Shown here piece by piece: positions 1-64,000 of a stretch of DNA of 64,000 bases. The stretch spans positions 62,001 through 126,000 of the IMG/VR virus record IMGVR_UViG_3300036770_003657; one strand, written 5' to 3'. The position numbers and the translations under genes are program-made. How positions within the stretch are numbered: the first letter of the stretch is position 1; the number at the start of each line of letters is the position of its first letter. Below the pieces are notes generated by a model that saw only the letters and a list, made by a program, of their open reading frames with translations, ran no database searches and had not been told where the DNA came from.

Positions 1-1
1 C

Positions 2-3000
2 ATATTCAAAAAAGTCAGTGATCTCATCAACTACGTTATATTTGTTTTTAAGCTCTATGGCTAATGCTGCTGGACTTAAGCTTATAGCACTAGCTCCTTC
101 AGTATTGATATTATCGATAGGTGTATAATAACTTGGGTCAAATACTGATGATGTAACATGCTCTATTTTAGTTTGATAAAAATTTCTATTATAAAAAACT
201 AAATCACCTACTTTATAATTAGTAAGTTCTTCCCATTCATCATATACATCACGGCCAGAACTCCAGTTTTGTGTTATCCAAAATAAAAATTCTTTAGTAC
301 TTGTTAACCAGTTAGCTACATTTTTAAGTTCAGGAATATAAGTATCAAAAATAAAGCCTTGACTTTTTAGGTATTCACCGTAACCTAATAGAAAATCTAC
401 TACTTCTTGTACATTGTAAATTATAGTTCCATAATTTAACACTAGTGGAATAGGATCAAAAATACTTCTAATATTGGCATCAACACCTCCTACAATAGGC
501 AATTTTGGCAATTTTTGCAGATAATCATAATCTGGATTTGTTGAGCTAGTATGACTAATTTTTACTCTATAATAAAATTCATTTATTTTAACAATATTTC
601 CTGCAATATATCGTTGATTGCTATCCCAAATAATGTAACTTTCACTAATACCACCTACATTTATATCATAACCAGGTTTAGACCAAGGATAATAGTAAAA
701 ATATGGTTGACTAACACTATAACCTTTTATTTCATAGCCTACCCCATATCTAGTTCTAATTTTAGTAATAATAACACCACTATAGAATAATTTTTTAGTA
801 GGTGAACTAGTATTTAGAAAAATTTTATAATTTTCATTAGGTACAAAAACACTGGTTGTAGATTTAATATTTCTACTGTCTAAAATTAAATTATATTTTT
901 CTTTACTACTATATCCACTTAACCTATGACTAATTTTATTAGTTAAATTTTTTAAATTATTTGCGTATTCTGTTAAAAATTGATTTTTATTGTTTACCAA
1001 ATAGTCTACAATATAATTAACTAGGCCGCTGGTTTGAGTTCTTTGTTGAGTTGATCCAGTATTTGGTAGCAATATATCCTTTAGCCTAATGCGTAATCCT
1101 GTATCTTTATATACATTTTGTGCTGCTGAATTTTTTACTATTCTTGATCTGTCATAGTACAGGCTAAAAACCTTGTTAGGAGTCATTAGTATTATTGTTT
1201 TTAACAAACTAAATGGATAATAACTACTACGTCGCCAAGCACTTTCCACTGGACTAATATCACCGAATACATAATTCTTTTCTAATCTAGTATTAAACAA
1301 TCCAGTAGCCAAATTAGCCTGTATAGGATCTAACAAATTGCCATTACTATCTACAGGAATATTATTTAAAACAGGTTTAACAAATCGTTCGTTAACTCTT
1401 ATCCCTTTGTTTGGTTCACGAATAATACCATCTCTTAGGTCATTCCATAATACGTAATTGTCACTGGTATATGGAGCAGGGCCATACACTTCTTTCCACC
1501 ATATAGGCTCCATACTAAAACCTAAACTTTCCCAAGGACAGATATGTATACGATCTGTATCATAATACCATTTATAAACACCTCTCCAAAATCCTGGTAA
1601 AGTGACTAAATCAAAACTTTGTACCTCACTGTAGTTATAGGTAAATGGATTACTTTGTAGATATAATTCCTGTTTAGTATAATCCTGATCAATTAGAGTT
1701 GTCCATTTAAAGAAACTTGTTGATAATATTCTATTAAATTCCTCTTTATTGTATAAACTGGGTCTATTAGATCCTTCTATATAATCGTATATGTCTATTA
1801 GCGTAGGATCGTAATTAATTTTAATATTATTAAAGATTCTTTTTTCAAACTCTAATATTATATCATCTCTAAAGTCGTCAAAAGCTAGTACAATACTACC
1901 ATCATGTCCTTGAATTACTGTACGTGGTTCTAAAAAAGTATCATCTACATACTTTTTTGGTTCGTATTTTGGATAAAGTCCTAAACTGGTAGGTGTAGGT
2001 GGTACAAAGCACCCATCAGTACTATCATATTCATATAAATCAACTAAATCATTTTCTTTTAACGGTGCAAATACTTCAATAAACCCTGTTCTTGTAAATG
2101 TATAGTCCTTACCATAAAGTAAAAGATTATTATTAACATAGATATACACAGCCTTAGGATTTATTTCTTCTAAAGTAAAAATCGAACTTAATGGGAAACT
2201 AGTCTGTACAAATTCTTTAAGTTTAAATTGAGTATGCGTATGTGCAGTATATGCCAACATATCACTAAAATAGTAAGGCATATTAATTGTTTTATTTTCA
2301 TTGATCTTTTTTAACAATTGATCAAGTGCTTGTTTAGGTGTTAGTCCTTCTTCTAAATATTCACTATTAAAAATTATACTCTTTTTAAACTTTGAATAAT
2401 CATTCATACCAGATTCTAATGCTTTTATGATATTAGCATTTTTATCGGTAAGATGGTATAGTGCTAGGTTAAGACTACCACTATGCTGTAAAAACTTTAA
2501 CCCCTTAGTACTTAACTGGCCTATATCTCTTAGATTACTTGATCCAGGGTAAGTTCCTACAAAATTATCCACATTATCAACTATACTGTCAACATGATCT
2601 ATGACTTCACCTAGTGTAAATGTTTCAATGTTTTCATTTAGAGGATTATTTTGAAAGTTTACTGGGAATTCATAATATCCTATAGAATTTTTTGGCTTTT
2701 TAGTATAGCATTTTATAGTAACAATATCGTTTATATCAATATCATTCTGTAATCCGATATGTTTATATATTACTCCATTATATATTTCATATTGGCGTTC
2801 GTCTAATCTTTTATCGTTAATATAAACTTTTACTCTTAAATCATCTAAATCATTATAATCATCAAATATGTCTAATGCAAAATCATTAAGAACTAAAGAT
2901 TTTATATCATTTTGTACTTTATATTCTTGTTTATAAATTCTAACAATAGGTTGAACATTTGCTAGATTATTTTTTATCCATCCATTAACTAATCTTTTTT

Positions 3001-5245
3001 CCTGTTGTGGAGTATAATGTTCTAAGTATTTGTTTGACAATATGTCACTGATAATTTTTGTACCATCTTTATATTTAAAATCTTCATTGGTTAAATTAAA
3101 ATCAAAAACAATATCGCCAATATTATTGATATTTCTATAAGTTAAACTGAATCCTAGCTCACTGTCAATGCTGGCATTACCTATTTTATAAGAAAATAGT
3201 TTATTTCCTTTAAATGTACTACCTTCATATTTGCTTAAATTACTTAGGCTAACTTTTTCTTCATCAAATATATCATATAATGGACACTGATTCAAACCGC
3301 TTTTATATTGGCCTAATTGCCAAGTAGATCCATTGAACCAAAACATCTGTCCACCTAATATGTTACCAGCTAATACTAACACAGTTTGATCTAATTCAGG
3401 TTCAGTATCTGGTTCTTCAGCCAAATGTATTCTTCTATAAGTTCGTTGTAAATCCTCATCAAATATATCTAAAAATTCAACACGGAATACTTTATTTTTT
3501 ACCCTAGGATCAGTGTCAGCAGTGAATATTACTCTATGTCCATTGACTAACTCTACACCATCAATAATATATCCTAAAGCTCCTTCAACAATACTAAAAA
3601 CATCCTTAGTAAAATCATCTAATAAATCAATATTTGCCTTACTGTGATTACCAAAATTGAACAATCTTATATTAGGATTAAATTCTATAATTGGCCTCTT
3701 AGCTCTTTTATCCTGATCAAAAACTGCTAATTTTCCTAATGCACGAGCAGTTTGTTCAATAACTTCTTTATGAAACCATCGATTATATCTACTCCAAGGA
3801 TTACGATCAAGACTAGATCTATTAATTAGGATATAATCTTTATCTAATGCTGCATAATTTATATTATTAAAGGCTAACTGATCGAATCCATTACTATCAA
3901 AATTAACATCTACATTATATGCTATATCATTAACTACTTCTAGTGTGGCTACATCAACTAATATTATACTTTCACCTACACCTTCAACATAAAACTCTTT
4001 ATCTCTATAAAATTTTGGTGTAACTAATCCTCTAAATTTTATTTTCATACCATTTGATAGTGTAACACCATTTGATGTGTAACTTTTTTTACCTATAACT
4101 TCACTCTCTACATCAATACTGGTATTTTCTTCAATATCAAAAATCTTAATCATTCCTGATGTATCTGGATTATCATCACTAACATAGTATAATACATCAG
4201 GTGCATTAACACTGACTGTGAATTCTAGTACACCATTTTTAATATTAAAGTTTTTACTGGGTACAAGCTTATCATTAATACGATCAAATATTTTTATACC
4301 GTCTAGATATCTAAACTCGTCATTATCTTTTAGAATAAAAAAATCTAATATTACTATATCATTTTCTTCTATGTTGTTTTCTAATAATAATACATTCTTT
4401 TTATCTTCATTCAGATAAAAAGTAAATTTATTTTGTTCAACTTTTTCACCATTAATATAAACTTCGCTTAATAATGTGTTTATATCATCATTACTACTTA
4501 AAATTTCTACAGTAAAGTTATTGACACCGTGTTGGGTATAATTAAAACTTTGACTACCTTTAAATTCGGGTGTTCGACTAGCAGTTCTATTAGTTCTTAT
4601 TGATAAGGGATGTTCTGGTACATTGATTTCAAACCTATATGTTTCACCTCTGTACAGACGTAGATCAGGATTTCTAGTCAATGCGTCTGGAGTGAACAAA
4701 TAAGCAAAATTATCACCTTCGTCAACTAGTTCTATATTATATGTACTAATAATATCTAATGTTTTTGTACCACTAATAGGTACAGTATCAGGCCCATACG
4801 GTAACCAATAGTATTGTAAATAGTTGACAAATTTATCCCAATTTATGTGAGGATCCCAACTATAAAACTCTTGTTGATTTAATCTTTCATGATTATTGTT
4901 TATACCACCTAATACGTCTATAGTATTAATATAATCAATGTAATCTTTAAAAAATGTTGTATTGCCTAAATTATCCTCAGCTATTAAACAAGGTTCTAAC
5001 TGATAGTTTGCTCGATCATCACTAACTTCACTTAAAAATATATCACTGGCCTTAGATGCTTTACTATTTTTTCTTCCAATAAAACCGTTTAGACGTTGGG
5101 CTGTACCTCGTTGTATTAGATTATCAATAGTACCTGCTAGAAACTTTTGGTTAGCATCAGTACGATAAAATCTAGGAAGAAACCTTGACGCTTTTCTTTT
5201 TTCATCTTTATCTAAAGGTACTGGGTATTCGTTCTGCTCAGACAT
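2..5245 (-). CDS. Very large baseplate wedge/structural protein (gp7-like position), truncated at the left edge of the window
   Basis: Not in the ORF track because its stop lies outside the window. The ATG at 5245-5243 overlaps the upstream TGA (TGATG) and reads MSEQNEYPVPLDKDEKRKASRFLPRFYRTDANQKFLAGTIDNL. The frame is also sense at the window edge; I did not check every internal codon. It follows gp6. Confidence 0.75.
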   Translation of the reverse strand, partial: MSEQNEYPVPLDKDEKRKASRFLPRFYRTDANQKFLAGTIDNLIQRGTAQRLNGFIGRKNSKASKASDIFLSEVSDDRANYQLEPCLIAEDNLGNTTFFKDYIDYINTIDVLGGINNNHERLNQQEFYSWDPHINWDKFVNYLQYYWLPYGPDTVPISGTKTLDIISTYNIELVDEGDNFAYLFTPDALTRNPDLRLYRGETYRFEINVPEHPLSIRTNRTASRTPEFKGSQSFNYTQHGVNNFTVEILSSNDDINTLLSEVYINGEKVEQNKFTFYLNEDKKNVLLLENNIEENDIVILDFFILKDNDEFRYLDGIKIFDRINDKLVPSKNFNIKNGVLEFTVSVNAPDVLYYVSDDNPDTSGMIKIFDIEENTSIDVESEVIGKKSYTSNGVTLSNGMKIKFRGLVTPKFYRDKEFYVEGVGESIILVDVATLEVVNDIAYNVDVNFDSNGFDQLAFNNINYAALDKDYILINRSSLDRNPWSRYNRWFHKEVIEQTARALGKLAVFDQDKRAKRPIIEFNPNIRLFNFGNHSKANIDLLDDFTKDVFSIVEGALGYIIDGVELVNGHRVIFTADTDPRVKNKVFRVEFLDIFDEDLQRTYRRIHLAEEPDTEPELDQTVLVLAGNILGGQMFWFNGSTWQLGQYKSGLNQCPLYDIFDEEKVSLSNLSKYEGSTFKGNKLFSYKIGNASIDSELGFSLTYRNINNIGDIVFDFNLTNEDFKYKDGTKIISDILSNKYLEHYTPQQEKRLVNGWIKNNLANVQPIVRIYKQEYKVQNDIKSLVLNDFALDIFDDYNDLDDLRVKVYINDKRLDERQYEIYNGVIYKHIGLQNDIDINDIVTIKCYTKKPKNSIGYYEFPVNFQNNPLNENIETFTLGEVIDHVDSIVDNVDNFVGTYPGSSNLRDIGQLSTKGLKFLQHSGSLNLALYHLTDKNANIIKALESGMNDYSKFKKSIIFNSEYLEEGLTPKQALDQLLKKINENKTINMPYYFSDMLAYTAHTHTQFKLKEFVQTSFPLSSIFTLEEINPKAVYIYVNNNLLLYGKDYTFTRTGFIEVFAPLKENDLVDLYEYDSTDGCFVPPTPTSLGLYPKYEPKKYVDDTFLEPRTVIQGHDGSIVLAFDDFRDDIILEFEKRIFNNIKINYDPTLIDIYDYIEGSNRPSLYNKEEFNRILSTSFFKWTTLIDQDYTKQELYLQSNPFTYNYSEVQSFDLVTLPGFWRGVYKWYYDTDRIHICPWESLGFSMEPIWWKEVYGPAPYTSDNYVLWNDLRDGIIREPNKGIRVNERFVKPVLNNIPVDSNGNLLDPIQANLATGLFNTRLEKNYVFGDISPVESAWRRSSYYPFSLLKTIILMTPNKVFSLYYDRSRIVKNSAAQNVYKDTGLRIRLKDILLPNTGSTQQRTQTSGLVNYIVDYLVNNKNQFLTEYANNLKNLTNKISHRLSGYSSKEKYNLILDSRNIKSTTSVFVPNENYKIFLNTSSPTKKLFYSGVIITKIRTRYGVGYEIKGYSVSQPYFYYYPWSKPGYDINVGGISESYIIWDSNQRYIAGNIVKINEFYYRVKISHTSSTNPDYDYLQKLPKLPIVGGVDANIRSIFDPIPLVLNYGTIIYNVQEVVDFLLGYGEYLKSQGFIFDTYIPELKNVANWLTSTKEFLFWITQNWSSGRDVYDEWEELTNYKVGDLVFYNRNFYQTKIEHVTSSVFDPSYYTPIDNINTEGASAISLSPAALAIELKNKYNVVDEITDFFEY

Positions 5246-8200
5246 CAATTAAATCCTGTTTTACTGATAATATACTGCTGTGATACAATATTACTTGATA
5301 ACTCTATACTACCATCAGCATTTAATATACTAGATGTAATACTATCTACTACTTCTAAATCTTCACTGGTTGCACCATTGATGAATATTTGATCAGTTTC
5401 TGCTTTTATTTCAAATAAACTACCAAAAGACAAATTTTCCATCCTAGGAACAATTAGTATATTAGCTAAAAATGGTGCAGTCCTATTCATTATATAGGCT
5501 ACTAGTTCGCTGAAATAAAAACTATCACCAAAATCCCAATTATCCAAGCTGAAAAATTCATTCATAGCCTGTAAAACTCTTGATTTTATATCATTATCAC
5601 TGATAATTTGTTCTGGATTTTTTATAATTTTAAAACTAGCACGTAGACTGGGTATAGCCTTAGATCCAAAAAGCACTTTATACTTTACTGGATGATAAAT
5701 TACCTCATCACTTATAGCTTTTATTTGATTTAATTCTTCACTTAATATAAAACTTAGTTCATCTGTACTAGGTGGTAATGGTTCATCATCAATACTACCT
5801 AACAACCATAGTCTAAAATTGATATCATATTGTTTGGTTAATACATAAAGATCCATTAAATTAGTTTGACCTGGATCAATTCTTGCTTCATAATCTGCAC
5901 TATGTACATATTGGAATTTTAAATTGCTACGACCTTGAAAAACTTTATAATCTAAACTAACTTCCCATTTTGTTGTTAAAATATTATATCTAAATAACGT
6001 GCTAAGATCATAATCATAAACATATTTTCCATCTATGTAATAAGATTGACTTGCAGAGTTTAAGTTTTGTATTACTGTTACGAGTTCATTACCATCACTA
6101 CCAGTATTTTCAGTGTAAAAATAATCATATTGCCCAGTTCTTGTTTCAAATTTTTGCAATACAATAAAATTATTAAAATTCACTGCACCTGATGCATATG
6201 TTGGACTTACTATTAAATTAAAAATATCTGGATCATCCACTATATCATCATCATTGGTGTCTTTAAAAGTAACTTCTATTTTTTTAGTATCTACATATCC
6301 GTCTGATCCAATAAACTCATTAGTTACTTCCCATTCTATATCGTAGTTTAGACTACCATCATTGTTTGGTTTTGAATTTATATCCAGTATACTGATTCTA
6401 TCTTTGATTACTGTATTAGTTTTTGTGTCATATACTTTATTTGTTTTATCAAAATAAAATCTAATCTTTTTATCACTTTCAAAAATATATCTAGTATTTC
6501 TAGATTTTACTGTATAAAATTCTGTATCTGTTGTAAATGATATTAGCCAGCTACTATCTAATTTTTGGTTTGATATATCACCTGATCTAGATATACTGAA
6601 TGGGTCTTTTAAATTAAGATTTACTTCAAATATAATTTGCCAAGTTTTTAATTCTATGTCATAGCGTAAACCAAATGGTTTATTTGAAAAAATTAATTCA
6701 TTTATAGTAGTAATTGTGTTACTATCTAAGTTAGTTCTCCAAATTGGTATAATTTCTTCTAGTATAGCATCTGTAGGTATTTTTTCATTTATGCTTATAC
6801 TTCCAGTACCATCTTCTAATGTTTCAGTTAAACCGTTATTAGTAATACTGATTAGTTTTACCCATATATACTTTGTTGTATTTTTTAAGTTATTAGTTTC
6901 GTTTTCTAGTCTATTATTTCTTGTTCGATTAAACACTTTACCTGTAGGTGCTATAAATTTTAACATAGCACCTGGCTCTAAATACCTTAAAGTAGTATTG
7001 ACATTATACCCTTCAATAACACCCAGTGTATTTTTAAAATGTCCTGTACATAAATTAGTGATTTGAGTTTTATTGACCCAACTTATCTGAGTACTGGCTT
7101 CATTAGTTACAGTTTTTCTACCAAATTTGTAATAGTAATAATTTCTTATATTAGTAGTTTTTAAGTAAGGAATTATTTGATTTAGAATAATTGATTGAAT
7201 ATCTATTCTATTCCTATAACTAAACCTAAAACTATCCTCATATTCTTCTTGATAAATTACGCCGTCATCACTAAAAAGATTTGTACTACTATATTTTCCA
7301 GTAGGATCAATTAAGTCAAAATACCTACTAATTCCACTACTAGTTCTATTAATAGTTTTGATTTTTAATACATCTTGATCTATACTTAAAGGACTAATAT
7401 TATAGTCCTCAGCAGTTATCATTCTATTTTGAGTATAATATGTAGCTGGAGCATTGGCTTTAATTGAATTATCACTCTCTGTTTCACTGCTATTGGCTAC
7501 ACTAGTCTGTAAGCTCATAGACAAACTTAGAATTTCTAATTTTCCTTTATTGCTCAGATAAGTTAAATCCATAGATATATTACGCATATCTTTTGGATTT
7601 ATTGTATAACTTAGGCCATTACTTACTCTATAATATACTCTAAATGTGCCTACAGGTAAATTACCAAAAACACCATCACCAAATACTAGGCTAACACGAT
7701 CATTTGTTCTAGTCACAATATTGTATATGTTTTTTATATTCTTTTTTACGCTATTGTAAATTATATTATTTGCTTCAAAATTTGGAACACGCTGCCAAAA
7801 TTCACTTTCTGCACCATTAGCATTTAGTTTATACAACCATAAATCTGTATCATTTATATTAGTAGCATCAATATCTATACTTTCATTTGTAGTTGGCTGA
7901 GTTAATGTAAAACTACCAGTGTTTAGTCCACCTTGTCTAAAATGACTAAAGAAACCTGTGGTATTACTGGCTGCTCCTCTACCATCATCTCTATAGATAA
8001 AGCTTAATCTACGTGCTGCTAGGGGAGGTTCTTCAACTATACTAGAACCATCAATACCAGTACTGACTACTTCAAAATTCATATTACGACCATCTACTAG
8101 TTTATTAAAACTGTAGATAGGCACAGTATTACTAACTGTTTGAAACCTATACTGCTGGGTAGGAATATCAGATACTTCACTACTTTTTTCTGGAGTACCA

Positions 8201-8709
8201 AATTGACTGGTCATGGGTAGAGCAGCATTAACCACTCGTATAAATTGATCTAACCAATTAGCATTACTGGGATCATTCCATAAAATTTCTACATTACTTA
8301 AATTTCTACCATTACTATCTATAATATCCTCAGTTGTACTTATTGTATCCCATTTGAGTAACCCATTAGCAGTTTTATTACGTTTACTATTATAACTTAA
8401 TGTACGTGCTAGTCTTAGTATGCTTTCTCTGCGTTCTGCTAGTTCTAAAAAGTTTTCTCTAGCATTTAAATCAACTCTAAAAGCAAAACTTTGACCTAAG
8501 AAAGCAATCATATCAATTAAGGCAATATATTCACTGCTTTCAATATAATCGTTAAAATCTTCAGGATAGTTCTCACGTAGGTAATTAATCATTACTCTAC
8601 GTAAATTTTCAAAATCATAGCTGGCAAAATCAGCATTTTTGAAGCTTTGATAAAGTCTTCTCCAATCTTCAGCTACTAGTAATCTATTTTGTCTATCGGT
8701 GGATGACAT
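5245..8709 (-). CDS. gp6: Baseplate wedge subunit, T4 gp6-like
   Basis: 1154 aa. The N-terminal DFENLRRVMINYLRENYPEDFNDYIESSEYIALIDMIAFLG and the later TQNRMITAEDY match gp6/baseplate-J motifs. Adjacent to gp25. Confidence 0.85.
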   Translation of the reverse strand: MSSTDRQNRLLVAEDWRRLYQSFKNADFASYDFENLRRVMINYLRENYPEDFNDYIESSEYIALIDMIAFLGQSFAFRVDLNARENFLELAERRESILRLARTLSYNSKRNKTANGLLKWDTISTTEDIIDSNGRNLSNVEILWNDPSNANWLDQFIRVVNAALPMTSQFGTPEKSSEVSDIPTQQYRFQTVSNTVPIYSFNKLVDGRNMNFEVVSTGIDGSSIVEEPPLAARRLSFIYRDDGRGAASNTTGFFSHFRQGGLNTGSFTLTQPTTNESIDIDATNINDTDLWLYKLNANGAESEFWQRVPNFEANNIIYNSVKKNIKNIYNIVTRTNDRVSLVFGDGVFGNLPVGTFRVYYRVSNGLSYTINPKDMRNISMDLTYLSNKGKLEILSLSMSLQTSVANSSETESDNSIKANAPATYYTQNRMITAEDYNISPLSIDQDVLKIKTINRTSSGISRYFDLIDPTGKYSSTNLFSDDGVIYQEEYEDSFRFSYRNRIDIQSIILNQIIPYLKTTNIRNYYYYKFGRKTVTNEASTQISWVNKTQITNLCTGHFKNTLGVIEGYNVNTTLRYLEPGAMLKFIAPTGKVFNRTRNNRLENETNNLKNTTKYIWVKLISITNNGLTETLEDGTGSISINEKIPTDAILEEIIPIWRTNLDSNTITTINELIFSNKPFGLRYDIELKTWQIIFEVNLNLKDPFSISRSGDISNQKLDSSWLISFTTDTEFYTVKSRNTRYIFESDKKIRFYFDKTNKVYDTKTNTVIKDRISILDINSKPNNDGSLNYDIEWEVTNEFIGSDGYVDTKKIEVTFKDTNDDDIVDDPDIFNLIVSPTYASGAVNFNNFIVLQKFETRTGQYDYFYTENTGSDGNELVTVIQNLNSASQSYYIDGKYVYDYDLSTLFRYNILTTKWEVSLDYKVFQGRSNLKFQYVHSADYEARIDPGQTNLMDLYVLTKQYDINFRLWLLGSIDDEPLPPSTDELSFILSEELNQIKAISDEVIYHPVKYKVLFGSKAIPSLRASFKIIKNPEQIISDNDIKSRVLQAMNEFFSLDNWDFGDSFYFSELVAYIMNRTAPFLANILIVPRMENLSFGSLFEIKAETDQIFINGATSEDLEVVDSITSSILNADGSIELSSNIVSQQYIISKTGFN

Positions 8710-8726
8710 AACCTATCCTTATTCTA

Positions 8727-8733
8727 TATTTAG
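8727..8733 (-). promoter_or_regulatory. Late promoter motif CTAAATA upstream of gp6
   Basis: TAAATA core on the minus strand, 17 nt upstream of the ATG at 8709. The same core recurs before other structural genes. Confidence 0.65.
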
Positions 8734-8735
8734 TT

Positions 8736-8762
8736 TAGGTTAAAATGTGCTATTTTAACCTA
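8736..8762. other. 11-bp perfect inverted repeat between gp25 and gp6
   Basis: TAGGTTAAAAT-gtgct-ATTTTAACCTA. It overlaps the gp25 stop and has no clear U-tract. Confidence 0.6.
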
Positions 8763-9195
8763 TCAATCCTGCGCTTTGATCAAATCTAAATTGTAAACGT
8801 TCGCTGATATTATATGGTAGATAAGTTAGTTCACATTCAATTTGTAGTCCTGTACTATATGAATTAACAATTACACTTTCTGCCCTAATTCTTGGATCAT
8901 AATTTATAATTTTTTCTACATCTGCAAGCACTAATCTTCTAATATCATCAGTCATTGGTTCAAAAATTACATCCCAAATAATAGTGCCAAATGTTGGGTC
9001 GTTTAATTTCTCCCCTTGTCTAATATGAAAATGATTCAATAAGTCCTGTTTTATTAGGCTAAAATCATATAGAGTAAAGTTTTCACTATCCTCACTTACT
9101 GTACTAAATCCTCTATAAGTTCGTGGTAAAGGTGGTCTGTCCAATTGTTTTGGACCTTTTACCACAGTGTTTTGATATAGTTTTTCTAGGCTCAT
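8755..9195 (-). CDS. gp25: Baseplate wedge subunit, gp25-like
   Basis: 146 aa with IKQDLLNHFHIRQGEKLNDPTFGTIIWDVIFEP and INYDPRI, typical of gp25/GPW. Confidence 0.9.
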   Translation of the reverse strand: MSLEKLYQNTVVKGPKQLDRPPLPRTYRGFSTVSEDSENFTLYDFSLIKQDLLNHFHIRQGEKLNDPTFGTIIWDVIFEPMTDDIRRLVLADVEKIINYDPRIRAESVIVNSYSTGLQIECELTYLPYNISERLQFRFDQSAGLIG

Positions 9196-11120
9196 TTTTT
9201 AACCTTTTTAAATGTATCGTGCTTGGTAGTATATTTTTTCCAAAATTTTGGTGGAGGTCTGAGATCTTCTGTTGGAGTATCATTATTTGCTGGATGATAC
9301 CTATCATGCACGTCACGATCTAACCCAGGAAATTCATCATTTTTTACTGGCTTAAACTGTTTAGGTTCTAAACTTTCATGATGAGGATATGGTTCTGGAG
9401 TAGGTACTCGTCGTAATATACTAATTAAATCTATGGGGTCATCCTTAATATTTGGTACTGTAAAATCAGGAAGTTTATGAGTTTTTAAATATAATGGTAT
9501 TGTAGACTTTGCAGTAATTCTTGCTTCTTCTGATGTTTCAGCTGTAGCTGCTGTAGGACCATTCATATGAATAACTCCTGCTGTTTCAATAATTGCAGGA
9601 CCAGCTTTAGTTTCATTATTACCACCACTAGTTGTATAGACATGCCCTGTAACATTAATGTCTAAATTTCCTGTAATAGTTGTTCGTTGATCAATAAAAA
9701 AGTTTAAATCTACTCTGTTAGGAGTTGCTCCATTAACATCCTCAACTGGACTACTTGTATCTTCATCTGTGCTGCTAGGATCTTCGGGATCTTGTCTTGT
9801 AGAATCCCAAGGAGCAAATTTAGCACCACTAGCTCCATTACCTGCTGTTACACTAACACCATTTGCTATACGCACATCTAATCTTCCATCTATATTATGG
9901 GCATAATCAGTAGCATAATATTTTTTTACATCAGATTTTACAGTTTGTCTATATTCTTCTTCTATAGTCTCATCTTTACGACGCTTAATGTGTATTTTTT
10001 GATCTCTATCAATAATTAGATTATGATCCTTTTTTATATTTGTGTGCATTTCACCATGAACTTTAGTATTAAAATTACGACCAACTTCTAGATTGAAATC
10101 TCTATCACAATAAAAATTAAAATCTTTTTTTGTTCTAATATTAATACTGTCGGCACAAAATATATCCATTTTACCATCACTGGTTAATTCTATCCAAGCT
10201 GTGCCACGAGCATTACCTATATAAATTAAATCTTCAGTATTATGTAAAAGTATTTGATGACCAGTACGTGTACGTAATCTTATTAACTCGTTATGTAGTA
10301 ATGTTCTATCACCATTAAGTTCACCATCTTCTACAGCAGCATAATCAGGTGGACCTTCGCTGGCATTCTTAATGCGTAGAAATTTATCATCACCATCATC
10401 CATAACAAAACTACTACCGCCTAATCTACTAATTGGATATTTGGTAATTTCCCATTCATGTTTGCCCATTTTATGCCTAGGGCCATCTTTATCTACTGGT
10501 CCAGGTGTGCTAACACCAAACACTGAGCTGGGCCATTCTCTGCGGGCACTGCTGGTAGTAATGCCTCTAATATCATCTTTTAAAGTGCCTTGATCTCTAT
10601 ATATTTCTGTAAAAGGATGTTGTGGTTTTTTAATCTGTGTTGCATCTTTGGTAATGTTTAACTGTGCTTTTTTATTATATTCTGCAACCACTACTCTTTT
10701 TTCTATTCCATCTTCATGAATTTCAGTAGCAGCATATCCTGGCACCATAAAATTCATATTTTTGTCTTGTAAACATCCTATATAAAACCCGTGTGTGGGA
10801 TCACCATCTAGGAAAAAACATACTACAGTGGTTCCTACATCAGGTGGTATAGCCCAAAAACCATAACTTTTCTGTGTACCATCATATTCATTTACTTTGC
10901 TATTAAATTCTTCCCCAGTGACTCCCATAAAAGGGCTAATATAACGAACTGTGGCTAATTGTCCAGTACGTTTGCGGTCATTACCAACTTGTCTTAGTTT
11001 TTCTACTTGTAAAGTACCCATATAGTCAGGATCTAAATGACTGACTACTAGAGCCAGTATCATTCCATCTTCTCTACTTCCTGGGTCTGCCTCTTGGCTA
11101 GACCTATTCATTTCACTCAT
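9192..11120 (-). CDS. Baseplate hub/central spike, gp5/VgrG-like, with no lysozyme domain seen
   Basis: 642 aa. N-terminal OB-fold-like segment (LDPDYMGTLQV...WAIPPDVGTTVVCFF), RLRTRTGHQILLH, and beta-helix-like spike repeats (VGRNFNTKVHGEMHTNIKKD). Confidence 0.75.
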   Translation of the reverse strand: MSEMNRSSQEADPGSREDGMILALVVSHLDPDYMGTLQVEKLRQVGNDRKRTGQLATVRYISPFMGVTGEEFNSKVNEYDGTQKSYGFWAIPPDVGTTVVCFFLDGDPTHGFYIGCLQDKNMNFMVPGYAATEIHEDGIEKRVVVAEYNKKAQLNITKDATQIKKPQHPFTEIYRDQGTLKDDIRGITTSSARREWPSSVFGVSTPGPVDKDGPRHKMGKHEWEITKYPISRLGGSSFVMDDGDDKFLRIKNASEGPPDYAAVEDGELNGDRTLLHNELIRLRTRTGHQILLHNTEDLIYIGNARGTAWIELTSDGKMDIFCADSINIRTKKDFNFYCDRDFNLEVGRNFNTKVHGEMHTNIKKDHNLIIDRDQKIHIKRRKDETIEEEYRQTVKSDVKKYYATDYAHNIDGRLDVRIANGVSVTAGNGASGAKFAPWDSTRQDPEDPSSTDEDTSSPVEDVNGATPNRVDLNFFIDQRTTITGNLDINVTGHVYTTSGGNNETKAGPAIIETAGVIHMNGPTAATAETSEEARITAKSTIPLYLKTHKLPDFTVPNIKDDPIDLISILRRVPTPEPYPHHESLEPKQFKPVKNDEFPGLDRDVHDRYHPANNDTPTEDLRPPPKFWKKYTTKHDTFKKVKK

Positions 11121-11128
11121 ATTTCTAC

Positions 11129-19623: not shown

Positions 19624-20523
19624 ATGAAACTTAATGAGTTAATCACTGAACAGGAAATTGCAGAATGGGGAATGAATTTAGCTAAAAATTTATTTAAAGG
19701 AGCTAGAACAACACCTCAAAAAATAGATCCTGTTCCTATACCTAAGCCAATAAATTCAAAAGCAGCTCAAGCACGAGCAGGTGCTCAATATGGCGATACA
19801 ATAATCAGTAAGTTAGGTTTTTCTAAAGATTCATGGGTAGGTAAATTACGTCAGAATATGATGGCTAAGGCTATACAACGTAAAGGACTTAAGGCTCATA
19901 ATGATGCAGTGATTAATAATATGAAAGTGGCCACTGAGGCTCAAGCTAGAATTAGTAATCTTGGATTAACAGCATTTACTACAACTCTTTTTCTTTATGG
20001 TGTTTATGATTATTTAATGGCACGCTGGACATTGGATGAAAATGATCCTAATTATGAAAATGAAATAAAAAAACTTAATGGTGAATTCTTATTAAGCTTT
20101 TTAATTCCTAGAGTGATTGGTGCTGGATTAAAATTGACCAGTAAGATGGTTACTGGTATCATAAAACTTACTGGTCACCCAAGAGCTGCTGAAATGGTTC
20201 GTAGATGGGGAGGTCATGTAGCTAAGGTAGGAGAAGCTGCGGCTCTAGCATTTTTTCAAACTGATAAAGGCAAGGAATGGCTAGCCGAATCTACTCTATA
20301 TATTATAGCAAGAGATTTTATTGGATCTGGTATAGAATGGCTAATAGATTTAGGTAAAGAATATCTTCCACGGGTAGCAGCAGGAGTTACTGGAGCTGTA
20401 CAAGGAACTAGTGATTATATGTCAGGTGAAAAAGATGCAACAAAGGATCCTGGTGTTGATGCATATGCTAAAACTGATAGACCTGGTACTATAACAAAGG
20501 CGATGGATCCTAATTACAAATAA
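19624..20523 (+). CDS. Hypothetical late protein, possible internal head protein
   Basis: 299-aa ORF with a late promoter. Starts MKLNELITEQE and has hydrophobic helices. No family recognised. Confidence 0.6.
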   Translation: MKLNELITEQEIAEWGMNLAKNLFKGARTTPQKIDPVPIPKPINSKAAQARAGAQYGDTIISKLGFSKDSWVGKLRQNMMAKAIQRKGLKAHNDAVINNMKVATEAQARISNLGLTAFTTTLFLYGVYDYLMARWTLDENDPNYENEIKKLNGEFLLSFLIPRVIGAGLKLTSKMVTGIIKLTGHPRAAEMVRRWGGHVAKVGEAAALAFFQTDKGKEWLAESTLYIIARDFIGSGIEWLIDLGKEYLPRVAAGVTGAVQGTSDYMSGEKDATKDPGVDAYAKTDRPGTITKAMDPNYK

Positions 20524-20739
20524 TTAAACCAGAGGTAACCCACTCTTTTTAGTAAGCTCTATATTGTTTTTAATAATTTCGTTCATTATCATTCTATCTT
20601 CTGGTGTATAGATGTGTAATAATTCTTGTGCAGTTATACCACCTCTCATGTACCAACTTATAGTATAAATATCTTCCTTTAATCTTTTACACTGTAAGTC
20701 TAGATCATTGAATAAGGTTTCTAAGTCAGAATCCGGCAC
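20524..20739 (-). CDS. gp51-like baseplate/tail assembly protein, probably the -1 frameshift extension of the upstream gene
   Basis: GTG start without a Shine-Dalgarno; ISWYMRGGIT motif. The frame stays open upstream into the gp26-like slippery site. Confidence 0.6.
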   Translation of the reverse strand: MPDSDLETLFNDLDLQCKRLKEDIYTISWYMRGGITAQELLHIYTPEDRMIMNEIIKNNIELTKKSGLPLV

Positions 20740-20744
20740 ATAAA

Positions 20745-21584
20745 TTAATTTCTGCCGAAAAAACTTGCTTGGTCCATAGTGACTACTACTTTGCTTTGAT
20801 GTTCACATTCTGGACATTGTACATTTTGTGTGGGAATATCCCATTGTTGTTTATTTTGTTCCAGTTTAGTTTTAATATTACTAAAATAATCTTTGTCACT
20901 ATTTCTAACCCAATCACTGATAAGTTCTTTGTCATAAACATTACCATCAGGTGTTTCTATATGTTCTATGCTGATTTCAAATAATTCTAATTGCATATCA
21001 CCTATACGCTGGTAAATTTCAGTTTGAGCTTTTAGTGTGCCCACATCATCACCACTAGATTCTAGCCTGTTTAATTGAGCCAACATTTTTTGTAGTTTAT
21101 AGTTTTCTATATTAAATTTGGTAATTTCTTCATAGAGCAACGGTCTAATAATAATTCTCAACTCACCACAAACAATAGCATTATCATAAGTTTGTCCACT
21201 AAGATATGCTAACACATCACTGAGATCTATAGTATAATCATTAATACTTTGACAATTTGGACAACGATGACTCACGTCCATTTTAGCACCATAACTAGCA
21301 ATTCTTATGGCTACTAACAAGCAATCAACATCGATACTGGGCATTTTCCAAGCATTTACTATATGCGGACAACAACTTTGTACAACCTTTACAGTACTCT
21401 CTCCACTAAAAAGAGCATCTGGGGTTTTCATAATGATCTCGTCCATACCTGTCATACCAAATATTGGGGTGTTAGTACTAGAACCCTGTGTGCTACCAGG
21501 TTCGTAGTAAATTCCTTTACTAGGCAAATCTATATAGATTTTAGGTTGACGAAAGTATTTCTGTAGTGGATTTGGACCAGTCAT
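20745..21584 (-). CDS. Baseplate hub assembly chaperone, gp26-like
   Basis: 279 aa with NPLQKYFRQPKIYIDLPS, MTGMDEIIMKTPDALFSG and two CxxC pairs (CPNC, CPEC). Ends DQASFFGRN. Confidence 0.75.
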   Translation of the reverse strand: MTGPNPLQKYFRQPKIYIDLPSKGIYYEPGSTQGSSTNTPIFGMTGMDEIIMKTPDALFSGESTVKVVQSCCPHIVNAWKMPSIDVDCLLVAIRIASYGAKMDVSHRCPNCQSINDYTIDLSDVLAYLSGQTYDNAIVCGELRIIIRPLLYEEITKFNIENYKLQKMLAQLNRLESSGDDVGTLKAQTEIYQRIGDMQLELFEISIEHIETPDGNVYDKELISDWVRNSDKDYFSNIKTKLEQNKQQWDIPTQNVQCPECEHQSKVVVTMDQASFFGRN

Positions 21585-21594
21585 TGTAGCTCCA

Positions 21595-21601
21595 ATAAAT
21601 A
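21595..21601 (+). promoter_or_regulatory. Late promoter ATAAATA for the tape-measure/portal unit
   Basis: TAAATA core upstream of the ATG at 21645. Confidence 0.55.
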
Positions 21602-21612
21602 TAGTAGGAACT

Positions 21613-21620
21613 TATTTATA
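21613..21620 (-). promoter_or_regulatory. Late promoter TATAAATA for the gp26-like gene
   Basis: Exact T4 late consensus on the minus strand, 28 nt upstream of the ATG at 21584. Confidence 0.65.
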
Positions 21621-21644
21621 TATGTTTTTTAACCGAGAAAAAAT

Positions 21645-24600
21645 ATGGCAGCAACCCCATTAGATCCATTAGTAGAAGGTGCAAGTAAAGGTAAAGCAGC
21701 TCTAGAAAGACTTGCAACCGGTGCCAATAAGACCGTTGATGCTCTTAAAAATACTCATAATACATTTGAAGCATTAAGTGGTACAGGTAATAGATTTAAC
21801 AATGACATGGTAGAGATGGCAATAGCAGCAGCTAATGCTCGTATGCCATTAAAAGAATTTTCTGAACTATTACAACAAAATAGTGAAACTTTTGCTGCCC
21901 TAGGTGGTAATGTAAACAGAGGAAGTCAAGAGTTTGTCAAGTTAGCTAAGGAGTTTAATACCAGTGGTCTAGCAGAAAATTTAAGACAGATGGGATTCAG
22001 TGCTGGTGAACTTAATGAAATATTAGCATTACAAGTAGGATTTCAAAAAAGCTCATTTGATAGAAGCGCAGAAGGACAGAGAAAGGCAGCTGCCGGTGCA
22101 GCAGAATTTGCCTATGAATTAGATAGATTAACACAGTTAACAGGACAATCAAGGAGAGATCAGGAGGACAATTTAAAACGAGCCCAAGCTGATATGAAAC
22201 TTGAGGCCAAGTTTAGAGAGATTGGTTTTGCCAAAGGTCCAGAAGAGGAAGCAAAAGCTAGGGCAATGTTCAAGGAAAATTTTGCTGTATTTGCTGCCAA
22301 AGGTATGGGCGACATGTACAAAGAAATGGTAGCTATGAATACTGTGACTTCTCAGGCAGCTCAAACACAGTTTGCTATATCAGGTAAAGCAGGCCAAGAG
22401 GCTATGAGAAGTGCCATAGAACTAGGCAGAGGCAATACAGAATTAGCCAAAGCTGCAACAGAGCGTGCCGAGATAGAAGTTATGAATCTACAGCGTAGTA
22501 GGGCATTCAATAGTATTGCTATGTATGCTAGCGGAACTGTTGGTGAAGTTGCACGTCAAACTATGGCTGCTAATGATAAAGCTTATCATGGTATGCAGGC
22601 CACTATGAAAGAGTATGGCATTGATGTTAATAATGTCAATGAAGCACTTAAAAAACAAGCTGAAGAAATTAAAAAGGAACAAAATGCAAGATCAGGCATA
22701 ACCTCAGCCATGATCACAGGAAAGGTACAATTGGAAACTGCTTATGCTGCATTTATGGAAAGAATGCTAGGTGGTATCAATAGGGATCAAAAACTAAATG
22801 AATCTTTATTAAGTTTTTCAAAACAATTCAGTCAAACTCAGCCAGGTGATCTTCCTAAGGATACAATAAGACGATATGAACAAGCTTTAAAAGAACAAAA
22901 GCCTGGAGGACCTCCTGCTGATGCTAGCTTTCAAGAAATGTATTCTAGAATGATTGGAAAAATGGGAGGTGATTTCGCTGTACAATTAGGAGCACAAGCT
23001 GCTAAGGGACTTGTAGATGTAACAAAAACACTGATATCAGGAGGGCTAGGTGCTGCTGAAAATATTATTAATGCAGTAGATATTAATCTGGCAGGTGATA
23101 TCAAAACTGATAAAGAACCAAAGACAGGTCGTGCTGGTGGTACATTAGGCGAAACTGGTAATGTTATAGAACCTAAAGATGTACAAGCTTTATTGCACAA
23201 AGGTGAAATGGTCTTAACACCAGAGCAACAGCGTAATATGATGACTAATATTAGGACTGATGCTATAGCAGATGTAATGCACAAGATGGTAAACACTGCT
23301 TCTAAGACTAGTCCCACTGACACTTTTGCTGTAAAAGATTTGCAAAAGATTGCAAAAGATATAACCAGTGTGGCAAGTAAAGTAGAAGTAATTAATTGGC
23401 CAAAGAACTTTACAGGAGCTGCTGCTAACCCTCCAGCTCAAACTAAACCAGCAGAAACAAAGCCCACAGAAGTTAAACCATCTGATAAGAAAGAAGAAAA
23501 GAAAAATGATCCTAGACAAGACTTGGCCAAACAAGTACCTACTCAGGCCAGTGTGCGTAGTGTGGATAATCAAATAGACAGAGCAGAAGAAATTAAAAAT
23601 GCTATGCCCAGTATTGCTAGTTTGTTCATAAAAGATCAGGAAGATGAATTAGAAACAGCAGCAGAACAATTTAGTGGAGTATTTAAAGACCTTATTCCTA
23701 TACAAGAATTAGAAACTACACAGGAAGAATTTAGAAGCAAGTTCAATGAAAATCAAAGACGATTAATTGAAGATTATAAGAATAGTAGTGAAGAGAATAG
23801 ATTTTTTGCAGCAGAGGAACAACGTTCTGCAATGGAAGAAGATCTTAAATTATTACAGAAGAAAAATGCAGAAATAGAAAGGTTAACAGAAGAAAGAAAT
23901 AAACGTGAACTAACTGAAGAAGAAGAATCACAACTAGCTGAAGAAACTATGAATAGAGATGCTTTACGTAAATTAGTAGAGGATAGACAAGATCATATTG
24001 ATGTTATAGAAAATATAGAACAATATGCATATGAGCGTGATTTAGAAAAGCAGGTAGAAAATGCCAAAGCATTTGCAGATCAAAAAGCTAAAGCCCAAGC
24101 TGAAGAATTAGAAAGTTTAGGAGGTATAACTGATGCTGCTCTACAGGCAAGACAAGAGTTTTTAAATCAGCTAGATAGTAGTTTTACTGAAGATGAATAT
24201 GGTGAAGGTGGTGATGCCATTGGTGGAGAAATGGATCCTTCCTTTGCTGAAGATGAAAGCGAATATGTACAAGCAGCTATACAGGATTTAACAGAACAAA
24301 TACCAAATATAGGTAATAGTTTAACTGAGTTTATAGAAGATGAATATGGTCTAGGTGGCGATGCTATTGGCGGTGAAATGGACAGTGCCTTTGCTGAGGA
24401 TGAGGATAGTTATGTAGCAGAAGCACTAAAAGCTTTTAATGAGCAAGTGCCAAAATTAACAACAACCTTTAATGAATTCAGTGAAAATGCCGAAGAAGAT
24501 GTGGATAGCACTAGTGAGTTTAATGGATATACTGATCCAGAAACTGCTATAACTGACTTGACAGAACAAATAGCTGGACTAAAAGAATTTGAACAAGATG

Positions 24601-25253
24601 AGTATGGTCTAGGTGGTGAGGCTATCGGTGGTGAAATGGATAGTGCTTTTGCAGAAGATGAGGATAGTTATGTAGCAGAAGCTTTAAAAGGATTTCAAAA
24701 TTTAATACCTGATAGTATGATAGATGACGCTGCATATGCAGCAGGGCCAGGGGATCCTAGTGTAGCAGGGTTTGATGCTTATGGTGGACCAGGGGATGCT
24801 AGTGTAGCAGGTATAGACTATACCGAAGAAAAAGATCAAAGATTAAATGTTTCTGGTTTAGATAAGAAAGGTAAACCTCAGACTGAAAGTAATTTTAGTC
24901 CAATCACTATGGATATGTTTACCCTAGGACCAGATGGTTTACCTATTGCTAAACCTAAAGCAGAAGCTAAAACTATACCAGCAGCAGTGAAAAAAGATGA
25001 AAATCAAAGTGACGCAGAAACTAAAAGATTACAAAGACAAAATGATGCTAAAAAAGCTGAAGATGATAAAAAATCTGAACCTAAAACAGCTCAACCTGAA
25101 GCAAAACCACAGAGTAAAACTCTTGATGATGTTGTAAAAACTTTAGAATCATTAAATACTTCTATAGGAAAGTTGACTCAAAAAGTTGAGGAAACTAGCA
25201 ACAAAGAAATAAGCGCCATGAAATCTATGGACGGAAATCTATTTAAAAGGTAA
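21645..25253 (+). CDS. Tape-measure-like protein
   Basis: 1202 aa, mostly Ala/Glu/Gln-rich helical sequence with an LHKGEMVLTPEQ motif. Adjacent to the assembly chaperone genes. Confidence 0.65.
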   Translation: MAATPLDPLVEGASKGKAALERLATGANKTVDALKNTHNTFEALSGTGNRFNNDMVEMAIAAANARMPLKEFSELLQQNSETFAALGGNVNRGSQEFVKLAKEFNTSGLAENLRQMGFSAGELNEILALQVGFQKSSFDRSAEGQRKAAAGAAEFAYELDRLTQLTGQSRRDQEDNLKRAQADMKLEAKFREIGFAKGPEEEAKARAMFKENFAVFAAKGMGDMYKEMVAMNTVTSQAAQTQFAISGKAGQEAMRSAIELGRGNTELAKAATERAEIEVMNLQRSRAFNSIAMYASGTVGEVARQTMAANDKAYHGMQATMKEYGIDVNNVNEALKKQAEEIKKEQNARSGITSAMITGKVQLETAYAAFMERMLGGINRDQKLNESLLSFSKQFSQTQPGDLPKDTIRRYEQALKEQKPGGPPADASFQEMYSRMIGKMGGDFAVQLGAQAAKGLVDVTKTLISGGLGAAENIINAVDINLAGDIKTDKEPKTGRAGGTLGETGNVIEPKDVQALLHKGEMVLTPEQQRNMMTNIRTDAIADVMHKMVNTASKTSPTDTFAVKDLQKIAKDITSVASKVEVINWPKNFTGAAANPPAQTKPAETKPTEVKPSDKKEEKKNDPRQDLAKQVPTQASVRSVDNQIDRAEEIKNAMPSIASLFIKDQEDELETAAEQFSGVFKDLIPIQELETTQEEFRSKFNENQRRLIEDYKNSSEENRFFAAEEQRSAMEEDLKLLQKKNAEIERLTEERNKRELTEEEESQLAEETMNRDALRKLVEDRQDHIDVIENIEQYAYERDLEKQVENAKAFADQKAKAQAEELESLGGITDAALQARQEFLNQLDSSFTEDEYGEGGDAIGGEMDPSFAEDESEYVQAAIQDLTEQIPNIGNSLTEFIEDEYGLGGDAIGGEMDSAFAEDEDSYVAEALKAFNEQVPKLTTTFNEFSENAEEDVDSTSEFNGYTDPETAITDLTEQIAGLKEFEQDEYGLGGEAIGGEMDSAFAEDEDSYVAEALKGFQNLIPDSMIDDAAYAAGPGDPSVAGFDAYGGPGDASVAGIDYTEEKDQRLNVSGLDKKGKPQTESNFSPITMDMFTLGPDGLPIAKPKAEAKTIPAAVKKDENQSDAETKRLQRQNDAKKAEDDKKSEPKTAQPEAKPQSKTLDDVVKTLESLNTSIGKLTQKVEETSNKEISAMKSMDGNLFKR
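24184..24695 (+). repeat. Three acidic repeats of about 30 aa in the tape-measure-like protein
   Basis: EDEYGEGGDAIGGEMDPSFAEDESEYV, EDEYGLGGDAIGGEMDSAFAEDEDSYVAEALK and QDEYGLGGEAIGGEMDSAFAEDEDSYVAEALK. Confidence 0.85.
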
Positions 25254-25258
25254 TTTAT

Positions 25259-26983
25259 ATGAGTTGGCGTAGGCATTTTAATCCTGTTGACACTAGCGAT
25301 CAACAAAGCTTGAGCGTACTAGGAAACCTAAATAATGGAAATAGGCCAGGACCAGCACGTAGTAATTACAGTAGTTTTTTACCTGACATCTATGTAGGAA
25401 CTCCTAATCGTATTGAAAGATATATGCAATATGACACTATGGATATGGATCCAGAAGTCAATGCTGCCCTAGATATTTTAGCAGAATTTTGTACACAGAA
25501 AAATAAAGAAAACAATACAACATTTAGTCTAAGTTTTAAAGATCGTGCCACAAATAGTGAAATTCGTGTACTGCGTGAATACTTACAACAATGGTTTAAG
25601 CTACAACAATTTGATACACGATTTTTTCGTATTGTACGAAATACTTTTAAGTTTGGTGATGCAATCTTTATTAGAGACCCGGAGACGCAAAAATGGTTTT
25701 ATATTGATCCATCTAAATTGACTAAAATTATTGTTAATGAAAGTGATGGAAAAAGGCCTGAACAATATGTTATAAGGGATTTAAATCCAAATTTTAAAAA
25801 TCTTGTAGCTACTCAAATACAAAATAGTCCTCAACAAACTAATAACAGGGGAAGTAATTATATTGCTGGAGGGGGAATGACCAGAGGAGCTACTGGTGCA
25901 TACCCAACTCAGTATGGTGATCGCTTTAGTTTAAATGAAAATGAAGTTGCTATTGATGCTGCTCACGTTGTACATTTGAGTTTGAGTGAAGGTCTTGACA
26001 ACAACTATCCATTTGGTACTAGTCTACTTGAACAAGTTTTTAAAGTATACAAACAAAAAGAATTACTTGAAGATGCTATTCTAATCTATCGTATACAACG
26101 TGCTCCAGAACGTAGAATTTTTTATATTGATGTAGGTAATATGCCCAGTCACATGGCTATGAGCTTTGTTGAGCGTGTAAAAAATGAAATACATCAGAGA
26201 CGTATACCTAGCCAAAATGGTGGAGGTATGAATATTATTGACAGTGCCTACAACCCATTAAGCATAGGTGAAGACTACTTCTTCCCACAGACAGAAGGTG
26301 GTAGAGGCAGTAAAGTAGAAACACTAGCAGGAGGTCAAAATCTTGGTGAAATTGACGATTTGAGGTACTTTACAAATAAATTGTTCAGAGCCTTGCGTAT
26401 ACCAAGTAGCTATCTTCCTAGTGGTCCAGATGATGGGCAGCAACAATATAACGATGGTCGTGTGGGTACAGCATACATTCAAGAACTGCGTTTTAATAAT
26501 TATTGCATGAGATTGCAAACCTTGTTGACTAGCGTGTTTGATGAGGAATTTAAGAGGTTTTTACACTACAGAGGTGTAAACATTGATACAAGTTTGTTTG
26601 AAATAAAATTTCAAACACCTTTGAACTTTGCTGCTTACCGTCAAAGTGAGATGGATGGACAGCGCATCAACACTTTTAATACTATACAGGCTATTCCATA
26701 TATGAGTAAGAGGTTTGCTCTAAAAAGATTCCTAGGTTTAAGTGAAGAAGAGATGGCAGAAAATGAAAACTTATGGCGTCAAGAGAAAGGTATGGCACCT
26801 ATAACTGGTACAGATGCTAGTGGTGAACTACGTGGAGCAGGACTCAGTGCAGCAGGTATTGACAGTGACTTAGAAATGGCAGGTGATACTACTGCTCCTG
26901 AGGATATGACAGCAGAGATGCCTGGAGGTGTAGCTCCAGAAACAGGATTGGCAAGTCCTATGGCAGCAGCTCCTCCAATGTAA
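25259..26983 (+). CDS. gp20: Portal protein
   Basis: LEDAILIYRIQRAPERRIFYIDVGNMP, EDYFFPQTEGGRGSKVETL and LRIPSSYL are T4 gp20 motifs. Confidence 0.95.
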   Translation: MSWRRHFNPVDTSDQQSLSVLGNLNNGNRPGPARSNYSSFLPDIYVGTPNRIERYMQYDTMDMDPEVNAALDILAEFCTQKNKENNTTFSLSFKDRATNSEIRVLREYLQQWFKLQQFDTRFFRIVRNTFKFGDAIFIRDPETQKWFYIDPSKLTKIIVNESDGKRPEQYVIRDLNPNFKNLVATQIQNSPQQTNNRGSNYIAGGGMTRGATGAYPTQYGDRFSLNENEVAIDAAHVVHLSLSEGLDNNYPFGTSLLEQVFKVYKQKELLEDAILIYRIQRAPERRIFYIDVGNMPSHMAMSFVERVKNEIHQRRIPSQNGGGMNIIDSAYNPLSIGEDYFFPQTEGGRGSKVETLAGGQNLGEIDDLRYFTNKLFRALRIPSSYLPSGPDDGQQQYNDGRVGTAYIQELRFNNYCMRLQTLLTSVFDEEFKRFLHYRGVNIDTSLFEIKFQTPLNFAAYRQSEMDGQRINTFNTIQAIPYMSKRFALKRFLGLSEEEMAENENLWRQEKGMAPITGTDASGELRGAGLSAAGIDSDLEMAGDTTAPEDMTAEMPGGVAPETGLASPMAAAPPM

Positions 26984-26989
26984 TAAATA
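26981..26989 (+). promoter_or_regulatory. Late promoter TAATAAATA overlapping the portal stop, near-leaderless
   Basis: 4 nt upstream of the ATG at 26994; same context as 19611. Confidence 0.65.
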
Positions 26990-26993
26990 CACT

Positions 26994-27236
26994 ATGATTC
27001 TTCGAGAACTATTTTATTTAAATCCTGAAACACAGAAGATATCTAATGATTTTAGATTTGATTCTGCACGGGATGTTGAAGAATTACAGCGTAGTGACAC
27101 AAGAAAAACCAGACTAACCTTAAGACAGATAAATGATTTACGTAAGGCATCAGAATCACACATTTTAGAAACAGAAGAAGAAATGGAATTTGTTCAAAAA
27201 ATGTACGGTACTGAACCTGCACAGCCTGCCGCTTAA
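26994..27236 (+). CDS. Small head-module protein (prohead core-like)
   Basis: 80 aa with RKTRLTLRQINDLRK...VQKMYG. Sits between portal and scaffold genes. Confidence 0.6.
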   Translation: MILRELFYLNPETQKISNDFRFDSARDVEELQRSDTRKTRLTLRQINDLRKASESHILETEEEMEFVQKMYGTEPAQPAA

Positions 27237-27256
27237 ATCATTTATAAGGATAGTTT

Positions 27257-27853
27257 ATGATACACCCACCTATTGATGGCCTAGTATGCCAGCAACACGA
27301 GAATTTTCAAGCACCTTTTCGAGTATTTTTTAATGAAATAAAACCTACAACAGTAATAGAAATAGGTATTGGACAAGGTGCTACAAGCCTAGCACTAAAC
27401 AGAATTTTAAAAGAAGTTGGACACGAATATCAAATGATCAGTTATGAGCTACATCCACAAGGATGGTATGCAATGTTGAGTAATGAAGGTATTTTAGTTA
27501 GAATTTGTAATCTTTTTACAGATGATTATAATGCTCTGCGTGAAAGTAATACAGCAGAGATAGTAGGAAATATTCAACGATCAGGTACTACTGTGTTAAT
27601 GTGTGACGGTGGCTTGAAGAAAAATGAAGTAAATTTTTTAGCAGATTACCTTAAGCCAGGTGACTTTATTATGGCACACGATTACTGTAGAAATGTTGAG
27701 TATTTTGAAGAAGCAATCAATAATCGTATATGGAATTGGTGTGAGATCACTGATGCTGATATACAGGACGCTATGGATAGAAATAATTTTCAAGATTATA
27801 TGCGTGATGAGTTTCAGAATGTAGCTTGGATGTGTCGTCGAAAACCATTATAA
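27257..27853 (+). CDS. Class I SAM-dependent methyltransferase-like protein (CmcI/Methyltransf_24-like)
   Basis: VIEIGIGQGAT motif I, followed by LMCDGG and LKPGDFIMAHD. Confidence 0.65.
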   Translation: MIHPPIDGLVCQQHENFQAPFRVFFNEIKPTTVIEIGIGQGATSLALNRILKEVGHEYQMISYELHPQGWYAMLSNEGILVRICNLFTDDYNALRESNTAEIVGNIQRSGTTVLMCDGGLKKNEVNFLADYLKPGDFIMAHDYCRNVEYFEEAINNRIWNWCEITDADIQDAMDRNNFQDYMRDEFQNVAWMCRRKPL

Positions 27854-28434
27854 CACGTAGTTTTGTGTTCGGCAATGGCAGAACACGATTAAACATTGAT
27901 TTTGATGAGGTTCGTTCATACGGACCTATCTACGCTTGTAATGCTGTATATAGGGAATATACTCCAGATTATTTAATAGCAGTTGATCGTAAAATGATTA
28001 ACGAAATAAAAAATTCTAATTATAATACTTCAAATGTGTACACTTATGACAATATTGATCGTAGACAATATAAAAATTTTAACTTTATAGAACCTAATTT
28101 AGGATGGAGCAGCGGACCTACTGCTCTTTATTTGGCCTCAAAGACTATGCCAAAGGAAGTTTATATATTTGGGTTTGATTTTGAAGGATTGAATGGTAAG
28201 TTAAACAATGTATATGCCGATACTTTCAATTATAAAAGTCGTGATGATAAAGCTACATACTACGGAAATTGGATCAAACAGACAGAAAAAGTTATAAAAG
28301 ATAACCTAAACATAAAGTATATTAGGGTATCTATACCAAATTTTTTCGAAGTCAAATGGCCATATGATAACTATAACCAAATACTATACGAAGATTTTAG
28401 AAAAATGATGCTAGAGTGGAAAAAAATTCGTTAA
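27826..28434 (+). CDS. Maf/DUF115/sialyltransferase-like (CstII-like) nucleotide-sugar enzyme
   Basis: FVFGNG..R, YACNAVY, DYLIAVD, WSSGPTA and VYIFGFDF form the pattern of this fold. The exact start is uncertain. Confidence 0.55.
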   Translation: MDVSSKTIITRSFVFGNGRTRLNIDFDEVRSYGPIYACNAVYREYTPDYLIAVDRKMINEIKNSNYNTSNVYTYDNIDRRQYKNFNFIEPNLGWSSGPTALYLASKTMPKEVYIFGFDFEGLNGKLNNVYADTFNYKSRDDKATYYGNWIKQTEKVIKDNLNIKYIRVSIPNFFEVKWPYDNYNQILYEDFRKMMLEWKKIR

Positions 28435-28471
28435 TTTTAGCCTATAATACACCGTTTTTTTAAGTTATATG

Positions 28472-28477
28472 TAAATA
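28472..28477 (+). promoter_or_regulatory. Late promoter TAAATA for the scaffold-protease-capsid operon
   Basis: 34 nt upstream of the ATG at 28512, with AGGAG in between. Confidence 0.6.
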
Positions 28478-28511
28478 ATACTTGACAGCTCATTACCTAT
28501 AGGAGAACAAA

Positions 28512-29564
28512 ATGGGAGATCGTTCAAAGTTCGAACAGATGCTTGAGTACCTTATTAACGATGAGGAAGCCCGAGCACGAGAATTGTTTCATGATATCGT
28601 GGTGGCCAAGAGCCGCGAGATTTACGAGAATTTATTAGCCGAAGACTTCCAAGAGGAAGAAACAGAAGAAGCCCGTGATGGTGACGATGATGACGTCGAA
28701 GAAAATTACGGCATGGGTGGAAATATGCAGCCCCCTCAAGAACCAGGTATGGAAGCCTTCGGTGGTGATGCATCAGACGACATGTTAGGTGACGTTGGTG
28801 ATGAAGGTGATGATGAGATGGACATGGGCGGCGACATGGATAGCATGGGCGGCGACATGGATATGGACATGGGCGATGGTGATGATGGACTAGGTGATAG
28901 ACTAGACGATCTAGAAGCTGAATTAGCCGCTATCAGAGATGAGTTTGAAGAAAAACTAGGTGGTGATGAAGAAGGTGGCGACATGGATGACATGGGAGGC
29001 GATGGAGAAGGTGATGCTATGCCTCCTATGGGTGATGAAGAAGATGACGAAGTAAAAGACGGCATGTTCTATGAAGAAAGTGATGATGAAGATGATAAAG
29101 ATAAAGATACAGATTCAGATGATGAACAAACAGACGAAGACTTCATCCGTGAATATGTAGAAAAAGTGGGTGGTGGTAATTACAACACTTGGGGTAAGAT
29201 GGGTGACGATGGTCAAAACACTAAAAGCCCAGTAGCTGGTCCAAATAGAATGGGTGGTACTTCAGAAAACATTCTAAAAGGCGGTGTTTACAACGGTAAA
29301 GAAGTAGGTGCCGGTAGCACTATCGAAGGTAATGGAGTGTTCAAGCAGAGCAAGCCACAAATTGAAGATTTTGGCAACGTAAACAAGCCAGGTGGCAATG
29401 CTGGTAAAACAGGCTTTAAGAAGAAAGAGCCTGGACATGGCGCTGAGAAGAAAGGTGAAGCTGAAGGCAAAGCCTGGGGCGCAGGTACAGGTGGAGCAGT
29501 AGGTCAAGTTGGTAGTCTAAACACCAAGAGCCTACTAAGTGGAGCTCCAAAAAGAGCCAAATAA
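28512..29564 (+). CDS. Acidic prohead core/scaffold-like protein
   Basis: 350 aa, very D/E/G/M-rich and low in complexity. Directly upstream of gp21. Confidence 0.65.
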   Translation: MGDRSKFEQMLEYLINDEEARARELFHDIVVAKSREIYENLLAEDFQEEETEEARDGDDDDVEENYGMGGNMQPPQEPGMEAFGGDASDDMLGDVGDEGDDEMDMGGDMDSMGGDMDMDMGDGDDGLGDRLDDLEAELAAIRDEFEEKLGGDEEGGDMDDMGGDGEGDAMPPMGDEEDDEVKDGMFYEESDDEDDKDKDTDSDDEQTDEDFIREYVEKVGGGNYNTWGKMGDDGQNTKSPVAGPNRMGGTSENILKGGVYNGKEVGAGSTIEGNGVFKQSKPQIEDFGNVNKPGGNAGKTGFKKKEPGHGAEKKGEAEGKAWGAGTGGAVGQVGSLNTKSLLSGAPKRAK

Positions 29565-29574
29565 CAGAGACTAG

Positions 29575-30201
29575 ATGAGTTATCTTAGAGAAAACTTGAG
29601 TTTCGATCAGGCGAGAGTCGTGATCGAAAGTCAAGGAGAGAACGGCAAAGACCTTTATATGAAAGGTATTTGTATTCAAGGTGGTATTAAAAATGCCAAC
29701 CAGAGAATATATCCTGTAGACGAGATAGAAAGAGCTGTCAAAACCTTGAACGATCAGATCTCAGGAGGCTACAGCGTTCTCGGAGAGGTAGATCATCCAG
29801 ATGACCTAAAGATCAATTTGGACCGAGTCAGTCACATGATTACAGAAATGTGGATGGACGGTCCAAATGGTTATGGCAAGTTTAAGATACTGCCAACACC
29901 CATGGGACAACTAGTGAGAACTATGTTAGAAAGTGGAGTTAAGTTGGGAGTAAGCAGTAGAGGATCCGGCAATGTCAGTGGAGATGGTACTGGCAAGGTC
30001 AGTGATTTTGAGATCATTACAGTGGATGTAGTGGCTCAACCAAGTGCCCCAGGCGCTTATCCTACACCAATTTATGAACACTTGATGAACAATCGTGGTG
30101 GGCATAGAGCCTTACGCATAGCGGAGGAAGTGAAGAAAGACGCCAAGGCACAGAAGTATATTAAAGAGAGCCTATTAGCAGTAATAGGCAAGCTCCGATA
30201 A
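29575..30201 (+). CDS. gp21: Prohead protease
   Basis: KNANQRIYP, LGEVDHP, LGVSSRGSG and DVVAQPSAPGAY. Confidence 0.95.
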   Translation: MSYLRENLSFDQARVVIESQGENGKDLYMKGICIQGGIKNANQRIYPVDEIERAVKTLNDQISGGYSVLGEVDHPDDLKINLDRVSHMITEMWMDGPNGYGKFKILPTPMGQLVRTMLESGVKLGVSSRGSGNVSGDGTGKVSDFEIITVDVVAQPSAPGAYPTPIYEHLMNNRGGHRALRIAEEVKKDAKAQKYIKESLLAVIGKLR

Positions 30202-30217
30202 CAAGAGGAGAATCACA

Positions 30218-31318
30218 ATGTTGGATGTATTAAAAGGCTTATTTGAAAACAATGTGATTAGCGAAGACATTCGAAGTCAAATTGAGGAAGCATGGGAAGC
30301 CCGTGTAGCCGAAAATCGCGAACAACTAACACAACAATTAAGGGAAGAATTTGCTCAGCGTTATGAGCATGATCGTACAGTTATGATCGAAGCCATTGAC
30401 AGAATGGTAGCAGATCAACTAGCACCTGAAATTGCTGAGTTCGCGGAAGACCGTAAACAATTAGCTGAAGCCAAAGCCAAGTATGCTCTAAAGATGAAGC
30501 AGGATAGTGCTGTACTAAAAGAATTTATTACACGTACTCTAGCTAAAGAAGTCAAAGAGCTACACGAAGATCAAAAGTCTATGGCTAACAAATTTTTCAA
30601 ACTAGAAGAATTTGTGGTAGAAGCTCTCGCTAATGAAATTGCAGAATTTTATGCAGATAAGAAGGATCTAGCCCAGACCAAGGTTAAGTTAATTAAAGAA
30701 GGTCGCCAACAGCTAGGTAAGATGAAGAAAGAATTTGTTAAGCGTGCCGCAGTGATGGTCGAACAAGTTGTAGTAAAGAGTTTAAACAATGAACTTGTAC
30801 AACTAAAAGAAGACATTGAATCAGCACGTAGAGCAGACTTTGGTCGTAAGATATTTGAAGCATTTAGCAACGAATACCAGAATAGTTACTTAAATGAGAA
30901 ATCAGAAACAAGTAAATTGCTCAAGGTTATAAACAAGAAAGACTCCGCTATTACGATGGCTAATACAGTAGCAGTGAAGGCACAGAGAGTCATAGAAAGC
31001 AAAGAAATGGAAATTCGTCGTCTAAAAGAAGCAGCCAAGCGTAAAGAAGTTATGAGTGAACTGCTTGCTCCACTTAGCGCAGAACAAAAGGGAATTATGA
31101 GTGAACTTTTAGAGAGCGTTCAAACAACACGACTAACAGAAAGTTTTAACAAGTACTTACCAACTATTATAGAAGGTAGTACTGGTACAACCAAGAAAAG
31201 ACAGGCACTTGTAGAGGCAAAAGAAATTACCGGTAACAAGGTTACCACACAAAAGACAAACAGCAGCGAAACCGATAGTAACATCGTTGATATCCGTCGC
31301 CTAGCTGGACTTAATTAA
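30218..31318 (+). CDS. gp22: Prohead scaffold protein
   Basis: 366-aa coiled coil between gp21 and gp23. Confidence 0.85.
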   Translation: MLDVLKGLFENNVISEDIRSQIEEAWEARVAENREQLTQQLREEFAQRYEHDRTVMIEAIDRMVADQLAPEIAEFAEDRKQLAEAKAKYALKMKQDSAVLKEFITRTLAKEVKELHEDQKSMANKFFKLEEFVVEALANEIAEFYADKKDLAQTKVKLIKEGRQQLGKMKKEFVKRAAVMVEQVVVKSLNNELVQLKEDIESARRADFGRKIFEAFSNEYQNSYLNEKSETSKLLKVINKKDSAITMANTVAVKAQRVIESKEMEIRRLKEAAKRKEVMSELLAPLSAEQKGIMSELLESVQTTRLTESFNKYLPTIIEGSTGTTKKRQALVEAKEITGNKVTTQKTNSSETDSNIVDIRRLAGLN

Positions 31319-31328
31319 GGAGAAAGAA

Positions 31329-32507
31329 ATGTCTGAACTACTAACAAAGCGTTGGCAGGAGACAAAAGAGGCTCTACTCGAAGGCCTCCAAGGCACAAAA
31401 AAATCAGTGATGGGTGTAACTCTTGAGAATACTCGTAAGTATCTCGCAGAAACCGCAAGCGCTGGTACTACTTCTGCTGGCAACGTCGCAACTTTAAACC
31501 GCGTGATCCTTCCAGTGATCCGTCGTGTTATGCCAACCGTTATTGCTAACGAGTTGGTTGGTGTACAACCATTAACTGGACCAGTTGGTCAAATCCATAC
31601 ATTGAGAGTACGTTACGCTGATAGTGTAAATGCTAACGGTGATATTGTTGGAACAACAGCTGGTGAAGAGGCATTAAGCCCATTCAAGATTGCTGAGCAG
31701 TACTCCGGTGCTTCTAGTGGTAAAGCCGCTAGTACAGCGACCATGGAAGGTATTGCTGGTCGCAGAATGAGCATCCAGATCCTCAAGCAAACAGTTGAAG
31801 CGAAAACTCGTAAGTTAAGCGCTCGCTGGACATTTGAGGCTGCACAAGATATGCAAAGCCAACATGGCATTGATGTCGAAGCAGAAATTATGGCTGCTCT
31901 AGCACAAGAAATTACTGCTGAAATCGATCAAGAGATCCTAGCAAGTCTAAATAGCTTGGCAGGTAATCCTCTAGCAACTTTCGATCAAGCTAATGTAAGT
32001 GGTACAGCTACATTCGTTGGTGATGAACATGCTGCTCTAGCAGTTCTAATCAACCGTGTTGCTAACATGATTGCTCAACGCACACGTCGTGGTGCTGCTA
32101 ACTGGGCAGTTGTAAGTCCATTTGTATTAACAATCTTACAAAGTGCAACAACAAGTGCATTTGCTCGTACAACAGAAGGCACATTTGAAGCTCCAACAAA
32201 CACCAAGTTAGTTGGTACATTAAATGGTGCTATGAAGATTTATGTAAACACATATGCAAGCGACACACAACCTATCCTTATTGGTTATAAAGGTACAAGT
32301 GAGAGTGATGCTGCTGCATTCTACTGCCCATACATTCCATTGATGAGCAGTGGTGTTGTATTAGATCCATCAACCTTCGAACCAGTCGTATCATTTATGA
32401 CACGTTATGGTTATGTAGAGTTGACAAATACAGCAAGCTCTCTTGGTAATGCTCAAGACTACTTGGGTAAAGTTGGAGTTACAACAGCTAACGTCAAGTT
32501 CAGCTAA
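31329..32507 (+). CDS. gp23: Major capsid protein
   Basis: VGVQPLTGPVGQIHTLR, VEAKTRKLSARWTFEAAQD, AEIDQEI, FYCPYIPL and FMTRYG. Confidence 0.96.
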   Translation: MSELLTKRWQETKEALLEGLQGTKKSVMGVTLENTRKYLAETASAGTTSAGNVATLNRVILPVIRRVMPTVIANELVGVQPLTGPVGQIHTLRVRYADSVNANGDIVGTTAGEEALSPFKIAEQYSGASSGKAASTATMEGIAGRRMSIQILKQTVEAKTRKLSARWTFEAAQDMQSQHGIDVEAEIMAALAQEITAEIDQEILASLNSLAGNPLATFDQANVSGTATFVGDEHAALAVLINRVANMIAQRTRRGAANWAVVSPFVLTILQSATTSAFARTTEGTFEAPTNTKLVGTLNGAMKIYVNTYASDTQPILIGYKGTSESDAAAFYCPYIPLMSSGVVLDPSTFEPVVSFMTRYGYVELTNTASSLGNAQDYLGKVGVTTANVKFS

Positions 32508-32534
32508 TCTTCAACAGACTAAGAGTTTGTTTTT

Positions 32535-32564
32535 AAAAGGCACCTTACATGGTGCCTTTTTTAT
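32535..32564 (+). terminator. Rho-independent terminator after gp23
   Basis: AAAAGGCACC-ttacat-GGTGCCTTTT followed by TTAT. Confidence 0.85.
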
Positions 32565-32570
32565 TAAATA
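32565..32570 (+). promoter_or_regulatory. Late promoter TAAATA
   Basis: Immediately after the gp23 terminator and 21 nt before the ATG at 32592. Confidence 0.55.
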
Positions 32571-32591
32571 TGCTATTATTTAGGAATTTAT

Positions 32592-33290
32592 ATGGAAATT
32601 GAATTACATCTTTTTACTAATAGTACTGTACACTCCCCTGACACATGGCATATTGAAAATACGTATAAAAGTTTTTGTGACACCTTTAAAAAGGAAATGC
32701 CTGTAACAGTATGGGTTGATCGTCAACCTAATTTAGAAAGATGGGAAGAATATGTAGTTAATTTAAGAAAGATTTTCCCTAAGGTTGAAACAGAAGTAGG
32801 TGGACTAAGTCATGGATATCATACTGCTGCATTTAATAGTCCAGCTGAGTTTTTGTTTATGCTAGAACATGATTGGGAATTTTACGCAGATCGTATACCC
32901 CATACATTAGATCAAATTATAGATGGAATGCGTAAAGACAATATTTTACATCTTAGATTTAATCGTAAATTAGGTGGTAATCAGCCAGATGGACATGCCA
33001 GTTTAGGACATGATATTGATTGGGAAGATCATGAAGGTAGTGTATTTCCATATAGTACAGTAAAACAAGTAAGTAATAATCCTCACATAATTAATCGTGA
33101 ACGTTGGGTAAAAGAATGTACTCCACATACTCATTATATTGGATTTACTAAAGTACACGGTTTAGAGGAATATTTGACAGCCAGTCCTATTAGAGGTTCA
33201 ATTTATGGTCCAAGAGGTCACCCTCCTACAGTATATCACACTGATGGTGCCAATCCAAATGAATTAAGGAACAAGGGTATTCGTAACTAA
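32592..33290 (+). CDS. Glycosyltransferase-like protein (GT-A fold)
   Basis: FLFMLEHDWEF resembles the GT-A (E/D)DDW metal-binding strand, followed by ILHLRFN and VSNNPHI. Confidence 0.5.
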   Translation: MEIELHLFTNSTVHSPDTWHIENTYKSFCDTFKKEMPVTVWVDRQPNLERWEEYVVNLRKIFPKVETEVGGLSHGYHTAAFNSPAEFLFMLEHDWEFYADRIPHTLDQIIDGMRKDNILHLRFNRKLGGNQPDGHASLGHDIDWEDHEGSVFPYSTVKQVSNNPHIINRERWVKECTPHTHYIGFTKVHGLEEYLTASPIRGSIYGPRGHPPTVYHTDGANPNELRNKGIRN

Positions 33291-33300
33291 TTTGGATAGC

Positions 33301-33306
33301 TAAATA
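33301..33306 (+). promoter_or_regulatory. Late promoter TAAATA
   Basis: Upstream of a hairpin-containing leader and the ATG at 33370. Confidence 0.6.
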
Positions 33307-33369
33307 GTATATTAACTAATTTATGGGGTACCCACCCCGTAGGCTTAGAACGCTAAAAAGGAGAAACAA

Positions 33370-34086
33370 ATGGGACGTCCAATTCATAAAAAGTTTTTTG
33401 GTCAAACAAATATTGGTAAAACAGGTGAAGGTGTAGGCGGTGAAGGTGTAGCCAGTGTAACAATTGGTGGAAGCTGGGAAGGTTTTACTAGTGCTTCAAC
33501 TACAGTAACATTTAGCGCACCACAAATACCAGGTGGTGAAACTGCAACTGGTACCGCAGTGATTGATGGAAATGGTGCAGTAACAGCAGTTACAATTACT
33601 AATTCTGGTTCAGGATATACATCAGCACCAACAGTAACAATTGCTGATAGTGATGGTGGTGCAGAAACTACTGGAACAGCTACAGCAGTATTGACTACCG
33701 GTGCAGATGCTCGTCAAAATAGTATAACTGTAACAGCTTATTTGCCTGCTGCAAATACTCAAGGTTATATCAGAGGTGCAGGTGGCAGTAGTGCAGTTAC
33801 AGGTGATATATTACGTCAAGTAGGTAGTAATAAGTACGTTGTACAAACTGCTCAAGGTGTAGGTCGTTGTAAACTAGTAGCTGATGGTGCAGCCAATGCA
33901 GCAGGTGAAATGACTATAACAGCAGTAGATAGCAGTGGTAAAACATATTATGTTAGTAAACTAACTGCTAAAAGAGCTAGACTATATCCATATGGTGCAG
34001 CTGGTCATGAGTTTGCAGCTGGTCAAATTGCTCCTTGGAGTTTTGCTGCCGCTGCTAGTGGTAGAGTACAAATTGTCAATAGATAA
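33370..34086 (+). CDS. Virion structural protein
   Basis: 238 aa, T/G/A-rich, with the VTAVTITNSGSGYTSAPTVTI repeat-type motif of phage fibre/sheath-associated proteins. Strong AAGGAG RBS. Confidence 0.7.
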   Translation: MGRPIHKKFFGQTNIGKTGEGVGGEGVASVTIGGSWEGFTSASTTVTFSAPQIPGGETATGTAVIDGNGAVTAVTITNSGSGYTSAPTVTIADSDGGAETTGTATAVLTTGADARQNSITVTAYLPAANTQGYIRGAGGSSAVTGDILRQVGSNKYVVQTAQGVGRCKLVADGAANAAGEMTITAVDSSGKTYYVSKLTAKRARLYPYGAAGHEFAAGQIAPWSFAAAASGRVQIVNR

Positions 34087-35240
34087 TGTCTAAAGTTCTT
34101 AGAATACAAAAAGGCGGATATAAAGTTATTGCTGAAGAAGGCAGTGAGATCCGCCTTGATTCTGGATCTGGAGGTAGGGTAACAGTAACAGGTGATTTAT
34201 ATGTTGAAGGTCAAACAACTTATATCAATACTGTAGACTTAGAAATTGAAGATCGTATTATAATTTTAAACAGAGGTGAACAAGGTCCTGGGATAACTTC
34301 AAGCTCTACACAACCTATGTCAGGACTACAAATTGATAGAGGTAATGTTGATGCCTTGATGGTGTTTGACGAACAACCTTTTAAAAGTTTAACAAGTAAT
34401 CCTAATGAAAACACATTATTACCACCTAGTTTTGTTTTGAAAGATAATTCAAATACTAAAAATTTATTACCTTTAACTACAAATAAAATTCAAACTTATG
34501 GTTTAGAAGGAGGTAATAAGGATTTAACTATTTGGACAGGTTATGAAGGCGTAATAAAAGTAGATTATCTCACAACACCAGCAGGAGAGACAGAAGCTAT
34601 ATATGATCCCTATCATATAAGAATACAAAATTTATTGAATTCTTCCATTGCAGAAATTCAAGATCAAGCTAATGATATGGTTCCTAATATTAAATTTATT
34701 AGAGAATATGTTAGAGCCAGTGCTGGCGAAGCTGTTATTCAAAGATTTTATAGATATACAGAAACCACTACAGAAAATACCTTATCAGGTGGTGAAGCTA
34801 GGGACATTTCACAAGAAGGTGATGGATTTAGTGGGGTACAGTTTGTTGTAGGTTCAGGACCTTTTGGTGCTAGAGTAAAAAATGATGTAGCCAGAATTGG
34901 CCGTTTTGGTTTAGATAACGGAATGATTATCGGACAAGGTGCAGAAAGTGCCAATAATATAAGAATAGTTATTGATAACGGTGATAATGCAGTGATAAAA
35001 ACTGACAATACTGACTTACAGATTAGTCCTAGTACAAGAAATATAGTTTTAAAAAGTGTACTAAGGGTAGAAAATCTAAGTAATGAATTTGCAGACCCAA
35101 CACCAGTAGTAGGTGAAAATGTTTTATTTGTGAGACAAGAATTAGGTTCAGGTGGTACAGGAGTTTATTTTACCAATGTCGTTGGTAATGGTGAATTTTG
35201 TAGTGCATCAAATGCGCTAGTTTATAGTTTAATATTTTAG
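34086..35240 (+). CDS. Virion structural/fibre protein
   Basis: 384 aa. The VTGDLYVEGQTTYINTVDLEIEDRIIILNRG segment is typical of T4-like fibre proteins. Confidence 0.65.
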   Translation: MSKVLRIQKGGYKVIAEEGSEIRLDSGSGGRVTVTGDLYVEGQTTYINTVDLEIEDRIIILNRGEQGPGITSSSTQPMSGLQIDRGNVDALMVFDEQPFKSLTSNPNENTLLPPSFVLKDNSNTKNLLPLTTNKIQTYGLEGGNKDLTIWTGYEGVIKVDYLTTPAGETEAIYDPYHIRIQNLLNSSIAEIQDQANDMVPNIKFIREYVRASAGEAVIQRFYRYTETTTENTLSGGEARDISQEGDGFSGVQFVVGSGPFGARVKNDVARIGRFGLDNGMIIGQGAESANNIRIVIDNGDNAVIKTDNTDLQISPSTRNIVLKSVLRVENLSNEFADPTPVVGENVLFVRQELGSGGTGVYFTNVVGNGEFCSASNALVYSLIF

Positions 35241-35249
35241 GAAAAATAA

Positions 35250-35657
35250 ATGGCAAGTGGTTTTGGATTAGTGAGTTCTATAGTTCCAGTGCTAGCAGTT
35301 ACAAATCCTGATCCAGGAGATATTGCTGGTGCCCCTAGTGGTGGACAACCAATATTTAAAGTTGGAGTTTCTCCCTTTATATCTCCAGATTGGCCTGGTA
35401 CTGCTTATGCAATTACAAGTATGTTTTTTTGTAATAGAGGAAATATTCCTTCTAATTTAACATTATATCTAGTACCTAAAGCTAGTGCATACCCGTCAAC
35501 ATTCACAGTCATTATTAAAGATTTAAATATTCCACCAGGTGATACATTTGCTTTTGAAAGTGAAAAAATTATTTTAGGTGTAGAAGATAGTATTTGGGCC
35601 AGCTGTGATCAACCAGCTAGTATAAATGCTGTATTAAGTGTTGTTAGGGTTGCATAA
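35250..35657 (+). CDS. Small beta-rich virion protein
   Basis: 135 aa. CNRG...IIKDLNIPPGDTFAFESEKIILGVEDSI resembles the 61242 protein. Confidence 0.6.
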   Translation: MASGFGLVSSIVPVLAVTNPDPGDIAGAPSGGQPIFKVGVSPFISPDWPGTAYAITSMFFCNRGNIPSNLTLYLVPKASAYPSTFTVIIKDLNIPPGDTFAFESEKIILGVEDSIWASCDQPASINAVLSVVRVA

Positions 35658-36334
35658 TGAAATTTTATAAAGCTCAAAAATTAAATAACAATATAGTTAA
35701 AAGTCAAGAACTAACTATAAGTTCAAGATATAAAGGTCTAATTATTATGGATTACCCGTTTGATCCTCCTACAGCAGGTGCTACGAGGGAGGAATATGGA
35801 GTGCCTATTATCAATGCAATACGTATACCATCAGGACCTGATAGTGAAAGACCTTTAAAGGCTAACTGGTATAATGATGAGGAAAGCGGTCTTATAAGAT
35901 ATAATACAGATGGCGATGCGTTAGAAGTTTTAACTAATGGTGTTTGGATTCAATTAAAGGCTAAACAACCAGCAGAAATTACTATACAGAGATTTGGTGC
36001 AGCTCCCGGTAATACCCTTGATACTGATGAGGACACTTATATAGGCACAGAGCCAAATGACGACGATACTGGATATCTTGATCCTCTTACATCTACTTTT
36101 GTAGACGGTGTAGAAAAATATTTTGGTCCTATAAAAGAAAGAATTAATGAGCTAACACCAAAGAGTGCTGCAAATATTATGGTATATGTAGAAAATGTAT
36201 TTCAAATACCTTATACTAATTATAGATTAGTTGATAGTGGCGCTATCAATAGAAGCCCTTCTGGGGTGTATCTTCAGTTTGAGTCACCTCCACCCATAGG
36301 TAAAACGGTCACTGTAATTCACGGGTTTGACTAA
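35657..36334 (+). CDS. Virion structural protein
   Basis: 225 aa with GLIRYNTDGDALEV and a C-terminal IMVYVENVFQIP...LQFESPPPIGKTVTVIHGFD. Confidence 0.6.
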   Translation: MKFYKAQKLNNNIVKSQELTISSRYKGLIIMDYPFDPPTAGATREEYGVPIINAIRIPSGPDSERPLKANWYNDEESGLIRYNTDGDALEVLTNGVWIQLKAKQPAEITIQRFGAAPGNTLDTDEDTYIGTEPNDDDTGYLDPLTSTFVDGVEKYFGPIKERINELTPKSAANIMVYVENVFQIPYTNYRLVDSGAINRSPSGVYLQFESPPPIGKTVTVIHGFD

Positions 36335-36352
36335 CCTTTTCCCAAAAATAGC

Positions 36353-36358
36353 TAAATA
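36353..36358 (+). promoter_or_regulatory. Late promoter TAAATA
   Basis: 123 nt upstream of the ATG at 36482, implying a long leader. Confidence 0.6.
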
Positions 36359-36360
36359 AG

Positions 36361-36481
36361 AATGAAGTACTCGTAGTCTGAGTATTGAACAAACTGTGGT
36401 AAACCAGCAAAGAGCCCGAAAGGGATGCGAGCGAGCGTTCAAATTTGGTTAACCGTGAAACACGGGGTATAGGGGAGCAGA
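36361..36481 (+). promoter_or_regulatory. Candidate structured 5-prime leader RNA
   Basis: About 51% GC over 36391-36480 by hand count. Stems: AGTACTC/GAGTATT, TTGAAC/GTTCAA, CCC-GAAA-GGG and CCGTG-AAA-CACGG. Confidence 0.55.
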
Positions 36482-39286
36482 ATGGCCAATGTAGGTCGTA
36501 TTTCAGGTTCCCTCTTAAGAAGGAATCTTCTCAGAAATGGGGAGGATCTTGCTTTTGAGGATAACTTACTTTATCTATCAGTACCAGATGCTAATGATCC
36601 TACTAAGTTTGTAGGTATTGGTATTAATAATGATAGTCCCGTATACCAACTAGATATTACAGGAACAACTAGGTCTACTGATTATCTAGGAGAATATTTA
36701 AAAATAGATAATGTTCAAATTGATAATAACGAAATACGCAGTACGTCAGGCGGCTTATCTATAAAGACAAATACAAGTAATGACTACCTAACCTTCGATA
36801 GTAAAACATTTAAGCTAACAAATTTAGATCCAGTGCTAGGAACTAGCCAACTTGATCTAATAGGTAATCTTGAGGTAAATGGCAATATTCATGCTACTGG
36901 TAGTATAACTGCTGATGGTAGTTTGACATTCGGTGATCAGGACACAGATAACATTGTTTTTAATGCTGATGTTAAAAGCAATATTATTCCTGATATAGAT
37001 GATACTTATGACTTAGGCAGTTTAACTAAATCATGGAGCCAAGTTTATGTAGATGATATGAGACTAGGTGGTCCTGAAGTAGGTGATTCATATAATTTTG
37101 CTGAAACTACTATACCAGGATCAGGAACATTACCTGCAAAAACGTTTACTGGTATAGATAGTCCACAAAATTATACCAAAATTAGTAACACTTTTGCAAA
37201 CGGACATTTAGTATTAAATTCAAATGGTAATGGTCTTATTGAGCTTATTAATGATACAAGAATTACCAATGATCTAAACGTACTGGGTGATGTAGCCACT
37301 GACAATGCCAATTATATTTTAATGGGTGATCCAGAATACGGTATATTGTCTGGTGCAGTAGATATGACACAGCAGACTAGTTTGACTGATGGTGTTGCTC
37401 AACTTAATCTTACACTAACTTTATTGGTCCCATTACCACCACCAAGTTTTCCAAATTCAATAAATTTAACAATTAATAGTCTTACTACACGCATAATGAA
37501 CATAGATGCTGATGCTCAATTATTAAACGGTACAGGTATCACAGCACCAGCAGCTGGTACTATTGTTTATGTTGCTAGAGTTAATACTTTTAGTACTAAC
37601 ATAATACAAGATACTGGCCCAGGCAATCGTGGCATACTAACAGTTAATAGAAATAGCAGTGCAGCGGTTACTAAAAAACTGACATACGGCAATACCACTC
37701 AAACTATTACCACTGTACTAACAGGTTCAACTCTTGGTAGTGAAGAATTCAAATACACCCAGCCAACTACAGGTGTATTAGTTCCAGGTTATTTGATTAG
37801 AATATCTGCAAGTGGTACAGCTTTTGGTGGATTATCACTGAATGGTACATACGTTATTACTTTTATTAGTTCAAAGATTTTAAAGTTAGCCAGTTACAAT
37901 ACTACAACTGGCCAACAAACACCAACAAATATTGTAGCTGATGCTACAACAACAGGTCAAAGTTTAGAATTTACTACAATAAATGACAATGGTGCATATA
38001 CAGATAATAATACTAGTCTTATTGTAGGTGATAATGTTGCTTATCCTGTAGACAAGCCAGGGTTTCACGAGACAGTAGATTTGAGTGTTAGTGGTACAGC
38101 AGTTCCAGCAGGTTGGAACACTGTACAAATACTACATGATGCAGCAGGTTCAACTACAATTGGAGCTAACACAAGTAACATAGGTATTTGGTATTATGAT
38201 AGTACCAGTCCACTGGCTCCTGTTTTCAGTAGTCAAACTTTTACATTAGGTACAAGTAGTATAACTTATAGTAGCACTATTCCTCATTACAATAGTAGTA
38301 CAACATATAATGTAGGTTTTTTAGTAACTTGGAACCCAGGTGAAACTAGTTTACCAACTACTAATTCAAATTGCTTAACAACTAGTGCTGTTGGTCCGTG
38401 GACTACAGCAGGTAATAAAAATTTAACTTTATTTGGATATTCAACTTTACCAGCAACTACTCAAGTTACAACAGGTGCAGGTCCTAATAGTACAACTTTT
38501 GTAGTTAACGTAGTCACAGGGTTTGGTGCTTGGACAACTACAACAACTGTACCACAGTTTACAGCAGATAATAGTTACCTCACAGCAAATTCAGCACTAC
38601 CAGCATTAAATGCCATAGTTCTTTATAAGACTGGAACAACAAGCAGTACAAGCTTTTTAGATGAAACAAATATTTTCTTTAACGCGGCGGTAGGTGGTAG
38701 TACAACTGGTGCTACAAGATGTGAAAACCCAGACGGTGGCACTTTAATGGCTGATACACCACCTTTTACAGCAGGAAGTACATTGTTTAACAGCCAAACA
38801 AGTACTTTACTAGACACTGATGCTACTGTAGTAGGTACAGGTACAGGTGTTAATAGTCTCAAACATGATTTAACAGATTACTCAACAGGTTATTTGCCAG
38901 CAGGTCCAAATCTAAGCACTAGAATCCCAACCAGACCACAATATTTTACATTTAGATTTGTAAGAAGTGGTGTCAGTAAATTTAGAATACGCTGGACTAC
39001 ACCATCAGGTATAGCAGGTATTTGGGCAGCACTACCAGGACCTAACGGGACTAGTTTAAAATCAGGAAATATATTCGGATGGTTAAGTTCTGCTATTGAT
39101 AACAGCCTAGCAGGTGGTTGTGCTTTGGGTGGTAATTTGCCAACGGGTAGTGGTACTAAACAAGTTAATATAAGTTTTGGTACATTAAGTAGTACAAATA
39201 GTACTAATAATGAAATATGGGTGAGAATTAGATTAGAACAAGGGCAGTCAATGACCAGTTTGTATTTAGATGTGAGCGATCAATAA
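36482..39286 (+). CDS. Tail fibre/virion structural protein
   Basis: 934 aa, T/S/G-rich, with GIGINNDSPVYQLDITG and DNIVFNADVKSNIIPDIDDTYDLGS fibre motifs. Confidence 0.7.
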   Translation: MANVGRISGSLLRRNLLRNGEDLAFEDNLLYLSVPDANDPTKFVGIGINNDSPVYQLDITGTTRSTDYLGEYLKIDNVQIDNNEIRSTSGGLSIKTNTSNDYLTFDSKTFKLTNLDPVLGTSQLDLIGNLEVNGNIHATGSITADGSLTFGDQDTDNIVFNADVKSNIIPDIDDTYDLGSLTKSWSQVYVDDMRLGGPEVGDSYNFAETTIPGSGTLPAKTFTGIDSPQNYTKISNTFANGHLVLNSNGNGLIELINDTRITNDLNVLGDVATDNANYILMGDPEYGILSGAVDMTQQTSLTDGVAQLNLTLTLLVPLPPPSFPNSINLTINSLTTRIMNIDADAQLLNGTGITAPAAGTIVYVARVNTFSTNIIQDTGPGNRGILTVNRNSSAAVTKKLTYGNTTQTITTVLTGSTLGSEEFKYTQPTTGVLVPGYLIRISASGTAFGGLSLNGTYVITFISSKILKLASYNTTTGQQTPTNIVADATTTGQSLEFTTINDNGAYTDNNTSLIVGDNVAYPVDKPGFHETVDLSVSGTAVPAGWNTVQILHDAAGSTTIGANTSNIGIWYYDSTSPLAPVFSSQTFTLGTSSITYSSTIPHYNSSTTYNVGFLVTWNPGETSLPTTNSNCLTTSAVGPWTTAGNKNLTLFGYSTLPATTQVTTGAGPNSTTFVVNVVTGFGAWTTTTTVPQFTADNSYLTANSALPALNAIVLYKTGTTSSTSFLDETNIFFNAAVGGSTTGATRCENPDGGTLMADTPPFTAGSTLFNSQTSTLLDTDATVVGTGTGVNSLKHDLTDYSTGYLPAGPNLSTRIPTRPQYFTFRFVRSGVSKFRIRWTTPSGIAGIWAALPGPNGTSLKSGNIFGWLSSAIDNSLAGGCALGGNLPTGSGTKQVNISFGTLSSTNSTNNEIWVRIRLEQGQSMTSLYLDVSDQ

Positions 39287-39298
39287 TAGGATTATAGA

Positions 39299-41062
39299 AT
39301 GGCCGTAACTGATGCAACCAGAGTTGATTTATTATTAAAGAAGTTATCAGGTGTAGCTAAGACCGACACCGCTGCTAACAAGAGTGTAAGTAATGAATCT
39401 ATAGCCAGTCCAGCCCTTAATAGAGGTGACAGTCTATGGCTTAATGCCTATTTGGTTCCTGCTACTGCAAGTGCTACATTAGGAACTGTAACAGGTTATT
39501 TGTCAAGTGACAAAGTAGAATGTACAGCAGATACTACCAGTCAAAGAATGGGTGGACAAGTATACCCTACTTGGAAAACAGGTTTAACAGATTGGATACC
39601 ACCTGAGTTTGACACTGTCAATGTTACAAATAGTTATAGAGTAAAAGTTTATTATGGTGCTAGTGGTCTAATAGATCCAAGTACTAGTGGTGGTACACAG
39701 ATATTTGCTGATGGTATATTAGGTGCTGGTGAATGGTATTTTGATTATCAAGCTGGTATATTACATTTTTATGGAAATAGTATACCAACTGGAATGACCA
39801 GTAGTCATGTCATTTACGTATTTGGTTATAGGTATGTAGGACCAAAAGGCTTTGACTATGCCTTTAAGGTAGATAGTCCTATAATGCGTGGTGATTTAAC
39901 ATTACCGAATCTAATTACCTTAAGAGGCGATACAGTTATAGAACAAAATTTAACTGTAACTAAAGATTTAGAGATACAAGGTGGTGATTTAACAACTACT
40001 GAAACTATTTTTAATTTGTTGAATACAACTGCTGAAACAATTAATTTTGGTGGAGAAGCTACAAGTCTTATACTAGGTGCAATAACAGGTACAACCAATA
40101 TTAGAAATAATTTAGAAGTTGATGGTGATGTAGTTATCGACGGTGATGATTTAAAAACAACCAGTACAACATTTAATTTACTTCCAGATGTTGCTGAGAC
40201 AGTTAATTTTGCCATGGCTGCTACAGATTTAGTAGTGGGCGCTACAACAGGTACAACAAGAATTAGAAATGACCTTGATGTTGATGGCGACTTAAATGTA
40301 GATGGTGATTTTCATATTGGTAATAACTTAGATATTGATGGTGATTTAAACATTGATGGTGGTGACTTAACAGTTAGTACAGAAGAATTTAATATTGCCA
40401 ATACAGTGGCCACAACAATTAATTTTGGTGGTGATGCTACAACTATTGAAATTGGTAGTAGTGAAGGCATTACTAATGTTAATAATAATTTAGACGTTGA
40501 TGGTACCTTAAACATTGATGGTGGTGACTTAACAGTTAGTACACAGGCATTTAATCTAGCTAACGAAATTGCTACAACAATTAATTTTGGTGGTGATGCT
40601 ACAACTATTGAAATAGGTAGTAGTGAAGGCATTACTAATGTTAATAATAATTTAGATGTTGATGGTGATGTTAATATTGATGGCGGTGATTTAACAGTCA
40701 GCACAGAAGAATTTAATCTGGCAAACACAACTGCCAAGACAGTTAATTTTGCGGGAGAAGCAACAAATATTGAGATTGGTAGTAGTGAAGGTTATACCAA
40801 TGTTAATAACAATTTGGCAGTAGATGGTAATTTACAAATTAATAAGGACTTGGCAATTGGCGGCAGTTTTGCAGTAGATAATAATTTATATGTAGAAGGT
40901 TCATCAAGAGTCAGTCAAAGTTTAGAAGTTGAAGACAGCGTAAAAGTTGCAAACGAATTAGCAGTAGATGGAGATACAAATATAACAAAAGACCTTAATG
41001 TAGGTGGCTACATTAAAGGTGGACAGTTGATAGACACAACAATAGATTGCGGGGAGTACTGA
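39299..41062 (+). CDS. Fibre-like protein with 54-aa tandem repeats
   Basis: 587 aa. C-terminal half is repetitive; ends IDCGEY. Confidence 0.7.
   Translation: MAVTDATRVDLLLKKLSGVAKTDTAANKSVSNESIASPALNRGDSLWLNAYLVPATASATLGTVTGYLSSDKVECTADTTSQRMGGQVYPTWKTGLTDWIPPEFDTVNVTNSYRVKVYYGASGLIDPSTSGGTQIFADGILGAGEWYFDYQAGILHFYGNSIPTGMTSSHVIYVFGYRYVGPKGFDYAFKVDSPIMRGDLTLPNLITLRGDTVIEQNLTVTKDLEIQGGDLTTTETIFNLLNTTAETINFGGEATSLILGAITGTTNIRNNLEVDGDVVIDGDDLKTTSTTFNLLPDVAETVNFAMAATDLVVGATTGTTRIRNDLDVDGDLNVDGDFHIGNNLDIDGDLNIDGGDLTVSTEEFNIANTVATTINFGGDATTIEIGSSEGITNVNNNLDVDGTLNIDGGDLTVSTQAFNLANEIATTINFGGDATTIEIGSSEGITNVNNNLDVDGDVNIDGGDLTVSTEEFNLANTTAKTVNFAGEATNIEIGSSEGYTNVNNNLAVDGNLQINKDLAIGGSFAVDNNLYVEGSSRVSQSLEVEDSVKVANELAVDGDTNITKDLNVGGYIKGGQLIDTTIDCGEY
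39950..40830 (+). repeat. Five tandem units of about 54 aa (162 bp)
   Basis: NLDIDGDLNIDGGDLTVSTEEFNIANTVATTINFGGDATTIEIGSSEGITNVNN and variants. TTAAACATTGATGGTGGTGACTTAACAGTTAGTAC occurs at 40346 and 40508, 162 bp apart. Boundaries are approximate. Confidence 0.85.
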
Positions 41063-41081
41063 TGAGAAATTCAGTATTTTT
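41055..41081 (+). terminator. Probable weak terminator
   Basis: AGTACTGA-tgagaaat-TCAGTATT followed by TTT. Confidence 0.45.
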
Positions 41082-41083
41082 GG

Positions 41084-41089
41084 TAAATA
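41084..41089 (+). promoter_or_regulatory. Late promoter TAAATA for the giant protein
   Basis: 34 nt upstream of the ATG at 41124, with AAGGA in between. Confidence 0.6.
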
Positions 41090-41123
41090 AAAGTATTAAA
41101 TTTTTTACTTCAAAGGAAGATAA

Positions 41124-44100
41124 ATGAGCACAAATATTAGATTTAAGCGTAGTGATATACCTGGCAAAGTACCATCACTAGAGAGTATTGACCTAGGCGA
41201 ATTAGCACTTAATACAGCCGATGGTAAACTGTTTATGAAGCAGGAAATCAAAGCACCACCTGGAGTGGCTGCTATTCAAAAGATCATCGAGATTGGTGCA
41301 ACAGAAGTACCTAATGTACTTTACGTTGCAAAGAATGGTGATGACAGCAACAGCGGAAGGACACTAGGCCAAGCTTTTTTGACACTGAAGAAAGCACTAA
41401 GCATAGCGACCCCTGGTACAACTATTTTCTTAAAGAGTGGGGAGTATATTGAAGATAACCCATTACGTGTTCCAGCTCGTGTGTCAGTTGTTGGTGACAA
41501 CCTGCGTAATACCACAGTACGTCCAAAGAACCCAACCAAGGATATCTTTTGGGTATACAATGGTGCTTATATCTTCTGTATGAACTTTAAGGGTCATATT
41601 GCACCTAGTGCGGCAGTATGTTTCCCACCAGACGGTAGTGCTGGCGAGATCGTAACAAGTCCATACACCCAAGCGGTTACAAGTATTACAACTACTGGTA
41701 CAGGTATGCGTGTTGACGGTGCATTGACAACAGGCCTACGCTCAATGGTTTGTGATGCGTTTACACAATATAACCAAGGTGGTATTGGTATTCACATGTT
41801 GAACAGAGGTAATACTCAGCTTGTATCTATCTTTACAATTTGCTGTGACATTAGCTTTATGTGTGAGAACGGTGGTTTCTGTTCAGTTAACTTGTCAAAC
41901 AGCTCATTTGGTAACTACGGTCTTGTAAGTCGTGGAGCCAGTGAACCACTATATCGTGGTGTTGTTAAGAAGTCAGCTGGTCGTCAGATCACATTTAAGA
42001 ATTTAGCAAGACGTCCTAACATTGGTGATGGTGTACTTTTTGCCGATTACAACCAAAGAACCTGTGATAGAGACAATGGTCTTGTAGTAGATAGTTTAGC
42101 ATTTGACTTACTGTACGAAGGCACTACTCAAAGTACATTTAGTGGCCTACGTTATTGGAAGAAAGATGATATCACTACAGGAATAGAACAACAAGAACAG
42201 ACAGCAGCAGCTATCAAACGTGCTCAGACAGTTGCTAGAGCTGTGGTAAAAGATGTAGCATTTACAAGTCCAAGTAATAGTGTACAGCAAGTATTGTCAG
42301 CTGCACTAGGTATTAGTGTAGGTAGTGACACAGCCAAGAGAATTATTACTGAAGAATTTGATATTATCAGTAAAATTGTAGCAGATGGTCCAAATAGCCC
42401 AGCTCTAATTATTGGACCTGATCTAGATGCAGCAGAACCAGAATATAAAAAATTAAGAGAACAAGTTTTAGATAGAAAAGCTCAAATTGTTGATGAAACA
42501 ATTACTTTCTTAAAGACAAACTATCCTACACTTGCATATGTAACATCAAAGTGTAAGCGTGACGTAGATTTGATCATCGAAGCAGTTATCGATGATATGA
42601 TTTTTGGTACAAATTATAAAACAATTAAGGCAACTCTTTCATATTTGAAAGCTACCGTTAATGAATATAATGTTCCAGAAAATCAAAGAGTAGCCACTAT
42701 TGAAGCATATAAGTTTGCTAGAGACCGTATTGTTCCTTTAGTTCAAGAAGATGCCACACTATTAGCTAGAGTACAGGCTAATTTTGAAATTGTAACAAAA
42801 GGTCTAGAACAGGATGCAGCAGCACCAAATGCAAGAGGTGCAACATTTATTAAGAATTTATTAGATCCAAGCAACGCTGATTACGGTTTAGTATTCCCAG
42901 CTCAACAGGATACTGATGCTGATGTTGTTAACCTAGTTACAAACTTACAGGAAAACAAGAATTTTGTTATTGCAGAAGTTATTGATTACATCAATAAGAA
43001 TTGGCCAGAAGTAGTTAGATACGGATATAGTGAAACTACTTGTAGTCGTGATTTAGGTTATGCTATTGATGCAATTTGTTATGACATTATTTACGGTGGA
43101 AATAGCCAGACATTAGATGCTGCTAAGAGATACTATAACTATGCTAGCGGCCTAAGTGAACTACGTAGTAGTGAAGAAGTTCCTGCCACTATTGATGCTT
43201 TTGGTCGTGCTCAATTACTAGCCCAACGTGTAGTTATTAAGGATGAAATTGAAGCCACTTCTAATGCAACACAGGTAATAAATGGTTTAACAGCTACAAC
43301 TCAAACACAAGTTAATAAACTTGGTGGATTGTTTAGTGTACTGTTAAAACAATTAGAAACAAGTACAGTAGGCACCAGTGATTTTATTCAACCTAATGGT
43401 ATGCGTTTAGATGATGAAGGGTTAGATAATGCTTATGCTCTACTACAAGCAAACAAGGCATTCATTAGAAATGATGTTGTAAATTATCTAAGCAGAGCAT
43501 ATCCAGGATTTGACTACGATAGAGTAAAATGTGCTCGTGATGTAGACTATATTGTTGACAGCGTTTGTTTTGACCTAGTACACGGTGGTAATCGTCAGGC
43601 TGTTACAGCTGGTATTTACTATTATGATTTCAATGAAGAAACAAATGTACTAAAGAGTGTAGTACCAAATCAAATCAAGCAAACAGTAAATGCCTACAAG
43701 TACATGAAGGAATTGCTACGTGATGTACTAACCTGTAGCCCAGTTCCAAATCCTTGGCAAGGCAATGTGCCACAAATTACAGATCTTCCAGCAGCCACAG
43801 GTAGTGAAGTAGTTGCAGTGGGCAATTTGATTGATATTATCAATGAGATCTTACAAGAAGGCCCAAATAATACAGAAGATAGTATCCAAAGAATCAAGCA
43901 ACCAATTGGTCTAACAGCAAGCTCAGATCCTAATAAGATTCGTGCATTTAATCTATTGATGGCAAACCGTCAATTTATTCGTGCTGAAATGATTGCTTAT
44001 ATTAACCAAAACTGGTATACAATCAGTGATGGTGATACACAATTTGCTCGTGTTAATACAGCAACAGATCTAACACTTGGTACAACTACAACAGGTTATC

Positions 44101-47100
44101 CAACTGTAACATATCAGCCAAGTTTATACAAATCTATTCGTGATGCAGTATTGGCAGCTAAAGAAGATATTAAGACAGAAACAATTAAGTTTATGGCTAA
44201 CAGCTTCTTTGACAACTTTAGCTTTAACAAGCCAAAGTGCTATAGAGACGTTGGTCTTATTTTAGATGCTATCCTAAGTGATATGATCTTTGGCAGTAAC
44301 TATAAGACAGTTACAGCAGCCATTAGCTACTTACGTGCATATGCCAGTGAAGTAGTTGGCGCACAGAAAGTACAAACAGTGGCCAGCTTAAAAGCTGCAA
44401 AAGATATTACACTACGTAGAATTGTAACACCAGCTGCTAAAGAAGAAATTAGCACAAGATTTGATATCGTTATCAATATTTTAGATGGTGCAAGAGTAAA
44501 TGATCTTGGAGAAATTACAACAAATGCTACAGTGGATGGTGTAAGTTATACTCAATTATCTGGTTATGCTAGTGCATTGAACTATCCAATCCCAGTAAGA
44601 AATAACGAAGAAGATATTGATCGTTATACAGCAGTTAACATTCTACGTGACAATATGGCCTTTATTAAGGAAGAGATTGTCAGTTATATTGATGCTAACT
44701 TTACTCTAAATGAATTTGACAGAGAAAAGTGTGCTCGTGATGTAGGATTTATTGTTGATGCACTTGGATATGACCTAGTATTTGTTAGTAACTTCCGTGC
44801 TATCAGTGCAGGACGTAGTTATCTAAGAGCTAACAGTGCTAAAGTTTCAGGAAGTCAAAAACTAGCAACTTTAGGTTCATTTAGATATCTCAAGAAATTA
44901 GTAACAGAACTAGTTAAAGGTAACAACCTAGCAGTCAATAGTGTTCAACGTGGTATGGATATCATTATTGATATTCTTGACAAAGGTGAGGAAGCAACAC
45001 CTAAGTATATGATTCCATTCCCAGCAACAGGACGTAGTGTAGAATACAAACGTGCTCGTGATCTAGTTCAAAAGAATAGAGAGTTTATTATTGATGATGT
45101 ATTAACTTACATTAACACACCAGGTTTGGAATTACTTCCAGGTGAAGTGGAATTTAAGTTACTAACAGCATCAACATCAAATGGTATAACTACTAAAACA
45201 TTTTTTACAGATGGAACATTTACTGTAAGTTATACACAAACAGAAACTCGTGTAGTTCTTGCTGTTGGTGATCTAGTGAGAGTAAGTGGTAGATTGTTTG
45301 GTACAAGTAATATTGATGGATTTTCATCACCAGCCACATACAAAGTGGCCAGTAAGACAGATAGTAATTTAGAAGGTGATCCAGCAAAACCAGCAACTAC
45401 AGAGTTCAAACTAGTAAATCTTGACGGTAGCGCAGTAACAACATTTGGTGGCCCAACTGGTAAAACTACAACAATGAGATTTGAACAGGTTAAGGCTGCT
45501 AATTATGCAGATCCAGCTGGATTTGATATTAGAAAATGTCGTCGTGACCTAGAACTAATCCTAGATGCTGTATATTATGATACAACTTATGGTGGTACAC
45601 TAGAATCAGAAGTAGCTGGTAAGAGCTATGTAGCTGGAGCATTAAGTCAATTAGATCCATTAGGTGGTCAAGGTGATGAAGTATATGCTACACTAAGAGC
45701 TTACAACTATTTGAAATCTCTAATTAGTACAGTGGCTCAAGATATTGTTTGGGTACCAACTGTTGGCAACACAACTACACAGGTACGCAGTCCAAATGGT
45801 AGTGATGGTAGTGCTACTGCTGCTAAGGAAATGGAAACTTGTATCAAATTAATTATTAAGTTAATTGATGACAGCGTAACTGAAAGCCCAGCATTTACAG
45901 ATTTGACCACAGTAACAAGTGCCCCAAGTACTGATTGGTGTGATCCAGCACTAGTTAAAGCACAGAAGGCACTACAGGCTGGTAAGGAAGTTACAAAAGA
46001 ACAGGTTACAGATTTTGTAGATGAAAACTATGTATTATTTGGTTATGACAGAGATAAGTGTGCTCGTGATGTAGGTTATGTAATCGAAGCAGTACGCTAT
46101 GATATGCTGTTCAACAGCAACTTCCGTAGTATTGTAGCTGGTCGCAGCTACTATCGTGCTATGAGCAGTGTAGTTGTTAAGGATCAAAAGACAGCAACAT
46201 TGGCCAGTTTCCAACACTTAAAAGATAAGTTGTTAGAAATTGTCAAGCCAGTTAATCCAGATAATCCAACAACAGCTGAATCTGTTAGTGTACAGCGTGT
46301 TACACGTAGTATGAATATTATTCTCGACATTTTAGAGAATGGTATTGCAGTTGAGCCAACAATATTGTTGACAGAGCCAACTGGTGGTACAGGTAATGCT
46401 TATGCTAGTGCAGATCGTGCTCAATTACGTGATGATATTCAAGCTAATCGTGTTACAATTGAAGATGCTCTAATTACTTGGATTGATGGCCAAACAGTAA
46501 CAGGTCAACCATTTGAGGGTGTAACTTACAATGAAACAGCCTGCCGTAGAGATGTTGAGTATATTTTAGATGCATTGATTTATGACTTGACCTATGGCGG
46601 TGAATTAGAAACAACCGTTGCTGCTCGTGCTTATTATGGTGGTACAACTGATATTAATCTTGCATTAGGTTCAGATGAAGTAGCACTCACATTGGCTGCT
46701 TATGCACAACTTAAGACAATTATTGATTCAAATTCAGCCGCAAGTGTTACACCAACAAATGATCTAATTGATATAATCATTGATTATATTAATACAGGTA
46801 CAGAAGTTGCTGCTGCTACACCAGATTTTAGTTGGGTTGATAATGGCATCAGAGTGTTTAACGATAAACTTGCACTAACTGCTACAGTTAATAAATTAAA
46901 AATGTCTGTAACAGATTTTGTAGACTTAAACTTTGCCTACAATAGAGACAAGTGTTATAGAGATGTTGGCTTCCTAATTGATGCACTGTGTTATGACCTA
47001 CTATATGGTGGTAACGTTGACACAACTCAGGCTGCTATTGCTTACTTTGATGGTGCAGTTACTCCAAAGAGTACAATTCCTAAGCAGATCATTCAAACTG

Positions 47101-50100
47101 TGGCTGCTTATGAAAGACTAAAAGAAGTTCTAGATCAAGTTGTACAATTAAAAGATGTAACACCAAGTGGTAATCAGTTTGAAGCCAAGGCAAGAGCAAC
47201 GGCCAGTATGGACCTAGTTATTAAATTAGTTAAGGACGGTCCAGCATTTACTCCTAAGAAGCCATTCCTAATGCCAGCACCAACAAGTGGTGCAAATTGT
47301 GCTGCTGATGCTGATTGGTTAAATGCTACAAAGATGATTTCTGCTAACAGAGCATTCTTAACAGCAGAAGTTACAGCATTTATTAAGGCTACATATCCAT
47401 CATTAGTATACAATCAAGTCAAATGTGAGCGTGATGTAGACCTAATTATTGATGCTGTACTTTATGATCTGACATATGGTGGTAAGGTAGCAACTACATT
47501 GGCAGCAGAAGCATACTATGAAGGTACTAGTGATACATTAAGTGGTGTAGCAATTACTGGCACAGCAGGTCAATTTAGCTGTACATCTACAAAATTAACA
47601 GTAGGTGATACCGTAAAAATCACAGGAACATTAGGTGGTACTGGTACTATAACAGGTTATGCTACAGGTGATGTGTACAAGATTAGTGTAACTAATGGAT
47701 CAACAACATTTACCCTTGTAAATCTTGATGATACAGCCATTGTAACTACAGCAGGAACTCCAACAGGATTAACATATACTCATGGACAACTTCCAGCAAG
47801 TTTATCTGGTGAATTAACAGAAAGCCTAGCAGCATATACATATTTAGGTGATCTATTAGAACTAGTAGCAGCAGGTGAAAAAGTTGCTACAAGTGCAAGA
47901 GACACATATCAAAATATTGTAGTACAGCGTGTAGGCGTAGGTGATGCTAATGGCGATGCAGCAACAAGAGCAGGTGCTCTAGTTAAAACAGTTCTAAATA
48001 GAATTATTGATGGTGATGCAGATACAACTGCGGCTGCTATTGCAGGCCCAAGTACAGCTTGGGTTGATGAGAAACTAGTTGCTCTAAGTAATGCTATTGA
48101 TAATGCAACATTTAGATCTGATGTCAAAGCAGAAGTCAATACACTACTAACAACTAAGTTTGATATTGGTTATACTGGTACACAAAAGACACAATGTGAA
48201 CAAGATATTGATGCAGTAATTGATGCTGTACGTTTTGATGTCATGTTTGGTAGCAATTATCGTAGTCAACTAGCAGGTAACGCTTACTATCGTGGCTTTA
48301 GTGGTCTTGCAAATGTACTAGGCGCACAGAAAGATGGTAGTGTAGCAACATTTGAGCTAGTAAAAGATGCTATCCTAGAAAAAGTTGCTCTATACACTGT
48401 AGAACAGGATAAAGGTGGTCAGGCTGGTAGCACTGCTGCTGGTGATGCTGCTTATGATTTAATTCAGTTGATTATAGATGACTTAAATGATGACGGAGTT
48501 ACAGAGACAGAAGCACTTGTTGATTGGGTTGATTTAGATTTACAAGACCTAAATGACATTTTAATTGACAGTAAGACTGGTGCAAATGGTGCAGATGATC
48601 TCCCACAATTAGTAACTGATTATATTGATAATAGATATGAAGGTTCTTTAACTTATAATCAAGCTGATTGTCAAGAGGATATTCGTAGTATCATCGATGC
48701 AGTACGCTTTGATATGATGTTTAACAGCAACTTCCGTACAATTACTGCTGCTCGTGCATATTTCCGTGCTCAAGCTAGTAAGGTAGTTGGTGAACAGAAG
48801 GCTGCTACAATTGAAGCATTCAAGTTCTTAAAAGAAAAATTAAGTGCTATAGTTATTACTAGTGCTCAAGCAGTTGAGCGTGTACAAGATAGAATGGATC
48901 TTCTAATTCGTATTGTTGATAAGGGTGAGAAGGCAATTCCAGCTTATGTATTACCAAGCCCAACAGGCTATAATACAAGTAGAGCAGGTACAGTAAGTTT
49001 TGGTTATGCTAGAAACTTAATTGAAACAAACAGAGAGTTCTTAAAAGCAGAAGTTCTAAAGTTTATTAGAACAGATGCTAGCACAAACACATTAAATTTC
49101 AATGAAACTAAGTGTTTAAGAGATTTGGATCTAATTTTAGATGCTGTGTACTATGATATGACCTACGGTGGAAACATGGAAAGTATCATTGCTGCTGGCG
49201 CTTATTATCTTGGCGCAACAGCTGGTGATATTACAGGTGATCAAACCGCAGCTATCACAGGTGATGATGTAGCCGCTACAATTGATGCCTATGAGAGACT
49301 AAGAGATATGATCAAACTAGTAGCTGAAGGTAAAGATGTAAGTGATCTACAAATCATCTTCCCTCAGGTACAAGGTGATGCAGGCAGTACAGCAGGTGCT
49401 CAAACAGCTAAGAACTTGGCCTATGTAATTAGAAACTTAGTAAATCAAGAGGGCTCATTTAAAGTAACTGCCCCAACACTTGCTCAACCAAGTATAGGTT
49501 GGGTACCAGCTGCTCTAAGACAGCCAAATGATTTAATTGTTCTAATGCAAACAAGTGATACTGCTAGTGGTGCATATGTGGGTAGAGCTAGCATTCAATC
49601 ACAGGTAACAGAATGGGTAAGACTACAATTAAATGCAGCTAATTTTAATGCAGCACCAAGTGCTATAGCAGATCCAGGTTCTGGACCATTAGCTCAGTAT
49701 TTTGATGATAACGGTATTACAGCAGTAGGTAACTGGACTGACTGGTTCGTACTAATACCAGTAACTGCTATTGTATCAGGTCAAACATATAAGATTGCTG
49801 ATCTTGGTACTACAACTACTTGGGCTAACCATGCTGCTAGTGGTAATACAAGTGCTGTGGGTGATGAATTTGTTGCTAACGGCACAGCAGGAACAGGTGA
49901 TGGTAAAGTTGTAAGAGTATTAAAAGCCAGTCAAATGGAGCCAGGAAAGAGATATAAGATTAAGGACGCAGGTGATACTAACTGGAATACTTATTCAACC
50001 AGTATTATTACAGCAACAAGTGGGAACACATTTATTGCTAATGAAGATGCTCCACCAACTGCTTCAGGTACTGAAGGTACAGTGTATGAAATGTTTACAT

Positions 50101-53100
50101 ATGATATTACTAAGTGTGAACGTGATGTACAATTAATCTTAGAAGCAGTACGTTATGATATGATGTTTGATACATCCTTCAGAACAGCTACAGCAGCTCG
50201 TAGTTATTGGAGACAACAGGCTAACAATGCTCTAAGTACTGGTAGTACAGCTCTAAGCGTATATCCACAAAAAGAACAAAGTACTCTATTGTTTACTTTT
50301 ATGAAGAGTGTTTTACAAACGTTACCAGCTAAGTATCCAAACAAAGCACTATCAGACTTAGGTGAAGGTCAAATTCCTGGTATTGTTAACGGTAGTACAG
50401 CATATACAAGAATTGGCAAGCTGATGGATTATATAATTGGTGCTGTAGGTGCAGCTAATTTGGCGGCAGTAAATGCACTACTACCAGCTAAGCCATATAG
50501 CTTACCATTACCAGCAGGTGGCACAAATAATAGTAGTGATGCTAATTTCCGTGCTGCTCGTGATCTAATTGAACTCAATAGAAACTTTATTAAAGCTGAA
50601 GTTATTGCTTGGATTGATCAACAGAAGCGTGAAGAAAGAGAAGGATTCCAACAGGCTGAATTCAATTTCAACAGAAGTGAATGTGCTGAAGATATTGATC
50701 TAATTTTAGATGCTATCTATTATGACTTAACATATGGCGGTAATATGGAAAGTTATACAGCAGGTCTAGCATACTATTCAGGTATTGGTATTGAAAGTTT
50801 ACCAGCAGATGAGCGTGAAGCTACAATTCGTGCTTACAATTATATGGGTATGCTCTTATATGATGTAGCAAGAAATCAGCTAACAACCAGCTATCAAACA
50901 GCTCTAGAGCAAGTTAAAGGTACAGCAGGTAGTATTGAAACTTCTCGCAGACTTGGTGAACTAGTAGATATTGTTATTAATGTTGTTAAAGGTGGTCCAA
51001 AACAAGTTCCACTAAGAGTTGATCCAGACTTTTTAGCTGGTGATGAGACTCTTGCATTTGTTCGTATTGCTGTACAAGAACAAAAGCAAGAACTACAGGC
51101 TCGTATTGCAGACTATATTGATAGCTTTATCCTACAATACAACACAGAAAAATGTGCTCGTGACGTAGGCTTGATCTTAGATGCTGCTATGTATGACTTG
51201 GTACTAAACAGTAACTTCCAAAGCGTAACAGCAGGTAGTGTATATTTACAGAAGGCTGCTAATGTTGTGTATAGCACACAGATTGGTCCACAACTACAGG
51301 CTATTAAGTTTATACGTGATCAGGTTATTAGAATTAGCCAAACTCCTCCTCTAGTCAAGAATGAAGATGCAATTGGTCGTATTACAAACTTGTTTGACAC
51401 AATGTTTGATATCATTGACAAAGGTGTTGAAGTTGCTCCTCCAATCGTTAATATTCCTCCAGTAGGTGCTGCATTTAATCCAAATGCTGTAAATGCTGCT
51501 AATAGCATTATTGCTAATAAGGAATTCTTGAAGGAAGAGGTAGTAGCTTATATTACAGCTAATTACAAGACCTATGATCAAAGTCGTTGCAGCAGAGATG
51601 TTGGTTTAATTATTGATGCAGCACTATATGATTTGTTATTAGACACAAATTATAACAGTGTTAAGGCAGGTCTAGCATATCGTCGTGCTACAAGTAGCTT
51701 GGTTCTAACAGATCAACTACTAGAAACACTAGGTGGTATTGATTTTGCCAAGCAGAGAGTAGTTGAACTATTAGATGATGCTGACGCAATCGCTAGCGTT
51801 ACACGTAGCTTTGAGCTAATCAGTAGCATTATTGGCGGCGGCAGTGTTCCAACAAGTCGTGTGCCACTTCCAGGATCAAGCGTATATGCTCTAAGCCGTC
51901 CAAGTGGTAGTAATTATCGTGATCCAGCTTTCCAAACTGCTGCTACAGCTCTAAGAGATGCTAAAGCAACATTACAGACAGCAGTTACAGCTTGGATTAA
52001 TAGTCAAATAAATGGTGCTAGTGTTGGAAGTACTTGGGATGGATTTACATATGACGCAACCAAGCAAGCTAAGTGTGAAGAAGATGTAGGATATATCATT
52101 GATGCAGTTGCATATGACTTAATCTACGGTGGTAATATGGAAAGCCTAAATGCAGGCCTAGCATACTATACAGCCACAGCAGATGAAAGTCTACCAAGTA
52201 ATGATGAAATTCAAAACACAATTGCTGCTTACACATATCTAGCTGATCAGGTACGTACTACAGTAAATGCTGAATTTACTTTAGAACCAGACACAGATGC
52301 GTTAAGTGCAATTGAAGCACAAAACCTAGTATTAGGAATTAGAAACCTAATAGATAGTCGTGCTAATGCAGTGGCTACACCAAGTATCCCAAGCCAAGTT
52401 TGGGTTGATCCTCTACTACAGGAAATTAATCAAACATTTATACAGGAGAAAAAGCGTTTACAAGACGTAGTTATTGACTATGTAAATGAAATTGATAGAT
52501 ATACTGACGGTGCTATCTCAGTACCAGCAGACTATGATAAGGATAAGTGTCGTAGAGACGTTGGACTTGTATTAGATGCTGTACGTTATGATATGATGTT
52601 TGGTACTAACTTTAGAACTATAGTTGCTGGTCGTAGCTATCGTAGAGCATTAGCAGCTAGTGGTCTAATAGGCGGTGCTCAAGCAACTGCTAATTTAAGT
52701 GCTTTCAAAGAACTTAAAGAGCGTGTACTAGGTAAGAAACTAGTAGGTGTTGAAATTACAGGAACAGGTGGTACATTTACTTGTACAGCTCCAGTAACTG
52801 ATAGAGATGCTCCTCTAGTAGTAAACCAACCAGTTCGTGTAAGTGGAGTATATGCCACAGGTGCTGGTACTATAGGTACACCAGGTACAGATTCAGAGTT
52901 CAGCAATATTGCTACACAACCTAAGACATACTATATCATTGCTACAAATGGTACAACAAGCTTCACACTAAGTGCTGAAGTTGGTGGTGCAGCCATTGCA
53001 ACTACAACTGGTGACGGTGGTGCAGCAAGTGCAGGTGGATTAACATTTGAAATTAGACCAAGTCTAGAAAGTTTAGATGAAGTAACAACACAAGGGCTAC

Positions 53101-56100
53101 TTGATACACTAACTGCCGATGCTGAAGATCCTGATACACCACTAGTAGTTGGTCGCGAATACAAGATTATAAGTCAAGGTAAGACTACTGTTCCAGCTGG
53201 TGAATTTATTGTAGGCGGTCAATACAAAATTTTACAAGTAGGTGATGTAGGTCAGGTAGGTACTACAGATTATACCACTACAGGTGTAATTCCAGGAACA
53301 AGTACTCCAGCAACTAATACAGTTGGTCTAGTATTCCAAGCAACAAGTACTGGTATTGGTACAGGTCAGGCAATATATTATACAGATTATACACTATTTG
53401 GTGCAAGAAACAATGATGTAGGTACTGTATTTGTTGCCACAGGTTCACCAAGTAGTGCAACTGGTGGTAGTGGTCAAGTTAAGAGCGTGAGCTTCCGTGA
53501 ACGTGCTGAAAGACTATTTGATCTGTTCCTAGCTATATTAGACAGTGATACAGTAGCCATCGAAGCATTAGGTTATGATGTTGATACAGACTTTGATGTT
53601 CCAGCTAAACAAGGTCTAAGACCTACTACACAGTTGAACGGTGGTATCAATAATAGTACAACAACAATTACAGTTGACAGTAATGTTGAATATCCAACTG
53701 CTGGCATTTTATTAATTGGTACAGAAGAAATAACCTATACTGGTAAGAGTGGTACTACAGGATTTACAGGAGTAGCAAGAGGTGCTAATAGTACAACTGC
53801 TGCTGCTCATGCAGATAATGCAGTGGTTACTTGTTTAAATCCAAGTTATTATTTACTAACTCCACCAGAACTAGAAACAACTGACTTCGATAATACAAGT
53901 GATTATAATGATGCCGTAGCTGCTCAAACAGCTAGAATCACAGCACGTAATCAAATCAATGCTGCTAGACAGAGCCTAGAAGATGATCTAATTACATGGA
54001 TTGATGCACAAGTAGCAGCCAATGCAGGTGATGGTGCTGGTAACTTTGGTACAGCTTTTGAAGCTTACTGGATTGCTAATAGTTATGAGAAGCGTACAAA
54101 GTGTAGAGAGGACATCAAGTTCATTCTAGACGCAATTACATATGACTTAACTTATGGTGGCAATCAAGAAACTGTAGTTGCTGGTAAAGCTTACTATGAT
54201 GGTACAGTATTAAGTGTAGACAAATTAGCTACAATTGATGCTTACACTCACTTTAAGACATTACTTGCTACAGTAGCAGGTGCCAATAGTGGTGATGATG
54301 AAACAGTTACAAAACTTGTTGATGATCTAATCAGTTATATTGATCCAAAGATTGAGGATTTAAGACAAGTTGATGCTGATACAAGTTGGGTTGACAGTGA
54401 ACTATACGTATTCAGTGACAAGCTCAAGGCTGCTGCTAACACAGTAGCTAAGGCTACAACTGATTATGTAACTGCTAACTTTGCAGGTCTAAGCTATGAT
54501 GTAGCAACTTGCCAACGTGACGTAAAACTAGTAATAGATGCAGTACGTTGGGATATGATGTTTAATAGTAACTTCCGCACTATCGTAGCTGCTCGCAGTT
54601 ATTATAGAATTCAAGCAGCAACAGTAGTTGGTGCCCAGAAGGAAGCCAGTCAAAAGGCATTTGAAGTTGTTAAAGTTGCTCTAGATGATCTAGTCAAGAG
54701 TGACAGTGTAGCACAAGCTCGTGTATCAGCTCTAATGGATATTGTTATTAATCTACTAGCAGCCGTTGATGAAACAGCAGCTTTAGCTACATTACCAGCA
54801 ATTAGTACTCCATATGGTGGCACACCAAATGCCAGCAACATTGGATACTTAAATGCTCGTGATCGTATTGCTAGAAACAGAGACTTTATCGTTGATGAAA
54901 TGAGTGAATGGCTAGATGATCAAAACTATACATTTCCTGCATACGATAAAACTGTTTGCCTACGTGATATTGAATTAGTTCTTGATGCTGTAGCATATGA
55001 TTTAACATATGGTGGTAATATGGCCAGTGTTGAAGCAGGTAAGGCCTACTATGCAGGTGCAGTACTGCCAAATACAACAGGTACAGATCACGTTGATGCT
55101 ACTAAGGCAGCATTTGCTCATCTAAGAAATATAATTGAAGACGTAGCTCTTAACAATACAATTACTCCTACAACAGGTGTAACAGTAACATATGTTCAAG
55201 ATGATCAAAGCAAGGAAACAGCAGACGACGCTCAAGCAGGTGCTAAGGTAGTTGATCTAGTTGATATAGTAATTACTTGGGTTGACAGCAATAGTGGTAC
55301 AGCTGAATTCCGTCCAAGCACAAACTGGGTTGACAATAATCTGGCGCTAATTGCTAGCACAATGCTAGATCGTAAAGAAAGTTTAGGTTTACAGGTAACT
55401 GACTTTATTGATGCAGAGTATCCAACATTATTTGCTGATTCAGATACAGCAGCAGGTGAAGATCCTGGATATAGTAAAGACAAGTGCAAGCGTGATGTTG
55501 GTTTAGTCACAGAAGCTGTACGTTGGGACATGATGTTTGCTACAAACTTCCGTAGCTGGACAGCAGGTCGTGCTTACTATAGACAAGCTGAAAACTTACT
55601 AGCTGATGGATTAGCAAGTCAAGGTCAGAAAGAAGCCAGCCTAGCAGGTTATAGATTCTTGAAGGGCCTGTTAGCTACTATCGCAGGCAATAATGTAACA
55701 GCCAGCAATAGAATAAAAACTGCTATGAACGTTGTAATTGATACTTTAGAGTATGGTCCAACTACACGTAATGCTTATGATGCTAGATTGGTAAAAGCTG
55801 TTGAACTTATTGATGCTAATAAGGATGCATTGATAGCCACTATGACAACTTGGTTACAAGATGGTGCTCAAAGTTTAACTGATGGTGTGAGCTTTGGTAC
55901 TAATTATAGTGAAGAAAAGTGTATTCGTGACTTAGGTTATTTAATTGATGCTATCAAGTATGACTTAACCTATGGTGGTAATATGGAAACTGTCACAGCA
56001 GGTTTAGCCTACTATGATGGTGTTGTATTACAAGGTGGTGTTGGTAACACACAACCAGGTGATGCAAGTCATATTGCTAAGACACAGGAAGCATTTACAT

Positions 56101-59100
56101 ATTTAGGTACACAAATAGCAGCTCTTGCAACAATGCCAGCAAGTATGGCTGACAAAGTTGCAGCTCTAATCACTGATGTAAATCAAAGTATTAGAACTGC
56201 TGATGAAAATCTTGTAATTGGTAAGCAATATAAGATTATAAGCGTAGGCGATACAGACTGGAACACTGTAGCAGGTACAACAGGTGTTACATATGTTGCA
56301 GGTGATATAGTTAAGGTAGCTGCTGTAGGTGCAGGAACTGGTTATGCTACTCTTGTTAATAATGAAGTTAAGGCTGACGCAAGTTGGGCTGAATCAAGTT
56401 TACAAGAATTAGCAGTCACAATGAGACTACAACAAACAGCTATTAAGGCACAAGTTACTGATTATGTAGAGGATAAATTCCCAGGACTAATGACCGAAGC
56501 ACAAAAAGTTAAGTGTGCTCGCGATGCAGGATTATTAATTGATGCTGTACGTTGGGATATGTTGTTCAACAGTAATTTCCGTAGTATCACAGCAGGTCGT
56601 GCATACTATAGAACAGTACTAGCTCTAGTAGCAGATGCTCTTGCAGGTATTAATCAGAAGCAGGCCAGTGTAGCAGCATTTACATTCTTAAAAGGTATCT
56701 TACAAGGTATTGTTGCAAGTAATGCAATTGCGTACGAGCGTGTAACAGCCAATATGGATATTATCCTAGAGATAATTGAAAATGGTTTAGGTGATCAGGC
56801 TAGTCCAGCAATTACTTATGGTGCTGTAGCAGATGCACAACGTCAAGCTGCACACGATAACTTAATTGATAACATTCCATTCTTAAAGCAGGAAATTATC
56901 AAGTATGTTGATGCTACTTTTGACAATATTGAGTATGATGAAGTCAAGTGTGCTCGCGATGTAGAGTTAATTACTACAGCAGTTGCTTACGATATGGTAA
57001 CAGGTAGTAATTATCAAACTGTTACTGCTGCTCGTGGCTACTTGCGTAGCTATGCTAGTGACGTTATAACTGAAGCCAAGCAGAAGCATATTACATTATT
57101 AGCCTTCAAGTATCTAAAGAACTTGCTAACTAATTATGTTGGTGGTAATACAGCAGCTAAGAACAGCATTACAGCTAACATGGACACAATAATCAATACG
57201 GTTTATGATGCACATCAGTCAACCGTGACTGCTGTTACAGCTAGTAATGATACATTTACAACCAATGATACAAGTTGGATGGAAGTTGACACAGCTATTG
57301 TATTTGGTGGTACATTAATTGGTGGCGTAACTGGTGGTACAACTTATTATGTTAAGAGTGTAGAAAGTGCTACAGAGTTTACAATAAGTGCTACACAAGG
57401 CGGTGCTACATTTGATGTTGCTTCAGATGCTAGTGGTTCAATGGCAGTTAAGAAAGTACAAACATTTAATGTAATTATACCAACTGCAAGTGTTACCGTA
57501 AGCGATGATCAAACAACTTTAAACACTTATTTGACTAATAATACCAATATTGAAACATTAGTTACAACGGGTATTAACAATAGTGGTGGTTATGGTTCAG
57601 CTGCTAATGCAGACATTTGCAAGCGTGATATTAGACTACTAGTACAGGCACTAGCATTTGACTTAACATATGGCGGTAACTGGGCAAGTATTACTGCTGC
57701 TAAGAGTTACAGAGATGGTACTAACGCTCTAAACATTCCAAGCGGTGAAGCAACTAATACAAACACTGCATTTAATGCCGTACGTGATAAGATCAAAACA
57801 GATACTTCGTTGGACACTGCTACTGATACAAGAATTGATACTCTTGTAGCTTATGTAACAGGTGTAATTGGTAGTGCAACATATGCTACACCAGCAATAG
57901 TTTATCCAGAACTATTAGGTAGTGATAATGCACTAGAAGCAGCTAGAAATGTTCTAATAAGCAATATTGTTAATGCTAAGGCTAAGGTAATTCGTTATGT
58001 AAATGATCGTGCTTACTTCCAATATGATGTATTAAAATGTGAGCGTGACATTGGATTTATTCTAGATGCCGTAGCAATTGACGTAGCAACAGGCAGTAAC
58101 TATCTAAGTGTACAGGCAGGTATTAGTTACTTACGTGCTAATGCTACAAATGCTGTAGCTGCTCCTCAGAAATGGGCAATCCTAGCAGGATTGAATGCTG
58201 CTAAACAGATTCTAGCTGCAAGAGTTATTACAAACCAAGCAGCAGTTAGTGCAATTCGTGCTAAACTAAGTGTAGTGATTGATATTATCAATGACGGTGT
58301 AGCACCAAGTGTAACATTAAATGGTAGCGATCAAGTAACAGCGGAAAACACAACAGGTAGTCCATATGTTAGCTTGTCATATCCAACTACTGTAACAGGT
58401 GGTGTAGTAGGCAGTATAACTGTTCAAAATAGAATTGATGCTGCTACAACATTACGTACAGGAACAAGTGGTTCAGATCTAATTAGATGGATAGTTATAA
58501 ATGAAGTATTAAATGCAGTCAACGGTACTGCTGCTGCTGGTACTTATGATAAAGCCAAGTGTGCAAGAGATGTAGCATTGATATTAGATGCACTAGCACA
58601 CGATTTATTATACGGTGGTAACTATGCTTCAGTTCGTGTTGCTAATAGTTATTATGCTGGAACAGCTAATCAGTTAGGTAGTAATCCAGATGAAATAGCT
58701 GCTATCACAACTGCTCTAACTGAAGTTAAGAATCGTTTAGATAACTACGCTCCATTTATTGGTACAGGTATTGAAACTAGACTAGATACATTAGTTGATT
58801 TGATCGAAAATGTAATTGATACTGGTAGTACAAGCGCAGAACTTGCAGGTCTTGTAGTTGAATTACCAACTGCTGCAATCCAAGCAAGTGCTCTAGAATC
58901 AGCATATGACACTTTAGTTGCTGCTAAAGAAGCAATGACATATGAAATTTTAGATAGCATCAATAGCAGACCATTCCTAGTATACGATCAAGCCAAGTGT
59001 GAAAGTGATGTAGAAACTATTCTTGACGCACTAAGATATGATATTATGTTAGGCAGTAACTTCAAGAGTATAAGAGCAGGTCAAGCATACTTAAGAAGTT

Positions 59101-61172
59101 ATACTAAGGCAGTTACTCAAGAGCAAAAAGCAGCTACCATTGGAGCACTATACTTTATTAAGAAGTCAGTGTCCGTGGCATTAGATGATGATGCTGATGT
59201 AGCAGATGCAAGTGTAACTATAGCACGTCAACTAATGGACTTAATAATAGATATTCTAGACAGAGGTCCAGCAGTAGTGCCAGGTGATGTAGCTAAACTA
59301 GCTCCTCCATATCAGTCAGAAGTTGTTACAATAACTGCTACTGCTAATACACAAGCAGTATCAACTATATTAAACAACAAGGCATTTATTAAGGCTGAAG
59401 TACGTTCGTTCTTAGACAGAAACTACAGTGAATTAGATTATGACAAGATTAAGTGTGAAAGAGATGTGGATTATATCTTAGACGCACTACGTTATGATCT
59501 AGCATTTGCTGCTGCTAGTGATCAAGCAAATAGTGAAACACGCGAAGCAGGTCTAGCATATTGGAAAGGAAATGCAGGTATTACATTGGGCACACACCCA
59601 AGTAATATCGATGATCCAGACTTTGATGGAGTAACTACTGGTAATGAAAATGAGCAAGATGCTACTGTGGATGCATATACAGAATTAGCAAATATCATTG
59701 AAGCTATATTAAACAATAGTTACACAGCTACTCAAACAGTGGTATCAAAAGGTACTTATGTAAGTGGTGCTAATGCTGCTAGTACTGTAGCTAAAGACTT
59801 AATTCTTAATATTAAGAATATGGTTGCTGCTACAAGTTTAGCAGGTGCTGAAGCTGTGATTCCAACAGCTGATATAAGATATCCAGCACCAGCAGGTGAC
59901 ACTGATGTTAATGATGTATTAGCATTAGATGTTGGTACTAATCTAAAAGCAACACTACCAGCACTAACTACTACAGAAATTACAGCAGCATTTGCTACAC
60001 AGTTCTTCGTGTATAACAAAACTAAGTGTGCTCGTGATGTTGGATTTATTGTAGAGGCTCTAGCATTTGATGCACTGTATGGTGGTAACAAAGAATCTAG
60101 AGTTGCTGCTGATCAATATGCTTACAAAGGTGGTTTAGTAATACCTGTAGCTACAAAAGGACCAACAGTTGGTGGCTTCGCTAGACTAAAAGCAATCATA
60201 GATGATATTGTAGCAGGTGATGCAGTTACAGCGACTACTGGAGTTATAGAAGCACAGCAAGGAACTAGCAATCCAAGTACTTTAACTGGTGTAAGTGATC
60301 TAGTTCAAATTACCATAGATGTACTAAATGGTAAAGCATTACCTGCTCTAGTAGATCCAACATTCAGTGCTGTAACTGGTTACAAACCAGACAACTTAGT
60401 AGTACGTAGCATTGTGCGTGATAGTAGTCCAAGAATAGCAGCAGAGACTATTACATACATCAATGAAACATATGCTGGATTTGGTTATCTACAAGATACT
60501 TGTAAGCGTGACATCGGTCTAACCTGCGATGCTATGGCTTATGACTTGATCTATGGTGGTAATAGTAGAACTAAGTTTGCTGCTGAACAGTATTACAGTG
60601 GTGGTCGTTTCCAGATCCCAGCTGATAGTAAGAGTGCTACAGTGGCCAGCTTTGAGTATCTAGGTGCATTGATCAGAAAAGTAATTAAGAATGAGGCAAT
60701 TATCACATTCCAAAACTTTGTTGATCAAGACAAGAGCAATGAGCAGGCTACAAATAGTGAAGTTGCTAATGTGGCAGCATTGACAGATGCGTTTACAGAT
60801 ATCTTAACAAATGGTTACATCAGTGTACTACAACTTGATGCAACATTTAATGGTAGTGTAGATGATAACACATATGCTACATTCCACCAGGTAAGTACTA
60901 TTACAACAACTGGTCACACACTAGAATGGGTTGGAACTGGTATTGACGTAGATAGTGCTTTACCATACAACGGCGGTGTACCAAAACCAGAGAATCAATT
61001 GGTTAGCGAGAAGGGCGGATTTATTAACTTCACCAGTACAGATGAAAAAGGTGACTTTAGAATTGGTCCAGACTTAACAATCAAGCGTGACTCAGGTAGT
61101 ATCGTAGGTAGAGCGTTTAACAAGAGCTTGTTAGGAGTTGTAACACCATACATCCTAGCACTACAAGGTTAA
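41124..61172 (+). CDS. Giant virion-associated protein: fibre-type N-terminus, beta-helix, and 34 phycobiliprotein/globin-like repeats
   Basis: 6682 aa. The N-terminus IRFKRSDIPGKVP..GELALNTADGKLF is a fibre-attachment (Mtd-N-like) motif. LYVAKNGDDSNSG..AFLTLKKAL starts a pectate-lyase-like beta-helix. Repeats of KC.RD...I.DA..YD follow. Confidence 0.8.
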   Translation: MSTNIRFKRSDIPGKVPSLESIDLGELALNTADGKLFMKQEIKAPPGVAAIQKIIEIGATEVPNVLYVAKNGDDSNSGRTLGQAFLTLKKALSIATPGTTIFLKSGEYIEDNPLRVPARVSVVGDNLRNTTVRPKNPTKDIFWVYNGAYIFCMNFKGHIAPSAAVCFPPDGSAGEIVTSPYTQAVTSITTTGTGMRVDGALTTGLRSMVCDAFTQYNQGGIGIHMLNRGNTQLVSIFTICCDISFMCENGGFCSVNLSNSSFGNYGLVSRGASEPLYRGVVKKSAGRQITFKNLARRPNIGDGVLFADYNQRTCDRDNGLVVDSLAFDLLYEGTTQSTFSGLRYWKKDDITTGIEQQEQTAAAIKRAQTVARAVVKDVAFTSPSNSVQQVLSAALGISVGSDTAKRIITEEFDIISKIVADGPNSPALIIGPDLDAAEPEYKKLREQVLDRKAQIVDETITFLKTNYPTLAYVTSKCKRDVDLIIEAVIDDMIFGTNYKTIKATLSYLKATVNEYNVPENQRVATIEAYKFARDRIVPLVQEDATLLARVQANFEIVTKGLEQDAAAPNARGATFIKNLLDPSNADYGLVFPAQQDTDADVVNLVTNLQENKNFVIAEVIDYINKNWPEVVRYGYSETTCSRDLGYAIDAICYDIIYGGNSQTLDAAKRYYNYASGLSELRSSEEVPATIDAFGRAQLLAQRVVIKDEIEATSNATQVINGLTATTQTQVNKLGGLFSVLLKQLETSTVGTSDFIQPNGMRLDDEGLDNAYALLQANKAFIRNDVVNYLSRAYPGFDYDRVKCARDVDYIVDSVCFDLVHGGNRQAVTAGIYYYDFNEETNVLKSVVPNQIKQTVNAYKYMKELLRDVLTCSPVPNPWQGNVPQITDLPAATGSEVVAVGNLIDIINEILQEGPNNTEDSIQRIKQPIGLTASSDPNKIRAFNLLMANRQFIRAEMIAYINQNWYTISDGDTQFARVNTATDLTLGTTTTGYPTVTYQPSLYKSIRDAVLAAKEDIKTETIKFMANSFFDNFSFNKPKCYRDVGLILDAILSDMIFGSNYKTVTAAISYLRAYASEVVGAQKVQTVASLKAAKDITLRRIVTPAAKEEISTRFDIVINILDGARVNDLGEITTNATVDGVSYTQLSGYASALNYPIPVRNNEEDIDRYTAVNILRDNMAFIKEEIVSYIDANFTLNEFDREKCARDVGFIVDALGYDLVFVSNFRAISAGRSYLRANSAKVSGSQKLATLGSFRYLKKLVTELVKGNNLAVNSVQRGMDIIIDILDKGEEATPKYMIPFPATGRSVEYKRARDLVQKNREFIIDDVLTYINTPGLELLPGEVEFKLLTASTSNGITTKTFFTDGTFTVSYTQTETRVVLAVGDLVRVSGRLFGTSNIDGFSSPATYKVASKTDSNLEGDPAKPATTEFKLVNLDGSAVTTFGGPTGKTTTMRFEQVKAANYADPAGFDIRKCRRDLELILDAVYYDTTYGGTLESEVAGKSYVAGALSQLDPLGGQGDEVYATLRAYNYLKSLISTVAQDIVWVPTVGNTTTQVRSPNGSDGSATAAKEMETCIKLIIKLIDDSVTESPAFTDLTTVTSAPSTDWCDPALVKAQKALQAGKEVTKEQVTDFVDENYVLFGYDRDKCARDVGYVIEAVRYDMLFNSNFRSIVAGRSYYRAMSSVVVKDQKTATLASFQHLKDKLLEIVKPVNPDNPTTAESVSVQRVTRSMNIILDILENGIAVEPTILLTEPTGGTGNAYASADRAQLRDDIQANRVTIEDALITWIDGQTVTGQPFEGVTYNETACRRDVEYILDALIYDLTYGGELETTVAARAYYGGTTDINLALGSDEVALTLAAYAQLKTIIDSNSAASVTPTNDLIDIIIDYINTGTEVAAATPDFSWVDNGIRVFNDKLALTATVNKLKMSVTDFVDLNFAYNRDKCYRDVGFLIDALCYDLLYGGNVDTTQAAIAYFDGAVTPKSTIPKQIIQTVAAYERLKEVLDQVVQLKDVTPSGNQFEAKARATASMDLVIKLVKDGPAFTPKKPFLMPAPTSGANCAADADWLNATKMISANRAFLTAEVTAFIKATYPSLVYNQVKCERDVDLIIDAVLYDLTYGGKVATTLAAEAYYEGTSDTLSGVAITGTAGQFSCTSTKLTVGDTVKITGTLGGTGTITGYATGDVYKISVTNGSTTFTLVNLDDTAIVTTAGTPTGLTYTHGQLPASLSGELTESLAAYTYLGDLLELVAAGEKVATSARDTYQNIVVQRVGVGDANGDAATRAGALVKTVLNRIIDGDADTTAAAIAGPSTAWVDEKLVALSNAIDNATFRSDVKAEVNTLLTTKFDIGYTGTQKTQCEQDIDAVIDAVRFDVMFGSNYRSQLAGNAYYRGFSGLANVLGAQKDGSVATFELVKDAILEKVALYTVEQDKGGQAGSTAAGDAAYDLIQLIIDDLNDDGVTETEALVDWVDLDLQDLNDILIDSKTGANGADDLPQLVTDYIDNRYEGSLTYNQADCQEDIRSIIDAVRFDMMFNSNFRTITAARAYFRAQASKVVGEQKAATIEAFKFLKEKLSAIVITSAQAVERVQDRMDLLIRIVDKGEKAIPAYVLPSPTGYNTSRAGTVSFGYARNLIETNREFLKAEVLKFIRTDASTNTLNFNETKCLRDLDLILDAVYYDMTYGGNMESIIAAGAYYLGATAGDITGDQTAAITGDDVAATIDAYERLRDMIKLVAEGKDVSDLQIIFPQVQGDAGSTAGAQTAKNLAYVIRNLVNQEGSFKVTAPTLAQPSIGWVPAALRQPNDLIVLMQTSDTASGAYVGRASIQSQVTEWVRLQLNAANFNAAPSAIADPGSGPLAQYFDDNGITAVGNWTDWFVLIPVTAIVSGQTYKIADLGTTTTWANHAASGNTSAVGDEFVANGTAGTGDGKVVRVLKASQMEPGKRYKIKDAGDTNWNTYSTSIITATSGNTFIANEDAPPTASGTEGTVYEMFTYDITKCERDVQLILEAVRYDMMFDTSFRTATAARSYWRQQANNALSTGSTALSVYPQKEQSTLLFTFMKSVLQTLPAKYPNKALSDLGEGQIPGIVNGSTAYTRIGKLMDYIIGAVGAANLAAVNALLPAKPYSLPLPAGGTNNSSDANFRAARDLIELNRNFIKAEVIAWIDQQKREEREGFQQAEFNFNRSECAEDIDLILDAIYYDLTYGGNMESYTAGLAYYSGIGIESLPADEREATIRAYNYMGMLLYDVARNQLTTSYQTALEQVKGTAGSIETSRRLGELVDIVINVVKGGPKQVPLRVDPDFLAGDETLAFVRIAVQEQKQELQARIADYIDSFILQYNTEKCARDVGLILDAAMYDLVLNSNFQSVTAGSVYLQKAANVVYSTQIGPQLQAIKFIRDQVIRISQTPPLVKNEDAIGRITNLFDTMFDIIDKGVEVAPPIVNIPPVGAAFNPNAVNAANSIIANKEFLKEEVVAYITANYKTYDQSRCSRDVGLIIDAALYDLLLDTNYNSVKAGLAYRRATSSLVLTDQLLETLGGIDFAKQRVVELLDDADAIASVTRSFELISSIIGGGSVPTSRVPLPGSSVYALSRPSGSNYRDPAFQTAATALRDAKATLQTAVTAWINSQINGASVGSTWDGFTYDATKQAKCEEDVGYIIDAVAYDLIYGGNMESLNAGLAYYTATADESLPSNDEIQNTIAAYTYLADQVRTTVNAEFTLEPDTDALSAIEAQNLVLGIRNLIDSRANAVATPSIPSQVWVDPLLQEINQTFIQEKKRLQDVVIDYVNEIDRYTDGAISVPADYDKDKCRRDVGLVLDAVRYDMMFGTNFRTIVAGRSYRRALAASGLIGGAQATANLSAFKELKERVLGKKLVGVEITGTGGTFTCTAPVTDRDAPLVVNQPVRVSGVYATGAGTIGTPGTDSEFSNIATQPKTYYIIATNGTTSFTLSAEVGGAAIATTTGDGGAASAGGLTFEIRPSLESLDEVTTQGLLDTLTADAEDPDTPLVVGREYKIISQGKTTVPAGEFIVGGQYKILQVGDVGQVGTTDYTTTGVIPGTSTPATNTVGLVFQATSTGIGTGQAIYYTDYTLFGARNNDVGTVFVATGSPSSATGGSGQVKSVSFRERAERLFDLFLAILDSDTVAIEALGYDVDTDFDVPAKQGLRPTTQLNGGINNSTTTITVDSNVEYPTAGILLIGTEEITYTGKSGTTGFTGVARGANSTTAAAHADNAVVTCLNPSYYLLTPPELETTDFDNTSDYNDAVAAQTARITARNQINAARQSLEDDLITWIDAQVAANAGDGAGNFGTAFEAYWIANSYEKRTKCREDIKFILDAITYDLTYGGNQETVVAGKAYYDGTVLSVDKLATIDAYTHFKTLLATVAGANSGDDETVTKLVDDLISYIDPKIEDLRQVDADTSWVDSELYVFSDKLKAAANTVAKATTDYVTANFAGLSYDVATCQRDVKLVIDAVRWDMMFNSNFRTIVAARSYYRIQAATVVGAQKEASQKAFEVVKVALDDLVKSDSVAQARVSALMDIVINLLAAVDETAALATLPAISTPYGGTPNASNIGYLNARDRIARNRDFIVDEMSEWLDDQNYTFPAYDKTVCLRDIELVLDAVAYDLTYGGNMASVEAGKAYYAGAVLPNTTGTDHVDATKAAFAHLRNIIEDVALNNTITPTTGVTVTYVQDDQSKETADDAQAGAKVVDLVDIVITWVDSNSGTAEFRPSTNWVDNNLALIASTMLDRKESLGLQVTDFIDAEYPTLFADSDTAAGEDPGYSKDKCKRDVGLVTEAVRWDMMFATNFRSWTAGRAYYRQAENLLADGLASQGQKEASLAGYRFLKGLLATIAGNNVTASNRIKTAMNVVIDTLEYGPTTRNAYDARLVKAVELIDANKDALIATMTTWLQDGAQSLTDGVSFGTNYSEEKCIRDLGYLIDAIKYDLTYGGNMETVTAGLAYYDGVVLQGGVGNTQPGDASHIAKTQEAFTYLGTQIAALATMPASMADKVAALITDVNQSIRTADENLVIGKQYKIISVGDTDWNTVAGTTGVTYVAGDIVKVAAVGAGTGYATLVNNEVKADASWAESSLQELAVTMRLQQTAIKAQVTDYVEDKFPGLMTEAQKVKCARDAGLLIDAVRWDMLFNSNFRSITAGRAYYRTVLALVADALAGINQKQASVAAFTFLKGILQGIVASNAIAYERVTANMDIILEIIENGLGDQASPAITYGAVADAQRQAAHDNLIDNIPFLKQEIIKYVDATFDNIEYDEVKCARDVELITTAVAYDMVTGSNYQTVTAARGYLRSYASDVITEAKQKHITLLAFKYLKNLLTNYVGGNTAAKNSITANMDTIINTVYDAHQSTVTAVTASNDTFTTNDTSWMEVDTAIVFGGTLIGGVTGGTTYYVKSVESATEFTISATQGGATFDVASDASGSMAVKKVQTFNVIIPTASVTVSDDQTTLNTYLTNNTNIETLVTTGINNSGGYGSAANADICKRDIRLLVQALAFDLTYGGNWASITAAKSYRDGTNALNIPSGEATNTNTAFNAVRDKIKTDTSLDTATDTRIDTLVAYVTGVIGSATYATPAIVYPELLGSDNALEAARNVLISNIVNAKAKVIRYVNDRAYFQYDVLKCERDIGFILDAVAIDVATGSNYLSVQAGISYLRANATNAVAAPQKWAILAGLNAAKQILAARVITNQAAVSAIRAKLSVVIDIINDGVAPSVTLNGSDQVTAENTTGSPYVSLSYPTTVTGGVVGSITVQNRIDAATTLRTGTSGSDLIRWIVINEVLNAVNGTAAAGTYDKAKCARDVALILDALAHDLLYGGNYASVRVANSYYAGTANQLGSNPDEIAAITTALTEVKNRLDNYAPFIGTGIETRLDTLVDLIENVIDTGSTSAELAGLVVELPTAAIQASALESAYDTLVAAKEAMTYEILDSINSRPFLVYDQAKCESDVETILDALRYDIMLGSNFKSIRAGQAYLRSYTKAVTQEQKAATIGALYFIKKSVSVALDDDADVADASVTIARQLMDLIIDILDRGPAVVPGDVAKLAPPYQSEVVTITATANTQAVSTILNNKAFIKAEVRSFLDRNYSELDYDKIKCERDVDYILDALRYDLAFAAASDQANSETREAGLAYWKGNAGITLGTHPSNIDDPDFDGVTTGNENEQDATVDAYTELANIIEAILNNSYTATQTVVSKGTYVSGANAASTVAKDLILNIKNMVAATSLAGAEAVIPTADIRYPAPAGDTDVNDVLALDVGTNLKATLPALTTTEITAAFATQFFVYNKTKCARDVGFIVEALAFDALYGGNKESRVAADQYAYKGGLVIPVATKGPTVGGFARLKAIIDDIVAGDAVTATTGVIEAQQGTSNPSTLTGVSDLVQITIDVLNGKALPALVDPTFSAVTGYKPDNLVVRSIVRDSSPRIAAETITYINETYAGFGYLQDTCKRDIGLTCDAMAYDLIYGGNSRTKFAAEQYYSGGRFQIPADSKSATVASFEYLGALIRKVIKNEAIITFQNFVDQDKSNEQATNSEVANVAALTDAFTDILTNGYISVLQLDATFNGSVDDNTYATFHQVSTITTTGHTLEWVGTGIDVDSALPYNGGVPKPENQLVSEKGGFINFTSTDEKGDFRIGPDLTIKRDSGSIVGRAFNKSLLGVVTPYILALQG
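42050..60600 (+). repeat. 34 protein-level repeats with invariant Cys and Asp (C-x-x-D; 28 are C-x-R-D)
   Basis: Counted by hand from the translation. First Cys codon at 42063, last at 60501. Confidence 0.9.
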
Positions 61173-61184
61173 TAGGTGAAAACA

Positions 61185-61216
61185 GTTACTTACCTGTGAG
61201 GACGCAGGTAAGTAAC
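61185..61216. other. 12-bp perfect intergenic hairpin
   Basis: GTTACTTACCTG-tgaggacg-CAGGTAAGTAAC, with no U-tract. Confidence 0.7.
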
Positions 61217-61241
61217 AACATAAAAAGGAAAGGATTAAAGA

Positions 61242-61580
61242 ATGGCAACAGTACCCTTAAATGCGTTTAAAACAGTTACAGCAAGCGTGACAGCAAGCCC
61301 AACAAATATCTACACAACACCAGCTGGTGTAACAGGTATTATTCTTGGTACACAAGTTACAAATATTACTGATGCAACCAGTGCAGCATTCACAGCCTGG
61401 CATGTCAGAGGAGTTGTATCAAGTGAATTAGTTAATGATTTTGAAATTCCAAACAGCGATGCTATTAGCTTTGTTGCAGGTAAGTTAGTTTTAGAATCAG
61501 GTGACAGTCTTCGTGTACAAGGCAGTCAAAATGGAGCACTTAAAGTAACATTAAGTATTCTAGAATCAGCAAACGATTAA
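61242..61580 (+). CDS. Small virion structural protein
   Basis: 112 aa with IYTTPAGVTGIILGTQVTN...GKLVLESGDSLRV...VTLSILE, a motif set common in T4-like structural clusters. Confidence 0.7.
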   Translation: MATVPLNAFKTVTASVTASPTNIYTTPAGVTGIILGTQVTNITDATSAAFTAWHVRGVVSSELVNDFEIPNSDAISFVAGKLVLESGDSLRVQGSQNGALKVTLSILESAND

Positions 61581-61617
61581 TAGTCAAGCAATTGACACAG
61601 GATAAGGATAGATAAAA

Positions 61618-62613
61618 ATGGCAGCTCAAGCTAAAGTTGAATTATTTAGTGGTCGTGTAAAGAAAGTCGCAGCCCGCGACATTATGACCAAAGGTTATGG
61701 TACAGGAGATTCAAGATATGAAGTCCGTACACCAGGAGAACCAAAGTCAAGTGGCTACTTAAAATTAAGTGAGGCAGAACCAAACTTATTTGTACCATGG
61801 CGTAGTGTTAATCCAGAAACAAATATAGCCACAGATCAAAACCCAAGAGATGTTTTAGAAGTTGCAACCAAAGTAGCTTATGTATTACCAGACGGTACTG
61901 ATATATCACCACCTAATCAAACATTAAGAGCAATGCTTCTTTCTGACCAGTGGGGAAATAGAACTTGGAGTAATAAAATTGCTTTAGATGCTAATGACAA
62001 TATGATTATTAATAGTAATCTATTTGTTAATGGTACTACAGTTGAAGTTAATACAGTTCAAACTACAATTGATGACCCAATCATTACTATTGGTGGTGAT
62101 GCTCCTGCTACAGACACTAATGGTCAAACTGATCGTGGTATTGAATTCCGTTGGTGGGATCCTCTAGCTCTTGATGGACAAGGTGCAGCTAAAACAGGTT
62201 TCTTTGGTTTTAAAGCCAGCACACGTACTTTTACATTCATCCCAAGTGGTCGTAATGAAAATGAAATTTTTATTGGTGATAGCGGTACAAGTGAAGGTGC
62301 TTTTGAAGTTCCAAACTTACAGACTGAAAATATTACCACAGCTCTTAATCAGAACCTAAGAATAGCACCAAGTGGTACTGGTACTGTAGTTATTGAAAGT
62401 GCTATTACACAAGGTACTTGGCAAGCTGATGTAATTGATGTTGCTTATGGTGGTACTGGTCGTGTAGAATTACCAGAAGGCGGTATATTATTTGGTAATA
62501 ATGATGGTCCAGTAGGTGTTACAAATCCAGCACTAGCTAATGGTAGTTTATTACAAAGTGATTTAGGGGGCAGACCATACTTTAGTAACATAGTAGATTG
62601 CGGAACATACTAA
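61618..62613 (+). CDS. Fibre-like virion protein
   Basis: 331 aa with DDPIITIGG..DRGIEFRW and IDVAYGGTG; ends VDCGTY. Confidence 0.7.
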   Translation: MAAQAKVELFSGRVKKVAARDIMTKGYGTGDSRYEVRTPGEPKSSGYLKLSEAEPNLFVPWRSVNPETNIATDQNPRDVLEVATKVAYVLPDGTDISPPNQTLRAMLLSDQWGNRTWSNKIALDANDNMIINSNLFVNGTTVEVNTVQTTIDDPIITIGGDAPATDTNGQTDRGIEFRWWDPLALDGQGAAKTGFFGFKASTRTFTFIPSGRNENEIFIGDSGTSEGAFEVPNLQTENITTALNQNLRIAPSGTGTVVIESAITQGTWQADVIDVAYGGTGRVELPEGGILFGNNDGPVGVTNPALANGSLLQSDLGGRPYFSNIVDCGTY

Positions 62614-62624
62614 CCAAAATTTGT

Positions 62625-62630
62625 TAAATA
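62625..62630 (+). promoter_or_regulatory. Late promoter TAAATA
   Basis: 127 nt upstream of the ATG at 62758. Confidence 0.55.
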
Positions 62631-62757
62631 GTCTGTAAAGGCTTTTTAGTTAAGAGTTGATATGAAACGTGATTCATTATCTATTATCCTGAACAAAAAA
62701 GGGTCTGTAAAAGGCCCATTTTTGTATGTAGCGACAGAAAGGAGGCAGGGGTTCTAA

Positions 62758-63999
62758 ATGGCAGCGCAACAACGAGTAGAACTCTTTAGTGGCCGTGTAA
62801 AAAAGGTCAAGCCTACACAAGTCAGCGAACAACGCTACGACTTTTTAAAGTTAAGTGAAGCAGAACCAGATCTAGGTGTACCTGAAACTACAGACAGTGC
62901 CGATGTAAGACGTATATTGCTTACTGATAAGAATGGCAAACGCTATTGGAGTGACACTGTACAAATTGATGATAACGGTGATTTACAAAGTAGTGGTCAA
63001 ATACAGGCAGACGCTTTCCATACTGAACGATTAGAAGTAACAGATTCAGGACTTAATGCTAGATTTGTTGGTGAAGATATTAATCTTACAACAAATGGTA
63101 ACTTGCAAACCACTGGACTAGTTAAATTTAATAGTGCAATGGGCGTAAACATAGGTAACCCAGATCAAGGTGCTCTAGTAAGTAGAGCAGTTGCAATGAA
63201 TACAGCCACGCCTGTATCAAGAGGAATGGCACAAATGAATTTTATATTAGGTAAATTAGTACCTAAACCACCCCCAAACTTTCCTAAACTTAAAAATGGA
63301 ACTGATCAAACATTAGCTATACAAAATGTTAATAGTTATAGGATGTGTGATTTTGTTCAAACTGATAACACAAGCAGTAATCGTAATGTAGCAGGTGGTA
63401 CTACAGTAACCGTAGTTAGAAGAGCTGCTACTTATGAAACAAATTATATTAATAATTGTGGCCCAGGTGACAGAGGCACAGTAACAATTTATAAAAATGA
63501 TGTTGCTAGTGGCAGTAAAGCGTTAACAGATGGTCTAGTAGAAGATGAAGATGATACATCACCTAACTACTTATTGGGAACAGATAACGGTTTATACAGT
63601 AATTTACGCATAGCTGATGATAAAGATTATGCTCTGACAGCAGATCCAGCTATTGCTCCACTATTTTGGCAGACTTTTGATGCCAGAGCTGAGGGTACAG
63701 TAACAGAAGGATGGAATGAAGTATACATTGAACACGATCAATTGTTTACAGATCCTGTAACAACTGGAACAACTAATCTAGCTTATTGGTATTATGATGC
63801 TAGCACACCTGGCGTTCCAGTATTTTCTTCAGTTACCTTTACACCAAACGGTAGTCCTACGCTATCATATAGTAGTACTATTCCACATTATGCTAATGCT
63901 ACATCATTTACTTTAGGTTTTGATATTAGTAAACTAAGCGGTGATATGTATCCGACTAGCAATACCTTTATTACCAGTGCAGCAGGTGGTGCGTTTGAT
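62758..63999 (+). CDS. Fibre/virion protein, paralog of 36482-39286, truncated at the right edge of the window
   Basis: Not in the ORF track. AGGAGG RBS, then MAAQQRVELFSGRVKKVKPTQ. In frame at 63661-63900 it reads GWNEVYIEH...WYYDASTPGVPVFSSVTFT...YSSTIPHY. Confidence 0.8.
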   Translation, partial: MAAQQRVELFSGRVKKVKPTQVSEQRYDFLKLSEAEPDLGVPETTDSADVRRILLTDKNGKRYWSDTVQIDDNGDLQSSGQIQADAFHTERLEVTDSGLNARFVGEDINLTTNGNLQTTGLVKFNSAMGVNIGNPDQGALVSRAVAMNTATPVSRGMAQMNFILGKLVPKPPPNFPKLKNGTDQTLAIQNVNSYRMCDFVQTDNTSSNRNVAGGTTVTVVRRAATYETNYINNCGPGDRGTVTIYKNDVASGSKALTDGLVEDEDDTSPNYLLGTDNGLYSNLRIADDKDYALTADPAIAPLFWQTFDARAEGTVTEGWNEVYIEHDQLFTDPVTTGTTNLAYWYYDASTPGVPVFSSVTFTPNGSPTLSYSSTIPHYANATSFTLGFDISKLSGDMYPTSNTFITSAAGGAFD

Positions 64000-64000
64000 G

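What the first reader, a model, noticed from the sequence alone, without database searches (positions are those of the whole stretch)
41124..61172. 6682-aa virion-type protein built from 34 phycobiliprotein-like repeats, each retaining the bilin-site cysteine
Seen: 34 repeats with consensus Y(D/N)xxKCxRDVxxIxDAxxYDxxxGxNxxxxxAxxxYY. Many are preceded by LxxNxxFIxxE..YI and followed by ATxxAFxxLKxxL and RVxxxMDxIIxIL helices. Cys and Asp(+3) are invariant, and 28 of 34 are CxRD. Established: phycocyanin/allophycocyanin bind bilin at the conserved CxRD site (for example [21 protein letters not shown]), and their later globin helices (ATVQAIQAMKEV) resemble the ATxxAFxxLK helix. Inference: a fibre-anchored, beta-helix-bearing phage protein that could display dozens of tetrapyrrole-binding globin domains for photoprotection, light or redox sensing, or mimicry of host pigment complexes. 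Alternatively it is a cofactor-free structural scaffold.
Basis: partly seen in the sequence, partly recalled or inferred. Interest (0 to 1): 0.85.

Follow-up and report, generated by a model that had tools for sequence, protein, structure and literature searches.

The report
Phage fibre of 34 phycobiliprotein-like domains
A 6682-residue virion protein of an uncultured 400-kb phage is mostly a string of 34 domains that have the fold of cyanobacterial light-harvesting phycobiliproteins and keep their pigment-attachment residues, so phage particles may carry pigments, though pigment binding has not been shown.

Summary
ORF 41124..61172 (+) encodes 6682 aa with 34 repeats of about 140-170 aa. Cys and Asp(+3) are invariant and 28 of 34 repeats read CxRD.

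The phycobiliprotein (PBP) reading of the fold holds on four independent lines:
- Pfam PF00502 hits.
- Profile searches of PDB return almost only phycocyanins, with the Cys aligned to Cys84.
- hhalign against 40 cyanobacterial PBPs gives 95.7% probability and P = 1e-8. Reversed and shuffled controls stay below 1%.
- Two AlphaFold models of different repeats with different alignments (pLDDT 84, pTM 0.77 and 0.81) each return 50 of 50 PBP-family top Foldseek hits.

In about 1600 domain copies from 150 related proteins, Cys, Arg and Asp are kept at 95%, 95% and 98.6%, and they are lost together. That pattern fits a ligand site.

Among cultured phages the domain occurs only in cyanomyoviruses, in giant "tail fiber" and "gp7" proteins. 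This window, however, has a Rak2-like jumbo-phage backbone and an unknown host.

Bilin binding is untested. No bilin gene lies in the window, and phage bilin genes do not co-occur strictly with the domain (P-SSM2, Syn1). I found no paper describing this fold in phage virions.

Verdict: a new viral branch of the PBP fold. Pigment binding is plausible (about 0.4) and easy to test.

The parts
41114..41119 (+). Ribosome-binding site AGGAAG, 4 nt upstream of the ATG
   Evidence: Read directly from the sequence
41124..61172 (+). Giant ORF, 6682 aa plus stop; virion fibre or baseplate-associated protein
   Evidence: PHROG 5342 and 4527 (tail fibre), 701 and 18802 (virion structural), E down to 1e-140
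41124..41963 (+). N-terminal non-repeat domain (aa 1-280). Shared with cyanomyovirus fibre proteins. Contains a short DUF1565 (beta-helix-type) match at aa 71-127 and seven Cys
   Evidence: tblastn gives 42-44% identity over aa 1-285 to P-SSM2 PSSM2_293, S-CAM9, S-PRM1 and others. Pfam hit. No PDB sequence match
41964..60824 (+). Array of 34 phycobiliprotein-like domains (aa 281-6567), interrupted by seven inserts. Two subtypes, A (YGGNxES) and B (FxSNFRS), occur in the order BBAABBABAAABBABABBABABABABBABABBAA
41964..43871 (+). Repeats 1-4. Envelopes 41964-42398, 42396-42827, 42876-43370, 43371-43871. Cys codons at 42063, 42552, 43041, 43530. Motifs TCDRD, KCKRD, TCSRD, KCARD
   Evidence: HMM envelopes and motif table
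44079..44996 (+). Repeats 5-6. Envelopes 44079-44501, 44571-44996. Cys codons at 44238, 44730. Motifs KCYRD, KCARD. Repeat 5 is the unit modelled first
   Evidence: AlphaFold model mc95613ce85d4. PF00502 hit at aa 1036-1120
45378..47744 (+). Repeats 7-11. Envelopes 45378-45884, 45903-46352, 46359-46811, 46800-47249, 47259-47744. Cys codons at 45537, 46059, 46542, 46953, 47424
48027..49463 (+). Repeats 12-14. Envelopes 48027-48506, 48495-48935, 48942-49463. Cys codons at 48195, 48669, 49113. Repeats 12 and 13 read QCEQD and DCQED, so they lack the Arg
49932..52820 (+). Repeats 15-20. Envelopes 49932-50465, 50493-51005, 51003-51434, 51435-51851, 51879-52373, 52368-52820. Cys codons at 50115, 50682, 51153, 51588, 52074, 52548. 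Repeats 16 and 19 read ECAED and KCEED
53889..56210 (+). Repeats 21-25. Envelopes 53889-54353, 54354-54776, 54789-55307, 55293-55766, 55749-56210. Cys codons at 54102, 54510, 54957, 55485, 55920. Repeat 25 is the unit modelled second
   Evidence: AlphaFold model mdab0cb86fd2f
56355..57221 (+). Repeats 26-27. Envelopes 56355-56798, 56787-57221. Cys codons at 56514, 56949
57459..60824 (+). Repeats 28-34. Envelopes 57459-57890, 57885-58307, 58371-58835, 58848-59276, 59289-59837, 59862-60341, 60336-60824. Cys codons at 57618, 58038, 58560, 58998, 59454, 60027, 60501. Repeat 31 reads KCESD
52821..53888 (+). Largest non-repeat insert (aa 3900-4255), Gly/Thr-rich and probably beta-rich. Smaller inserts lie at 43872-44078, 44997-45377, 47745-48026, 49464-49931, 56211-56354 and 57222-57458
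   Evidence: Gaps between HMM envelopes. No Pfam or PDB sequence match
60825..61169 (+). C-terminal non-repeat domain (aa 6568-6682), conserved with the C-terminus of PHROG 3442 proteins. Possibly the distal tip or an assembly domain
   Evidence: phrog_3442 profile positions 3858-3966 of 3967. No PDB sequence match

Best explanation
The ORF encodes a giant virion fibre or baseplate-associated protein of a roughly 400-kb T4-superfamily jumbo phage. A conserved N-terminal attachment domain and a small C-terminal domain flank 34 tandem copies of an all-helical domain. Each copy is about 140 aa and is followed by a short beta hairpin or an insert.

Shown computationally: this domain is a diverged member of the phycobiliprotein (globin-like) fold. 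It keeps the residues that hold the bilin at the Cys84 site of phycocyanin, namely Lys83, Cys84, Arg86 and Asp87, together with Gly89, Tyr97 and Gly102-Gly103 of helix E.

Inferred: each domain is a ligand site that binds a linear tetrapyrrole. Binding would be through a thioether to the Cys, with Asp on the pyrrole nitrogens and Arg on a propionate. The pigment would be acquired in the infected cell, either autocatalytically (as in ApcE or smURFP) or through a host S/U-type lyase. The mature fibre would then be a linear array of chromophores.

More speculative: the most useful role I can propose is light sensing that gates fibre conformation and adsorption.

The confidence given below applies to the bilin-binding step. 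Confidence that the domain has a PBP fold and common ancestry is about 0.9.
For: Fold and homology:
- PF00502 scores 23.7 bits (cut-off 22.2) on the N-terminal half. 4 of 34 single repeats hit, best E 2.4e-4.
- The A1 profile against PDB returns phycobiliproteins in 32 of 36 hits, best E 0.013, with Cys aligned to Cys84.
- The A3 profile, built from 110 domains of other proteins, returns PBPs in 29 of 30 hits, best E 0.0036.
- hhalign of 400 family domains against 40 non-redundant PBPs gives probability 95.7%, P 9.8e-9, over 120 columns. Reversed and shuffled controls give at most 0.8%.
- Two AlphaFold models (pLDDT 83.8 and 83.7, pTM 0.77 and 0.81) each return 50 of 50 top Foldseek PDB hits from the PBP family (smURFP, the ApcE bilin domain, PC, PE, APC, cryptophyte beta subunits, a bacterial fluorescent protein). 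TM reaches 0.80.

Site:
- In 1619 domains from 150 representative proteins, C is kept at 95.0%, R at 95.1% and D at 98.6%, against 22% mean identity.
- Losses are coupled. All 20 domains that lost D also lost C. 34 of 72 that lost C also lost R (odds ratio 34). 22 of 26 that lost Y(+30) also lost C. Losses of D(+14) and N73 are not coupled to loss of C.

Context:
- Among 50,697 cultured phage records the repeat is found only in cyanophages, 192 records.
- S-PM2 p091 has 5 CxRD repeats, P-HM2 gp7 has 2, and Syn1_101 has 2.
- S-PM2 and P-HM2 need light to adsorb, independently of host photosynthesis. P-SSM2 and P-SSP7 adsorb in the dark (PMC6628666) and have no repeat.
Against: - No chromophore test exists. 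I know of no report of pigmented or fluorescent cyanophage virions (own knowledge), and my literature searches found none.
- The window has no heme oxygenase, bilin reductase or CpeT. Neither do the 10-kb flanks of six related loci.
- P-SSM2 has ho1 and pebS but no repeat. Syn1 has repeats but no cpeT, pebS, pcyA or ho1 (Table 3 of PMC3037559).
- With the 14 motif columns masked, the remaining sequence similarity is weak, though in the same register (P 0.02 local, 0.003 global).
- The B-E loop is about 9 residues shorter than in PBPs, and the X-Y dimerisation hairpin is not aligned.
- Single repeats fall below the Pfam cut-off.
- The most conserved residues, D(+14) and Y(+30), are not PBP hallmarks.
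- The capsid and baseplate are Rak2/Phosso-like, so the host may not be a cyanobacterium and may lack PCB and PEB.
- The light-adsorption correlation rests on four phages.
Confidence: 0.4

Rival explanations
1. Cofactor-free structural scaffold. An ancestral phycobiliprotein-fold gene was captured by a cyanophage and amplified as a rigid helical spacer. The domains only set the length and stiffness of a fibre or baseplate arm. The conserved C/R/D/Y residues stabilise the fold or the contacts between domains and chains.
For: - The protein sits in a structural module and matches tail-fibre and virion PHROGs.
- Copy number varies widely among relatives, from 2 to 37, as expected for a length-setting module.
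- There is no linkage to bilin genes.
- The two most conserved residues are not PBP site residues.
- About 5% of domains have lost the Cys and are still kept in the proteins.
Against: - It does not explain why the PBP chromophore residues in particular (Cys84, Arg86, Asp87, often Lys83) are the ones kept at 95-99% in domains that share only about 22% identity.
- It does not explain why they are lost as a set while D(+14) is not.
- An unpaired, invariant Cys in every domain of an extracellular protein is unusual for a purely structural role (inference).
Confidence: 0.35
2. The conserved site does different chemistry. The Cys-Arg-Asp-Tyr-Thr cluster binds another ligand (a metal, a non-bilin cofactor or a host surface molecule), or it forms covalent or disulfide cross-links between chains that lock the fibre.
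For: - The coupled loss of C, R, D, Y(+30) and T(+48) indicates a functional site but does not identify the ligand.
- The pocket differs from PBPs, with a shorter B-E loop and no X-Y helices.
- The host may not make phycobilins.
Against: - All characterised members of the PBP fold family returned by Foldseek bind bilins.
- The register of Cys, Arg and Asp is identical to the bilin site.
- One Cys per domain in a trimeric fibre cannot be fully paired in disulfides (inference).
Confidence: 0.15
3. The resemblance to phycobiliproteins is convergent or artefactual. A short KCxRD-type motif on an amphipathic helix drives both the profile hits and the AlphaFold models.
For: - E-values are marginal (PDB profile 0.004-0.01, Foldseek 1e-3 to 1e-2).
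- Most of the hhalign score comes from the motif region.
- AlphaFold could be biased by a memorised motif.
Against: - Hit lists are essentially pure PBP in four different searches.
- The alignment spans 120-136 columns and helices B to H in one register, and keeps that register when the motif is masked.
- Two models from different repeats and non-overlapping alignments agree.
- Reversed and shuffled controls fail.
Confidence: 0.07

Closest known systems
Phycobiliproteins (Pfam PF00502), especially C-phycocyanin alpha subunits such as PDB 6jpr_A, 1f99_A and 8iml_A
   Same: - Predicted helical globin-like fold.
- Helix E motif K-C-x-R-D-(V/I)-G-x-x-x-x-x-x-x-Y-x-x-x-x-G-G in the same register, with Cys aligned to Cys84, Arg to Arg86 and Asp to Asp87.
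- A later 'A..al..mK' helix.
- Domain size of about 140-160 aa.
   Different: - 34 copies fused in one virion polypeptide, rather than free alpha and beta subunits.
- No aligned X-Y hairpin, and a B-E loop about 9 residues shorter.
- Extra invariant Asp(+14) and Tyr(+30).
- The two repeat subtypes do not map onto alpha and beta; both are closer to alpha.
- Single repeats fall below the Pfam cut-off.
- Bilin binding is untested.
Bilin-binding PBP-like domain of the phycobilisome core-membrane linker ApcE (PDB 4xxi, 4xxk), and smURFP (6fzn, 7uqa)
   Same: - These are among the top Foldseek hits (TM up to 0.80).
- They are examples of a PBP-fold domain embedded in a large multidomain protein (ApcE).
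- They attach bilin without a lyase (own knowledge), which is the attachment route a phage protein would most plausibly use.
   Different: - ApcE has one PBP domain plus REP linker domains and sits in the phycobilisome.
- smURFP is an engineered protein.
- Neither is repeated or viral.
Giant 'tail fiber' and 'gp7 baseplate wedge' proteins of T4-like cyanomyoviruses: S-PM2 p091 (T4-GC 830), Syn1_101 (T4-GC 1070), P-HM2 PHM2_086; PHROGs 5342, 4527, 701, 18802, 3442
   Same: - True homologues with the same repeat and the same CxRD site.
- The same N-terminal domain, 42-44% identical in some cases, and the same C-terminal domain.
- Virion structural context.
   Different: - Cultured phages carry 2-5 clear copies; this protein has 34. 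Metagenomic relatives reach 37.
- Here the gene sits in a Rak2/Phosso-like jumbo-phage backbone, not in Kyanoviridae.
- None of these proteins is annotated or described as phycobiliprotein-like in the records or papers I could search.
Bilin biosynthesis-associated globins (BBAGs) of heterotrophic bacteria (PMC10151467); PDB 8u0f 'bacterial fluorescent protein' appears in both Foldseek lists
   Same: PBP-fold relatives found outside phycobilisomes. They have been proposed as possible partners for phage-made bilins (PMC11480375).
   Different: - BBAGs are single-domain cellular proteins defined by linkage to bilin synthesis genes.
- No such linkage is seen here within the window or within 10 kb in relatives.

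Membership tests
Phycobiliprotein family (PF00502, globin-like clan) | Sequence match to the family model above the curated cut-off | tested here: inconclusive
   The 3333-aa N-terminal half scores 23.7 bits against a cut-off of 22.2. Scanned singly, only 4 of 34 repeats match at E<1 (best 2.4e-4), and repeat 5 scores 18.8 bits, below the cut-off. Profile-profile comparison is significant (P 1e-8).
Phycobiliprotein family (PF00502, globin-like clan) | All-alpha globin-like fold (helices A/B, E, F, G, H) | tested here: met
   Two AlphaFold models (pLDDT 84, pTM 0.77 and 0.81). Foldseek top 50 in PDB are all PBP-family chains, with TM 0.5-0.8. This is a prediction, not an experimental structure.
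Phycobiliprotein family (PF00502, globin-like clan) | Chromophore-site residues Cys84, Arg86 and Asp87 on helix E | tested here: met
   Aligned in register in HMMER and hhalign alignments. Cys and Asp are present in 34 of 34 repeats here and Arg in 28 of 34. Across 1619 domains they are kept at 95%, 95% and 98.6%.
Phycobiliprotein family (PF00502, globin-like clan) | Covalently bound bilin | not testable with these tools
   Needs expression with bilin synthesis genes, or analysis of virions.
Phycobiliprotein family (PF00502, globin-like clan) | N-terminal X-Y hairpin and alpha/beta heterodimer building (alpha-beta)3 discs | tested here: not met
   The hhalign alignment starts at PBP position 20-36, so the X-Y region is not matched. 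Repeat subtypes A and B are both nearer to alpha than to beta. Quaternary structure itself was not testable.
Cyanomyovirus giant fibre/baseplate repeat proteins (PHROG 5342, 4527, 701; T4-GC 830, 1070) | Significant match to the family profiles, with shared N- and C-terminal domains | tested here: met
   phrog_5342 E 4e-140 and phrog_4527 E 3e-134, with the C-terminus matching phrog_3442. tblastn to S-PM2, S-SCSM1, P-SSM2 and others.
Cyanomyovirus giant fibre/baseplate repeat proteins (PHROG 5342, 4527, 701; T4-GC 830, 1070) | Encoded by a Kyanoviridae-type T4-like cyanophage | tested here: not met
   The major capsid protein is 66-70% identical to Rak2-like jumbo phages (Phosso, Vibrio 2.275.O, E. 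coli A4). The baseplate wedge protein is 36% identical to Phosso, Erwinia and Serratia jumbo phages. The contig is 399,796 bp.
Bilin biosynthesis-associated globins (BBAG) | Genomic linkage to heme oxygenase or a ferredoxin-dependent bilin reductase | tested here: not met
   No such gene among 33 window ORFs at E<=1e-5. No HO or PebS homologue in contig 57-144 kb or in six related loci by phmmer. About 64% of the contig was not examined.
Pfam PF27647 (DUF8360) | Match to the family | tested here: inconclusive
   The nearest ESM Atlas clusters carry DUF8360 (score 0.94, but only 137-144 shared features). On record, DUF8360 is attached to the 1154-aa baseplate wedge protein at 5245..8709 and not to the giant ORF. 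My repeat HMMs do not hit that protein. The model itself is not in the local Pfam copy.

The most novel reading that the evidence does not exclude
Phage virions carry their own bilin chromophores. The phycobiliprotein-like domains of the fibre or baseplate proteins are loaded with host-made or phage-made bilins during assembly and act as a virion-borne photoreceptor. This receptor would make adsorption light-dependent, which would explain the unexplained, photosynthesis-independent light requirement for adsorption of S-PM2 and P-HM1/2. It would also give at least some phage bilin genes (cpeT, pebS, pcyA/X, hemO) a phage-encoded substrate.
Probability: 0.2. Interest if true: 0.95.

Novelty: new variant of a known kind. 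Interest (0 to 1): 0.8.

Why it matters
Phycobiliproteins are regarded as light-harvesting proteins of cyanobacteria, red algae and cryptophytes, with recently found bilin-binding globin relatives in heterotrophic bacteria. A large viral branch of the fold would extend where and how this fold is used. The branch has 1497 representative proteins at 50% identity, built into virion fibres in arrays of up to about 37 domains, and it retains the chromophore triad.

Two open questions become directly testable:
- Why adsorption of several cyanomyoviruses needs light independently of host photosynthesis (PMC6628666, PMC2984593).
- What phage-encoded bilin genes are for, which is described as a 'mystery', 'enigmatic' or 'unresolved' (PMC3037559, PMC11480375).

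On the second question my presence/absence data already argue against a simple one-to-one link.

If the domains attach bilins autocatalytically, they would also be a source of small fluorescent tags. If they turn out to be apo-proteins, they are a clear case of a host photosynthetic fold recruited as a viral building block.

Tried and rejected
1. DNA-level search for the source among cultured phages found no match.
2. The search for homologous proteins with the repeat profile returned only one 160-aa fragment. E-values scaled to 5.8 billion sequences hide PBPs.
3. The ESM Atlas pointed to DUF8360 and Gp6-like_1st. I followed this up and it is not the same domain.
4. I tested whether subtypes A and B correspond to PBP alpha and beta. 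Rejected, because both are closer to alpha.
5. I tested whether phage bilin genes exist to load the domain. P-SSM2 has the genes but no domain, and Syn1 has the domain but no genes.
7. Walking the 400-kb contig reached only 57-144 kb. One look-up failed because the gene has a GTG start. The region to the right is repetitive, with ORFs open in several frames, so I stopped. The host and the remaining roughly 256 kb stay unexamined.
8. N-terminal, C-terminal and insert segments against PDB sequences gave nothing significant.
9. A residue-by-residue map of conserved columns between the families failed on column bookkeeping. Equivalences quoted in this report come from the HMMER and hhalign alignments themselves.
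10. The papers of Jia et al. 2010 and Gasper et al. 2017 are not held. Statements about them rest on citing papers or on my own knowledge.
Full report
**What is there**

The window holds one uninterrupted ORF at 41124..61172 on the + strand. It encodes 6682 aa, starts with ATG, and has an AGGAAG ribosome-binding site 4 nt upstream. A motif scan finds 34 copies of a unit carrying C-x-x-D, with Cys at aa 314 to 6460. 28 of them read C-x-R-D.

Aligning the 34 units (A1) gives invariant Cys, Asp(+3), Asp(+14) and Tyr(+30). An HMM of the unit finds 34 full domains in this ORF and none in any other frame of the window.

The domains cover 5278 of 6682 residues. The remainder is an N-terminal domain (aa 1-280), seven inserts of 48-356 aa, and a 115-aa C-terminal domain.

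Two subtypes can be told apart: A (Y-G-G-N-x-E-S/T) and B (F-x-S/T-N-F/Y-R-S/T). They tend to alternate, with 23 transitions among 34 units (permutation p = 0.024).

**Is the repeat phycobiliprotein-like?**

Four independent tests say yes.

1. Pfam. PF00502 (Phycobilisome protein) is the top hit of the N-terminal half, at 23.7 bits against a cut-off of 22.2. It is the only family hit by more than one single repeat (4 of 34, best E 2.4e-4). Single repeats stay below the cut-off.
2. Profile against PDB sequences.
   - The A1 profile returns 36 hits at E<=10, of which 32 are phycobiliproteins, mostly phycocyanin alpha (best E 0.013).
   - A second profile (A3), built from 110 domains taken from other proteins of the family, returns 29 PBPs among 30 hits (best E 0.0036).
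   - In the alignments 'fTYDe---akCrRDvgyIvdAvayDllygg' pairs with '[30 protein letters not shown]'. So Cys aligns with Cys84, Arg with Arg86 and Asp with Asp87, and Lys83, Gly89, Tyr97 and Gly102-Gly103 are also shared.
3. Profile-profile comparison.
   - I collected cpcA, cpcB and other PBP genes from cyanobacterial genomes and reduced them to 40 non-redundant sequences.
   - hhalign against 400 family domains gives probability 95.7% and P = 9.8e-9 over 120 columns, covering PBP positions 36-164.
   - Reversed or column-shuffled PBP alignments give at most 0.8%.
   - The window's own 34 repeats alone give P = 2e-5.
   - When the 14 columns around the motif are masked, the same register is still found, but only weakly (P = 0.02 local, 0.003 global). 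Most of the sequence signal therefore lies in helix E.
4. Predicted structure.
   - Repeat 5, modelled with the internal repeats as its alignment, gives pLDDT 83.8 and pTM 0.77.
   - Repeat 25, modelled with an alignment of domains from other proteins, gives pLDDT 83.7 and pTM 0.81.
   - Both are helical bundles.
   - In both cases all 50 top Foldseek matches in PDB are PBP-family chains: smURFP, the bilin-binding domain of ApcE, phycocyanin, phycoerythrin, allophycocyanin, cryptophyte beta subunits and a bacterial fluorescent protein. TM-scores reach 0.80.

I put fold and common ancestry at about 0.9.

**Is the conserved motif a functional site?**

The profile search of 1.84 billion representative proteins finds 1497 family members at E<=1e-3, many of them giants with up to 37 domains.

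In the 1619 domains of the best 150 proteins the conservation is as follows:

| Residue | Kept |
|---|---|
| Cys | 95.0% |
| Arg(+2) | 95.1% |
| Asp(+3) | 98.6% |
| Asp(+14) | 99.4% |
| Tyr(+30) | 97.9% |
| Thr(+48) | 87% |

Mean identity across these domains is about 22%.

The losses are not independent:
- All 20 domains without Asp(+3) also lack the Cys.
- 34 of 72 Cys-less domains also lack the Arg (odds ratio 34).
- 22 of 26 domains without Tyr(+30) also lack the Cys.
- Loss of Asp(+14) or Asn73 is not coupled to loss of Cys.

Cys, Arg, Asp, Tyr and Thr therefore behave as one module that is kept or discarded as a whole, which fits a ligand or reaction site. Related domains are not independent samples, so these odds ratios describe the pattern and should not be read as probabilities.

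In phycobiliproteins, Cys84 carries the thioether to ring A, Asp87 contacts the pyrrole nitrogens and Arg86 contacts a propionate (established knowledge of the family).

**Where does the domain occur?**

In the collection of 50,697 cultured phage records, tblastn with six repeats hits 151 records at E<=1e-5 and 192 at E<=1e-3. All but one of the 192 are named as Synechococcus phages, Prochlorococcus phages or cyanophages; the remaining record, named 'Marine', was not listed and I did not identify it. The hits fall in genes annotated as tail fiber, short tail fiber, structural protein or gp7 baseplate wedge.

HMM scans show:
- five CxRD domains in S-PM2 p091
- two in P-HM2 gp7, plus degenerate copies in PHM2_096
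- two in Syn1_101
- none at E<=1 in the complete genomes of P-SSM2 and the podovirus P-SSP7

BFVD matches of the model are the same cyanophage proteins, and none of them is named as PBP-like. I found no paper linking phage virion proteins to the phycobiliprotein fold.

**What genome is this?**

The window is positions 62001-126000 of JGI contig Ga0310126_0000016, also listed as IMGVR_UViG_3300036770_003657, which is 399,796 bp long.

It carries a T4-superfamily structural module: gp20, gp21, gp23, gp25, gp5, gp53, gp46/47 and gp55. The relatives of that module are not cyanophages:
- The capsid protein is 66-70% identical to Rak2-like jumbo phages (Sinorhizobium Phosso, Vibrio 2.275.O, E. coli A4).
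- The baseplate wedge protein is closest to Phosso and to Erwinia and Serratia jumbo phages.
- Two ORFs just upstream of the giant gene resemble Caulobacter and Brevundimonas phage tail proteins.

Only the giant gene and a short stretch downstream of it tie the locus to cyanomyoviruses. The host is therefore unknown. Either this is a jumbo cyanophage of a new type, or the fibre module has moved between phage lineages.

**Tests bearing on bilin binding**

- No heme oxygenase, bilin reductase or CpeT is among the 33 window ORFs.
- None lies in contig 57-144 kb or within 10 kb of six related giant genes.
- In Table 3 of PMC3037559, P-SSM2 has ho1 and pebS, yet it has no repeat. Syn1 has none of cpeT, pebS, pcyA or ho1, yet it has repeats.

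Phage bilin genes are therefore neither necessary nor sufficient companions of the domain. This weakens the idea that they exist to load it. It does not bear on loading from the host's own bilins and lyases.

On the other side, the four phages with published dark-adsorption phenotypes line up with repeat presence. S-PM2 and P-HM2 need light and have repeats. P-SSM2 and P-SSP7 adsorb in the dark and have none (PMC6628666). Four phages, two of them from different families, make this a lead only.

**Most likely mechanism**

- Shown: a virion fibre or baseplate-arm protein made of a beaded array of PBP-fold domains with an intact, co-evolving Cys-Arg-Asp site.
- Inferred: the site binds a linear tetrapyrrole covalently. 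This would happen autocatalytically, as in ApcE, or through host S/U-type lyases, during assembly in a bilin-rich host cell.
- Speculative: the chromophores make fibre conformation or deployment light-dependent.

I give bilin binding 0.4, an apo structural scaffold 0.35, other chemistry at the site 0.15, and a spurious resemblance below 0.1.

**Comparison with known families**

It works like, and is probably descended from, the phycobiliprotein family. I do not file it as an ordinary member, for these reasons:
- Single domains fall below the Pfam cut-off.
- The X-Y hairpin and the alpha/beta logic are missing.
- The context is a virion.

It is a bona fide member of the cyanomyovirus giant fibre/gp7 repeat family (PHROGs 5342, 4527 and 701), but it sits in a different phage backbone and has an unusually high copy number.

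The DUF8360 lead from the ESM Atlas was not confirmed.

**Verdict**

This is a new viral variant of a known fold, of high interest because a bench experiment lasting a week could settle it.

Noticed in passing
whole window (contig Ga0310126_0000016, positions 62001-126000): The source is a 399,796-bp viral contig. Its capsid and baseplate genes are closest to Rak2/Phosso-like jumbo myoviruses (66-70% identity for gp23). Its giant fibre gene is shared with Kyanoviridae cyanomyoviruses. This is a mosaic whose host is unknown.
   Followed up: partly
window 1-5240 (-), continuing left of the window: This is the N-terminal part of a second giant ORF, 4800 aa on record. It has a CBM_5_12 carbohydrate-binding module and matches virion-structural PHROG 10938. 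It lies in a stretch of only 28-29% GC, against 36-40% in the rest of the window.
   Followed up: partly
window 5245-8709 (-): A 1154-aa baseplate wedge protein (36% identical to Phosso and Erwinia/Serratia jumbo phages) carries PF27647 (DUF8360) in the precomputed records. This is the family that the ESM Atlas wrongly suggested for the repeat.
   Followed up: yes
L140 11000-20894 (contig about 134-144 kb, right of the window): This region has ORFs open in several frames on both strands. Called genes start with GTG or TTG, several of those checked end in TAG, and they encode periodic 'YKAFKVYK'-type proteins. Relatives occur in dozens of viral contigs, including other contigs of the same metagenome. 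I cannot tell whether this is a repeat-rich gene family or a miscalled region.
   Followed up: no
L003 8710-11728 (P-SSM2 213709-216727): In P-SSM2 the heme oxygenase gene PSSM2_291 lies two genes upstream of fibre gene PSSM2_293. The N-terminal 285 aa of PSSM2_293 are 44% identical to the N-terminus of the giant protein. P-SSM2 has no PBP-like repeat anywhere.
   Followed up: yes
window 41964-60824: Two repeat subtypes (YGGNxES and FxSNFRS) tend to alternate, which suggests that the unit of amplification was often a pair. They do not correspond to PBP alpha and beta.
   Followed up: yes
window about 14821-14898: There is a divergent transcription point. Genes to the left are on the minus strand and genes to the right on the plus strand, and GC skew and AT skew change sign at the same place.
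   Followed up: no
window, ORFs not individually located: A SegE-type GIY-YIG homing endonuclease (PF19835, E 9e-33) and an NAD-synthetase-like PHROG (phrog_447) occur among the structural genes.
   Followed up: no
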